From: Anaerosolibacter carboniphilus
GTDB taxonomy: Bacteria > Bacillota > Clostridia > Peptostreptococcales > Thermotaleaceae
NCBI RefSeq assembly: GCF_014205875.1
Contig: NZ_JACHEN010000022.1
Span: 49,524 to 73,523, forward strand
DNA: 24,000 nucleotides
Reading direction: 5' to 3'
Numbering within the stretch: position 1 is the stretch's first letter; every line of letters starts with the position of its first letter. Below, in pieces: positions 1 through 24,000 of the stretch. The notes under the pieces were generated by a model. That model had not been told where the DNA came from. It worked only from the letters and a program-made list of their open reading frames with translations, and made no database searches. The position numbers and the translations under genes are program-made.

Positions 1-1
1 T

Positions 2-187
2 GAAAAAATAGGGTATTATGTGCAATATGATTTGCAAGAGCCAATCCTTTCAGAAATCATAAGATTTGTCGAGCAAATAAACCATGATCACAGCCTAGGC
101 AGCTGTAAATTGGGTGTACATATACCTGGGGACTGTATGGCAGCATGTAAAGCCAATAAGAATAAATGCTGTCAAAAAAATAAATAA
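2..187 (+). CDS. 3' end of a CDS that starts upstream of the window; Cys-rich C-terminal tail, function unknown
   Basis: Frame 2 is open from the window edge to TAA at 185-187 (...SLGSCKLGVHIPGDCMAACKANKNKCCQKNK*). It has no in-window start, so it is absent from the ORF track. The next gene's RBS follows immediately. Confidence 0.35.
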   Translation, partial: EKIGYYVQYDLQEPILSEIIRFVEQINHDHSLGSCKLGVHIPGDCMAACKANKNKCCQKNK

Positions 188-206
188 AAGGTGAAAGGAG
201 AAAAAT

Positions 207-575
207 ATGAAAGTATGTATTCCAGTAAAAGAGAACAGGGGATTAGAAAGTATTGCTTATAACCATTTTGGATCAGCACCGTTTTTCTTGATTTATGATT
301 TAGAAAATGAAGAAATAAAGGTCATTCAGAATGAAGACTTGCATCATGCCCATGGAATGTGCCAACCTCTAAAAGCGCTGGGGGGAGAAAAGGTAGATGC
401 CATTTTGGTTGGTGGAATTGGTGCAGGGGCATTGATGAAATTAAGCAATCAAGGCATAGCTGCATATAGAGTTGCCAATGAAACTGTGCTGAAAAATATC
501 GAGTTATTAAAAAGAAACGAACTGGCAAGGTTCGATCTCAGTCATAGTTGTACACAGCATGACTGTGGCCATTAA
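207..575 (+). CDS. NifB/NifX-like (dinitrogenase Fe-Mo cofactor biosynthesis domain) small protein
   Basis: 122-aa ORF with RBS GAAAGGAG upstream. The N-terminus MKVCIPVKEN...HFGSAPFFLIYD and the ...VDAILVGGIGAGA... segment are typical of the NifX/NifB-C-terminal domain family. Confidence 0.65.
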   Translation: MKVCIPVKENRGLESIAYNHFGSAPFFLIYDLENEEIKVIQNEDLHHAHGMCQPLKALGGEKVDAILVGGIGAGALMKLSNQGIAAYRVANETVLKNIELLKRNELARFDLSHSCTQHDCGH

Positions 576-592
576 AAATGAATTGTGAGTAG

Positions 593-626
593 AGTCAAAA
601 GAGTAAATTCTTTTGACTTTATTTAT
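593..626 (+). terminator. Rho-independent terminator after the NifX-like gene
   Basis: AGTCAAAAGA (593-602) pairs with TCTTTTGACT (609-618) around a 6-nt loop, followed by TTATTTAT. Confidence 0.6.
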
Positions 627-661
627 ATATAGGAAATTATGGTTTTCAATTTCCTATATAT
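625..661. promoter_or_regulatory. Perfect 14-bp inverted repeat, candidate operator or activator site; its 3' arm contains a TATATA -10-like hexamer
   Basis: ATATATAGGAAATT (625-638), 9-nt spacer, AATTTCCTATATAT (648-661). It lies directly upstream of the GC-rich leader of the pepV-like/PTS cluster. Confidence 0.5.
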
Positions 662-800
662 GGGGTGTGCAGAGGGGATGCCCCTTTGCCGTATTCAGGA
701 AGGTCCTCAGGAACCTGCATTGCAGGCGTCGAAGGAAACCTAGGGTTTCCTAGCGAAAACAAATTGCCGATAGGCAATTTTGTTCTTTTGTAGTATTCAA
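662..800 (+). promoter_or_regulatory. Structured GC-rich 5' leader ending in an intrinsic terminator (attenuator-like); class not recognised
   Basis: Three consecutive GC-rich triloop hairpins: AGGGG-ATG-CCCCT (~673-685), CCTGC-ATT-GCAGG (~713-725) and GGAAACC-TAG-GGTTTCC (~734-750). They are followed by GAAAACAAATTGCC-GATA-GGCAATTTTGTTC plus CTTTTG (755-790). Downstream AAGAACAA (~828-835) can pair with the terminator's 3' arm TTGTTCTT. Confidence 0.45.
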
Positions 801-859
801 TGCCAATTACTTGTAAAGTGTTTTTATAAGAACAAAACAAATTTATGGGAGGGAGCCAT

Positions 860-2275
860 ATGATTCATTTCTATGGGGAAGCACAAAAGAAAAAAGATGA
901 ACTGGTCAAGCTTCTTGCTCAGTGGGTTGCTATACCATCTGTATATGACCAGACTACAGCAACGGAGGATGCGCCTTTCGGAACAAGCATAAAAGAAGCG
1001 TTACAGTGGTTTGAGGATTTAGGGCGAAAAGATGGATTTGTAAGTAAAAATATTGATGAACATGCTGTCTATATAGAATACGGTCAGGGTGAGGAATACA
1101 TAGGTGTGTTTGGTCATGGTGATGTGGTACCTGCCGGGGAAGGATGGAAAACAGATCCCTACAAGCTTCATATCATTAACGATACGGCCTATGGAAGAGG
1201 TGTGGTGGATGATAAAGGGCCAGTGCTTTGTTGTTATTTAGCACTAAAAATCATAAAAGAGTTAAATATACAAACGAAAAATCGTATTCGGATAGTCGTA
1301 GGGGGAAACGAAGAAAGTGGTTTTCGATGCATCCGACATTATTTTTCAAAGGAACCTCATCCTAAATTAGGATTTACGCCCGATGCCAAATTTCCGGTCA
1401 TCCATGGAGAAAAGGGGGGAATGACTTTGGAATTCAAAGGAGAAATAGATGGGGAAAATATAGAAATAATGGCAGGCGTATCCCAGAATACGATTCCGTC
1501 CGTTATCAAAGTAAAGATGCCGTCTCAATATAAATATCTACAAGAACCTTTCTATGATTTTATCACAGAAAATAATCTTGGGGGAACGTTTGAAGGGTCA
1601 GGTGAAGGTGTATATATGGAACTCATTGGCGTTGGCGGACACTCATCAAAGCCGGATCAAGCAAGGAATCCCATAACAAAATTAATGCGTTTTTTAACCT
1701 TAAACGTAAGTGACGTATGGGTAGAGGCACTAGGAAAACTGATCATGGATGGGAATGAAAGAGGAGAAAAGTTTTCCTTAAGTGCGGTAGGGAAATGTGG
1801 AGATCTAACGATTGTGCCCACGATGCTCCGTTTATCAAATGGTGAATTTTCAATCATATTCAATATGCGGTATCCTGAGAATGTGACGATGGAATGTATT
1901 AATCAAAAAATAAAAAAGTACATCATCGAAAATGATCTTCACCAATGGGAATTTAAGGTGGAAAACATAAAAAAGCCTCATTATGTCGATCCGTCAGATG
2001 ACTTGGTGAAGAAGCTTCATCATATCTTTATTAAGCATACTGGCGATACCGAGCGTAAGGTTAGAGTGACGAGTGCAGGTACTTATGCCAGTGAAATGAA
2101 AAACGCTGTAGTTTTTGGGGCTGAGTTTGGCGATGGCAGTTCAGGAAATGTCCATGGCGCCAACGAATATATGGAGATTGAACGATTACTGCAAGCCATG
2201 GCAATCTATACGGAAGCAATGATTGAATTGTCAAACATGGAGATTGTCACTTGCAATGACATTGTTTACCAATAA
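860..2275 (+). CDS. M20-family dipeptidase (PepV / Sapep-like)
   Basis: The long ORF is listed at 845-2275. I prefer ATG 860 because GGAGG lies 7 nt upstream. M20 metal-site motifs are present: GHGDVVPAG, GRGVVDDKGP, GGNEESG. Length and C-terminal ...GANEYMEIE... match PepV-type dipeptidases. Confidence 0.8.
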   Translation: MIHFYGEAQKKKDELVKLLAQWVAIPSVYDQTTATEDAPFGTSIKEALQWFEDLGRKDGFVSKNIDEHAVYIEYGQGEEYIGVFGHGDVVPAGEGWKTDPYKLHIINDTAYGRGVVDDKGPVLCCYLALKIIKELNIQTKNRIRIVVGGNEESGFRCIRHYFSKEPHPKLGFTPDAKFPVIHGEKGGMTLEFKGEIDGENIEIMAGVSQNTIPSVIKVKMPSQYKYLQEPFYDFITENNLGGTFEGSGEGVYMELIGVGGHSSKPDQARNPITKLMRFLTLNVSDVWVEALGKLIMDGNERGEKFSLSAVGKCGDLTIVPTMLRLSNGEFSIIFNMRYPENVTMECINQKIKKYIIENDLHQWEFKVENIKKPHYVDPSDDLVKKLHHIFIKHTGDTERKVRVTSAGTYASEMKNAVVFGAEFGDGSSGNVHGANEYMEIERLLQAMAIYTEAMIELSNMEIVTCNDIVYQ

Positions 2276-2309
2276 CTTTAGTCCAAGAAGTATTACAATA
2301 TAATCAGGG

Positions 2310-4229
2310 GTGGTGGTTAGGGTGTTAAGCAAAAAGCATTACTTAATAATTGACTATCTTAGCGATAAAGATATATACCTAACATCCCAGGAGTTAGCCC
2401 AGAGAATAGGCGTATCCTCACGTACAATTAAGCGATATATTGAAGATATCAATTATGAGATGAAGAATTCCAGAGTAGAGATTGTCTCAATAAAAGGGGT
2501 AGGGTATAAATTAAGCGGACCGCCTAAGTACATTCAAAGTATATTAAAAGAGGCTTTAAAAATCATTAAGGGCTTGGAATCAGATGATTCTATGGAAAGC
2601 AGAGTTGAAAATGCCATATGCTTATTGATCAACAATGACTATTTGAGTGCCGATGAACTGGCAGATCGATTGAATCTAAGCACATCCAGCGTTCATAAGA
2701 TGACATCTCAAATAAAAGAATGCCTCGATAAGTACAATCTAAAGTTAGTTTCCAAACCCTATCGAGGTACATGTATTGAAGGGGATGAGTTAAATATTCG
2801 ATCCTTGATTTTAGATTATAGCATTAAATACGATGATAACAATAGCATTCGAGTTGGCCTTTCCAACATTACAAATAAAGATATTGTCACAGCGGAAGAA
2901 ACGGTGGCAACCTACTTGAAGAATAGAAATATTATTGTTGCAGATAAGGATTTTAATAATCTTTTATCAAAAATACTGGTATCTATGTCTAGGACGAAAA
3001 AGAAGAAGTCAATAGAAAATCTATTCTTAACAAGCAGCTACACGCTGCACAATTATTTGGTGATTCATAACATAATGACCGAACTACAGGAAAGTTTGTG
3101 CATCCCATTTGATGAGAAGGAATTTAGATATGTGGCGCTTTACTCTGGATTTATGATCTATAACTATACGGAAAAGAATATTCAGCCTGATGAAGTGATG
3201 GATGACAATATTTATCATTTTATCCATGAACTGCTGGAAGAAATAAAGATTATTACGGGCAACGATTTTGAAAAGGATTTGAAGTTCATGGATGCCTTTT
3301 CTATTCATATAAAAATAGCGATAAACAGAGCGAAAACAGAAGTGCATATTAAAAACCCATTATTGCAGCAGATTAAGTCCCATTATCCAGTAGAGATGAA
3401 CTTTGCTATGTTCACGGCAAAGAAAATGAATGATCGATTTAACGTAAAGTTGGATGAGGATGAAATCGGGTTTATTGCAATGCACTTTAGTGCAGCTCAG
3501 GAAAGAATAAATACTCATCATATCAAAAAGATATGTATTTTATGCCATTATGGCATTGGTACCGCCCAATTATTTGCTGAGAGGATAAAAAGATGTATAA
3601 AGAATGTGGAGATCGTTGGCATATATCCAGTAAGGTATGCAGATATGGCGTTGACCCAAAATGTCAACTATATCATTTCCACCGTAAATGTTGAAAATTT
3701 AAAGGGCAATATCCCAGTCATTATTGTTGAAAATATGTTATCCGATGAGTCCATTAAAAAAATAGATGAAACCCTATCTGTAGCCATAAAAGAACGAGAA
3801 ATCCTCTATGATATGTTTCATGAGAACGCCTTTTATTGTGTTGAAGCCAACGCAAAGGAAGAAATAATTGCCGAGATAGGCAAAAAAATGACACAAGTTG
3901 GATTAATTGATGAGGGTGTGGTGGCATCTGTTTTAGATAGAGAGAAGATATCAGCTACAGATATAGGTCATATGGTAGCCATACCCCATTCGCCAATCAA
4001 TGGGATACATAAATCTGTGATAGGGGTAGCTGTATTGGATAAACCAATTCTTTGGGATAAATACGAAGTGCAAGTAGTCTTTATGATATGTTTTAATCTG
4101 GCAGAGCGAAAAAATCTTCAAATCTTTAAATATATGTATAACTTGATAGAAGATGCTGATTTAGTAAAATCCATCATAAAGTGTAAGAGCTTTCAAAGTT
4201 TTATGCGCATCATTCAAGACGGTATTTAA
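2310..4229 (+). CDS. PRD-domain transcriptional activator of the MtlR/LicR/ManR type (2 N-terminal HTH, 2 PRD, EIIB-like and EIIA-like domains)
   Basis: N-terminal HTH (LTSQELAQRIGVSSRTIKRYIEDIN) and a second wHTH (LSADELADRLNLSTSSVHK). There are central PRD-like regions, an EIIB-like KICILCHYGIGTAQLF and a C-terminal EIIA-like GHMVAIPHSP. The start is uncertain: GTG 2310 or GTG 2322. Confidence 0.8.
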   Translation: MVVRVLSKKHYLIIDYLSDKDIYLTSQELAQRIGVSSRTIKRYIEDINYEMKNSRVEIVSIKGVGYKLSGPPKYIQSILKEALKIIKGLESDDSMESRVENAICLLINNDYLSADELADRLNLSTSSVHKMTSQIKECLDKYNLKLVSKPYRGTCIEGDELNIRSLILDYSIKYDDNNSIRVGLSNITNKDIVTAEETVATYLKNRNIIVADKDFNNLLSKILVSMSRTKKKKSIENLFLTSSYTLHNYLVIHNIMTELQESLCIPFDEKEFRYVALYSGFMIYNYTEKNIQPDEVMDDNIYHFIHELLEEIKIITGNDFEKDLKFMDAFSIHIKIAINRAKTEVHIKNPLLQQIKSHYPVEMNFAMFTAKKMNDRFNVKLDEDEIGFIAMHFSAAQERINTHHIKKICILCHYGIGTAQLFAERIKRCIKNVEIVGIYPVRYADMALTQNVNYIISTVNVENLKGNIPVIIVENMLSDESIKKIDETLSVAIKEREILYDMFHENAFYCVEANAKEEIIAEIGKKMTQVGLIDEGVVASVLDREKISATDIGHMVAIPHSPINGIHKSVIGVAVLDKPILWDKYEVQVVFMICFNLAERKNLQIFKYMYNLIEDADLVKSIIKCKSFQSFMRIIQDGI

Positions 4230-4266
4230 ACAGCTTTTAATATATTATCGATAAGGAGAAATACAT

Positions 4267-4743
4267 ATGGATATGGTTACTTCGATATTTGAAAGAAATT
4301 ATATACAAATAAATGTTGACATGGTGAATAAGGAGCAAGTGTTGCGATATATAGCAAAGCTAGCTGAGAAAGCCGGCGTATCTTATGATTCGGAGCAGAC
4401 CTATGAAAGTATGTTAAAAAGAGAAAATGAGTTTTCAACAGGCTTTGGGGATGGTTTCGCTATACCCCATACAAAATGCGCCAGTATTAAGAAACCAGCT
4501 GTATTTATATTAAAACTGCGTTCTTCTGTTGATTGGAAGGCAATCGATGAAAGACCTGTATCCATTATCATCGGGCTACTGACTCCCAATGAAAATAATG
4601 GCGCTATTCATCTGAAACTGCTGGCAAGCTTATCGAGAAAATTGATGGATGAGGACTTCAAAAGAAAGTTTATACTTTCTTTTGATGAAGAGGAATTGTT
4701 TCATATGGTTACAGAGGCTCTCGTAGCTTTTGAAAACGAATAA
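4267..4743 (+). CDS. PTS EIIA component (fructose/mannitol EIIA-2 family)
   Basis: 158 aa with RBS AGGAG. The motif GFGDGFAIPHTK contains the phosphorylatable His typical of PTS_EIIA_2. Confidence 0.85.
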   Translation: MDMVTSIFERNYIQINVDMVNKEQVLRYIAKLAEKAGVSYDSEQTYESMLKRENEFSTGFGDGFAIPHTKCASIKKPAVFILKLRSSVDWKAIDERPVSIIIGLLTPNENNGAIHLKLLASLSRKLMDEDFKRKFILSFDEEELFHMVTEALVAFENE

Positions 4744-4763
4744 AAAGTAAAGGGGGAATGAAA

Positions 4764-5075
4764 ATGAGTAAGAAATTAGTAGCACTATGCGCATGCCCTA
4801 TGGGATTGGCTCATACGTTCATGGCAGCTCAAGCCATAAGCAAAGCTGCAAGTGAGCTGGGTTATGAGGCAAAGGTAGAAACCCAGGGAGCCGATGGGAC
4901 CCAAAATGAGCTAACTGTTAAGGAGATAAGAGAAGCCGATCTTATCATTCACGCCATAGCGATTACACCAATGGATGTTGAAAGATTTGATAACGTTGAA
5001 GTTTATGAAATTACACTTCAAGAAGCGATCAAAGACGCGAAAGGCGTGATTCAAAGAATTGAAGCAGAGAAATAA
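4764..5075 (+). CDS. PTS EIIB component, fructose-specific type
   Basis: Active-site motif LVALCACPMGLAHTFMAA matches the ACPTGIAHT-type Cys loop of fructose EIIB. The ORF track starts at 4758, but ATG 4764 has better spacing from GGGGG. Confidence 0.8.
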   Translation: MSKKLVALCACPMGLAHTFMAAQAISKAASELGYEAKVETQGADGTQNELTVKEIREADLIIHAIAITPMDVERFDNVEVYEITLQEAIKDAKGVIQRIEAEK

Positions 5076-5196
5076 AAAAAGACCCCCTCTGAACAGCCAT
5101 TCAAATGAGGAGGTTTAAGCACTACCTATAATAGAATATAACCCATTATGTTCATAAGTACAATATGAGAATCAAAAAATAAAGTGAGGGATTTAT

Positions 5197-6381
5197 ATGA
5201 CAATCAGTGTAAAAAAACCCGGTACTTCTATTTGGAGAGAATTTAGCAAGCATGTTATGACAGGTATTTCTTATATGATTCCTATTCTTATCATGGGAGG
5301 ACTTATAGGTGCATTTTCTCAGATGATTCCCTACGTATTCTTAAAAATTGATGCATCACAATCTATTGTAGATGCCATGAACTCAGGGCAATTTACAGAT
5401 ACATCCTTAAGCATGCTAAAATTGGCATCTGCAATGGAAAGCTTCGGGTTTACTTTGTTTGGTTTTGCAATTCCTATGTTTGCAGCATTTACAGCAAATT
5501 CCATAGGTGGAAAAACGGCCTTAGCAGCAGGTTTTATCGGCGGTTATGTTGCGAATAAGCCCATTGCATTATTGGCTTTAGACGGGGGACAATGGGCAGC
5601 AAAAGCGCCAGTACCTTCAGGGTTCCTTGGTGCAATCATTATTGCTTTTGCTATTGGGTATTTTGTGAAATGGTTGAATAAGAAGATTGTACTGCCTCAC
5701 AATTGGCTGGCTTTCAAAGCTACTTTTCTAGTTCCGTTATTATCCGCTTTGTTTTGTATGATCGCAATGGTATTTATCGTAACACCATTTGGAGGTTGGA
5801 TCAACACCCTTATTCGATCAGGACTACAAGCAGCTGGAAGTGCGGGCCAAATCGCATATTCCATTGCCCTAGCAGCGACTACAGCCTTTGACCTTGGAGG
5901 ACCTGTTAATAAGGCAGCAGGCTTTGTAGCCCTAGGCTTTACAACAGAAAAAGTACTTCCAATAACAGCGAGATGTATCGCCATCGTAACACCATCCTTT
6001 GGTCTTGGATTATCAGCAATCATTGATAAAAGATTAGTTGGCAGAAGGGTATATGACAAACAATTCCATGAGGCTGGGAAAACAGCTATTTTCTTAGGCT
6101 TTATGGGGATTTCGGAAGGTTCAATACCTTTTGCTTTGGAAAGACCAGGTTTTACAATTCCACTTTATGTAGTGGGATCTGTAATCGGTGCTTTAACAGC
6201 TGTTCTATTAGGAGCTGTTCAATGGTTCCCAGAATCTGCAATATGGGCGTGGCCTTTGGTGAGCAATTTAGGTGTGTACATAGCTGGACTCATCGTTGGC
6301 GCATCATTTATTGCCGTCGTGAATGTATTCTATAGAAATAAGTTAATCAAAGACGGTAAATTAGAGGTCATAGAAGATTAA
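5197..6381 (+). CDS. PTS EIIC permease, fructose-like family
   Basis: 394-aa polytopic hydrophobic protein. The motifs GFMGISEGSIPFA and DLGGPVNKAA are typical of fructose-family EIIC. RBS GTGAGGG. Confidence 0.8.
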   Translation: MTISVKKPGTSIWREFSKHVMTGISYMIPILIMGGLIGAFSQMIPYVFLKIDASQSIVDAMNSGQFTDTSLSMLKLASAMESFGFTLFGFAIPMFAAFTANSIGGKTALAAGFIGGYVANKPIALLALDGGQWAAKAPVPSGFLGAIIIAFAIGYFVKWLNKKIVLPHNWLAFKATFLVPLLSALFCMIAMVFIVTPFGGWINTLIRSGLQAAGSAGQIAYSIALAATTAFDLGGPVNKAAGFVALGFTTEKVLPITARCIAIVTPSFGLGLSAIIDKRLVGRRVYDKQFHEAGKTAIFLGFMGISEGSIPFALERPGFTIPLYVVGSVIGALTAVLLGAVQWFPESAIWAWPLVSNLGVYIAGLIVGASFIAVVNVFYRNKLIKDGKLEVIED

Positions 6382-6396
6382 TAGAAATACATGGAT

Positions 6397-6425
6397 GAAG
6401 GGTTGACTAGCATAGTCAACCCTTC
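6397..6425 (+). other. Perfect 13-bp intra-operon hairpin without a U-tract
   Basis: GAAGGGTTGACTA-GCA-TAGTCAACCCTTC sits between EIIC and the aminopeptidase gene. AATAAAAAG follows, so it is not a canonical terminator. Confidence 0.5.
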
Positions 6426-6445
6426 AATAAAAAGAAGGTGCTCTT

Positions 6446-7516
6446 ATGACGAAACTTTCAAATCTAAGGAAACTACTAGAAATCAATGAGCTGGATGCCA
6501 TACTTATAGCTTCTCCATATAATAAATTTTATTTAGCAAACCTCTATAGTGGATCAGGATATGTGTTTGTAACCAACAAATCTCAATATGTTATAGTGGA
6601 TGCTAGATACTATGCCCAAGTCAAAGAAAATGCAAAAGATTTTATAGTGATTGAAACTTCAAAAATAAACACCCTTGAAAATATATTAAATAGGATTATC
6701 AGGGAAGAAGATATTCAAAAATTAGGATTTGAAGGGGAGCACATCACTTTTGATACATTTTTTTGTTTAAATATGCAGTTGCAAGCTTTGATGATCTCCA
6801 TTTCTTTAAAGTCTTTAAGAAGTTTAAAAAGTGAAGCAGAAATCAAAATGATAGAGGAAGCGGCACTGATAGGGGACAAAGTGTATTCCCATATTCTTGA
6901 ATATATAGAACCTGGCATGTCAGAGCGTCAGGTAGAGAACGAACTTGTAAGAATGATAAAAGAATGTGGAGGAAAAAAGGAGTCCTTTGATATCATCGTT
7001 GCATCTGGAGAGAGAGGCGCATTTCCCCATGGGAAGGCGTCTGACAAAATAATCCAAACAGGTGAATTTGTAACGATTGACTTTGGCGTAAATTTCAACA
7101 ATTATTGTTCTGACATGACAAGGACTTTTGCCATGGGATATGTTAAAGATCGTCAGCTAAAAGAAATTTATGAAGTCGTCCGAAAGGCCCAGGAGGCAGC
7201 TGTTCAGAATATTAGAGCAGGGGTTACGGCAGGAGAAATAGATGCAATTGCTAGAAATATAATTAAAGAAGCAGGATGGGGAGAATACTTCGGACATAAT
7301 TTAGGCCATGGCATCGGAATCATGGTCCATGAACATCCTGACTTGTCACCAGGTTCCCCAGTGGTCCTTGAAGAAGGAATGGTTGTTACAGTGGAGCCCG
7401 GAGTTTATATTCCATCCATTGGAGGCGTAAGAATCGAGGATGATGTGTTAGTAAATAAAAATTCCTGTGTTGTCTTAACGAAAAGCAGTAGAGATCTGAT
7501 GATCGTAAAGGGGTAA
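6446..7516 (+). CDS. M24-family Xaa-Pro aminopeptidase / prolidase
   Basis: 356 aa with a creatinase-like N-domain. M24 metal-ligand motifs are present: DFGVNFNNYCSDMTRTF, HNLGHGIG, VEPGVY, VRIEDDV. Confidence 0.85.
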   Translation: MTKLSNLRKLLEINELDAILIASPYNKFYLANLYSGSGYVFVTNKSQYVIVDARYYAQVKENAKDFIVIETSKINTLENILNRIIREEDIQKLGFEGEHITFDTFFCLNMQLQALMISISLKSLRSLKSEAEIKMIEEAALIGDKVYSHILEYIEPGMSERQVENELVRMIKECGGKKESFDIIVASGERGAFPHGKASDKIIQTGEFVTIDFGVNFNNYCSDMTRTFAMGYVKDRQLKEIYEVVRKAQEAAVQNIRAGVTAGEIDAIARNIIKEAGWGEYFGHNLGHGIGIMVHEHPDLSPGSPVVLEEGMVVTVEPGVYIPSIGGVRIEDDVLVNKNSCVVLTKSSRDLMIVKG

Positions 7517-7521
7517 TGCAC

Positions 7522-8712
7522 ATGTATGATTTTAATGAAAAAGTAGATCGGATAAGTGAGCACTGCCGCAAATGGGATAGAAGTATCATAGAAGAACATT
7601 TTGGAAAAGTACCTGATAATTTTATTCCTCTTTGGATTGCAGATATGGATTTCAAAGTGCCTGGAACTATAGCCAATACTTTTCTTAGAGCAGTGCAAAG
7701 AGGGACTTTTGGTTATACCTATGTGTATGATGAATTTTATGAGGCGGTTATAGATTGGCAAAGACATATGCACCATGTGGAGGTGGGCAGGGAGGCTATC
7801 ACCCTTACCTATGGCACTGTGTCGACAATACATTACGTCATTCAAGCTTTTTGCAGTGAGGATGACAAGATATTACTGAATACGCCAGTTTATGACCCTT
7901 TTCATAAAGCGGCTGATAAGCAAGGCGTAGTGTGTATATACAATCCTTTATCTATCGCAGCGAATCGATACTATATAGATTTTGAACGATTAGAAATGCA
8001 GCTGAAAGAAGAAAAACCGCGGCTCTATTTCTTATGTTCACCCCATAATCCATCGGGCAGAATATGGTGTAAAGAGGAATTGTACAGGGCAGCAGAACTC
8101 TGTAAAAAACACAACACCATTCTTGTAGTAGATGAGGTCCATGGAGAACAAGCATTATATGGAGACTTTACCTCTATCCTATCTCTAGACAGAGATTTAA
8201 TCGATAATGTGATACTGTTGACTTCACCGAACAAAGCCTTTAATTTAGGGGGGCTGAAAACTTCCTATACCATCATTCCAAATGATGAAATAAGGAGAAA
8301 TTTTAAAAAGCAACTGGATAAAAATTCTATCACTTCACCAAATGTATTTGGAATCTTGGGATTGATAGCAGCTTACAAATATAGTAAGCAGTGGCTGCGA
8401 GAAGTTACGGTATATATAAAAGGAAATTATGAATACTTAGAAAGTTATATAGAAAAAAGAATTCCAGCGATAAAAGTAATGAAAATGGAAGCTTCCTATT
8501 TGGCATGGATAAATATAAGTGAACTAGGCTTATCTTCTACAATACTAACGAATATTTTAGCTTCCAAGTATGGGGTTTTAGTAGAAAACGGTAAAAACTT
8601 TGTTTGTGATGGAGAAGGATGGATCAGAATAAATCTAGGAACCCAGAGAGAAAACATTATTGAAGCCTTGAGTAGGATAGAAAGATGTGTCCGTGATATG
8701 AGTAGTATCTAA
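7522..8712 (+). CDS. MalY/PatB-type PLP-dependent C-S lyase (class I/II aminotransferase fold)
   Basis: N-terminal YDFNEKVDR...KWD, IPLWIADMDFKVP, a CSPHNPSGRIW-type segment and the SPNKAFNLGGLK PLP-lysine motif. The ORF track start 7516 overlaps the upstream stop; ATG 7522 is better spaced from AAAGGGG. Confidence 0.8.
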   Translation: MYDFNEKVDRISEHCRKWDRSIIEEHFGKVPDNFIPLWIADMDFKVPGTIANTFLRAVQRGTFGYTYVYDEFYEAVIDWQRHMHHVEVGREAITLTYGTVSTIHYVIQAFCSEDDKILLNTPVYDPFHKAADKQGVVCIYNPLSIAANRYYIDFERLEMQLKEEKPRLYFLCSPHNPSGRIWCKEELYRAAELCKKHNTILVVDEVHGEQALYGDFTSILSLDRDLIDNVILLTSPNKAFNLGGLKTSYTIIPNDEIRRNFKKQLDKNSITSPNVFGILGLIAAYKYSKQWLREVTVYIKGNYEYLESYIEKRIPAIKVMKMEASYLAWINISELGLSSTILTNILASKYGVLVENGKNFVCDGEGWIRINLGTQRENIIEALSRIERCVRDMSSI

Positions 8713-8778
8713 TAGATTATTTTCGACAAAAGTAGAATTAAGGAAGTTACACAAGTAGATCAACAAGGAGGGTTACAT

Positions 8779-9048
8779 ATGACATCACAAAGTGCCACGA
8801 TTATGAATGAAACAGGAATGCACGCAAGACCAGCTTCTTTATTTCTTAGCACAGCAACTAAATTTAAATCAGAAGTTACGATTTTTAAAAATGGCAAAGC
8901 AGCCAATGCAAAGTCTTTGATAAGTATTCTCTCTTTATGTATAACCGTTGGTACGGAGATTCAAATCTCGGCGGAAGGTGAAGATGAGAGGGAAGCTGTG
9001 GAGACGTTAGTAAAATTAGTTGAATCTAAGTTTGGTGAGGCTTTGTAA
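8779..9048 (+). CDS. ptsH: HPr phosphocarrier protein
   Basis: 89 aa with strong RBS AAGGAGGG. It has the His-15 motif NETGMHARPAS and a Ser-46-like context ANAKSLISIL. Confidence 0.9.
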   Translation: MTSQSATIMNETGMHARPASLFLSTATKFKSEVTIFKNGKAANAKSLISILSLCITVGTEIQISAEGEDEREAVETLVKLVESKFGEAL

Positions 9049-9146
9049 ATAGACAATCTAGAAGAATTTTAATGTTATACAATAATATTTGAAAAAAACA
9101 TACGTTTAAAGAAATAGCCTATTTGATTTTGAGTGTATAAATATAC

Positions 9147-9219
9147 AAAAAAACCTTAAAGGCATGCTCATAACACCTTGTACAAGCAAGATGTTCAGAG
9201 TATGCTTTTAAGGTTTTTT
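9147..9219. terminator. Long bidirectional terminator between convergent genes
   Basis: AAAAAAACCTTAAAGGCATGCTC (9147-9169) pairs with GAGTATGCTTTTAAGGTTTTTT (9198-9219) using 2 G-U positions. The inner palindrome is CTTGTACAAG. An A-run and a T-run flank the stem on either side. Confidence 0.7.
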
Positions 9220-9335
9220 CAGCTTTCTAAGCAATATACTCAGTTGGTGGTGACATAATAGGCCAGTAAAACGAAAGTCTAGTTATAATAAAGGGAAGCT
9301 TAACCTGTCTAAGCTGCATATGGATCCAAATTTGA

Positions 9336-9653
9336 CTATTCTTTTGTAATAATCATTTCCACATTTCGAGGTAAAGCCAATCCCATTTCAACTTCGATTG
9401 CTTTTATGATAGCCGATGGCACGGGGCAGGCTAAATGCTTACAGTATTTATCTGTTACTTGATATACCAGAGAGGATGAAAATTTAGAAAAGCATTCATT
9501 CATTCCATTCAGCTCCTTTAATTCTTCAGCCATTTGATTGATATGATTGCATTTGGATTCAATATGGATTTCTGATGTTTTTCTGTCTTTTTTATGGACG
9601 ACAATTTTTGCTTCCATACCACAAACGCCAGGATGAACAATTACTGTTGACAT
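9336..9653 (-). CDS. Small conserved-looking Cys-containing protein, function unknown
   Basis: 105-aa ORF with RBS GGAGG upstream on the minus strand (plus-strand CCTCC at 9661-9665). Cys residues occur in PGVCG, SKCNH, NECF and KYCKHLACPVP. I recognise no catalytic motif. Confidence 0.6.
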   Translation of the reverse strand: MSTVIVHPGVCGMEAKIVVHKKDRKTSEIHIESKCNHINQMAEELKELNGMNECFSKFSSSLVYQVTDKYCKHLACPVPSAIIKAIEVEMGLALPRNVEMIITKE

Positions 9654-9730
9654 AAGAATACCTCCATTCGTAAATCCTATTTAATTACATTATGGCATTA
9701 ATCGATGGGAAAGCAAGAAAATTTTTAATA

Positions 9731-9760
9731 TTGACTCTTTTTCGATTTTGATGTTATGAT
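9731..9760 (+). promoter_or_regulatory. Candidate sigma-70 promoter for folT
   Basis: TTGACT (9731-9736), 18-nt spacer, TATGAT (9755-9760) preceded by TGT (extended -10-like). Confidence 0.45.
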
Positions 9761-9862
9761 TAAACACAAAATGGAAATCCAGAAATTGGGTATTTATATT
9801 TTATGAAATTTTAAATTTTGTTTTATGAATAGGCGTTGCCGTGCAGAAGGGAGGTGACATAT

Positions 9863-10387
9863 GTGAGCAACGTAAGAAAAATGGTATTTTTGAGCCTGTT
9901 TATTGCTTTGGAAGTTGTACTTACTCGTTTTCTTTCTGTCCAAACGCCAATTGTGAGAATCGGGTTTACTTTTCTACCCATCGCCATATCATCGATGATG
10001 TTTGGCCCTATTTTCGGAGGGGTAGCCGCTGCATTGGCGGACATCATAGGAATGATGGTTTTTCCATCAGGAGGTGCATACTTCCCTGGATTTACCCTAA
10101 CTGCTTTTCTAAGTGGTGTCATTTATGGTGTGGTGCTGTATAAAAAACCTAAGAATTTAGTTCGCATCAGCATTTCTGCCATCATTGTTTCGATCGTTAT
10201 AAATCTCGGACTGGATACGGTGTGGCTTATGATCCTAACAGGAAAGGGATTCATCGCCCTGTTACCAGCTAGAATTATTAAGTGTTTGGTCATGATTCCT
10301 ATACAGATACCAATGATCCATATTGTTTGGAACTATACGGTAGGTCGTCTGGATTTTAATTATGCTACGAAGGGTGTAAATGCTTAA
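9863..10387 (+). CDS. folT: ECF-transporter substrate-specific (S) component, folate family (FolT-like)
   Basis: Hydrophobic ~175-aa protein. N-terminus ...RKMVFLSLFIALEVVLTRFLS, then GFTFLPIAISSMMFGP and GMMVFPSGGAYFPGFTLTAFLSG, as in FolT. The ORF track start 9836 lacks an RBS, whereas GTG 9863 lies 8 nt after GGGAGG. ATG 9881 is an alternative. Confidence 0.7.
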   Translation: MSNVRKMVFLSLFIALEVVLTRFLSVQTPIVRIGFTFLPIAISSMMFGPIFGGVAAALADIIGMMVFPSGGAYFPGFTLTAFLSGVIYGVVLYKKPKNLVRISISAIIVSIVINLGLDTVWLMILTGKGFIALLPARIIKCLVMIPIQIPMIHIVWNYTVGRLDFNYATKGVNA

Positions 10388-10397
10388 ATAGATTGGG

Positions 10398-10432
10398 AAA
10401 AACCTTGCTGTGATTGGTCAGCAAGGTTTTTT
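10398..10432 (+). terminator. Rho-independent terminator after folT
   Basis: AAAAACCTTGCTG-(8-nt loop)-CAGCAAGGTTTTT followed by a T-run. Confidence 0.8.
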
Positions 10433-10482
10433 ATTGATATATATAATATTTTGAATATTTCAAAAAAACGCCTCTTGATATA

Positions 10483-10511
10483 TTGACATGTTTTGATTGA
10501 TTGAATATAAT
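10483..10511 (+). promoter_or_regulatory. Consensus sigma-70 promoter of the corrinoid protein/fhs/folD/fchA/metF operon
   Basis: TTGACA (10483-10488), exactly 17 nt, TATAAT (10506-10511). It lies ~265 nt upstream of the first start codon. Confidence 0.6.
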
Positions 10512-10782
10512 TAAGCTAAAGTTATAACAGTTAGATACATGTATATACAGGTTTTGTGTGAAGTGTAAATGAATAAAACATGATAGACAAATGAAAATGA
10601 ATGATTCTTAGAACGCTGATTCGAGTTATGCTTATTCCTGTTGATGGAAAACGTTTTTGTGTTTTCTTATATTTGAAATCATAATATGCAGCATATGCTG
10701 ATGGCGTTTCGTAGATATCATAATTCGGATTTTCAAGGATGAGTAGGACATAAAAAATAATGAATAAGGGGGATATGAACGT

Positions 10783-11421
10783 ATGATGGATTTAAGTGCA
10801 TTAAAGCAAGCTGTTGGAGACCTTGATGAAGGGACCGTGCTAGACATGCTAAACAAATTTGTAGCCACAAATCCTGGTGAAGAAGAAGCACAAAAGGTGG
10901 TCAATGCATGTCAGCAGGGAATGGCAGTTGTAGGGGATTTGTTTGACAAGGGTGAGTATTTTGTAGGGGATCTGATTTTTGCAGGGGAGCTTCTTACCAG
11001 TGCCATTGATGTGTTAAAACCAGTCATTGGATCAGGAAGCACAGAAAAGGCAGGAACCATCGTCCTTGGTACAGTACAAGGAGATTTGCATGACATCGGA
11101 AAGAACATTTTCAAAAGCATGGCAGAAGCAGCTGGTTTCGAGGTTCATGACCTTGGCATTGATGTGTCTGTGGATGCTTTCGTAGAAAAGGTAAAGGAAG
11201 TAAAACCACAAATCGTAGGTATGAGCGGTGTTCTAACCCTAGCCATTGATGCCATGAAAAATACAATCGATGAACTGAAGACTGCAGGTGTAAGGGATGA
11301 TATTAAAATTGTTATCGGTGGAAACCCTGTAACGAAAGAAGCCTGTGAGTTGGTAGGGGCCGATGCCTTCACCACCAATGCAGCAGAAGGTATCAAAATA
11401 TGCCAGGGGTGGGTGTGCTAA
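10783..11421 (+). CDS. Cobalamin(corrinoid)-binding protein, MtaC/MtbC/MttC-like (copy 1)
   Basis: 212 aa with an N-terminal helical cap domain, then the B12-binding motif [11 protein letters not shown] (DxHxxG), MSGVLT and the Rossmann-like ...KIVIGG... segment. RBS AAGGGGGA. Confidence 0.85.
10878..11094 (+). repeat. High-identity duplicated segment shared with corrinoid protein copy 2 (partner 23784-24000)
   Basis: By-eye alignment at an offset of 12906 nt gives about 14 mismatches in 217 nt. The first ~95 nt of the two genes are much more diverged. Confidence 0.8.
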
Positions 11422-11422
11422 T

Positions 11423-11510
11423 ATAGCAGATGCGGGATCTTTACAGCAGGAGAGAACGCGGCTGTTTATAGATATATTACCAGCAGCAAATGTTTTATCA
11501 AGAAAAGTTG
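11423..11510 (+). pseudogene. Decayed 5' remnant of a third URO-D-like methyltransferase paralog
   Basis: It translates as [19 protein letters not shown]... versus the N-termini MSDVKKLQQERKQLFEDLF (20366) and MTDVKALQQERVQIFTDLF (22031). ATA replaces the ATG, similarity is lost after ~19 codons, and the fhs RBS and start follow at 11540. Confidence 0.5.
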
Positions 11511-11539
11511 TTCATAATGATCAAAGAAGGGGGATTTTT

Positions 11540-13210
11540 ATGAAGACAGATGTACAAATTGCGCAAGAAGCCAAGATGCTTCCGATCATGGACGTGGCGA
11601 AAAATCTTGGAATTGGGGAAGATGAACTGGAGCTTTATGGCAAATATAAGGCAAAGGTTTCTCTGGATGTATTAAAGAGACTTGAAAACAAACCGAATGG
11701 GAAATTGGTTTTGGTTACGGCAATCAATCCAACGCCAGCAGGAGAGGGAAAGACAACAACGAATGTGGGCCTGTCTATGGGATTAAACAAGATAGGGAAA
11801 AAGACAATTACAGCTTTAAGGGAACCTTCCCTTGGACCATGCTTCGGTGTAAAGGGAGGAGCTGCTGGCGGTGGATATGCCCAAGTTGTGCCCATGGATG
11901 ATATCAATCTCCACTTTACGGGAGACTTCCATGCCATTACCTCAGCCCATAACCTTCTCGCAGCTTTATTAGACAATCACCTCCATCAGGGGAATGAATT
12001 AAATATCGATCCAAAGCGAGTGGTTTGGAGAAGGGTGCTCGACATGAATGATAGAGCTCTAAGGAACTTAGTGCTGGGTCTAGGTGGAAAGGGAGATGGT
12101 TTTGTTAGACAAGGTGGATTTGATATAACGGTTGCATCGGAAATCATGGCCATCCTTTGCCTCGCAGACAGTCTTTCAGATCTAAAGAACCGGCTTTCGA
12201 GGATGGTTGTTGCATATGATAGAGACGGGAAGGCGGTTACAGCGGGAGATTTGGAAGCAACAGGTGCGATGACACTGCTTCTGAAAGACGCCATCAAGCC
12301 AAACTTGGTTCAGACCCTTGAGAATACACCAGCGTTTATCCATGGTGGGCCATTCGCAAACATTGCCCATGGATGCAACTCCGTCATGGCTACAAAGGTG
12401 GCACTAAAGTTAGCTGACTATGTTGTGACAGAAGCAGGATTCGGTGCTGATCTCGGAGCTGAGAAGTTCTTCGACATCAAGTGCAGATTTGCAGGTCTGC
12501 ATCCAGATGCCGCCGTAATCGTAGCTACAGTAAGAGCTCTTAAAATGCATGGTGGTGTTGCGAAGCACGAACTTAGCTTTGAAAATCTTGATGCCCTTGC
12601 CAAGGGATTTGAAAATATCGAAAGGCATATTGAAAATGTTGCCAAGTTTGGTGTGCCAGTGGTGGTTGCAATCAACAAATTTCCAACAGATACAGAAGCA
12701 GAGATTAACCTTTTAAGAGAAAAATGCAGTGTATATGGAGTAGAGGTTGTACTATCTGAAGTATTCACAAAAGGTGGAGAAGGCGGCGTTGACCTTGCCA
12801 AAAAGGTTGTTGAGATTTGTGAGAGCAAAGAAAGCCACTATGCGCCCCTATATGATGTGGAAGGAACAATTCCAGAAAAGATCACAAAAATTGCAACTGA
12901 AATATACAGGGCGGACAGTGTAGAATTTACACCAGAAGCGAAGAAGCAAATTTCAAATATCAAAAAGCTAGGACTTGATAAAATGCCGATTTGTATGGCG
13001 AAGACCCAATACTCATTCTCTGATAATCCATCCCTCCTTGGTGCGCCAACTGGATTTAAAGTAACGGTTAGAGAGGTCAGGGTATCAGCAGGTGCAGGTT
13101 TCCTAGTGGCATTAACTGGAGAAATTATGACGATGCCTGGTCTTCCAAAGGTTCCTGCAGCCAATGGTATGGATATTACAGAGGATGGAGAAATTATCGG
13201 TCTATCATAA
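11540..13210 (+). CDS. fhs: Formate--tetrahydrofolate ligase
   Basis: N-terminus [16 protein letters not shown]..., P-loop-like [34 protein letters not shown] and the C-terminal ...[11 protein letters not shown].. tail. The ORF-track start 11363 is a read-through artefact overlapping the upstream gene. ATG 11540 has RBS AGAAGGGGG. Confidence 0.95.
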
Positions 13211-13292
13211 TCTGTACATAAATAAATATATGATGAGAATTGTTTTAATGTAAAAAAAATAGCATTACGAGAGATTATTGGGGGGAACTGAA

Positions 13293-14162
13293 GTGGGCGT
13301 TAAATTAGATGGTAAACCAGTAGTACAGCACTTGAGGGAAGATATCAAAAAGAGAGTAGCATTGCTTGAAGAGGATGGAAATACACCAACGATGCTCATC
13401 ATTCGTGTGGGTGAACGGGAAGATGATATTTCTTATGAAAAAAGCATACTAAAAAATTGTGAGATTCTTGGCATTCGAAGCTTTGTAAAATGCCTGCCTG
13501 TAGATGTTTCACAAGAAGATCTCATCGCTGTCATTGAGCAGGCCAATACCAATGATGATATTCATGGTATTATGCTTTTCAGGCCGCTGCCGGCGCATCT
13601 TGATTTAGAGGTCATTAGAGATGTTATAAACCCTATGAAAGACATCGACTGTATGAATCCTGTAAATCTACAAAAGGTGTTGGAAACCAATGTGAAGGGA
13701 ATAGCACCTTGTACGCCTAAAGCGGTTGTAGAATTGCTTAAATACTATAACATTCCTTTAGAAGGGGCCAATATCACTATGGTAGGGAGTAGTTTGGTTG
13801 TAGGTAAGCCATTGGGATTACTTCTTATAGAAGAAAAGGCAACGGTGACTTTTTGTCACATATACACAAAAGATGTGGCAGCTTTTACAACGAAAGCAGA
13901 TATTGTCATTGTAGCTATCGGAAAGGCAAAACTGATAAAAGACAACTATTTCAATGAAAATACTGTTGTTATAGATGTAGGGATTAATGTCACAGAGGAC
14001 GGAAAAATCTGTGGAGATGTGGATTATGACTTGGTTTTTGACAAGGTAAAAGCCATCACCCCTACAGTAGGTGGTATAGGAATTATCACCACTACCATAC
14101 TATTAAGTCATGTGGTAGAAGCATGTGAAACGTTCGTGCAGTCATATAGTGTGAATGCATAA
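13293..14162 (+). CDS. folD: Bifunctional methylene-THF dehydrogenase / methenyl-THF cyclohydrolase
   Basis: Motifs: KLDGKPV..., P.L.IIRVGEREDDISYEKS, HGIMLFRPLP, INP.KDIDC, PCTPKAV, VG.S..VGKP, TPTVGGIG. I prefer GTG 13293 (after GGGGGGAA) to the TTG 13278 in the ORF track. Confidence 0.9.
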   Translation: MGVKLDGKPVVQHLREDIKKRVALLEEDGNTPTMLIIRVGEREDDISYEKSILKNCEILGIRSFVKCLPVDVSQEDLIAVIEQANTNDDIHGIMLFRPLPAHLDLEVIRDVINPMKDIDCMNPVNLQKVLETNVKGIAPCTPKAVVELLKYYNIPLEGANITMVGSSLVVGKPLGLLLIEEKATVTFCHIYTKDVAAFTTKADIVIVAIGKAKLIKDNYFNENTVVIDVGINVTEDGKICGDVDYDLVFDKVKAITPTVGGIGIITTTILLSHVVEACETFVQSYSVNA

Positions 14163-14207
14163 AAATATGAATTGCAAAAGTAGATTAGGACGGTAGACGG
14201 AGTCAAA

Positions 14208-14903
14208 ATGGACCATGAGAAGAGAAGGCAGGAAATAGATACTGCCTTCTTTAACGAATTGGGAGGGATACCCTTGCTGGAGAAAAGCTGTGATGATTTT
14301 TTACAAGAACTCTCATCAAAATCTCCTGTACCAGGTGGTGGTGGAGCATCCGCTTATGTGGGCGCCCTGGGGATGGCCTTGGGTAGTATGGTAGGAAACC
14401 TTACCCTGGGGAAAAAGAAATATAAAGATGTGGAAGAAGACATTCATGAATTATTGGGAAAATCCGAAGAGATTATTCTTCAGCTAAAAGATCTTGTTGC
14501 AAGGGATGCTGAAGTATTCTACCCCCTATCCCAAGCATATGGATTACCTCAAAATACAGAAGAAGAAAAAAAAGAGAAGGATGAGAAGCTGCAGCAGGCT
14601 ATCATTGGGGCGACAATAGTTCCACTAGATATTGCTCGCTATTGTTTAAAAGCCATCGATTTACATGGGGAATATGCACAAAAAGGTACACGTATTGCTA
14701 TCAGTGATGTTGGTGTCGGTGTCGCATTTTGCAAGGCGGCGCTGCAGGGGGCGAAACTGAACGTTTTGATCAATACAAAAATGATGAAAGACAGCGTACT
14801 GAAAAATGATATTGAATGTCAGCTGCGTGAAATTGAAAATGAAGGAATAGGGAAAGCTGATCAAATATTACAATATGTTGAAGAATTACTTACAGCAGAA
14901 TAG
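14208..14903 (+). CDS. fchA: Cyclodeaminase/cyclohydrolase family protein (FTCD C-terminal domain; FchA-like methenyl-THF cyclohydrolase)
   Basis: L.ELSSKSPVPGGGGASAYVGALGMALGSMV is the signature N-terminal segment of the formiminotransferase-cyclodeaminase C-domain family. Position after fhs/folD fits. The start is uncertain. Confidence 0.75.
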   Translation: MDHEKRRQEIDTAFFNELGGIPLLEKSCDDFLQELSSKSPVPGGGGASAYVGALGMALGSMVGNLTLGKKKYKDVEEDIHELLGKSEEIILQLKDLVARDAEVFYPLSQAYGLPQNTEEEKKEKDEKLQQAIIGATIVPLDIARYCLKAIDLHGEYAQKGTRIAISDVGVGVAFCKAALQGAKLNVLINTKMMKDSVLKNDIECQLREIENEGIGKADQILQYVEELLTAE

Positions 14904-14955
14904 TATACATAATTGACAAGTTTCACAGTGGCATATCGTTCAAAGGGGGAATATT

Positions 14956-16527
14956 ATGTCAACAAGGAAACTCTCTTTCCGAGAAGCATTGCTCGATCCG
15001 GAACAAATGTCCGTTACGTGGGAATTGGTTCCAGGCAGGGGTGCACGAGAAGAGGCTCAGGAAAGTGTTGCTCAGATGGCTGAACTGGCTGCTAGGGATT
15101 CTAGAATTAACTCCATCACCCTAACGGATAACCCAAGTGGAAAGCCTGCTATACTGCCCTATCCTTTAGCCCTTGAAGCAAAAGAGCTAGGGATTGAAAC
15201 ACTGATACATTTTACCTGTAAAGATAAAAATAGAAATGACATAGAAAGTGAGCTCCATGCCCTTGCCAGATCAGGCCTTCCAAATCTGCTGGTGATGACT
15301 GGAGATTATACGACGGAGGGGTTCGGAGGTCGGCCCAAACCAGTATTTGACCTTGATGCGGTGCAGGCCTTAAGATTTATTAGAAAGATGAATAATGGAT
15401 TTGAAATACCAGCCCATAAAGGCTCTAAAAAGCTTCAAAATACGGATTTCTTTGCCGGTGCAGTCGTGTCTCCTTTTAAATCAAAGGAAGCTGAATTGAT
15501 GGCGCAATATTATAAAATGCATAAAAAGATTGCAGAGGGTGCCCAGTTTATTGTGACTCAATTGGGATATGACGCAAGAAAGTTTGATGAGCTGAAGCGG
15601 TATATGGATTGGTACAACTTAAAAACGCCTTTGGTAGGCAATATATTTGTACTGTCTTTACCTGTAGCGAAGATGATGAATAAAAACCTTATTCCAGGGT
15701 GTGTCGTTACGGATAAGATGGTTGCAGACTTAGAAGCTGAAAAAGCCAAGGGAAATGTAAAGGAACAACAATTATTAAGATCTGCGAAGCTCTATGCCAT
15801 CTTTAAAGGATTAAAATACAATGGAGTAACCATTGCAGGACATGGAATCGGTTATACCGATGTAAAGCATATAATTGAAAAGGGTGAAGAGCTAAGTGCC
15901 AATTGGCTGGATTATGTAGCGGAATTCGATTATCCTCAAGATAATGGATTCTATTTCTTCGAAAAGGATCCTGTGACGGGTTTAAATACCAACAAGATCG
16001 TGGATAGAAGCACAACTGGTGCTAGAGCTAAGTCTACCATGAAAGATGTCATGTTTAGCATGGTGCATCATCTCGCACTGAGTGAAAAAGCGCCCCTTTA
16101 CCCTATGATCAAAAAAATTGCAAAAAAAATAGATAAATCCTCTATGAAAAAACCGTTTACCAAAATGGAGTACTGGTCAAAAAGCATAATGCTTGAATGC
16201 CGCTTCTGTGGAGATTGTGTCATGCATGAACTTGCCTATACCTGCCCAATGTCTCAGTGCGCGAAGCACCAGAGAAACGGAGCCTGTGGCGGTAGTCGTG
16301 ATGGATGGTGTGAGGTCTATCCTGAAAAGCAGAAATGCATCTATGTAACGATGTACGAAAAGTTTAAAAATGCTGGAAAGGAAGGTACCATGAAAGAAGG
16401 TTACATACCTCCTGTGAACTGGGATTTATATAGGACATCCTCCTGGTTAAACTTCTTCGCTGGAAGAGATTATAATTACAGAAAAGATGTGGAAGAACAA
16501 GAAGAAGCTAAGAGTTATGCCGAATAA
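14956..16527 (+). CDS. metF: Methylenetetrahydrofolate reductase fused to a C-terminal Cys-rich MetV-like domain
   Basis: The N-terminal ~300 aa are MTHFR-like (SVTWELVPGRG, HFTCKD.NRN, LLVMTGDY, FIVTQLGYD). The C-terminal segment CRFCGDCVMHELAYTCPMSQCAKHQRNGACGGSRDGWCEV resembles the MTHFR C-terminal/MetV zinc-ribbon-like domain. Confidence 0.8.
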   Translation: MSTRKLSFREALLDPEQMSVTWELVPGRGAREEAQESVAQMAELAARDSRINSITLTDNPSGKPAILPYPLALEAKELGIETLIHFTCKDKNRNDIESELHALARSGLPNLLVMTGDYTTEGFGGRPKPVFDLDAVQALRFIRKMNNGFEIPAHKGSKKLQNTDFFAGAVVSPFKSKEAELMAQYYKMHKKIAEGAQFIVTQLGYDARKFDELKRYMDWYNLKTPLVGNIFVLSLPVAKMMNKNLIPGCVVTDKMVADLEAEKAKGNVKEQQLLRSAKLYAIFKGLKYNGVTIAGHGIGYTDVKHIIEKGEELSANWLDYVAEFDYPQDNGFYFFEKDPVTGLNTNKIVDRSTTGARAKSTMKDVMFSMVHHLALSEKAPLYPMIKKIAKKIDKSSMKKPFTKMEYWSKSIMLECRFCGDCVMHELAYTCPMSQCAKHQRNGACGGSRDGWCEVYPEKQKCIYVTMYEKFKNAGKEGTMKEGYIPPVNWDLYRTSSWLNFFAGRDYNYRKDVEEQEEAKSYAE

Positions 16528-16538
16528 TAAATCTTATC

Positions 16539-16578
16539 AAAAGGATACGGGGGCAGTGGACCTACCTCCGATCCTTTT
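16539..16578. terminator. Bidirectional terminator between convergent metF and the 16594-17433 gene
   Basis: AAAAGGATACGGGGG ... CCTCCGATCCTTTT forms a stem with one bulge, flanked by A- and T-runs. Confidence 0.6.
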
Positions 16579-16593
16579 CCTATTTTAAATATA

Positions 16594-17433
16594 TTATTTT
16601 TTGAATACAGATGATGAATTCATTGTATTGGTAGGAAAAATCTCAGCATTCTCCAATGCACTATAATGCAAATAGCCTCCGATATGGAGGATCGTATCAC
16701 CAAGTTCAGGATCGATTGTCATGCCGCCCATGCATGGGAAGCTATGCCATGCTTTGGCTACTACTTTTTTTGCTTCTTCCCCTAATTGGGCACCTATGAG
16801 GTGTTTCGCAACATTATACCCATTTCCACAGGGGGCAGACTGTATTACTTCAGCTTTTACGATAATATTTTCCGAATTTACGTAGAGGCGAAACTTGGGC
16901 TTTCCAATTCTAAAGGTATCCATAAATTGATTTAGAATTTCAAATTTGCCTTTTGTCATACTACAAAAAGGTTTTGGAAAATCGTATGCGAGCCCATACT
17001 TTTCACATTCATCGATCGCTTTCTCCCGAACCCATCTGGATACCCAATCGGCACCTTCGCAGGGAACTAGGAGAGCTTTCCCATTACTTTTAGCAATAAT
17101 TTTAGGCAGCTCAATCAAAATATCCTCATGAATACCAAGACATACAAATACATCACTCTCTTTAAATGCTTTGGGAAGGTACGCAAGAGGATCATCAAGG
17201 TAAATGGGATATAAATCAGGCAGACCGATCATTTCTTCAATAAAATTGGAAAAATCCAATTGGTATGCCCCCCTGCACCAATGGCATTTTTTCCCGCAAA
17301 GATTACATGCAAGCTTTGAATTTTGCATGTGAGGAATAAATTTAATATTGGCAAACCTTGTATCAGTCTTCATTTGGAATATATTTTGAGGCAGCATATG
17401 GCTTTTCTGAGAATAGACGATTGTGATTTTCAT
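16594..17433 (-). CDS. Cys-rich hypothetical protein, possibly COG1810/DUF166-like (assignment tentative)
   Basis: 279-aa ORF. Conserved-looking Cys contexts: CNLCGKKCHWC, LVPCEGADW, FPKPFCS, SAPCGNGY, HSFPCMGG. I cannot confirm the family without a profile search. Confidence 0.5.
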   Translation of the reverse strand: MKITIVYSQKSHMLPQNIFQMKTDTRFANIKFIPHMQNSKLACNLCGKKCHWCRGAYQLDFSNFIEEMIGLPDLYPIYLDDPLAYLPKAFKESDVFVCLGIHEDILIELPKIIAKSNGKALLVPCEGADWVSRWVREKAIDECEKYGLAYDFPKPFCSMTKGKFEILNQFMDTFRIGKPKFRLYVNSENIIVKAEVIQSAPCGNGYNVAKHLIGAQLGEEAKKVVAKAWHSFPCMGGMTIDPELGDTILHIGGYLHYSALENAEIFPTNTMNSSSVFKK

Positions 17434-17679
17434 TCTATCAACCTTTCATTTTGATAGGATAGACTGTTTAGCGATTTAAGAAGTTCGATCATTCATACTC
17501 TATGAAAATAGATCTCTATAAATGAATGATTCTAGGTTATTGAAGAAATTCCTTTCAATCGATATGCTTAAGGCATTTAATATTTTGAAGTTTAAAATGT
17601 ATACTCTGAATTGAAACAGGCATCCCAAAAAGATAAAATGAAACTAACAAAAAAACAATTAGAAGAAGGGGGATGCAGT

Positions 17680-18447
17680 ATGGGTTATAAAATAGCGGTG
17701 GCAGGAAAAGGTGGAACAGGGAAAACAAGCTTGACAGGACTTTTGATTGATTATCTAGTAAAAAAAGGCGAGGAGCCGATTCTTGCTGTGGATGCAGATG
17801 CTAACGCCAATCTAAACGAAGTGCTGGGGGAAGAACTGGAGGTAACCATTGGTGAAATAAAGGAAGAAATCAATAAGGCTGAAGCGTCGGGCAGTGGATT
17901 TCCAGGAGGGATGACAAAGGCGGACTACATGAAACTTCGACTAAATACTGCGGTTATAGAAGGAAATGGCTATGATATGCTGGTAATGGGTAGAACCCAA
18001 GGTGAGGGTTGTTACTGCTATGTAAATGGGTTGCTAAAAAGCCAATTAGATATTTTAACAAAGAACTATAAATATTTTATCATAGACAATGAAGCAGGGA
18101 TGGAGCATCTAAGCCGGGGGACTGTAAGAGATATCAATACCCTGCTGTTGATCAGTGATTGTTCTACCAGAGGAATTCAAGCAGCAGGAAGGATTAGGAA
18201 ATTAATTGACGAATTAAAACTAAAGATACCACAAGTATATCTTATTGTAAATCGAGCACCACAGGGTGAATTAAATGAAGGAATAAAAGCAGAAATAGAA
18301 AAGCAAGGATTAGAACTAATCGGGGTTGTACCAATGGATCCCATGATCTATGAATATGATTCGAGTGGGAAACCATTGGTGAAGTTACCCGAAGATGCTG
18401 TATCCAGACAGGCAATAAGAGAAATCATTGCAAAATTAGGTTTATAA
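17680..18447 (+). CDS. CooC/AcsF-type P-loop ATPase (Ni-insertion accessory protein family)
   Basis: Deviant Walker A AGKGGTGKTS immediately after MGYKI, a CxC metal motif GEGCYCYVNG, and DNEAGMEHLSRG. The ORF-track start 17611 has no RBS; ATG 17680 follows AAGGGGGA. Confidence 0.8.
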   Translation: MGYKIAVAGKGGTGKTSLTGLLIDYLVKKGEEPILAVDADANANLNEVLGEELEVTIGEIKEEINKAEASGSGFPGGMTKADYMKLRLNTAVIEGNGYDMLVMGRTQGEGCYCYVNGLLKSQLDILTKNYKYFIIDNEAGMEHLSRGTVRDINTLLLISDCSTRGIQAAGRIRKLIDELKLKIPQVYLIVNRAPQGELNEGIKAEIEKQGLELIGVVPMDPMIYEYDSSGKPLVKLPEDAVSRQAIREIIAKLGL

Positions 18448-18500
18448 AGGAAGAGGTACTGTCCTAAATACTCTATGAACTCTTAAGGAGTGATTTTCAA

Positions 18501-20039
18501 TTGAAGGAATTGCAATTACGGATAAGAGAATTGGAGGAAATGTTAGCGGAACAGATACAGCAAAGCAAAGAATTAAGGTTGGATAACCAACGGCTGGCGG
18601 AAGAGAATAAAGATTTAAGATTCAAAGTGAACCTAATGGATGATATGCTGGACAATATGTATGAAGGCGTCCGTGCTGTTGATTCAGAGGGAAGAGTCAT
18701 TATTTATTCAAAGGCTAACGAAAAATATGATGTATGGAAAAAAGAAGAGGTCATCGGGAAGCATGAAAATGACCTATGGAATCCTCCCATAGGCTTCACC
18801 TTTAACAAACAGCAAATCATCAGATTAAAAAAACCCATAAAAAATGTAAAAATGATTGGCAGTTCAAAGGCTGGGAAACAATTTCATATCATAGCAGGTT
18901 TTTATCCATACTTTGAAGATGGTGAATGTAAAGCCTTCTATTATACGGGGAGAGATATTACCACATTGGATTCATTTATCATGCAAACCTATGAAATTCA
19001 GCGGAACATGACGAAAAAGAACAATGAGAAGAAACGCATGAATGGCTGTAGGTTTACCCTAAATGATATCATAGGCACCAGTGCAGCGATTACGAGCTGT
19101 AAGGATAAAGCGAGAAGGTTTTCGAATTATAATGCCAACATACTCATTTACGGGGAGACGGGAACCGGAAAAGAAATGTTTGCCCAAGGTATTCACAATG
19201 AAAGCTTATACTCCCATGAACCTTTCATTGCATTAAACTGCTCAGCAGTACCTGAATCCCTTATTGAAAGCATATTGTTTGGTACTGTAAAAGGGGCATT
19301 TACAGGGGCTGAAAATATGTCAGGATTATTTGAACAGGTAGGGAAGGGGACTCTTTTTCTAGATGAAATCAATTCCATGCCTTTGGCCATGCAAGCAAAA
19401 CTTCTTCGGGTACTTCAAGAGAAAAAGATTAGAAGGATCGGAGGTGTTAAAGATATCGATGTGGAATGCTGCGTGATTAGTGCAACCAACATGGATCCTA
19501 AGGAAGCAGTGAAAAAATCCATCTTAAGAGAGGATTTCTATTATAGAATATCCACAGTATTGTTGACAATACCACCCCTAAGAGAAAGAAAGGAAGACAT
19601 TGCTCTACTTATTCAGCATTTTATAAAGGAATTAAATAAAAGATTTTCAAAGCATATAAAGAGTATAGATCCAGATGTACTGTCTTCCTTGATGGAGTAT
19701 CACTGGCCTGGAAATGTACGAGAGCTTCTAAACACATTGGAATATGCAGTTATTCTTTGTGAAGACAATCAGACGGTCTTAACCTATGAGCTTTTTCCTA
19801 ATTATATTTATTATAAAAAGAATAGACAGTGTGATTTTGGAGAGGTCAGCATTGGACAGGATAGTTTCATTGAATACAGCAATACGGAGGATTTAAACAC
19901 CCTATTGGATAATTACGAAAAAAATATTATTGTATCCGTCATCAATAAGTCAAGCGGGAACATTTCTACAGCAGCGAAGAAACTAGGTATTGATCGGAAA
20001 TCATTGTATAGAAAGATTGAAAAATATAAGTTGAAATAA
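18501..20039 (+). CDS. Sigma-54-dependent transcriptional activator (bEBP): coiled-coil + PAS sensor, AAA+ domain, Fis-type HTH
   Basis: Walker A GETGTGKE, the sigma-54-contact loop GAFTGA (..VKGAFTGAE..), Walker B LFLDEI, WPGNVREL, and the C-terminal HTH ISTAAKKLGIDRKSLYRKIEKY. The N-terminus is a heptad-like helix followed by a PAS-like region. TTG start after AAGGAG. Confidence 0.9.
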   Translation: MKELQLRIRELEEMLAEQIQQSKELRLDNQRLAEENKDLRFKVNLMDDMLDNMYEGVRAVDSEGRVIIYSKANEKYDVWKKEEVIGKHENDLWNPPIGFTFNKQQIIRLKKPIKNVKMIGSSKAGKQFHIIAGFYPYFEDGECKAFYYTGRDITTLDSFIMQTYEIQRNMTKKNNEKKRMNGCRFTLNDIIGTSAAITSCKDKARRFSNYNANILIYGETGTGKEMFAQGIHNESLYSHEPFIALNCSAVPESLIESILFGTVKGAFTGAENMSGLFEQVGKGTLFLDEINSMPLAMQAKLLRVLQEKKIRRIGGVKDIDVECCVISATNMDPKEAVKKSILREDFYYRISTVLLTIPPLRERKEDIALLIQHFIKELNKRFSKHIKSIDPDVLSSLMEYHWPGNVRELLNTLEYAVILCEDNQTVLTYELFPNYIYYKKNRQCDFGEVSIGQDSFIEYSNTEDLNTLLDNYEKNIIVSVINKSSGNISTAAKKLGIDRKSLYRKIEKYKLK

Positions 20040-20045
20040 TAGGGA

Positions 20046-20070
20046 TGTGTCAGCATGACACATGTGTAAT
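20046..20070. promoter_or_regulatory. Upstream activator sequence (UAS) copy 1
   Basis: TGTGTCAGCATGACACATGTGTAAT. TGTGTCA/TGACACA form a palindrome, overlapping the palindrome CACATGTG. It starts 190 bp upstream of the -24 element at 20236, and the same motif occurs at 21761 and 23405. Confidence 0.65.
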
Positions 20071-20115
20071 CTTGCTACAGAACCATCTGAAATACCAAAT
20101 TGTTTTCTTTTTATC

Positions 20116-20151
20116 AAACAACTGTGTCTTGATGACACAGTTGTTTTTTTT
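20116..20151 (+). terminator. Rho-independent terminator of the bEBP gene; its stem resembles the UAS half-sites
   Basis: AAACAACTGTGTC-TTGAT-GACACAGTTGTTT plus a T-run. The stem core TGTGTC..TGACACA resembles the UAS. Confidence 0.7.
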
Positions 20152-20235
20152 ATTATTTTTTCAAGTGCTAAGAAAGAAAATGCTGAGATATTGGAATATC
20201 AAGGCGAAAGGGGTTTTAATGGAAGATACAATACT

Positions 20236-20251
20236 TGGCATAAATATTGCT
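20236..20251 (+). promoter_or_regulatory. Sigma-54 (-24/-12) promoter 1
   Basis: TGGCAT-AAATA-TTGCT matches TGGCAC-N5-TTGCW, ~115 nt upstream of ATG 20366. Confidence 0.75.
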
Positions 20252-20365
20252 TTTTCCATTCTTAAGCATGACAGAAATGCAAGGACAGCATCAGCAGAAT
20301 AGTGAACAGCGGATGATGATAAAGGATGCATGCATTGCTGTCTAAGTGAAAAGGGGTGTATAGCA

Positions 20366-21733
20366 ATGTCGGATGTAAAGAAACTTCAACAAGAGAGAAA
20401 GCAGTTGTTTGAGGATTTATTTGACGGAAAAATACCAAAAAGGGTGCCCATTCGTGCCAACCTGCCTTTGGAGTTTAGTATTCAGTATGCAGGGCTGCCT
20501 TTGGCTGAAACCCAATGGACATTAGATGGTGTGGAAGAGGCCTTAGACAAAGCGTGTCAAATGTCAAAGTCAGACTATTACCCTTCGGGATTTTCAAGAT
20601 ATCCTGCCCATCTTCAAATACTGGGAGCAAAGGGATTTGTCATGGGTTCCAACGGATTCATTCAGCATCCAGAAATCATCGGTATGGAAGTAGGTGAGTA
20701 TGATGAATTCATTAAAAATCCATATGACTGTATTATGGAAAAAATACTTCCACGACTCTATCCAGAATTGAATACAGATCCGACAACACGTTCCATCGTA
20801 TTTGCAAAAGCTTTTAAAGCATTCTTTGATTATATAGAGGCATATGGAAAAATAGATGCAAAATTAATTGAAAAATATGGATTTCATGTGATTCCTAGAG
20901 AATCCTTCAGTGTAGTAACTGCTCCCTTTGATTTTGTGGCGGATTTCTTAAGAAGCTTCAAGGGAATTGCAATGGATGTAAAAAGATGTCCTGAAAAAAT
21001 ACAAGAGGCATGTGAGGCCATGCTGCCGATTCAAATCAAGAGAGGTATACCGCCTGTACCTTCAAAGTATGGTCATACTTTTATTCCGTTACATATGGGC
21101 AGTTATTTACGAAACAGTGATTTCGAAAAGCTGTATTGGCCCACATTCAGTAAAATGGTTCATGCATTGGCAGACGCAGGACAGCCTTGTCTGATATTCT
21201 GTGAACATGATTGGATGAGATATTTGGATTATCTCTATGAGCTCCCTGAAAATACAAGGCTCTATTTTGAGTTTGGCGATCCAAAGCTTGCAAAAGAAAA
21301 ACTTGGCAAGAAGCATATTATTTCTGGCTTCTATCCTTTGACGTATCTACAGTCAGCTACCAAGCAGCAGTGTATTGACAAGGCAAAAGAGCTTATTGAC
21401 ATTTTAGCTCCTGGTGGGAAATATTTCTTTGAATTTGATAAGAGCCCTGTAAGCTTGGACAGTGTAAATGTAGAAAATTATATGGCAGTACTTCAGTATG
21501 TGGCTGAAAATGCAAAATATGATAACCCAGGAGAAGCGGCAGCATCAGAGGATAAGTCTGCCAATAAACCTAAAACGATTGAAATACCTGAGTTTAAATC
21601 TAATTACTATAAAGCGTGGGAAGAATACAAGGTAGGACATCCTGAAATCGGGCCAAAGATAGAACCAATTATGGCTTCAAAATTACAAAGTTACGAAGAA
21701 ATGATATTTAGAATGATTTTCATGCTAATATAG
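20366..21733 (+). CDS. URO-D/MtaA-superfamily-like corrinoid-dependent methyltransferase, paralog 1, with a C-terminal linker and ~44-aa tail domain
   Basis: Start MSDVKK... after AAAGGGG; the track start 20330 has no RBS. The core is ~60% identical by eye to paralog 2. The ...ILAPGGKYFFEFD... region near the core C-terminus recalls the GPGGG region of URO-D-family methyltransferases. Adjacent corrinoid-protein genes support the role. The family call was not verified by search. Confidence 0.6.
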   Translation: MSDVKKLQQERKQLFEDLFDGKIPKRVPIRANLPLEFSIQYAGLPLAETQWTLDGVEEALDKACQMSKSDYYPSGFSRYPAHLQILGAKGFVMGSNGFIQHPEIIGMEVGEYDEFIKNPYDCIMEKILPRLYPELNTDPTTRSIVFAKAFKAFFDYIEAYGKIDAKLIEKYGFHVIPRESFSVVTAPFDFVADFLRSFKGIAMDVKRCPEKIQEACEAMLPIQIKRGIPPVPSKYGHTFIPLHMGSYLRNSDFEKLYWPTFSKMVHALADAGQPCLIFCEHDWMRYLDYLYELPENTRLYFEFGDPKLAKEKLGKKHIISGFYPLTYLQSATKQQCIDKAKELIDILAPGGKYFFEFDKSPVSLDSVNVENYMAVLQYVAENAKYDNPGEAAASEDKSANKPKTIEIPEFKSNYYKAWEEYKVGHPEIGPKIEPIMASKLQSYEEMIFRMIFMLI

Positions 21734-21760
21734 TGGGGATCATTGGGTGATATTCATTAT

Positions 21761-21794
21761 TGTGAAAATATGACACATGTGTAATTATGTCACA
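21761..21794. promoter_or_regulatory. UAS copy 2
   Basis: TGTGAAAATATGACACATGTGTAAT plus an extra TGTCACA at 21788-21794. It starts 188 bp upstream of the -24 element at 21949. Confidence 0.65.
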
Positions 21795-21826
21795 GTGATC
21801 ATGAAAACATAGTAAACATTTTCTTT

Positions 21827-21870
21827 AGTAAAATAAGGTGTGGTATTTTGCCACGCTTTATTTTACTTTC
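21827..21870 (+). terminator. Rho-independent terminator after methyltransferase paralog 1
   Basis: A 17-bp stem, AGTAAAATAAGGTGTGG / CCACGCTTTATTTTACT (2 G-U pairs), followed by TTC and a T-rich tail. Confidence 0.7.
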
Positions 21871-21948
21871 TAAAATCAATACAGAGCAGGGCGCCATGTA
21901 AACCACGTAATATCAATAGATGAAAAAAATAAACAAATGGGAGATACT

Positions 21949-21964
21949 TGGCATAAGAATTGCT
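21949..21964 (+). promoter_or_regulatory. Sigma-54 (-24/-12) promoter 2
   Basis: TGGCAT-AAGAA-TTGCT, ~70 nt upstream of ATG 22031. Confidence 0.75.
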
Positions 21965-22030
21965 ATTAATTTCTATATAAGTGCGATGTAGGCTGAAGAA
22001 ATAAAAATTTGTCAAGGGTGGGTGAACAAT

Positions 22031-23185
22031 ATGACCGATGTAAAAGCATTACAACAAGAAAGAGTACAGATCTTTACGGATTTATTTGATGGTAAGGTTC
22101 CAAAGAGAGTACCAATCAACTTGCTTTTATCCTTTGAGTTTGCGATTCAGTATGCAGGAAAGGATTTAGCAGAAGCTCAGTGGGATACTTCTACGCTTGA
22201 AGAAGTATTTGATAAAATGTGCAGAGACTTTATTACGGATACGAACCCCGCACTGGCATTTAGATATCCTGTATATTACAAATTGTTAGGGGCTAGGAAT
22301 TTTGTGATGAGCTCCAGTGGTTTTTTACAGCATCCAGAAGTCCATGGGTTTGAAGCTGAAGAATATGATGAGTTTATAGCATCGCCCTATGATTGTATTA
22401 TGGAAAAGATATTGCCAAGGATTTACACAGAATTAAACACAAATCCAGTACAAAGGTCTCTTGTAATGGCAAAGGCTTTTAAGGCATTTTACGATGAAAT
22501 GATCAATGGAGGAATGATTGTTGAAAAACTGAATGATAGATATGGTTTTTCTCCTATAGGAGGCTTTCAAGGAATGTGTGAAGCTCCCTTTGATTTTATG
22601 TCAGATCAATTGAGGGGATTTAAGAATATTACGGGAGATATCAGAAGGATTCCTGATAAGGTAGAAGCAGCTTGTGAAGCAGTTACACCTTTGATGATTA
22701 AAACAGGAATGCCTATAAATCCTTCAAAGTACAGTGCTACTTTCATTCCTCTACATATGGCGCCTTTTATTCGGGATAAAGACTTTGAAAGATTCTATTG
22801 GCCAACCTTCAAGAAAGTAGTAGATGAATTAGCGGCTGTAGGGCAGCCATCCTATCTCTTTGTTGAACATGACTGGATGCGTTACCTTGATTATCTGTAT
22901 GAACTGCCTGAGAATACCAGAATGATGTTTGAGTATGGAGATCCAAAGCTTGTGAAAGAAAAGTTAGGGAAAAAACATATACTAACTGGATTCTATCCAA
23001 TTTCTTTATTGAAGGCAGGTACCAAACAACAATGTATTGATAAAGCGAAGGAGCTTATTGATATCCTTGCACCTGGTGGAAAGTATATGTTCAATTTTGA
23101 TAAGAATATTATTACTGCAGATAGTGTTAATATTGAGAACTTACAAGCGGTATTATCCTATGTGGCTGAAAATGCCAATTATTAA
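22031..23185 (+). CDS. URO-D/MtaA-superfamily-like corrinoid-dependent methyltransferase, paralog 2 (core only)
   Basis: Start MTDVKALQQER... at ATG 22031; the track lists GTG 22022. Blocks identical to paralog 1 include EHDWMRYLDYLYELPENTR, GDPKL.KEKLGKKHI and TKQQCIDKAKELIDILAPGGKY. It ends ...AENANY-TAA. Confidence 0.6.
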   Translation: MTDVKALQQERVQIFTDLFDGKVPKRVPINLLLSFEFAIQYAGKDLAEAQWDTSTLEEVFDKMCRDFITDTNPALAFRYPVYYKLLGARNFVMSSSGFLQHPEVHGFEAEEYDEFIASPYDCIMEKILPRIYTELNTNPVQRSLVMAKAFKAFYDEMINGGMIVEKLNDRYGFSPIGGFQGMCEAPFDFMSDQLRGFKNITGDIRRIPDKVEAACEAVTPLMIKTGMPINPSKYSATFIPLHMAPFIRDKDFERFYWPTFKKVVDELAAVGQPSYLFVEHDWMRYLDYLYELPENTRMMFEYGDPKLVKEKLGKKHILTGFYPISLLKAGTKQQCIDKAKELIDILAPGGKYMFNFDKNIITADSVNIENLQAVLSYVAENANY

Positions 23186-23199
23186 AGGAGGGAATATAG

Positions 23200-23343
23200 A
23201 TGGAAACAAAGTATTATAAAACTTGGGATGAATATATAAAGGAACATCCAGAAATTGATGAGAAACTTATACCTGTTATAGCACCTAAAATACAGAGTTA
23301 TGAAGAAATGATGTTTAGTTTCGTTATGACGCTGCTCATGTAA
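23200..23343 (+). CDS. 47-aa small protein homologous to the C-terminal tail of paralog 1 (not in the ORF track)
   Basis: ATG 23200 lies 8 nt after AAAGGAGGG. The product METKYYKTWDEYIKEHPEIDEKLIPVIAPKIQSYEEMMFSFVMTLLM* aligns with SNYYKAWEEYKVGHPEIGPKIEPIMASKLQSYEEMIFRMIFMLI* (21599-21733), about 22 identities by eye. Confidence 0.7.
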   Translation: METKYYKTWDEYIKEHPEIDEKLIPVIAPKIQSYEEMMFSFVMTLLM

Positions 23344-23404
23344 GGAAAGAAAAAATCTTCCGTAGCAGAGGGGAGAAAGATCAAGGCAGTAAAACAGTTA
23401 CAAG

Positions 23405-23428
23405 TGTGACGTATTGTCACATGTGTAA
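23405..23428. promoter_or_regulatory. UAS copy 3
   Basis: TGTGACGTATTGTCACATGTGTAA(T). TGTGAC..GTCACA form a palindrome. It starts 190 bp upstream of the -24 element at 23595. Confidence 0.65.
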
Positions 23429-23474
23429 TAATGATACAAAAGGGTCAGAACTTAGAAAAGATCTCTATCGTACT

Positions 23475-23508
23475 AAAAAAGCTGTGAAGTCGTGCCACAG
23501 CTTTTTTT
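23475..23508 (+). terminator. Rho-independent terminator after paralog 2 and the small ORF
   Basis: AAAAAAGCTGTG-(9-nt loop)-CACAGCTTTTTTT. Confidence 0.8.
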
Positions 23509-23594
23509 ATTTTCTAAAACAAGAGAATAAAATGAAAAACATCAAACTTTGTAAAATCAAAGGAAATGGGTGAGAGGATGAATTAGGAAATATT

Positions 23595-23610
23595 TGGCAC
23601 AGATATTGCT
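23595..23610 (+). promoter_or_regulatory. Sigma-54 (-24/-12) promoter 3
   Basis: TGGCAC-AGATA-TTGCT, ~80 nt upstream of ATG 23689. Confidence 0.8.
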
Positions 23611-23688
23611 GTTTATTTGTATATACATGTACATGGTGGTTCTAAATGCCGTCAATACGTGAATCTATACAATAAAGGGGGCAGTTTT

Positions 23689-24000
23689 ATGATTGATGTA
23701 AAAGTACTATCACAGATGGTGGGGGATCTGGATGAAGGTGCCGTATTAGACATGCTGAATGAATTTGTGTCTACAAATCCCAGTGAAGAAGAGGCACAAA
23801 AGGTAGTCAATGCATGTCAGCAGGGAATGGCCATTGTAGGGGATTTGTTTGACAAGGGCGAGTATTTTGTAGGGGATCTGATCTTTGCAGGGGAACTTCT
23901 TACCAGCGCTATTGATGTGTTAAAGCCAGTCATTGGGTCAGGAAGCACAGAAAAGGCTGGAACCATCGTCCTTGGTACAGTACAAGGAGATTTACATGAT
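23689..24000 (+). CDS. Cobalamin(corrinoid)-binding protein, copy 2 (5' part; runs off the window)
   Basis: [69 protein letters not shown]...GDLHD is collinear with copy 1. RBS AAAGGGGG. It is open to the window end. Confidence 0.85.
   Translation, partial: MIDVKVLSQMVGDLDEGAVLDMLNEFVSTNPSEEEAQKVVNACQQGMAIVGDLFDKGEYFVGDLIFAGELLTSAIDVLKPVIGSGSTEKAGTIVLGTVQGDLHD

What the first reader, a model, noticed from the sequence alone, without database searches (positions are those of the whole stretch)
9863..24000. Corrinoid methyltransferase system of unknown substrate wired directly to the THF C1 enzymes, with no recognisable MT-II or activating enzyme in view
Seen in sequence: the following genes occupy one 14-kb stretch.
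- FolT
- a corrinoid protein co-operonic with fhs, folD, fchA and metF(V)
- a CooC-type ATPase
- a Cys-rich protein
- a dedicated sigma-54 regulator
- two URO-D-like methyltransferase paralogs
- a second corrinoid protein

Established knowledge: three-component demethylase systems (substrate:corrinoid MT-I, corrinoid protein, methyl-corrinoid:THF MT-II, plus an ATP-dependent reductive activase) feed methyl groups into exactly these THF enzymes in anaerobes such as Acetobacterium, Desulfitobacterium, Moorella and Eubacterium.

Inference:
- The two paralogs could be two MT-I enzymes with different substrates, or an MT-I/MT-II pair.
- I see no pterin-binding MeTr-like gene and no RamA/RACo-type activase in the window.
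- The substrate cannot be read from the sequence.
- The paralogs lack the HxC zinc motif known from MtaA; EHD occupies a conserved block instead.

The physical fusion of a methyl-entry module with the methyl-oxidation/reduction branch under two promoter types (sigma-70 and sigma-54) is the main candidate for an undescribed pathway variant.
Basis: inference. Interest (0 to 1): 0.7.

Follow-up and report, generated by a model that had tools for sequence, protein, structure and literature searches.

The report
Methyl-group uptake island beside folate C1 genes

Summary
The window comes from a 96,857-bp contig of Anaerosolibacter carboniphilus.

The two URO-D-like paralogs are 62% identical to each other. 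Both are MT-I-type enzymes, not an MT-I/MT-II pair. Their closest characterised relatives are MtvB (32%), MtoB (27-28%) and CdmB (25-27%). They fall in a sister clade whose substrate is unknown.

"No MT-II" is a window-edge effect. A pterin-binding MT-II (59% identical to CdmA) is encoded seven genes past the last complete gene, on the same contig. Its sigma-70 promoter/operator region is a copy of the one in front of the CP1-fhs-folD-fchA-metFV operon. I could not locate the activating enzyme in this genome. In Geosporobacter and Tepidanaerobacter-type clusters a RACo-type activase sits inside the island.

Methyl-branch genes next to a multi-MT-I island are already published for Tepidanaerobacter acetatoxydans "cluster II", which contains the same MT-I clade.

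New details:
- A conserved 47-aa partner peptide, either separate or fused to the MT-I.
- Three sigma-54 promoters, each preceded by two TGTG-N9-CACA sites.
- A single-chain MetF-MetV.

Verdict: a new member of a known kind, of modest interest.

The parts
9863..10387 (+). FolT, folate-family ECF transporter S component, followed by a hairpin terminator at 10400-10429
   Evidence: TIGR04518 E 1e-42 and PF12822. Inverted repeat of 11 nt, 100% complementary, followed by a T run.
10444..10552 (+). Sigma-70 promoter (TTGACA-17-TATAAT at 10483-10511) plus a downstream palindromic operator-like element. The whole cassette is duplicated in front of the MT-II gene outside the window.
   Evidence: 12/12 promoter match. 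The region aligns with L108:3170-3283 upstream of the MT-II gene. The -35, the -10 and the GTATATACAG..CTGTATATAC palindrome are shared, with 86 identical positions out of 119 alignment columns.
10783..11421 (+). CP1, corrinoid protein (212 aa, DxHxxG), first gene of the THF operon
   Evidence: PF02607 plus PF02310. 69% identical to CdmC. 92-96% identical to two further CPs of the same contig.
11540..13210 (+). Fhs, formate-tetrahydrofolate ligase
   Evidence: PF01268 E 3e-282; NF010030 959 bits, above its cut-off.
13278..14162 (+). FolD, methylene-THF dehydrogenase/methenyl-THF cyclohydrolase
   Evidence: PF00763 plus PF02882.
14208..14903 (+). FchA-like cyclohydrolase/cyclodeaminase (FTCD_C)
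   Evidence: PF04961 E 5e-66. NF045657 scores 193 bits, below its cut-off of 275.
14956..16527 (+). MetF-MetV single-chain methylene-THF reductase (MTHFR domain plus Cys-rich MetV-type C-terminal domain)
   Evidence: PF02219 (residues 13-263) and PF12225 (residues 397-489). 100% identical to the A. carboniphilus protein P0121.
16594..17433 (-). DUF166 Cys-rich protein of unknown role (a gene caller started it at 17259)
   Evidence: PF02593 E 7e-45. No solved relative. Not found near cooC or MT-I genes in any related locus.
17677..18447 (+). CooC-type P-loop ATPase with a CXC metal motif
   Evidence: Best solved relative is CooC1 (3kje), E 1e-15. 55-68% identical to cooC genes that sit in CODH/ACS clusters.
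18501..20039 (+). PAS / sigma-54 AAA+ / HTH_8 enhancer-binding protein (GAFTGA present)
   Evidence: PF00158 E 2.5e-61, PF25601, PF02954 and PAS. PrdR-like at 410 bits, below its cut-off.
20046..20251 (+). Regulatory cassette 1: TGTG-N9-CACA sites at 20046 and 20123 (the second doubles as a terminator hairpin), then a sigma-54 promoter at 20236-20251
20366..21733 (+). MT1a, an MT-I-type UroD-fold methyltransferase with the 47-aa module fused at its C-terminus (about 21590-21733)
   Evidence: 62% identical to MT1b. MtvB 32%, E 6e-44. AlphaFold pLDDT 85; top folds are UROD, E 4e-9, and MtaA 4ay7. Tail homology to the 47-aa protein.
21761..21964 (+). Regulatory cassette 2: TGTG-N9-CACA sites at 21761 and 21778, then a sigma-54 promoter at 21949-21964
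22031..23185 (+). MT1b, an MT-I-type UroD-fold methyltransferase (384 aa as annotated)
   Evidence: PF01208 E 7e-12. CdmB structure 9rui, E 2e-26. MtvB 33%, E 8e-50.
23200..23343 (+). 47-aa partner protein of the MT-I, with its own Shine-Dalgarno sequence (AAGGAGGG)
   Evidence: Sequence read. Annotated as HNQ80_003448. 26 separate and 11 fused copies next to MT-I genes in related loci. No Pfam family. 27 representative clusters at E <= 1e-3.
23405..23610 (+). Regulatory cassette 3: TGTG-N9-CACA sites at 23405 and 23483 (the second is a terminator-like hairpin followed by a T run), then a perfect sigma-54 promoter TGGCAC-N5-TTGC at 23595
23690..24000 (+). CP2, corrinoid protein, cut by the window end. 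It is the first gene of the next sigma-54 unit.
   Evidence: Translation. 68% identical to CdmC. 89% identical to CP1 and 95% to the CP MBB6217333.

Best explanation
The stretch is the 5' part of a methylotrophy island of Anaerosolibacter carboniphilus. The island works as a canonical corrinoid demethylase system.

Proposed pathway (inferred from homology unless marked otherwise):
1. Substrate-specific MT-I enzymes (MT1a, MT1b and at least two more downstream, seen as genes) take a methyl group from an imported methylated compound. Methoxylated, lignin- or coal-derived compounds are the most likely class. Each MT-I has a 47-aa partner module.
2. The MT-I enzymes pass the methyl group to Co(I) of near-identical corrinoid proteins (CP1, CP2 and two more).
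3. A single pterin-binding MT-II, encoded seven genes past the window's last complete gene (shown), passes the methyl group to tetrahydrofolate.
4. Methyl-THF is oxidised by MetF-MetV, FolD/FchA and Fhs to formate, yielding ATP. Alternatively it is used for acetyl-CoA synthesis if CODH/ACS exists elsewhere in the genome.
5. FolT supplies folate.

Proposed regulation:
- The common trunk (CP1, the THF enzymes and the MT-II) is driven by two copies of one sigma-70 promoter/operator cassette.
- The substrate-specific MT-I/CP units are switched on by the adjacent PAS-sigma-54 activator, acting through paired TGTG-N9-CACA sites upstream of three -24/-12 promoters.

A RACo/RamA-type activase is expected elsewhere in the island but was not seen.
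For: Source and gene order:
- Exact matches and consecutive accessions MBB6217317 to MBB6217345 on one 96,857-bp contig fix the source and the order of genes.

MT-I identity:
- Pfam URO-D.
- CdmB structure, E 2e-26.
- MtvB 32%, MtoB 27-28%, CdmB 25-27%.
- UROD/MtaA fold.
- Clade position, sister to MtvB/MtoB/CdmB.

CP and MT-II:
- CP1 is 69% identical to CdmC.
- The MT-II P0264 lies on the same contig as MBB6217336. It hits PF00809 and is 59% identical to CdmA and 56% to MtqA. It is flanked by a CP, a fused MT-I and an MFS gene on one side and by another CP on the other.

Related clusters carry MT-II, CP, MT-I, the 47-aa gene, a transporter and a RACo activase together:
- Geosporobacter.
- L112.

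Precedent for MT genes beside the methyl branch:
- T. acetatoxydans cluster II, in an organism that grows on syringate (PMC13564433).

Regulation:
- Three sigma-54 promoters sit immediately upstream of MT1a, MT1b and CP2.
- All six TGTG-N9-CACA palindromes of the window lie in these three regions. Shuffles give a mean of 0.26.
- The three upstream regions align as one cassette.
- The promoter region of the CP1 operon aligns with that of the MT-II gene.
Against: - No biochemistry or expression data exist for this clade, so the substrate is unknown.
- The closest characterised enzymes are only 25-33% identical. One of them, CdmB, uses chloromethane rather than methoxy compounds (PMC13222342).
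- The activase of this genome was not located.
- The CP1-fhs-folD-fchA-metFV arrangement is not conserved in the nearest relatives I could inspect. MetF-MetV is a stand-alone gene in G. ferrireducens and Alkalibaculum. None of 20 genome loci with this MT-I clade had fhs, folD or metF within 10 kb.
- Operon structure, promoter use and binding of the activator to the palindromes are inferred from sequence only.
- The roles of the CooC-type ATPase and DUF166 are unexplained.
Confidence: 0.8

Rival explanations
1. One reading: a new pathway variant that works without a pterin-binding MT-II and without a RamA/RACo activase. One URO-D paralog would serve as MT-II, or the corrinoid protein would hand the methyl group directly to the THF enzymes.
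For: No MT-II or activase is encoded in any frame of the window. CP1 is the first gene of the THF operon.
Against: - A canonical MT-II lies on the same contig seven genes downstream, behind a copy of the CP1-operon promoter.
- The two paralogs are 62% identical and sit in one MT-I clade.
- Every complete related cluster pairs this clade with a PF00809 MT-II and a RACo activase.
Confidence: 0.04
2. Adjacency without functional coupling. The fhs-folD-fchA-metFV-cooC block would be a housekeeping or Wood-Ljungdahl-type C1 cluster (or its remnant). The methyltransferase island would simply have been inserted next to it, or into it.
For: - The CooC-type ATPase is 55-68% identical to cooC genes embedded in acsA-cooC-fhs-fchA-folD-metV-metF-lpdA-cooC-acsDCEB clusters.
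- The linkage is absent in Geosporobacter, Alkalibaculum and 20 other loci.
Against: - A corrinoid protein of the methyltransferase type, 69% identical to CdmC, heads the THF operon.
- Its promoter/operator cassette is duplicated in front of the MT-II gene.
- An independent lineage shows MT-II directly followed by fhs-fchA-folD-metV-metF (PMC13564433).
Confidence: 0.12
3. The system is canonical, but the MT-I enzymes do not act on methoxylated aromatics. They would act on another methyl or alkyl donor, such as halomethanes (as CdmB does), methylated thiols, or non-aromatic methyl ethers or esters.
For: - CdmB, a relative at 25-27% identity, is specific for haloalkanes and inactive on methoxylated aromatics (PMC13222342).
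- The clade is marked as of unknown substrate in that paper's data set, where the A. dehalogenans paralogs are 39-50% identical to MT1a and MT1b.
- In T. acetatoxydans, three or four of the six MT-I enzymes remain unassigned.
Against: - The nearest characterised enzyme is the vanillate/guaiacol enzyme MtvB.
- MFS or SSF transporters sit next to clade members, which fits imported organic acids better than gases.
- T. acetatoxydans, which carries the clade, grows on syringate.
Confidence: 0.3

Closest known systems
Tepidanaerobacter acetatoxydans 'cluster II' (PMC13564433, 2026): a second methyl-branch gene set adjoining six MT-I, four corrinoid protein and one MT-II genes
   Same: - Methyl-branch genes (fhs, fchA, folD, metV/metF) sit directly next to a multi-MT-I, multi-CP, single-MT-II island with transporters.
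- Locus L112 carries an MT-II identical to that of T. acetatoxydans. It holds two fused MT-I genes of the window's clade (63% and 45% identical to MT1a, tail included), an Fhs 63% identical to the window's, and a CdmA-like MT-II.
   Different: - There the MT-II heads fhs-fchA-folD-metV-metF. Here a corrinoid protein heads fhs-folD-fchA-metFV, and the MT-II is separate, behind a duplicated promoter.
- There MetV and MetF are separate proteins and are followed by LpdA and GcvH. Here they form one chain.
- Here there are a sigma-54 activator with three sigma-54 promoters, a CooC-type ATPase, DUF166 and FolT.
MtvB/MtvC/MtvA of Moorella thermoacetica and MtoB/C/A/D of Methermicoccus and Archaeoglobus (O-demethylases of methoxylated aromatics)
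   Same: - A zinc-motif-free, UroD-fold MT-I of about 385-410 aa with the N-terminal ...ER...PxRVP... signature.
- A cognate DxHxxG corrinoid protein.
- For Mtv, a pterin-binding MT-II.
- Identity to MtvB 32-33% (E to 8e-50) and to MtoB 27-28%.
   Different: - The window's enzymes form a separate sister clade.
- They carry a 47-aa extra module that MtvB, MtoB and CdmB lack.
- MtoA is a different type of MT-II.
CdmBCA chloromethane system of Acetobacterium dehalogenans (PMC13222342; PDB 9rui)
   Same: - CdmB is the only solved structure that the paralogs hit by sequence (E 2e-26).
- CP1 is 69% identical to CdmC, and the genome's MT-II is 59% identical to CdmA.
- In both systems the MT-I, CP and MT-II genes cluster, while in A. 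dehalogenans the activase gene lies outside the cdm cluster.
   Different: - MT1a and MT1b are only 25-27% identical to CdmB.
- The residues lining CdmB's hydrophobic channel are poorly conserved even among its close homologues.
- Nothing here supports a haloalkane substrate.
Uncharacterised A. dehalogenans paralogs WP_026394100, WP_035355258 and WP_026393920 (listed as CdmB paralogs in PMC13222342, Supplementary Data 3)
   Same: Same clade, at 39-50% identity to MT1a and MT1b (61% for the downstream 454-aa paralog). The longer members continue past the barrel with the same ...YxNPGE... linker.
   Different: No substrate or expression data could be linked to them.

Membership tests
UroD-superfamily substrate:corrinoid methyltransferase (MT-I of the MtvB/MtoB/CdmB type) | UroD-like TIM-barrel fold | tested here: met
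   MT1b hits PF01208 at E 7e-12, above the gathering score. The AlphaFold model of MT1a has pLDDT 85 and pTM 0.86. Foldseek top hits are human UROD (E 4e-9) and MtaA 4ay7. MT1a itself hits no Pfam model.
UroD-superfamily substrate:corrinoid methyltransferase (MT-I of the MtvB/MtoB/CdmB type) | Significant full-length similarity to biochemically characterised MT-I enzymes | tested here: met
   MtvB 32-33% (E 6e-44 and 8e-50), MtoB1 of A. fulgidus 27-28% (E 1e-37), CdmB 25-27%. CdmB chain 9rui_A, E 2e-26.
UroD-superfamily substrate:corrinoid methyltransferase (MT-I of the MtvB/MtoB/CdmB type) | Falls inside the clade of characterised MtvB/MtoB/CdmB enzymes | tested here: not met
   In a neighbour-joining tree, the window's enzymes group with uncharacterised A. 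dehalogenans paralogs as a sister clade to MtvB, MtoB and CdmB. This is a distance tree without support values.
UroD-superfamily substrate:corrinoid methyltransferase (MT-I of the MtvB/MtoB/CdmB type) | No MtaA-type zinc site (HxC...C), as in the zinc-free MtvB and CdmB | tested here: met
   There is no HxC motif. In 41 clade members the invariant residues of the block are E280 and D288, with D282 and W283 nearly invariant. The metal content itself cannot be tested here.
UroD-superfamily substrate:corrinoid methyltransferase (MT-I of the MtvB/MtoB/CdmB type) | Catalyses methyl transfer from a substrate to Co(I) of a corrinoid protein | not testable with these tools
   This needs a UV-vis assay with purified MT-I, corrinoid protein and activase.
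Four-component corrinoid demethylase system (MT-I, CP, MT-II, activase) | Cognate corrinoid protein with DxHxxG encoded next to the MT-I | tested here: met
   CP2 lies directly downstream and CP1 upstream. The CP / MT-I / 47-aa unit recurs in most of the 20 related genome loci.
Four-component corrinoid demethylase system (MT-I, CP, MT-II, activase) | Methyl-corrinoid:THF methyltransferase (pterin-binding MT-II) encoded with the system | tested here: met
   Absent from the window but present on the same contig. P0264 = MBB6217336, PF00809 E 2e-18, 59% identical to CdmA. It lies seven genes after MBB6217329.
Four-component corrinoid demethylase system (MT-I, CP, MT-II, activase) | ATP-dependent reductive activase (RACo/RamA, PF14574) | tested here: inconclusive
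   Not in the window. It is present inside the homologous islands of G. subterraneus, G. ferrireducens and L112.
CooC/AcsF nickel-insertion ATPase | MinD-type P-loop plus CXC metal motif, and similarity to CooC1 | tested here: met
   GKGGTGKTS and GCYC motifs in the sequence. 3kje E 1e-15. 55-68% identical to cooC genes of CODH/ACS clusters.
CooC/AcsF nickel-insertion ATPase | A CODH or ACS client encoded nearby | tested here: not met
   No CODH/ACS gene lies in the 24-kb window. Whether the genome has one elsewhere was not tested.
MetVF-type methylene-THF reductase | MTHFR (MetF) domain plus Cys-rich MetV domain | tested here: met
   PF02219 (62 bits) and PF12225 (90 bits), here in one 523-aa chain with MetF N-terminal to MetV. 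The family has more than 2,800 homologues with the same two domains.
Sigma-54 enhancer-binding-protein regulon | Activator with a GAFTGA AAA+ domain, plus -24/-12 promoters with upstream activator sites | tested here: met
   PF00158 E 2.5e-61. Three promoters. Six TGTG-N9-CACA palindromes confined to the three upstream regions, against 0.26 expected. Binding itself was not tested.

The most novel reading that the evidence does not exclude
The MT-I clade with its obligatory 47-aa partner would be a new functional class of corrinoid methyltransferase. It would act on a substrate type not yet known for this superfamily. In A. carboniphilus the class would be coupled to respiratory oxidation of methyl groups (for example with Fe(III)) through a dedicated single-chain MetF-MetV. 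The CooC-type ATPase and DUF166 would play a so far unknown maturation or electron-transfer role in that branch.
Probability: 0.1. Interest if true: 0.65.

Novelty: new member of a known kind. Interest (0 to 1): 0.3.

Why it matters
The finding shows that a seemingly incomplete demethylase system is complete once the window edge is crossed.

It also gives testable handles on a widespread but uncharacterised MT-I clade, found in Geosporobacter, Clostridium formicaceticum, Thermincola, Desulfosporosinus, Acetobacterium, Tepidanaerobacter and others:
- a conserved 47-aa partner peptide that annotation pipelines leave as "hypothetical" or miss;
- an explicit sigma-54 regulatory cassette;
- a shared promoter linking the MT-II to the methyl-oxidation enzymes.

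If the substrates are lignin- or coal-derived methoxy compounds, the island would help explain how an iron reducer described from coal-contaminated soil (isolation source from my own knowledge) obtains C1 units.

Tried and rejected
- **Downstream DNA.** The NCBI record of the source genome could not be fetched. Look-ups of P0114 and P0025 returned nothing. The Logan contigs of run SRR12223496 break at the near-identical CP genes (L001, L107, L108). I therefore rebuilt the gene order from consecutive protein accessions and from the ends of contig L108.
- **Riboswitch or leader RNA before FolT or CP1.** Rfam found nothing at the gathering score and nothing credible at E <= 1. The 265-nt CP1 leader folds no better than shuffled sequence, z = 0.76. 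Rejected.
- **CooC-type ATPase or DUF166 as an alternative corrinoid activase.** Neither gene accompanies this MT-I clade in 20 genome loci, in Geosporobacter or in L112. The CooC relatives sit in CODH/ACS clusters. Rejected as unsupported.
- **MT1b plus the 47-aa ORF as a frameshifted pseudogene of a long form.** Rejected. The small ORF has its own Shine-Dalgarno sequence, and the split form is the commoner state, with 26 separate against 11 fused copies.
- **Expression data for the A. dehalogenans paralogs of the clade.** I searched the supplements of PMC13222342 by accession and found only the sequence table.
- **Substrate clues from the Formimonas warabiya proteomics paper and the arsenic-demethylation preprint.** Neither says anything about this clade.
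- **Conservation of the CP1-fhs linkage through MetF-MetV homologues.** In G. ferrireducens and Alkalibaculum the gene stands alone.

Full report
**Observation**

| Gene | Coordinates | Evidence |
|---|---|---|
| FolT | 9863-10387 | TIGR04518, E 1e-42 |
| CP1, a 212-aa corrinoid protein | 10783-11421 | B12-binding_2 plus B12-binding, DxHxxG motif |
| Fhs | 11540-13210 | |
| FolD | 13278-14162 | |
| FchA-like | 14208-14903 | FTCD_C |
| MetF-MetV, one 523-aa chain | 14956-16527 | PF02219 plus PF12225 |
| DUF166, Cys-rich | 16594-17433, minus strand | |
| CooC-type ATPase | 17677-18447 | Walker A and GCYC motifs; best solved relative CooC1 3kje, E 1e-15 |
| PAS/sigma-54/HTH_8 activator | 18501-20039 | |
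| MT1a | 20366-21733 | |
| MT1b | 22031-23185 | |
| CP2, cut by the window end | 23690-24000 | |

A six-frame search with reference MT-II proteins (CdmA, MtvA, MtqA, MtoA, AcsE) and a reference activase found nothing in the window. The reported absence is therefore real within these 24 kb.

**Source**

MetF-MetV is 100% identical to a protein of Anaerosolibacter carboniphilus on a 96,857-bp contig. Exact look-ups give consecutive NCBI accessions:

- MBB6217317: DUF6951
- 319: CP1
- 323: MetF-MetV
- 327: MT1a (HNQ80_003446)
- 328: MT1b
- 329: a 47-aa protein (HNQ80_003448)
- 333 and 337: two more corrinoid proteins, 92% and 96% identical to CP1
- 345: another MT-I (HNQ80_003464)

**What the paralogs are**

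MT1b hits Pfam URO-D (E 7e-12). MT1a hits no Pfam model, even at E 10. The two are nevertheless 62% identical.

The only solved structure they match by sequence is CdmB of Acetobacterium dehalogenans (9rui, E 2e-26). CdmB is the chloromethane:corrinoid MT-I described in PMC13222342.

I took the reference sequences from that paper's Supplementary Data 3 and compared them with MT1a and MT1b:

| Reference | Identity to MT1a/MT1b | Note |
|---|---|---|
| MtvB | 32-33% | E down to 8e-50 |
| MtoB1 of A. fulgidus | 27-28% | |
| CdmB | 25-27% | |
| OdmB, VdmB, CmuA, MecE, MecC | not significantly similar | |
| A. dehalogenans WP_026394100 | 50% | uncharacterised |
| A. dehalogenans WP_035355258 | 44-48% | uncharacterised |
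| A. dehalogenans WP_026393920 | 39-40% | uncharacterised |

In a distance tree, the window's enzymes and their homologues from Geosporobacter, C. formicaceticum, Alkaliphilus, Thermincola and Oxobacter group with these A. dehalogenans paralogs. Together they form a sister clade to MtvB/MtoB/CdmB.

An AlphaFold model of MT1a (pLDDT 85) matches uroporphyrinogen decarboxylases (E 4e-9) and MtaA. The CdmB paper reports the same closest fold for CdmB.

Both paralogs are therefore MT-I-type enzymes of one clade, not an MT-I/MT-II pair. They have no HxC zinc motif. MtvB and CdmB are likewise zinc-free.

**The missing MT-II**

In related genomes this clade sits in complete systems.

- In G. subterraneus and G. 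ferrireducens the order is DUF1638, a pterin-binding MT-II (269 aa), a CP, an MT-I, a 47-aa gene and a transporter. This is followed by a further CP / MT-I / 47-aa unit, a 231-aa B12 protein, GntR and a RACo-type activase.
- An ENA contig shows the same core.

Searching with the Geosporobacter MT-II returned an 87%-identical protein of A. carboniphilus on the same 96,857-bp contig (P0264). Its accession is MBB6217336, seven genes after the 47-aa gene.

The Logan contig that carries it (L108) has this order:

1. It starts with the C-terminus of CP MBB6217333.
2. It then encodes a 454-aa fused MT-I.
3. An MFS_2 transporter follows.
4. The MT-II follows.
5. It ends in the N-terminus of CP MBB6217337.

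This MT-II is 59% identical to CdmA, 56% to MtqA and 41% to MtvA, and it hits PF00809. "No MT-II in view" is therefore a window-edge effect.

**The link to the THF enzymes**

CP1, fhs, folD, fchA and metFV lie on one strand with gaps of 45-118 nt. No terminator is predicted between them, and they follow a perfect TTGACA-17-TATAAT promoter at 10483-10511.

The roughly 110 nt around this promoter align with the region upstream of the MT-II gene in L108. The shared features are the -35 (TTGACATG), the -10 (ATATAAT) and a palindrome, GTATATACAG..CTGTATATAC. This argues that the substrate-independent parts (a CP, the MT-II and the methyl-THF oxidation enzymes) form one sigma-70 regulon. That step is inference.

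The linkage itself is not general.

- None of 20 genome loci with this MT-I clade has fhs, folD or metF within 10 kb.
- The MetF-MetV homologues of G. ferrireducens and Alkalibaculum are stand-alone genes.

The linkage is also not new. The T. acetatoxydans paper describes a "cluster II" with a second copy of the methyl-branch genes in direct proximity to six MT-I, four CoP and one MT-II genes, and it reports growth on syringate (PMC13564433).

Locus L112 carries an MT-II identical to that organism's. Its gene order is:

- MT-I, MFS
- two fused MT-I genes of the window's clade (45% and 63% identical to MT1a, tail included)
- a RACo activase, a CP and an MtoB-like MT-I
- the MT-II, directly followed by fhs-fchA-folD-metV-metF-lpdA-gcvH

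**Regulation of the MT-I units**

Three -24/-12 promoters lie 73-130 nt upstream of MT1a, MT1b and CP2:

- TGGCAT-N5-TTGC at 20236
- TGGCAT-N5-TTGC at 21949
- TGGCAC-N5-TTGC, a perfect match, at 23595

The three upstream regions align as one cassette. All six TGTG-N9-CACA palindromes of the window lie in these regions, two per region, where shuffles give a mean of 0.26. In two of the cassettes the second palindrome also forms the terminator hairpin of the preceding gene. With the PAS-sigma-54 activator encoded immediately upstream, these sites are the likely enhancer sites. Binding was not tested.

**A conserved 47-aa partner**

Right after MT1b, with its own Shine-Dalgarno sequence, lies a 47-aa ORF at 23200-23343. 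It is homologous to the C-terminal tail of MT1a.

The same module follows, or is fused to, clade members in nearly all related loci. I counted 26 separate and 11 fused occurrences, some from overlapping loci. The conserved motif is YYKTWxEY...Q.YEE..F.F.M.L.

It has no Pfam family. Only 27 representative clusters reach E <= 1e-3 among 1.84 billion proteins. The fusion/fission pattern implies that it binds the MT-I. Its role is unknown. In the MT1a model the tail forms three short helices of moderate confidence.

**CooC and DUF166**

The CooC-type ATPase is 55-68% identical to cooC genes of metagenomic loci. In the loci I inspected, these cooC genes lie in or beside Wood-Ljungdahl or CODH/ACS gene sets:

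- L030: acsA-cooC-fhs-fchA-folD-metV-metF-lpdA-cooC-acsD-acsC-acsE-acsB.
- L056: the cooC gene is followed by a RACo-type gene.

No CODH/ACS gene is in the window, and neither cooC nor DUF166 accompanies this MT-I clade elsewhere. Their role here is unexplained. One lead I could not test is that the methyltransferase island was inserted into a Wood-Ljungdahl-type cluster.

**Verdict**

This is a canonical corrinoid demethylase island with an uncharacterised MT-I clade, placed next to its methyl-oxidation genes.

- The MT-II is present just outside the window.
- The activase was not seen, but it is present in the three related islands where I could look (G. subterraneus, G. ferrireducens and L112).
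- The overall architecture has a published precedent.

The substrate remains unknown. Methoxylated compounds are the best guess, based on MtvB being the nearest characterised enzyme, on the neighbouring transporters, and on syringate growth of T. acetatoxydans. CdmB shows that relatives can have quite different substrates.

I rate the novelty as a new member of a known kind, and the interest at about 0.3.

Noticed in passing
window 23200-23343 and 21590-21733; also L002, L003-L022, L023, L025, L108, L112: A 47-aa protein with its own ribosome-binding site follows MT1b and is homologous to the C-terminal tail of MT1a. The module is either separate or fused in nearly every member of this MT-I clade. 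It has no Pfam family.
   Followed up: yes
window 20046-20251, 21761-21964, 23405-23610: A repeated regulatory cassette with two TGTG-N9-CACA palindromes followed by a sigma-54 -24/-12 promoter. All six palindromes of the window lie in these three regions. In two cassettes the second palindrome also forms the terminator hairpin of the preceding gene.
   Followed up: yes
window 10444-10552 and L108:3170-3283: The sigma-70 promoter of the CP1-fhs operon and the promoter of the MT-II gene (outside the window) are copies of one cassette. They share the -35, the -10 and a downstream palindrome, GTATATACAG..CTGTATATAC, which is probably a shared operator. The CP1 copy carries an extra stretch of about 165 nt in its leader, with no RNA-family match and no structure signal.
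   Followed up: partly
window 14956-16527: MetF and MetV are fused in one 523-aa chain, with MetF N-terminal. The family is large (more than 2,800 hits, including Sporomusa, Desulfitobacterium, Desulfosporosinus and Thermincola). The gene stands alone in G. ferrireducens and Alkalibaculum. I found no paper describing this fused type.
   Followed up: partly
window 17677-18447: The CooC-type ATPase is 55-68% identical to cooC genes that sit in CODH/ACS clusters, yet here it is followed by the sigma-54 activator and not by acs genes. The methyltransferase island may have been inserted into a Wood-Ljungdahl-type cluster.
   Followed up: partly
window 16594-17433 (minus strand): A DUF166 protein with an N-terminal CxxCxxxCxxC motif lies convergent with metFV. 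One gene caller starts it at 17259, which drops the Cys motif. It has no solved relative and is not linked to cooC or MT-I genes elsewhere.
   Followed up: partly
window 10783-11421 and 23690-24000; proteins P0253 and P0254: At least four corrinoid-protein paralogs on the contig are 89-96% identical to one another, while their MT-I partners are only 50-62% identical. These repeats break the short-read Logan assembly at each CP gene (L001, L107, L108).
   Followed up: partly
window 20366-21733 and L108:81-1445: The long (fused) MT-I forms escape the Pfam URO-D model completely (no hit at E 10 for MT1a and at E 1 for the L108 paralog). Domain-based annotation therefore misses them, and they were on record with no Pfam domain.
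   Followed up: yes
window 20045-20302: An 85-aa ORF called as a gene in the Logan record overlaps the terminator, the palindromes and the sigma-54 promoter upstream of MT1a. It is probably not a gene.
   Followed up: no
window 655-739: Match to the Rfam family Clostridiales-2 RNA (RF02937, 64.7 bits, E 1e-13), upstream of the 476-aa ORF at 845-2275.
   Followed up: no
window 2310-9048: A 639-aa ORF, three PTS-like ORFs, two further ORFs of 356 and 398 aa and an HPr-like ORF, all on the plus strand. These labels come from reading the translations only, not from a profile search. The cluster looks unrelated to the methyltransferase island.
   Followed up: no
window 9336-9653 (minus strand) and 207-575: The DUF6951 protein (E 7e-37) is named "cell wall assembly regulator SMI1" in the NCBI record, which looks like a misannotation. 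A small dinitrogenase FeMo-cofactor-binding-family protein (PF02579) lies at the window start.
   Followed up: no

Follow-up and report, generated by a model that had tools for sequence, protein, structure and literature searches.

Three-component corrinoid methyltransferase systems combine a methyltransferase I (MT I), a corrinoid protein (CP) and a methyltransferase II (MT II) with a RACo-type activator, and are exemplified by acetogen O-demethylases and by the chloromethane system CdmBCA from Acetobacterium dehalogenans (PDB 9RUI; PMC13222342). An intact operon of the same kind, mtII-CP4-MT_82488, which is the presumed parent (or its sister) of the locus described here, encodes a pterin-binding MT II, a B12-binding CP and a URO-D-like MT I in Anaerosolibacter carboniphilus, and a RACo-type activator gene is likewise located nearby. 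One intact MT I paralogue, at positions 22031–23185 of the window (the whole 24,000-nt stretch of DNA that was analysed, from contig NZ_JACHEN010000022.1), matches CdmB with an E value of 2e-26, but this similarity is distant and excludes the N-terminal 45 residues, from which the relic discussed below derives. In contrast to these systems, the locus around the corrinoid protein gene CP1, with the intact operon 21 kb downstream on the same contig, retains the CP alone.

Second formyl-THF synthetase operons of the fhs2-fdhC type have been described in acetogens, as in Awo_c08040/08050 of A. woodii (PMC10284823). The closest relatives of the Fhs encoded next to CP1 are likewise found in fhs-folD-fchA-formate transporter clusters, and a second, more distant fhs is present in the genome on contig C25. 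The locus differs from such operons in that a metF-V fusion replaces the formate/nitrite transporter gene that follows fchA in the relatives, and in that an apparently captured methyltransferase-operon promoter and a CP gene are positioned at its head.

Organization of the CP1-fhs Locus

Coordinates are counted from the start of the window, and the following features were identified:

9836–10387, plus strand: ECF-transporter S component, FolT-like (Pfam ECF_trnsprt / ECF-ribofla_trS)
10397–10432, plus strand: intrinsic-terminator-like hairpin after FolT, with a 14-bp stem, an 8-nt loop and a 3′ arm that ends in a U run followed by more U
10441–10552, plus strand: promoter/operator block, a consensus sigma-70 promoter plus an imperfect inverted repeat, homologous to the mtII-CP4-mtI promoter
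10553–10644, plus strand: unalignable 92 nt, in place of the 879-nt mtII-holding stretch of the presumed parent operon
10645–10782, plus strand: CP1 leader with its ribosome-binding site, a homologue of the stretch between mtII and CP4
10783–11421, plus strand: CP1, an intact corrinoid (B12-binding) protein gene, 212 aa (Pfam B12-binding, 85.8 bits; B12-binding_2, 55.4 bits)
11423–11479, plus strand: MT I relic, codons 1–19 of a gene for a URO-D-like MT I, with the start codon mutated to ATA
11480–11539, plus strand: spacer, ending in the fhs ribosome-binding site GAAGGGGGA (11526–11534)
11540–13210, plus strand: fhs, formate--tetrahydrofolate ligase, 556 aa (Pfam FTHFS, 937 bits, full length)

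CP1 contains the D-x-H-x-x-G motif in the form GDLHDIG (encoded within 11080–11100). It is 90.6% identical in nucleotides to CP4, with dN 0.017, dS 0.49 and dN/dS 0.035, and is under strong purifying selection. Its domains, motif and constraint are those of a corrinoid protein, and the product is predicted to bind cobalamin. Four CP paralogues, 86–91% identical in nucleotides, are present in the genome. The genome's own CPs group together in one clade, in contrast to the deep divergence of their MT I partners, so that gene conversion among the CPs may have reduced the dS between CP1 and CP4.

Downstream of the relic, the next gene is fhs, which a 118-nt intercistronic spacer separates from CP1. 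An open reading frame of 615 codons (11363–13210) adds 59 codons to the N-terminus of Fhs, and this extension is artefactual: the true initiation codon is the ATG at 11540, with GAAGGGGGA in front of it, and the fhs genes of the 11 closest of 16 relatives, as well as that of the 96%-identical P0122, start with MKTD behind a ribosome-binding site of their own. For annotation, the start of fhs is to be placed at 11540 instead of 11363, and no gene is to be called at 11423.

The MT I Relic

The CP1 stop codon (TAA, 11419–11421) is followed by a single spacer base, T, at 11422 and then by ATA GCA GAT from 11423. A stop-T-AT(G/A) geometry is common to all four CP-MT I junctions in the genome, and the relic junction reads stop-T-ATA. 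In this fixed register, the relic matches the 5′ ends of the six intact MT I genes at 32–39 of 57 nt, and its best match (39/57 nt, 10/19 aa) is MT_82488, the MT I partner that follows CP4, which is itself the CP paralogue closest to CP1. Two million random genomic 57-mers gave a mean of 15.5 with an sd of 3.5, and three of them reached 39, at least one of which is the gene itself (maximum 57/57). With the register fixed beforehand, the match has a z of ~6.8, and chance similarity is excluded. The orthologue of MT_82488 in another genus (G009) matches the relic at 38/57; the relic is closest to these two genes, which are 89% identical, and an ERT signature is common to all three. BLAST alignments of CP1 with CP4, and with the CP-MT I modules of another genus, cross the stop codon and all end at 11476–11477, and identity to MT_82488 drops from 39/57 up to 11479 to 9/60 beyond it, which places a sharp breakpoint of MT I homology at 11477–11479. 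In a tblastn search, further MT I fragments turned up neither in the window nor elsewhere in the genome, and the assembly contains no orphan MT I 3′ part.

These results bear out a preliminary description of this DNA, made by reading the sequence, which had proposed a decayed methyltransferase 5′ end between CP1 and fhs with ATA for ATG as the initiator (11423–11425), a loss of similarity after about 19 codons and an artefactual 59-codon extension of fhs; alignment of the relic to the paralogue 5′ ends shows the similarity to be significant. That description had counted a third methyltransferase paralogue, but there are six intact MT I paralogues in the genome, all on contig C22, and the relic is the seventh MT I copy.

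With the G009 orthologue as outgroup, 14 changes fall on the relic branch and 3 on the intact branch (binomial p 0.013), and the 14 are distributed over the codon positions as 4/4/6. Three of the replacements affect residues that do not vary among the six paralogues of the genome (M1I, V4A, K5G); at position 4, the G009 orthologue also has A. The relic contains no ATG, GTG or TTG start and thus no intact MT I reading frame, and its homology stops after codon 19, short of the URO-D/TIM-barrel catalytic domain. Because of the 14 versus 3 changes, the involvement of all codon positions and the ATA start, the relic is regarded as dead: it is a non-functional remnant of a URO-D-like MT I gene, limited to codons 1–19, and an ordinary pseudogene fragment with relaxed constraint in a conserved position beside its ancestral neighbour CP, and it probably has no function of its own. 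Gene relics produced by segmental duplication and reductive deletion in bacterial paralogue clusters have the same characteristics, namely 5′-end homology in the native position and register, a lost start codon, an abrupt end of homology and accelerated substitution independent of codon position. Unlike ordinary relics, the present one happens to be in frame with the next gene and appears to mark a rewiring, in which the promoter and CP of the copy now head fhs-folD-fchA-metF.

Homology on Both Sides of CP1

The hairpin after FolT, which was missed by a consensus scan and found by folding, has a dG of -19.8 kcal/mol (z -5.25; 0/200 shuffles as good). Downstream of it, the sigma-70 promoter TTGACA-17-TATAAT at 10483–10511 matches the consensus at 12/12 positions and is followed by the imperfect inverted repeat at 10522–10549. 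The block 10441–10552 aligns with C22:80716–80827, which lies 31–142 nt upstream of mtII, at 88/117 identity (75%, E 2e-11). The -35 and -10 elements, like the repeat GTATATACAG-N8-CTGTATATAC, are also kept upstream of mtII in two other genera (G015 and G009), in which the order mtII-CP-mtI is conserved and MT II is 87% identical in amino acids. The CP1 leader aligns with C22:81707–81847 at about 63–79% per 100 columns, with 63/87 identical in the best local block.

Between these two homologous regions, 10553–10644 gives no local alignment to the mtII interval above shuffles, and a tblastn comparison of MT II with the leader found nothing. Candidate mtII remnants in these 92 nt, including a 13-mer, AATGAATGATTCT, that resembles the mtII start region, were rejected (415/500, 246/500 and 107/500 shuffles as good). 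On the other side of CP1, the spacer 11480–11539 aligns with no sequence of the island better than shuffled controls do. Within 11478–11539, neither a remnant of an MT I 3′ end or its downstream region (best island score 16, against 14.5 ± 1.6 for shuffles) nor a match to MT_82488 plus 300 nt was retained. Between the 60 nt nearest fhs and the spacer that separates FolT from fhs in relatives L024 and L026, the similarity is not significant (154/1000 shuffles as good), and no conservation of the fhs leader is seen among 16 relatives.

The FolT-fhs Junction in Relatives

The closest Fhs relatives (96% aa identity, P0122) are encoded on three metagenome contigs, in which 36 nt separate fhs from an upstream FolT-like gene. 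The FolT-like gene of the window is 70% identical in nucleotides to its L024 counterpart, an S-component gene whose end lies 36 nt upstream of fhs, and fhs itself is 83.6% identical in nucleotides to that of L024 (dS 1.30). These relatives and the window are homologous up to 10330 and again from 11535 onwards, and a FolT-like gene is likewise found upstream of fhs in a further genome, G022. Judged from these alignments, the 36-nt adjacency represents the empty site. No orthologous CP1-fhs locus was found, nor any spanning match in 40 relatives or 21 genomes of the family. Exact-protein look-ups of CP1 and Fhs returned no other record, and the best outside CP in a collection of 5.8 billion proteins is 85% identical. 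A genome of the same genus (G001, ~96% complete) contains no CP-length match and only 70%-identical fhs matches, and no intermediate stage of the rearrangement was seen in the collections searched.

Origin of the Locus

The relic is very probably part of a degenerate copy of the promoter/operator-mtII-CP-mtI operon that landed between FolT and fhs and was then pruned. A copy of the whole operon is indicated because the promoter is homologous and the presumed parent operon is conserved in other genera, and entry into a FolT-fhs operon is indicated because the closest relatives have the two genes 36 nt apart. The mtII-CP4-MT_82488 operon would be the parent of the copy, or its sister. By insertion into the short spacer between the FolT-like gene and fhs, fhs would have come under a new promoter and gained a CP gene. 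What survives of the copy would be its promoter/operator block and CP leader, CP1 and 57 nt of mtI, mtII and all of mtI beyond codon 19 having gone. The relic would now be no more than part of the 118-nt spacer of a CP1-fhs-folD-fchA-metF transcript that starts from the captured sigma-70 promoter and is shielded from FolT by the terminator. The change from ATG to ATA probably keeps ribosomes, which would still encounter the intact Shine-Dalgarno-like GGGGTGGGTG at the end of CP1, from initiating in a frame that is open into fhs. Co-transcription from the 10483–10511 promoter is consistent with the sequence, since the spacer contains no hairpin or terminator and no plus-strand promoter-like site is present between 11268 and 11540. 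Several observations speak against the copied-operon explanation: neither an orthologous locus nor an intermediate stage was found in the collections searched, and the place of mtII is taken by 92 unalignable nt instead of a clean deletion joint. Nothing matches the 60 nt on the right of the relic either, so that neither joint is reconstructable.

The preliminary description had called the site a scar of module shuffling and had placed a consensus sigma-70 promoter upstream of CP1; the promoter homology, the relic and the FolT-fhs adjacency of the relatives support the former, and the 12/12 match the latter. The proposal that a CP/methyltransferase module once sat here is modified to the copying of a whole operon, and the later deletion of the methyltransferase that it included is not distinguishable from a truncated arrival. 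An orphan CP had further been said to be left with fhs; the adjacency of FolT and fhs in relatives points instead to a gain of promoter and CP by fhs. The six intact MT I paralogues, the copying of a whole operon that also lacks mtII and the FolT-fhs empty site are additions to that account.

A truncation at birth, in which the copy ended by chance 57 nt into mtI and no complete MT I was ever present at this site, has a somewhat less than even chance of being correct, and it differs from the explanation above solely in the sub-step of mtI loss. It requires one event fewer at the right-hand end. The length of the relic branch (JC 0.30 per site) is close to the CP1 share of the synonymous distance (0.49 x 29/45, ~0.32), which, with the equal spread of changes over codon positions, fits neutral decay since duplication. 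These timing arguments rest on 57 sites and on a CP1-CP4 dS that gene conversion may distort; as a clock for separating deletion from truncation, this dS is unreliable, given the apparent concerted evolution of the CP paralogues. Moreover, the copy has no mtII between promoter and CP, unlike the orthologous operons in other genera, and because mtII is absent, the CP1 locus would have lost internal sequence at least once after copying. We lean slightly towards deletion of mtI from a fuller copy because the same copy also lost mtII, truncation on arrival being nearly as likely.

It is improbable that the polarity was reversed, a resident mtII-CP-mtI module having been present first and fhs-folD-fchA having been inserted or recombined in place of mtI. 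The fhs-folD-fchA block does differ from its relatives at both ends, with the metF-V fusion where they have the transporter, but FolT and fhs, which flank the insert here, are immediate neighbours in the closest relatives, with FolT likewise upstream in G022, and an fhs block that arrived by insertion would need to have taken FolT across to the other side of the module.

A function for the stretch, as a translated Fhs extension or uORF or as an RNA or DNA element of CP-MT junctions that is conserved for a role in regulation or in translational coupling, is less probable still. From 11423, 39 codons can be read in the frame of fhs without a stop, and they are preceded by an intact Shine-Dalgarno-like GGGGTGGGTG in the 3′ end of CP1. 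However, the frame has no start codon, 22% of random genomic 39-codon windows are stop-free by chance, and an N-terminal extension is absent from the Fhs homologues, the closest of which begin MKTD as described above; neither an extension nor a leader peptide or uORF is thus indicated. The substitutions at invariant residues and at all codon positions also argue against such a role. No stable fold was found in 11400–11560 (z -0.89) and no Rfam match or riboswitch in 9600–11600 at the gathering score or at E<=1, and the CP1-fhs spacer has the character of neither a riboswitch nor an attenuator nor a terminator.

Least credible is an assembly chimera in the repeated CP/MT family, or chance similarity: the CP1/relic-fhs junction is read from a 79-contig draft with 5% estimated contamination and four closely similar CP paralogues, but the relic (68%) and CP1 (91%) are unique relative to their nearest paralogues, whereas a false join would copy a paralogue exactly, an orphan MT I 3′ part is found nowhere in the assembly, and the z of the relic match speaks against chance.

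Implications for the Regulation of fhs

Together with the promoter homology and the empty site, the relic dates and orients the rearrangement and indicates that accessory folate C1 genes gained the promoter, operator and CP gene of a methyl-transfer operon. The locus provides an example of the copying, pruning and rewiring of modules in corrinoid methyltransferase islands, and predicts that fhs is co-regulated with the mtII-CP4-mtI operon.

A more far-reaching reading of the copied-operon explanation, which is offered as a tentative one, is regulatory capture. The inserted operon copy would have shed both methyltransferase genes and put fhs, folD, fchA and metF-V under the conserved GTATATACAG-N8-CTGTATATAC promoter/operator of a methyl-transfer operon, together with a CP of their own, so that methyl capture and methyl-THF oxidation/reduction would form one regulon. 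The change from ATG to ATA might then have been selected, because an intact start would give an Fhs with a 39-residue foreign N-terminus.

Similarity of the CP1-fhs spacer to methyltransferase genes

One base past the stop codon of the corrinoid protein gene CP1, positions 11423-11479 read ATA GCA GAT GCG GGA TCT TTA CAG CAG GAG AGA ACG CGG CTG TTT ATA GAT ATA TTA, and this segment (here termed the relic) translates into 19 residues. It had been described preliminarily as the 5′ end of a third methyltransferase paralog with ATA instead of ATG as initiator, and ATA is indeed found at 11423. A tblastn search of the 5.18-Mb draft assembly (79 contigs, with the window on contig C22) identified four closely related corrinoid protein (CP) genes and six intact paralogues of the URO-D-like methyltransferase (MT I), all six located on C22; the homology to MT I holds, but with the relic the copies number seven rather than three.

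Features of the CP1-fhs region and CP genes
10397-10432: terminator-like hairpin after FolT, a FolT-like ECF S-component gene (14 bp, dG -19.8, z -5.25)
10441-10552, + strand: promoter/operator block, with a perfect sigma-70 promoter (10483-10511) and an imperfect inverted repeat
10783-11421, + strand: CP1, 212 aa, B12-binding and B12-binding_2 domains, stop codon TAA at 11419-11421
11540 (start ATG), + strand: fhs, preceded by GAAGGGGGA, 556 aa, Pfam FTHFS matched end to end
C22:60306: CP1 (window 10783)
C22:73212: CP2 (window 23689)
C22:76990: CP3 (L021:3467, L021 being the C22 region beyond the window)
C22:81848: CP4 (L021:8325)

CP4 shares 96% amino acid identity with CP1, and an MT I gene comes after each of CP2, CP3 and CP4, across a junction of stop codon, T and ATG, which is the geometry seen at CP1. 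In fixed register, the relic matches the 5′ ends of the six MT I genes at 32-39 of 57 nucleotides, the best match being MT_82488, the partner of CP4 (39/57 nt, 10/19 aa), against a chance level of 15.5 +/- 3.5 from two million random genomic 57-mers (z ~6.8), so that chance similarity is excluded and a methyltransferase 5′ end after the CP1 stop codon is borne out. When the CP1 region was aligned by BLAST with CP4 and with CP-MT I modules of another genus of the family (genomes G009 and G015), the alignments crossed the stop codon, and all of them stopped at 11476-11477. Register-fixed identity to MT_82488 is 39/57 through 11479 and 9/60 thereafter, as expected from the earlier remark that similarity fades past ~19 codons. 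The similarity is real, and its breakpoint is sharp. The 62 nucleotides that follow (11478-11539) gave no match to the island above shuffled sequences, the CP1-fhs spacer showed no significant fold (z -0.89) and no Rfam match, and tblastn found no further MT I fragments in the assembly.

Loss of function in the relic

The MT_82488 orthologue in G009 (locus L004) is 89% identical to MT_82488, and an ERT signature is common to both proteins and the relic. With this orthologue as the outgroup, the relic branch shows 14 changes and that of MT_82488 shows 3 (binomial p 0.013), and those of the relic are spread 4/4/6 over the codon positions. The replacements M1I, V4A and K5G affect residues invariant across the six own paralogues, position 4 being A in the G009 orthologue too. 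Since it has neither a start codon at its ATA position nor a catalytic domain, the relic does not qualify as an MT I gene; it does qualify as a pseudogene fragment, and by its sequence appears to be a dead one, a real yet ordinary gene scar.

The relic frame, which shares its phase with fhs, runs for 39 codons without a stop. The 615-codon ORF at 11363-13210 is nevertheless an artefact, as had been proposed, because fhs starts at 11540, the FTHFS match is full-length, and the closest relatives of the same Fhs clade begin with MKTD; the fhs annotation is thereby corrected.

Origin of the CP1 locus

The promoter/operator block aligns with C22:80716-80827 at 75% identity (88/117, E 2e-11); that region lies 31-142 nucleotides upstream of a pterin-binding methyltransferase (MT II) gene, mtII (C22:80858-81670; L021:7335-8147), that directly precedes CP4. 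Upstream of mtII in G015 and G009, the -35 and -10 elements are conserved together with the repeat GTATATACAG-N8-CTGTATATAC, and these genomes also retain the order mtII-CP-mtI (MT II 87% aa identical; mtI, the MT I gene). The mtII-CP4 intergenic region has its homologue in window 10645-10782, and between the homologous blocks lie 92 unalignable nucleotides at the CP1 locus vs. an 879-nt stretch containing mtII in the parent. Because the upstream blocks, CP1 and the 57 nucleotides all match pieces of the CP4 operon, the CP1 locus is a copy of that operon in its entirety, now degenerate, with the promoter/operator, the leader and gene of the CP, and 57 nucleotides of mtI retained.

The parent encodes the usual three components of a corrinoid methyltransferase system, namely a URO-D-like MT I, a CP and a pterin-binding MT II, and a gene for a RACo-type activator is located nearby (L021:19103-19999). 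Among MT I proteins of solved structure, CdmB from the chloromethane system of Acetobacterium dehalogenans is the nearest (E 2e-26 to the paralogue at 22031-23185, in an alignment that omits the N-terminal 45 residues; PMC13222342).

The absence of the rest of mtI may have arisen in either of two ways. A full mtI may once have been present and later deleted; the same copy also lacks mtII, so at least one round of pruning has taken place at the CP1 locus. Alternatively, the copy may have ended 57 nucleotides into mtI on arrival, truncated at or near its birth, as the length of the relic branch (0.30 per site, JC) is about equal to the part of the CP1-CP4 synonymous distance that falls to CP1 (roughly 0.32), although this clock is weak, comprising 57 sites and CP genes that appear to evolve in concert. 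The four own CP genes form one 100/100 clade against those of relatives, whereas the MT I genes paired with them share only 50-89% identity with one another and possess orthologues in other genera, a pattern suggestive of the CP genes evolving in concert or being replaced repeatedly.

Empty site in relatives

In a collection of 5.8 billion proteins, the closest Fhs (P0122) is 96% identical, and its gene was found on three metagenome contigs in the order 5-formyl-THF cyclo-ligase, FolT-like ECF S component, 36-nt spacer, fhs, folD and fchA, with a formate/nitrite transporter gene after fchA where the contig reaches far enough. Nucleotide homology to the window extends through FolT to 10330 and resumes at 11535; thus, ~1.15 kb between FolT and fhs, comprising the terminator hairpin, the captured promoter block, CP1 and the relic, is absent from these relatives. 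The dS of fhs against that relative is 1.30 vs. 0.49 for CP1 against CP4, consistent with an insertion later than the split of the two lineages. No orthologous CP1-fhs locus was found (best outside CP, 85% identical); in the one genome of this genus that was searched (~96% complete), no match reached CP length and those to fhs were only 70% identical, and no family genome searched carries a CP gene adjoining fhs. Two points go beyond the preliminary description: the promoter arrived together with the operon copy, and the empty site is present in relatives.

A second, more distant fhs is present in the same assembly (G000:C25:26512-26793, 71% nt identity over the matched part), and the same-genus matches (70% nt) are at the level of this copy. 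The hairpin at 10397-10432 was missed by the consensus terminator scan, whose "no terminator" outcomes need caution.

Putative transcription unit

CP1 is intact (GDLHDIG motif, dN/dS 0.035) and lies behind its own native leader and ribosome-binding site. A putative transcript would begin at the captured promoter and run into fhs, folD, fchA and the metF-V fusion, since the terminator now parts FolT from the unit, no promoter-like site occurs on the + strand between 11268 and fhs, and the spacer contains no hairpin; the relic would then be merely the first half of a 118-nt intercistronic spacer. The 3′ end of CP1 contains the Shine-Dalgarno-like GGGGTGGGTG, necessarily kept because it encodes G-W-V, so that an intact ATG at 11423 would open a frame running into Fhs; speculatively, ATA may have been favored because it avoids this. 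The locus records how, in this lineage, accessory folate C1 genes and a corrinoid protein gene came to lie behind the promoter of a methyl-transfer operon.

The fhs cluster is similar to those second fhs operons in acetogens that are coupled to a formate transporter, e.g., A. woodii fhs2-fdhC (PMC10284823). Clusters of the closest Fhs clade, compared over L024:4211-6676 and L028:7729-10245 with window 13278-16527, read fhs-folD-fchA-formate/nitrite transporter; in the window, a 523-aa MTHFR with a MetV-like C-terminal fusion stands in place of the transporter gene.

Other features of the island

The operator-like inverted repeat at 10522-10549, just downstream of the -10, has a parent version at C22:80790-80825 (L021:7267-7302); before the mtII-CP-mtI operon it is kept in three genera (including loci L003 and L004), with about three mismatches in the CP1 copy. 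The core TGTATATACA recurs at 23618-23627, close to the CP2 sigma-54 promoter. Upstream of MT1, MT2 and CP2 there are three -24/-12 boxes of the sigma-54 type (TGGCAY-N5-TTGCT; 20236-20251, 21949-21964 and 23595-23610), which adjoin a sigma-54 activator gene (18501-20039). Just outside the window lie genes for a pterin-binding MT II, a RACo-type activator, MFS_2, MFS_1 and CitMHS transporters and a GntR regulator, so the island does hold the components apparently absent from the window. Residues 410-455 of MT1, which is longer, are matched by short ORFs just past three 385-aa MT I paralogues (C22:72726-72860, 83662-83799 and 90836-90973), an arrangement also seen in L002-L004. An Rfam Clostridiales-2 sRNA match (655-739; 64.7 bits, above the gathering score) lies upstream of the M20-peptidase/PTS cluster.

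What the first reader, a model, noticed from the sequence alone, without database searches (positions are those of the whole stretch)
18501..23610. Triplicated UAS-hairpin-sigma-54 promoter cassette controlling corrinoid methyltransferase genes, next to a PAS-domain bEBP
Seen in sequence: three intergenic regions share one architecture.
- Each has a ~25-bp motif: TGTGTCAGCATGACACATGTGTAAT at 20046, TGTGAAAATATGACACATGTGTAAT at 21761, and TGTGACGTATTGTCACATGTGTAAT at 23405.
- Each motif is followed by a strong hairpin with a T-run.
- Each then has a near-consensus -24/-12 element: TGGCATAAATATTGCT at 20236, TGGCATAAGAATTGCT at 21949, and TGGCACAGATATTGCT at 23595.
- The distance from motif start to TGGCA is 190, 188 and 190 bp.

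The gene immediately upstream of the first cassette encodes a bEBP with a GAFTGA loop and an N-terminal PAS-like sensor.

Established knowledge: bEBPs bind palindromic UASs roughly 100-200 bp upstream of sigma-54 promoters.

Inference: the bEBP senses the substrate or a metabolite and switches on three separate transcription units (MT paralog 1; MT paralog 2 plus the small ORF; corrinoid protein 2 and whatever follows). Each enhancer lies upstream of the previous unit's terminator, inside its 3' UTR. That is an unusual nested layout. I do not recall sigma-54 control of corrinoid methyltransferase modules in Firmicutes being well described.
Basis: partly seen in the sequence, partly recalled or inferred. 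Interest (0 to 1): 0.8.

Follow-up and report, generated by a model that had tools for sequence, protein, structure and literature searches.

The report
Sigma-54 enhancer-terminator-promoter cassettes for methyltransferase genes
Three copies of one conserved control module (activator-binding sites, a terminator hairpin and a sigma-54 promoter) sit in front of three vitamin-B12-type methyltransferase units beside their activator gene; the wiring is standard but was not described for these genes.

Summary
The window is from Anaerosolibacter carboniphilus.

- two abutting 17-bp palindromes, TGTG-N9-CACA then TGTG-N9-yACA;
- a hairpin flanked by A and T runs, centred about 86 bp after the start of the first palindrome;
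- a fourth conserved box, GTAATATCAA, about 43 bp before the promoter;
- an exact TGGCA-N6-TTGC promoter.

The same module occurs next to orthologues of the activator (64-72% identical) or in front of the same genes in Clostridium aceticum, Geosporobacter, Anaerovirgula, a Thermotaleaceae genome and one unnamed assembly. That gives 9 cassettes, only 46-57% identical overall. The module is absent from 80 loci that hold paralogous activators.

The hairpin shows strong compensatory change, so it is a real terminator. Its core also scores as a third activator site.

Best reading: a PAS-sensor sigma-54 activator switches on three insulated units encoding methyltransferases of the uroporphyrinogen-decarboxylase (URO-D) fold and a corrinoid protein, with the substrate unknown. 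Binding, start sites and rpoN were not tested.

This is a new member of a known kind. Sigma-54 control of a betaine methyltransferase cluster was reported in Sporomusa in 2025. Interest is moderate.

The parts
18501..20039 (+). Gene for the sigma-54 activator (bacterial enhancer-binding protein, bEBP): N-terminal coiled region, PAS-like sensor, AAA+ domain with GAFTGA loop, HTH_8 DNA-binding domain. 512 aa from a TTG start.
   Evidence: Pfam: Sigma54_activat E 2.5e-61, AAA_lid_14, HTH_8, PAS_4 23.3 bits against a cutoff of 23.1. GAFTGA and Walker A GETGTGKE are invariant among orthologues. Orthologues are 58-72% identical in Geosporobacter, C. aceticum, a Thermotaleaceae genome and unnamed assemblies.
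20046..20079 (.). Cassette 1 enhancer: site A TGTGTCAGCATGACACA (20046-20062) abutting site B TGTGTAATCTTGCTACA (20063-20079). It starts 7 bp after the activator's stop codon.
20116..20146 (+). Cassette 1 hairpin followed by a T-run, read as the intrinsic terminator of the activator gene. Its core, 20123-20139 (TGTGTCTTGATGACACA), is a third enhancer-like site (site C).
   Evidence: Terminator scan: 13 pairs then TTTTTTATTAT. Folding energy -18.8. Matrix score in the top 0.01% of 17-mers. Covariation across 9 cassettes.
20193..20202 (.). Cassette 1 conserved box GGAATATCAA, 43 bp before TGGCA. Function unknown.
20236..20251 (+). Sigma-54 promoter P1, TGGCATAAATATTGCT. Predicted start site is near 20261.
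20366..21733 (+). Methyltransferase paralogue 1 (455 aa, long form). It is 100% identical to Anaerosolibacter carboniphilus HNQ80_003446.
   Evidence: Closest solved structure is CdmB, 9rui, E 1.4e-20.
21761..21794 (.). Cassette 2 enhancer: site A TGTGAAAATATGACACA abutting site B TGTGTAATTATGTCACA.
21827..21867 (+). Cassette 2 hairpin with T-run. Its core, 21839-21855 (TGTGGTATTTTGCCACG), is site C.
   Evidence: Folding energy -24.2.
21907..21916 (.). Cassette 2 conserved box GTAATATCAA.
21949..21964 (+). Sigma-54 promoter P2, TGGCATAAGAATTGCT. Predicted start site is near 21974.
22031..23185 (+). Methyltransferase paralogue 2 (384 aa, short form, URO-D fold).
   Evidence: Pfam URO-D E 7e-12. 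Short forms of about 384 aa are widespread.
23200..23343 (+). A 47-aa ORF homologous to the C-terminal tail of the long-form methyltransferase. It is conserved after short-form genes elsewhere.
   Evidence: BLASTP against residues 410-455 of paralogue 1: 48% identity, E 2e-14. Equivalent ORFs are in L102 and L101.
23405..23438 (.). Cassette 3 enhancer: site A TGTGACGTATTGTCACA abutting site B TGTGTAATAATGATACA.
23475..23507 (+). Cassette 3 hairpin with T-run. Its core, 23483-23499 (TGTGAAGTCGTGCCACA), is site C.
   Evidence: Folding energy -18.9.
23551..23560 (.). Cassette 3 conserved box GTAAAATCAA.
23595..23610 (+). Sigma-54 promoter P3, TGGCACAGATATTGCT. Predicted start site is near 23620.
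23689..24000 (+). Start of corrinoid protein 2, which runs off the window. In relatives it is followed by a 454-aa methyltransferase and a transporter gene; in L098 a further 455-aa methyltransferase follows.
   Evidence: Pfam B12-binding_2 E 1.8e-14. Orthologous loci L098 and L084.

Best explanation
The region is a small sigma-54 regulon.

The activator gene at 18501-20039 encodes a one-component enhancer-binding protein. An unknown ligand, presumably the methylated growth substrate or a product of it, is sensed by its PAS-like N-terminus.

The activator's HTH_8 domain binds as dimers to 17-bp dyad sites of the form TGTG-N9-CACA. This format parallels the 17-bp dyad sites of NtrC (my own knowledge). 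Each target has two abutting sites, A and B, centred about 182 and 165 bp upstream of the TGGCA element. A third, weaker site (C) is centred about 104 bp upstream.

The assembled AAA+ ring contacts sigma-54 RNA polymerase held at TGGCA-N6-TTGC by looping the DNA, and opens the promoter using ATP.

Three units are driven:
- methyltransferase 1;
- methyltransferase 2 plus the 47-aa tail ORF;
- corrinoid protein 2 and the genes after it.

Site C lies inside a hairpin flanked by A and T runs. In RNA this hairpin terminates the preceding unit. Each cassette is therefore a self-insulated module: sites, then terminator, then promoter. Read-through from the unit upstream is blocked and each promoter stays strictly dependent on the activator.

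A fourth conserved box, GTAATATCAA, lies between the hairpin and the promoter. Length differences between the blocks are close to one helical turn. Together these suggest a phased, bent nucleoprotein complex.

Shown: the sequence elements, their statistics, their conservation and covariation, and the protein domains.

Inferred: binding, the ligand, the start sites, termination, and the role of site C and the box.
For: Statistics in the window:
- Exact promoter matches: 3 found against 0.15 expected. Dyad matches: 6 found against 0.36 expected. All lie in the cassettes.
- The 25-bp motif is expected 0.00 times by chance.

Protein evidence:
- The activator has every hallmark domain and the GAFTGA loop.

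Conservation:
- Nine cassettes from six sources share the block order and spacing. A to TGGCA is 177-199 bp (190 in four of nine), A to C is 75-86 bp, and C to TGGCA is 100-114 bp.
- The cassettes are only 46-57% identical overall, apart from one orthologous pair at 71%. Conservation is therefore confined to the blocks.
- In C. aceticum, in a Geosporobacter assembly, in an unnamed assembly and in a Thermotaleaceae genome, the cassette starts 2-19 bp after the stop codon of the orthologous activator.
- None of 80 loci around paralogous activators (43% identity or less) holds a dyad plus promoter.

Hairpin:
- 92% of cells are paired, 8 of 14 pairs change on both sides, and 0 of 500 shuffles reach this.
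- Folding energies are -16 to -30 kcal/mol, and every hairpin has a T-run.

Site C:
- A matrix built only from sites A and B places all nine hairpin cores in the top 0.007-0.06% of 17-mers.
- The inner 9 nt alone fall in the top 2.5% or better in eight of nine.

Box:
- A match of at least 8 of 10 is found in eight of nine cassettes, 42-44 bp before TGGCA in seven of them. The expectation is 0.06 per 60-nt search window.

Genes driven:
- They belong to the substrate:corrinoid methyltransferase family (CdmB E 1.4e-20; URO-D) and to corrinoid proteins.

Relatives:
- C. aceticum and G. ferrireducens are treated as sigma-54-bearing species, and the Geosporobacter orthologue Gferi_03315 is listed as an enhancer-binding protein, in PMC6615313.
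Against: - No experimental datum was available: no start-site map, no binding assay, no expression data.
- rpoN could not be checked in the A. carboniphilus genome.
- The PAS match is at the Pfam threshold.
- Two of the nine hairpin cores have lost the outer TGTG/CACA through compensatory changes (TGAG..CTCA in C. aceticum, CGAG..CTCG in Anaerovirgula). Pairing, not activator binding, is therefore the dominant constraint there.
- The Anaerovirgula cassette has no activator gene within the 5 kb upstream or the 16 kb downstream that were fetched.
- A 58%-identical orthologue (L103) shows no cassette in the 450 bp available downstream.
- Abutting sites 17 bp apart centre to centre put two dimers on nearly opposite faces of the helix. 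That is not the usual arrangement.
- The nine cassettes share ancestry, so the constant spacing is partly inherited.
Confidence: 0.8

Rival explanations
1. The hairpin is only an intrinsic terminator. Its likeness to the enhancer sites is a relic: a copy of the palindrome was recruited as a terminator stem and no longer binds the activator. The enhancer then consists of sites A and B alone.
For: Compensatory changes keep the pairing while destroying TGTG/CACA in two of nine cassettes. A-run and T-run flanks, a terminator feature, are found only at site C. Hairpin covariation extends outside the 17-mer.
Against: The inner 9 nt of the core, which a terminator loop does not need, score as enhancer-like in eight of nine, including the two that lost the outer bases. 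The distance from hairpin to promoter stays at 110-114 bp or drops by about one helical turn to 100-102 bp. The Anaerovirgula cassette keeps the hairpin although no co-directional gene ends within 460 bp upstream.
Confidence: 0.45
2. The TGTG-N9-CACA dyads are bound by another regulator, for example a Crp/Fnr-type protein whose classic site TGTGA-N6-TCACA differs by one base of spacing. The true enhancer sites of the activator would then lie elsewhere.
For: Sequence likeness to the CRP consensus (my own knowledge). Site A of cassette 3 reads TGTGAC-N5-GTCACA.
Against: The dyads sit about 100-180 bp upstream of a sigma-54 element, not at the -41 to -72 positions used by Crp-type activators (my own knowledge). 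They follow the orthologous activator gene in four other loci and are absent from 80 paralogue loci. No Crp/Fnr gene is in the window.
Confidence: 0.06
3. The cassettes are inert repeated intergenic sequence, left over from gene duplication or from a small mobile element, and have no regulatory role.
For: The two methyltransferase genes are paralogues, so some upstream similarity could come from duplication.
Against: The cassettes are as different from each other as from those of other genera (46-57%). Identity is confined to four functional-looking blocks. The third cassette precedes an unrelated gene, the corrinoid protein. Orthologous positions are kept across genera. No further copies lie elsewhere in the window or in the fetched loci.
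Confidence: 0.03

Closest known systems
NtrC-type enhancers (for example glnAp2) and enhancer-binding proteins in general
   Same: An AAA+ activator with a GAFTGA loop and a Fis-type HTH. 17-bp dyad sites, several per promoter, 100-200 bp upstream of a GG-N10-GC promoter. Activation by DNA looping.
   Different: The sensor is a PAS-like one-component domain, not a phosphorylated receiver. Two sites abut directly, 17 bp centre to centre. A third site lies inside a terminator hairpin. The half-site is TGTG rather than TGCACC. The comparison with NtrC rests on my own knowledge.
PAS-type enhancer-binding proteins of Clostridiales (Nie et al. 2019, PMC6615313), including PrdR
   Same: The same domain type; 357 of 387 one-component activators in that survey carry PAS. 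The Geosporobacter orthologue Gferi_03315 is listed there. The best NCBIfam match is PrdR.
   Different: The words methyltransferase and corrinoid do not occur in that paper. The PrdR score of 410 is well below its cutoff of 795, so this is not PrdR.
SigL-dependent betaine methyltransferase cluster of Sporomusa sphaeroides KIAC (PMC12456013, 2025)
   Same: Sigma-54 promoters (TGGCA-N6-TTGC) and sigma-54 activators in a Firmicute acetogen, controlling corrinoid-dependent methyl-transfer genes.
   Different: That cluster holds betaine and trimethylamine methyltransferase genes; here the enzymes are URO-D fold. The organism is a Negativicute. Enhancer motifs and cassette architecture are not mentioned in the passage I read.
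RocR enhancer between rocG and rocA of Bacillus subtilis (Belitsky and Sonenshein 1999)
   Same: A Firmicute sigma-54 enhancer placed at the 3' end of the preceding gene, which is the nested layout.
   Different: I could not read that paper. I have only its title from a reference list and my own knowledge. I know of no report that the roc enhancer doubles as a terminator or is repeated as a module.
Orthologous methyltransferase loci of Eubacterium and Acetobacterium (L100, L101)
   Same: The same methyltransferase family (57-61% identity), including the short form plus a 46-aa tail ORF.
   Different: There the genes sit beside a TetR-family gene and have a sigma-70-like TTGACA/TATACT promoter, with no -24/-12 element. 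The sigma-54 wiring was seen here only in Thermotaleaceae and near relatives.

Membership tests
Sigma-54-dependent promoter | GG and GC doublets exactly ten bases apart within TGGCA-N6-TTGC | tested here: met
   Three exact matches against 0.15 expected. The same element is present in all six orthologous cassettes.
Sigma-54-dependent promoter | Correct strand and a plausible distance to a downstream start codon | tested here: met
   TGGCA lies 130, 82 and 94 bp before the ATG codons at 20366, 22031 and 23689.
Sigma-54-dependent promoter | rpoN present in the genome | not testable with these tools
   The genome of A. carboniphilus could not be fetched. Relatives C. aceticum and G. ferrireducens are analysed as sigma-54 species in PMC6615313.
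Sigma-54-dependent promoter | Transcription start about 12 nt after the GC doublet, dependent on the activator | not testable with these tools
   This needs dRNA-seq or 5'-RACE.
Bacterial enhancer-binding protein | Sigma-54 interaction AAA+ domain (PF00158) | tested here: met
   E 2.5e-61, 206.7 bits.
Bacterial enhancer-binding protein | GAFTGA loop and Walker A motif | tested here: met
   KGAFTGA and GETGTGKE are seen in the alignment of 7 orthologues.
Bacterial enhancer-binding protein | C-terminal helix-turn-helix DNA-binding domain | tested here: met
   HTH_8, E 4.5e-11, residues 471-509.
Bacterial enhancer-binding protein | N-terminal sensory domain (PAS) | tested here: inconclusive
   PAS_4 scores 23.3 bits against a cutoff of 23.1; PAS and PAS_9 are below their cutoffs.
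Enhancer (upstream activator sequence) | Dyad-symmetric sites 100-200 bp upstream that co-occur with the cognate activator across genomes | tested here: met
   The negative control of 80 paralogue loci is.
Enhancer (upstream activator sequence) | Bound by the activator | not testable with these tools
   This needs a gel shift or a footprint.
Intrinsic (Rho-independent) terminator | Stable stem-loop followed by a T-run | tested here: met
   Folding energies of -16 to -30 kcal/mol, with a T-run in all nine. The simple scan found the first of the three in the window.
Intrinsic (Rho-independent) terminator | Pairing kept through compensatory change | tested here: met
   8 of 14 pairs change on both sides, 92% of cells are paired, 0 of 500 shuffles reach this.
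Corrinoid-dependent methyl-transfer system (substrate methyltransferase, corrinoid protein, methyl-THF methyltransferase, activating enzyme) | Corrinoid protein with B12-binding domains | tested here: met
   B12-binding_2 at 23689 onward. The full protein at 10783-11421 has both domains.
Corrinoid-dependent methyl-transfer system (substrate methyltransferase, corrinoid protein, methyl-THF methyltransferase, activating enzyme) | Substrate:corrinoid methyltransferase of the URO-D fold | tested here: met
   URO-D E 7e-12 for paralogue 2. CdmB E 1.4e-20 for paralogue 1. The substrate is unknown.
Corrinoid-dependent methyl-transfer system (substrate methyltransferase, corrinoid protein, methyl-THF methyltransferase, activating enzyme) | Methyl-THF methyltransferase and reductive activator in the same unit | tested here: not met
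   Neither is in the window after 18501. Both occur in a separate G. ferrireducens island that has no cassette.
PrdR (NCBIfam NF041552) | Score above the curated cutoff | tested here: not met
   410 bits against a cutoff of 795.

The most novel reading that the evidence does not exclude
The hairpin is a single sequence with two jobs. As RNA it terminates the unit upstream. As DNA it is the promoter-proximal third binding site of the activator. It is held in helical phase with sites A and B, with a conserved GTAATATCAA box that may be a bending or architectural-protein site, and with the sigma-54 promoter. The cassette would then be a natural, portable, self-insulating enhancer-promoter module that the lineage has placed in front of one, two or three units.
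Probability: 0.35. Interest if true: 0.65.

Novelty: new member of a known kind. Interest (0 to 1): 0.45.

Why it matters
How anaerobes regulate their many corrinoid-dependent methyltransferase systems is called 'largely unexplored' in a 2026 paper (PMC13222342). Here the sequence gives a complete hypothesis that can be tested directly: one activator, a defined 17-bp operator, three promoters and a short list of target genes.

This could help find the unknown substrate of a widespread methyltransferase family that also occurs in Eubacterium limosum and Acetobacterium.

It would also give acetogen engineers a tightly off, inducible and insulated promoter module.

The possible double use of a terminator hairpin as an enhancer site is a small but neat point of gene-regulation design.

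Tried and rejected
1. The genome-contig scan with the activator alignment used generic AAA+ peptides and returned only paralogues of 43% identity or less. It was useless for orthology and was reused as a negative control.

2. The metagenome pattern scan gave 13 hits. On inspection these were chance matches or unrelated high-GC organisms.

3. Exact-sequence look-ups failed for the A. carboniphilus proteins and for the G. ferrireducens activator. The rest of this genome, including rpoN and whatever follows corrinoid protein 2, was therefore not seen.

4. Rfam found no riboswitch or known RNA in the 5' leaders. The only hit in the window is Clostridiales-2 RNA at 655-739.

5. I searched for rpoN in the fetched loci. 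It was found only in three loci from uncultured or unclassified Clostridia genomes, which are too distant to serve as a query.

6. I looked for the cassette in the G. ferrireducens methyltransferase island (L102) and in the Eubacterium and Acetobacterium loci. None is present.

7. Literature searches for sigma-54 together with O-demethylase or methoxylated substrates found nothing relevant. The E. limosum choline pathway uses a different enzyme superfamily.

8. I considered the conserved box as an IHF site. It carries the WATCAA core in four of nine cassettes but lacks the TTR part of the consensus. The consensus and the view that Firmicutes generally lack IHF are my own knowledge. The idea is left open.

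Full report
OBSERVATION

- The 25-bp pattern is expected 0.00 times in shuffles of the window.
- The exact promoter core TGGCA-N6-TTGC occurs three times against 0.15 expected.
- The exact dyad TGTG-N9-CACA occurs six times against 0.36 expected.
- All nine of these occurrences lie inside the three intergenic regions.

The gene at 18501-20039 is a sigma-54 activator. It has the sigma-54 interaction domain (E 2.5e-61), an AAA lid, HTH_8 and a PAS match at threshold. It also has GAFTGA and Walker A motifs.

The window comes from Anaerosolibacter carboniphilus, family Thermotaleaceae, order Peptostreptococcales. Methyltransferase 1 is 100% identical to HNQ80_003446. The window also carries methyl-branch genes of the Wood-Ljungdahl pathway and another corrinoid protein.

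ANATOMY, REFINED

The '25-bp motif' is the start of a 34-bp unit made of two abutting 17-bp palindromes. Site A is TGTG-N9-CACA and site B is TGTG-N9-yACA. The invariant CACATGTG is their junction.

The hairpin is centred about 86 bp after the start of site A. Its core is a third 17-mer of the same kind:
- TGTGTCTTGATGACACA at 20123
- TGTGGTATTTTGCCACG at 21839
- TGTGAAGTCGTGCCACA at 23483

A fourth block, GTAATATCAA, lies 42-44 bp before TGGCA.

The order is therefore A/B, then hairpin with site C, then box, then promoter. Start codons follow 82-130 bp after the promoter.

COMPARATIVE EVIDENCE

Orthologues of the activator are few: 72% identity in Geosporobacter ferrireducens, 64% in Clostridium aceticum, 68% in a Thermotaleaceae genome, and 58-66% in unnamed assemblies. 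The next tier falls to 44%.

I retrieved five loci with cassettes, holding six distinct cassettes:
- C. aceticum (L081), one cassette;
- an unnamed assembly (L082), one cassette;
- a Thermotaleaceae genome (L084), one cassette;
- a Geosporobacter assembly (L098), two cassettes;
- Anaerovirgula multivorans (L099), one cassette.

Across the nine cassettes in total:
- all have sites A and B, a hairpin flanked by A and T runs (-16 to -30 kcal/mol) and an exact TGGCA-N6-TTGC;
- the distance from A to TGGCA is 177-199 bp, and 190 bp in four of them;
- overall pairwise identity is only 46-57%, except one orthologous pair at 71%, so the similarity is confined to the four blocks.

In four loci the cassette begins 2-19 bp after the stop codon of the orthologous activator.

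None of 80 loci around paralogous activators contains a dyad followed by a promoter.

THE HAIRPIN

Aligned on their centres, the nine hairpins are 92% paired. Eight of 14 pairs show changes on both sides, and 0 of 500 shuffles reach this. Versions with the 3' partners slid out of register pair at only 43-53%. Covariation extends beyond the 17-mer into the A/T flanks, and a T-run follows in every case. This is what an intrinsic terminator looks like.

A weight matrix built only from sites A and B also ranks all nine hairpin cores in the top 0.007-0.06% of all 17-mers in these loci. The inner nine bases alone rank in the top 2.5% or better in eight of nine. This includes the two cores (C. aceticum and Anaerovirgula) that replaced TGTG/CACA by TGAG/CTCA and CGAG/CTCG.

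The hairpin is therefore a real structure whose core is a copy of the enhancer site. Whether it still binds the activator is open. I give that about 0.35-0.45.

SPACING

- A to C is 75-78 bp in eight cassettes and 86 bp in Anaerovirgula.
- C to TGGCA is 110-114 bp in seven cassettes and 100-102 bp in two.
- The two shortenings lie in different segments. One is between hairpin and box in L084, and the other is between box and promoter in the second L098 cassette.
- The three length differences are thus 8-12 bp each, close to one helical turn. This suggests that all four blocks are read on the DNA in a fixed rotational register.
- With so few independent events this is suggestive only.

WHAT IS CONTROLLED

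Methyltransferases 1 and 2 belong to one family of the URO-D fold. The closest solved structure is CdmB, the chloromethane:corrinoid methyltransferase of Acetobacterium dehalogenans, at E 1.4e-20. The substrate is unknown.

The family has long forms of about 455 aa and short forms of about 384 aa. The short form is followed by a conserved ORF of about 47 aa that matches the tail of the long form (E 2e-14). It is seen in this window, in G. ferrireducens and in a Eubacterium-like contig. Paralogue 2 is therefore a normal split form, not a broken gene.

Cassette 3 drives a corrinoid protein. In relatives this gene is followed by a 454-aa methyltransferase and a transporter gene, and in L098 by a further 455-aa methyltransferase.

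No methyl-THF methyltransferase or reductive activator is seen in the unit. These occur in a separate Geosporobacter island that has no cassette.

In Eubacterium and Acetobacterium the orthologous genes sit beside a TetR-family gene and a sigma-70-type promoter. Among the loci examined, the sigma-54 wiring was seen only in Thermotaleaceae and close relatives.

MECHANISM

The most likely mechanism is the standard one for enhancer-binding proteins.
1. A ligand is sensed by the PAS-like domain.
2. The activator binds as dimers to the 17-bp dyads and assembles into an oligomer.
3. DNA looping brings it to sigma-54 polymerase, and ATP drives promoter opening.
4. Each promoter is shielded from read-through by the terminator that sits between its enhancer and its -24/-12 element.

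All steps beyond the sequence features are inferred.

COMPARISON WITH WHAT IS KNOWN

The system is a member of the enhancer-binding-protein/sigma-54 class by every feature I could test. It is not PrdR (410 bits against a cutoff of 795).

The 2019 survey of sigma-54 regulons in Clostridiales lists the Geosporobacter orthologue only in its inventory. It never mentions methyltransferases or corrinoids.

A 2025 study of Sporomusa sphaeroides reports sigma-54 promoters in a betaine/trimethylamine methyltransferase cluster. The general idea therefore has a precedent.

Seven of the 80 paralogue loci also have a corrinoid-protein gene near a PAS-type activator, and six of these contain sigma-54-like promoter matches.

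A 2026 paper states that regulation of these methyltransferase systems is largely unexplored.

An enhancer at the 3' end of the preceding gene is known from rocG-rocA of Bacillus subtilis. I have this from a title cited and from my own knowledge; the paper itself could not be read.

VERDICT

This is a new member of a known kind. It has one unusual design feature, a terminator hairpin built from an enhancer-site copy within a phased four-block module, which deserves a bench test. Interest is 0.45.

Noticed in passing
window 23200-23343; L102 11170-11313; L101 7843-7983: A conserved ORF of about 47 aa follows short-form (about 384 aa) methyltransferase genes and matches the C-terminal tail of the long form (about 455 aa). 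This is a recurrent split-gene arrangement, not a frameshift.
   Followed up: partly
L081 11817-11954 (C. aceticum); L099 5389-5526 (Anaerovirgula multivorans): 45-aa ORFs just before the 454-aa methyltransferase gene are made of the first ~20 and last ~20 residues of the corrinoid protein. This looks like an in-frame internal deletion of that gene, kept in two genera.
   Followed up: partly
L084 10001-11146: The activator orthologue in the Thermotaleaceae genome lacks residues 44-164 (the PAS-like sensor) but keeps the N-terminal 43 residues, the AAA+ domain and the HTH. It may be a constitutively active variant. Its cassette is intact.
   Followed up: no
window 20193-20202, 21907-21916, 23551-23560 and the same position in L081, L084, L098 (two) and L099: A conserved box GTAATATCAA lies 42-44 bp before TGGCA in seven cassettes and 34 bp before it in an eighth. 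The expectation is 0.06 per 60-nt search window. Its function is unknown; it may be a site for a DNA-bending protein.
   Followed up: partly
window 23611-23640; L084 about 11360-11385; L098 about 11565-11590: The three cassettes that precede an intact corrinoid-protein gene share TATATACATGTA just after the -12 element, near the predicted transcription start.
   Followed up: no
L087 3980-4340 (minus strand), metagenome contig with 57% G+C: An unrelated high-GC organism has a similar layout. TGTGTAGCTGCTTCACA occurs twice, 86 bp apart, with a third dyad 19 bp after the first copy. TGGCACACGCATTGC lies 101 bp after the second copy. There is no terminator-like T-run.
   Followed up: no
L100 258-600; L101 6361-6670: Orthologous methyltransferase genes in Acetobacterium-like and Eubacterium-like contigs lie beside a TetR-family gene. 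They have TTGACA / TATACT or TACACT promoters flanked by repeated AACCGCGTTTAA or ATCATGTTTA words, which are likely operators.
   Followed up: no
L004, L006, L008, L040, L043, L063, L065: Seven of 80 loci around paralogous PAS-type sigma-54 activators (Sporomusa, Maledivibacter, Acididesulfobacillus, Desulfosporosinus and others) hold corrinoid-protein genes within 10 kb. Six of the seven contain exact TGGCA-N6-TTGC matches. Sigma-54 control of corrinoid methyl-transfer systems may be common in Firmicutes.
   Followed up: partly
L098 15087-15101: An exact TGGCATCATTATTGC lies 93 bp before a 455-aa methyltransferase gene, inside the end of the transporter gene, with no dyad sites nearby. It is either a chance match or a promoter served by a distant enhancer.
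   Followed up: no
window 655-739: Rfam match to Clostridiales-2 RNA (64.7 bits against a gathering score of 58.6), just before the M20 peptidase gene at 845.
   Followed up: no
window 10440-10790: The first corrinoid-protein gene (10783-11421), which sits at the head of the formate-THF ligase / FolD / cyclohydrolase / MTHFR-like gene cluster, is preceded by a sigma-70-like TTGACA-17-TATAAT. It has no cassette, so the two corrinoid paralogues are wired differently.
   Followed up: no

Follow-up and report, generated by a model that had tools for sequence, protein, structure and literature searches.

In anaerobes, methoxy groups derived from lignin, and probably other methyl donors, enter the Wood–Ljungdahl pathway through corrinoid-dependent demethylases, which are also under development for the biocatalysis of reversible methylation. 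[quoted passage not shown] The MT I enzymes of three-component O-demethylase or methyl-transfer systems include MtvB from Moorella thermoacetica, OdmB and VdmB from Acetobacterium dehalogenans, and MtoB from Methermicoccus shengliensis and Archaeoglobus fulgidus. In the literature on O-demethylase MT I, with the original papers on the characterised enzymes covered in part, we found no description of a small subunit, of a fourth, 47-residue component or of a conserved C-terminal module. The locus reported here lies in a 24,000-nucleotide stretch of DNA (the window) and carries two neighbouring MT I-like paralogs. It resembles the O-demethylase systems in several respects: the paralogs have the URO-D superfamily barrel, related loci have corrinoid protein, pterin-binding MT II and MFS transporter genes adjacent, and the organisms concerned are acetogens, sulfate reducers and syntrophs.

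Paralog 1 is a fused form and paralog 2 a short form (Table 1), and their cores display 62% identity over 386 columns. The core alignment agrees exactly with an earlier note on this DNA, which had placed a linker in paralog 1 where paralog 2 has its stop codon and ribosome-binding site: the end of paralog 2 (...AENANY-TAA, stop codon at 23183–23185) is the exact start point of the paralog 1 linker. A URO-D-like (β/α)8 barrel is recognised in both proteins, by Pfam for paralog 2 and, for paralog 1, by an AF2 model (pLDDT 95, pTM 0.92, core above 90) whose best Foldseek matches in the PDB are human UROD (E 3e-10) and the Methanosarcina mazei methyltransferase entry 4ay7. At the sequence level, residues 107–385 of paralog 1 are matched by CdmB (PDB 9rui), an MT I that has been characterised experimentally (E 1.4e-20). 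From homology and gene context, we infer that the window paralogs act as methyltransferase I, and analogy suggests methoxylated aromatics as their substrate (PMC13564433, PMC8630106).

The ATG of the mini-ORF, at 23200, is located 14 nt past the stop codon of paralog 2 and 8 nt past an AGGAGG, and the overlap of the Shine–Dalgarno site AAAGGAGGG with that stop codon suggests translational coupling. The mini-protein aligns without gaps with residues 410–455 of paralog 1 (22/46 identical, i.e. 48%, and 32/46 positive; BLASTP, E 2e-14), a similarity that on these figures is far beyond chance and that agrees with the "about half identical" of the earlier note. All the positions given there for the paralog 2 stop codon, the ribosome-binding site and the 47-codon ORF hold as well. 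The same note called the ORF unlisted; this is true of the ORF track available to its author but not of GenBank, where the ORF is annotated as hypothetical protein HNQ80_003448 of Anaerosolibacter carboniphilus. The peptide had also been described as no known domain, and indeed no Pfam or NCBIfam model matched with E ≤ 0.01; when the limit was relaxed to E 10, the best Pfam model was DUF5647 (0.033, well below its cutoff), and a profile search of the PDB returned no significant match (best E 0.28).

Paralog 2 and the mini-ORF are together bracketed by a sigma-54 promoter and a terminator hairpin, i.e. laid out for co-transcription. Three matches to the −24/−12 promoter pattern were found versus 0.12 expected, and three to the palindrome-containing motif GACACATGTGTAAT versus 0.04 expected. 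The first copy of this motif, some 180 nt upstream of a −24/−12 promoter, is a putative binding site for the activator, whose gene matches many further sigma-54 EBP models and which is the likely regulator of the three downstream units. The window contains two corrinoid protein genes, one directly downstream of the mini-ORF unit and a second at 10783–11421, the products of which are 89% identical; the former is the presumed methyl acceptor of both methyltransferases. No MT II gene is present inside the window.

Table 1. Coordinates of the features of the window (source: Anaerosolibacter carboniphilus)
Feature	Position	Strand	Detail
Sigma-54-dependent transcriptional activator gene (PrdR/AtoC-like)	18501–20039	+	NCBIfam TF_PrdR, E 1e-122, below curated cutoff
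Palindrome-containing motif GACACATGTGTAAT, copy 1 of 3	20057–20070	+	
Sigma-54-type −24/−12 promoter of paralog 1	20236–20251	+	TGGCAT-N5-TTGCT
Paralog 1, whole gene	20366–21733	+	455 aa
Paralog 1 core, URO-D-fold methyltransferase-I-like barrel	20366–21520	+	Residues 1–385 (to Y385)
Paralog 1 linker DNPGEAAASEDKSANKPKTIEIPEFK	21521–21598	+	26 aa, polar, poorly conserved
Paralog 1 tail module SNYYKAWEEYKVGHPEIGPKIEPIMASKLQSYEEMIFRMIFMLI (21599–21730) plus stop codon	21599–21733	+	Cis form of the mini-protein
Motif GACACATGTGTAAT, copy 2	21772–21785	+	
Terminator-like hairpin then U-rich tract, 3′ of paralog 1	21827–21867	+	−23.4 kcal/mol, z −9.2
Sigma-54-type promoter of the paralog 2 plus mini-ORF unit	21949–21964	+	
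Paralog 2, short-form URO-D-type methyltransferase-I-like protein	22031–23185	+	384 aa; Pfam URO-D (PF01208), E 7e-12, above gathering score
Shine–Dalgarno site AAAGGAGGG overlapping the paralog 2 stop codon	23184–23192	+	Read from sequence
Mini-ORF, product METKYYKTWDEYIKEHPEIDEKLIPVIAPKIQSYEEMMFSFVMTLLM	23200–23343	+	47 codons; trans form of the tail module
Motif copy 3, letters GTCACATGTGTAAT	23416–23429	+	
Terminator-like hairpin plus U-run, end of the paralog 2/mini transcription unit	23475–23507	+	−13.6 kcal/mol, z −2.5
Sigma-54-type promoter of the downstream corrinoid-protein gene	23595–23610	+	
Corrinoid (B12-binding) protein gene, truncated by the window end	23689–24000	+	Pfam B12-binding_2, E 2e-14

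The distribution of the module was surveyed among 114 related URO-D-type methyltransferase core ORFs, found in 86 loci plus the window. The module is split from the core in 67 of them, fused in 38, cut by contig ends in two and absent from seven, the latter being a distant class (131–241 bits versus more than 440 bits for clade members). It is present in each of the 105 clade members whose downstream sequence is long enough for an assessment. The fusion/fission pair proposed in the earlier note, both states of which occur within the window itself, is therefore clade-wide and not peculiar to the Anaerosolibacter carboniphilus genome. An exhaustive profile search identified about 39 clusters of free-standing minis at 50% identity (44–54 aa), in line with the recurrence that the note had asked about; besides these it retrieved MT-fused proteins or fragments and no other architecture. 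A further protein search with a 68-sequence tail profile yielded at least 12 matches and added little. The tail of paralog 1 scores 85 bits against the tail HMM.

In the 38 fused forms, the linker is 17–32 residues long and poorly conserved; among 92 fused proteins, it measures 24–27 aa in 75 and is never shorter than 17, and its majority-residue frequency is 0.1–0.3 versus 0.6–0.9 at key tail positions. The 67 split minis have 46–51 codons, starting with ATG (52), GTG (12) or TTG (3), and 58 of them are preceded by a Shine–Dalgarno motif in the same stop/Shine–Dalgarno/start layout as in the window, the stop-to-start gap being mostly 11–27 nt. All three reading frames relative to the core gene occur, which implies independent initiation. 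The recurrent gene order is Pterin_bind MT II, corrinoid protein, URO-D, mini and MFS transporter, the first four being found together at six loci (L001–L006). Divergent minis likewise adjoin URO-D genes, and genomes with several paralogs have one mini per split paralog (L007, L011, L019). Note that a Tepidanaerobacter acetatoxydans locus contains three clade members; MT I proteins of this organism, which grows on syringate, are reported in PMC13564433 to be 40–44% identical to MtoB, a figure that applies to the genes named there.

The mini-ORFs are under purifying selection, with a median dN/dS of 0.19 and a value below 1 for all 424 usable pairs. Together with the intact ORFs, the start codon and Shine–Dalgarno statistics and the number of clusters, this is what is found of functional genes; conservation in other genomes and purifying selection were two of the checks proposed in the earlier note, and both came out in favour of the small ORFs. 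Tail and core diverge together (Mantel r 0.70, reached by 0/999 permutations), and in the median case core and tail share the same nearest neighbour. The fused or split state is clade-structured, with two fused clades, paralog 2 falling in the split clade; Fitch parsimony on an NJ tree without bootstrap support requires a minimum of three changes and tentatively gives 'split' at the clade root, the outgroup being devoid of the module. Tail–core covariation was measured on 150 unique paired sequences (effective number about 76) as the APC-corrected mutual information of 384 core columns with 51 tail columns; it gave noise and located no docking site: the result is unusable because the top pairs are scattered over the barrel and driven by the fused-versus-split gap columns.

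In the AF2 model of paralog 1, the tail is placed with a pLDDT of 94–96, versus 75–79 for the linker. It is mostly an extended arm with one short helix (418–423) and one long helix of 22 residues (433–454), so that as modelled it is not expected to be an autonomous globule. Modelled alone, the mini-protein reaches a lower pLDDT than the fused tail (84.7 for the best model, 70–76 for the others, pTM 0.50) and has no globular shape. Hardly any variation is seen at the aromatic cluster Y-Y-x-x-W-x-x-Y or at the Glu of Q-x-Y-E-E. The variable stripe of the long helix is narrow, being restricted to columns 37, 44 and 48, as expected of a deeply buried helix, and the helix looks buried. After the conserved Y-E-E comes a hydrophobic run of 10–11 residues, which R or K interrupts in many fused homologs.

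The interpretation that we favour, with a probability of about 80%, is that the ORF at 23200–23343 is a genuine gene for a 47-residue protein and that this protein is a separately encoded C-terminal 'arm plus helix' module, an obligate MT I subunit acting in cis or in trans. On our best reading, the module is the hallmark of a single large clade of URO-D-fold, corrinoid-dependent methyltransferase-I-like enzymes, relatives of MtoB, MtvB and CdmB. In paralog 1, the module is tethered to the barrel via the 26-residue, poorly conserved linker; in the case of paralog 2, whose gene ends at the core boundary, its translation would begin at a separate start codon 14 nt further on, with the Shine–Dalgarno site overlapping the stop codon favouring a coupled, roughly equimolar synthesis. 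The confident placement of the fused tail, the co-divergence of tail and core and the presence of one mini per core lead us to predict that the peptide is an obligate structural subunit bound to its own barrel, a contact that, in view of the single-chain nature of the model, could be intramolecular or across a homodimer. The N-terminal aromatic arm (S-K-Y-Y-x-x-W-E-E-Y) would run on the barrel surface and the C-terminal helix (Q-x-Y-E-E-x-x-F-x-F-I-x-x-L-L) would lie, largely buried, in a hydrophobic groove. Note that the barrel fold itself needs no module, since tail-less relatives with same-length cores exist (CdmB and a class 32% identical to paralog 2).

More speculatively, the module might complete the substrate pocket or cap the channel, or else form a docking surface for the corrinoid protein. 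That the aromatic cluster and the Glu of Q-x-Y-E-E are part of the substrate pocket or of a leaving-group activation site, or that they gate corrinoid access, is a tentative proposal that we consider rather unlikely. If it were true, the short-form enzymes would be obligate two-gene heteromers in which a 47-residue subunit helps to set specificity or catalysis, and with the module the corrinoid-dependent demethylase systems of anaerobes would have a fourth component, so far undescribed.

Among the roles proposed in the earlier note, a docking helix and a corrinoid-protein adaptor are both plausible. As an alternative to the subunit interpretation, the module could be mainly an adaptor, i.e. 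a platform that recruits the cap or Rossmann domain of the corrinoid protein, MT II or the activase to MT I and has no structural or catalytic part in the barrel. This proposal overlaps with the subunit interpretation and differs from it only in the primary role of the module. The corrinoid protein is anchored to MT I at two points in an AlphaFold 3 model of the CdmB system (PMC13222342), the module always occurs in loci for corrinoid-dependent methyl transfer with corrinoid protein genes adjacent, and the acidic and aromatic residues that are strongly conserved on the surface (E-E-Y, Q-x-Y-E-E) would suit a protein–protein interface. However, AF2 positions the tail confidently without any partner, the long helix, for the most part hydrophobic and with conservation on more than one of its faces, looks buried rather than exposed, some split loci (L089 and L091) have no corrinoid protein nearby, and MT I enzymes that have no tail, CdmB for example, are nevertheless functional with their corrinoid protein. 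We therefore regard a primarily adaptor role as doubtful, with odds well short of even.

The earlier note had also considered a membrane-proximal tail, and one may wonder whether the hydrophobic C-terminus is a membrane anchor or an in-plane membrane helix tethering the methyltransferase near a substrate-importing MFS transporter, the gene of which is often found 3′ of the mini-ORF. The hydrophobic end of the peptide (MMFSFVMTLLM, about 10–11 residues) is nevertheless only about half a transmembrane helix, short of the 18–20 residues or so needed to span the membrane; many fused forms have R or K within it (FRMIFMLI, FKMISRLM), and in some it is even shorter (…EEMFFMLF). Moreover, it forms part of the 22-residue helix that AF2 predicts with a pLDDT of 94–96 in a soluble single-chain model, and the characterised MT I of the superfamily are soluble enzymes (PMC8630106, PMC13222342), so that we rejected this explanation as very improbable. 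The least probable explanation is that the split state is not real and reflects a recent frameshift or nonsense pseudogene, a sequencing error, or recoding by readthrough or frameshifting to give a fused protein: although the gap in the window is just 14 nt and at some loci the mini reads in frame 0 with respect to the core gene, it was rejected given that 67 independent loci from many genera have intact ORFs in the split state, that all three relative frames are used with stop codons between the genes, that no complete mini lacks a start codon of its own and most have a Shine–Dalgarno site, that the linker of about 25 aa seen in fused forms is absent and not merely interrupted, and that the mini of locus L087 lies upstream of its core gene, beyond the reach of any recoding model.

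If a large MT I clade does need this 45-residue module, a separate gene in 67 of the 105 members sampled, then annotations that drop ORFs of fewer than 50 codons miss a subunit, a short-form MT I expressed alone in a heterologous host may be inactive or insoluble, and the peptide should be included in structure and specificity studies. The natural cis/trans pairs, including the two neighbouring paralogs of the window, constitute a ready-made complementation system. The family deserves a domain or family entry, Pfam and NCBIfam having none.

How does the module compare with what is known? Among solved structures, sequence comparison detects a relationship only to CdmB, the chloromethane-specific MT I of Acetobacterium dehalogenans, a homodimeric URO-D-like TIM barrel whose partners are a separate corrinoid protein and an MT II (PMC13222342). 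Unlike the window paralogs with their module, CdmB ends at the core boundary (…GKY, residue 429) and has no tail; it contains about 43 extra residues in the N-terminal extension region, and it acts on haloalkanes, not on methoxylated aromatics (PMC13222342). The idea that the tail replaces these extra N-terminal residues is weakened by the tail-less sister class, whose core length is close to that of paralog 2. As for MtoB1 and MtoB2, their reported masses of 48 and 47 kDa fall between the short (384 aa) and fused (455 aa) forms. As in Rosetta-stone pairs, the module is fused in some lineages and free in others, where the partner gene is adjacent, and the two co-diverge. In contrast to the usual pairs of this kind, it is unusually small (about 45 aa) and not an autonomous domain, and its state is clade-structured rather than sporadic, with both states present as neighbouring paralogs in one genome. 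The module is thus best read as an undescribed small part of a known three-component system, present throughout the clade.

The 47-residue product of the small open reading frame that follows paralog 2 (hereafter the mini) is homologous to the C-terminal tail of paralog 1. The two align without gaps over residues 410–455 of paralog 1, with 22/46 identical and 32/46 similar residues (BLASTP, E = 2e-14), and the cores of the two paralogs, i.e. their URO-D barrels, are 62% identical, the linker of paralog 1 starting at the exact point where paralog 2 ends. The layout read by the earlier note, with a stop codon closing paralog 2, then a ribosome-binding site and the 47-codon frame, agrees in its coordinates with the sequence, and the resemblance to the paralog 1 tail that it had seen by eye is recovered by BLASTP. 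Its description of the frame as unlisted holds only for the ORF track that it used: GenBank carries the mini-ORF of Anaerosolibacter carboniphilus as a hypothetical protein, HNQ80_003448 (paralog 1 being HNQ80_003446).

Features of the window in and around the methyltransferase paralog pair
Feature	Position	Remarks
Corrinoid-protein gene, upstream copy	10783-11421	precedes the fhs/folD/fchA/metF methyl-branch cluster
MetF-like methylene-THF reductase	14956-16527	DUF5981 C-terminal domain
DUF166 protein	16594-17433	minus strand
CooC/MinD-like P-loop ATPase	17611-18447	
Sigma-54 activator gene	18501-20039	
Palindrome-containing motif, three copies	20057-20070, 21772-21785, 23416-23429	G[AT]CACATGTGTAAT (GACACATGTGTAAT)
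Sigma-54-type -24/-12 promoter	20236-20251	before paralog 1; TGGCAY-N5-TTGCT
Paralog 1	20366-21733	455 aa; runs on beyond Tyr385, the counterpart of the paralog 2 end
Linker start of paralog 1	21518-21535	Y-D-N-P-G-E
Paralog 1 linker	21521-21598	26 residues, polar
Paralog 1 tail	21599-21730	44 residues
Hairpin then U-run	21827-21867	3' of paralog 1; -23.4 kcal/mol
Sigma-54-type -24/-12 promoter	21949-21964	before paralog 2 and mini; TGGCAY-N5-TTGCT
Paralog 2	22031-23185	384 aa; C-terminus …AENANY-TAA
AAAGGAGGG	23184-23192	overlaps the paralog 2 stop codon
Mini-ORF	23200-23343	ATG at 23200; 47 codons
Hairpin then U-run	23475-23507	3' of mini; -13.6 kcal/mol
Sigma-54-type -24/-12 promoter	23595-23610	before the corrinoid-protein gene; TGGCAY-N5-TTGCT
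Corrinoid-protein gene, downstream copy	23689-24000	3' of the mini-ORF, after the methyltransferase paralogs; cut by the window end

Bounded by the promoter before paralog 2 and the hairpin and U-run after the mini, the paralog 2 unit thus has two cistrons, of which the mini-ORF is the last. The three sigma-54-type promoters (0.12 expected by chance) each lie about 165–180 nt 3' of one copy of a palindrome-containing motif, itself present three times where 0.04 copies are expected. From the sequence, the sigma-54 activator is likely to regulate all three motif/promoter units, which would then form a small dedicated regulon. The CooC/MinD-like gene stands between the Wood–Ljungdahl genes and this regulator.

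By fold, sequence and context, the large proteins belong to the UroD-superfamily group of methyltransferases I. The Pfam URO-D profile matches paralog 2 at E = 7e-12, paralog 1 by itself remaining under threshold, and the AF2 model of paralog 1 (120 homologs; pLDDT 95.2, pTM 0.92) finds, as its top PDB matches, uroporphyrinogen decarboxylases together with an entry for a methyltransferase of Methanosarcina mazei. The only solved structure with a sequence relationship is that of CdmB (E = 1.4e-20), which stops at the core boundary and is devoid of the tail. CdmB, which in Acetobacterium dehalogenans acts as a methyltransferase I specific for chloromethane, belongs, together with MtvB, OdmB, VdmB and MtoB, to the UroD superfamily of corrinoid-dependent methyltransferases I, and it forms a homodimeric TIM barrel on which the corrinoid protein docks, in the published model, at two points (PMC13222342). 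The window carries Wood–Ljungdahl methyl-branch genes and two copies of a corrinoid-protein gene, 89% identical over the 103 visible residues. On this homology and gene context, the label 'methyltransferase I' is well supported for both paralogs.

The mini recurs in other genomes. A word-indexed search returned three more 47-aa proteins, 74–83% identical to it, each encoded by an ORF beginning 14–16 nt past a 382–385 aa URO-D gene; the operon order is methyl-corrinoid:THF methyltransferase (Pterin_bind), corrinoid protein, URO-D protein and mini, often followed by an MFS transporter. When 1.84 billion 50%-identity representatives were searched exhaustively with a profile, 49 matches had E ≤ 0.001, 39 of which are free-standing proteins of 44–54 aa with the pattern S-K-Y-Y-x-T-W-E-E-Y-x-x-x-H-P-E-I…Q-x-Y-E-E-x-M-F-x-F-I-M-x-L-L; the remainder are mostly methyltransferase-fused proteins or gene fragments, with two repeat proteins that are unrelated. 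By length, the homologs of paralog 1 divide into two classes, of about 455 aa (97–100% of the query) and about 384 aa (85% of the query), and the motif is present in the long-class C-termini inspected.

For a census, one genome per GTDB species was scanned (313 relatives), and all stop-to-stop fragments of the best 80 of 313 loci, of six metagenome loci and of the window were scored against two HMMs, one for the core and one for the tail. Among 114 core ORFs, 67 are split, with a separate small ORF adjoining the core gene, and 38 are fused to the tail through a linker; two are cut by a contig end and not judgeable. The seven ORFs with no tail all belong to a distant class, which scores 131–241 bits to the core HMM, as against over 440 bits for clade members, and whose full-length members are 32–33% identical to paralog 2. 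The module is thus present in 105/105 judgeable clade genes: the fusion/fission pair proposed from the window alone gains support and is generalised, and the recurrence in other genomes that it called for is found. The 67 split minis start with ATG (52), GTG (12) or TTG (3), a Shine–Dalgarno motif precedes 58 of them (several others have G-rich runs), and the gap from the upstream stop is 11–27 nt in all but four loci. Their length is 46–51 aa, apart from an N-masked locus (L040), one contig-end cut and one ambiguous choice of start codon. With respect to the core gene, the minis occupy all three frames, and genomes with several split paralogs (loci L007, L011 and L019) have one mini per core. 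We therefore reject a pseudogene, given the intact start codons, the Shine–Dalgarno motifs and the use of all three frames, as well as recoding, given the frames, the minis' own start codons and a locus in which the mini lies 5' of the core.

In that locus (L087 2616-5315, metagenome ROBE23 scaffold_32), a fused-type methyltransferase, whose own tail is divergent, precedes a 47-aa mini (4001-4144); this mini sits 10 nt 5' of a short-form core (4155-5315), with nothing tail-like 3' of the core. The arrangement is a gene-order permutation, with the mini ahead of its presumed partner. The same scaffold carries, at 1227-1358, a 43-aa ORF (MEERNIVTLSELEKMALEDELWEEDAEKRKMIISALHNMLCGV) 18 nt past a URO-D gene whose relationship is distant (core HMM score 110 bits), which may encode an analogous small partner, unrelated in sequence, of another URO-D subfamily. 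Tail-less sister genes with the core length of paralog 2 and the same 32–33% identity to it lie directly 5' of split methyltransferase and mini genes, within the same operons, in five loci (L033 412-1866, L051 1759-2988, L056 2139-3401, L058 2238-3512 and L060 1722-2993); they are candidates for a second methyltransferase I or a URO-D-type methyltransferase II. In a Eubacterium limosum MAG and in E. callanderi (L073 and L074, 2633-5359), a split methyltransferase and its 46-aa mini (3831-3971) are directly followed by a fused-type methyltransferase, the window's layout in reverse order, so that both states also stand side by side in genetically tractable acetogens.

The mini is under purifying selection, a check proposed at the outset: across 46 distinct 47-codon minis, median dN/dS (Nei–Gojobori) is 0.19, the ratio stays under 1 in all 424 usable pairs, and between several close pairs the only differences are synonymous. 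Core and tail distances are correlated (Mantel r = 0.70; 0/999 permutations as high), and the closest neighbour by core is, at the median, the closest by tail as well. These results show the small ORF to be a gene that is conserved, under selection and equipped with proper translation signals; the module is universal in the clade and co-inherited with the core. The linker of the fused proteins is weakly conserved except for its Y-x-N-A/P-G-E start, directly past the core boundary; its length is 24–27 aa in 75/92 fused proteins, with a minimum of 17. Such a narrow range of lengths would be expected if the linker had to bridge a constant distance between a docking site and the point where the last barrel helix ends. 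On a neighbor-joining core tree rooted with the tail-less class, the fused genes fall into two clades, one of 30 and one of 4 members, and at least three changes of state are required. The linker of the smaller clade differs and its tails are akin to the minis of split neighbours, suggesting an independent fusion.

In the paralog 1 model, the tail (pLDDT 94–96) follows a less well-defined linker (pLDDT 75–79) and consists largely of extended chain, plus a short helix (418–423) and a long one (433–454). Predicted alone from 41 aligned minis, the mini keeps this topology (helices 9–15 and 21–46), with a pLDDT of 84.7 in the best model, 70–76 in the other four and a pTM of 0.50; these modest values indicate that it is predicted not to be an autonomous globular domain. 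Conservation peaks at profile columns S7, Y9, Y10, W13, Y16, P21, Q36, Y38, E39, F43, F45 and L49, and the long helix varies only along a narrow stripe (columns 37, 44 and 48), a pattern compatible with its deep burial. We infer, with good support, that the mini is a small subunit that binds to its cognate barrel, and that translation coupled to that of paralog 2 would supply it in roughly equimolar amounts. A covariation scan for the docking site gave only noise. Bound to the barrel, the module could possibly cap the pocket or a hydrophobic channel, contribute to the dimer interface or offer a docking platform to the corrinoid protein. Membrane anchoring is rejected, and the membrane-proximal tail once suggested is unlikely: the hydrophobic C-terminal end is only 10–11 residues long, and in fused forms R or K frequently occurs within it.

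As anticipated, the 45-residue module is not a recognised domain, with no match in Pfam, NCBIfam or PDB, and it is unmentioned in the literature searched. Note that MtoB1 and MtoB2 are reported at 48 and 47 kDa, in between the short and fused forms. We would describe a clade of corrinoid methyltransferases I with a detachable, probable small subunit, so far undescribed in the literature searched. The practical weight of the finding lies in the annotation, expression and structural study of these enzymes; current concepts are not overturned unless the peptide proves catalytic or specificity-determining. The system of the window would act in the manner of the three-component demethylases MtvABC, OdmABD and MtoABC, and of CdmBCA.
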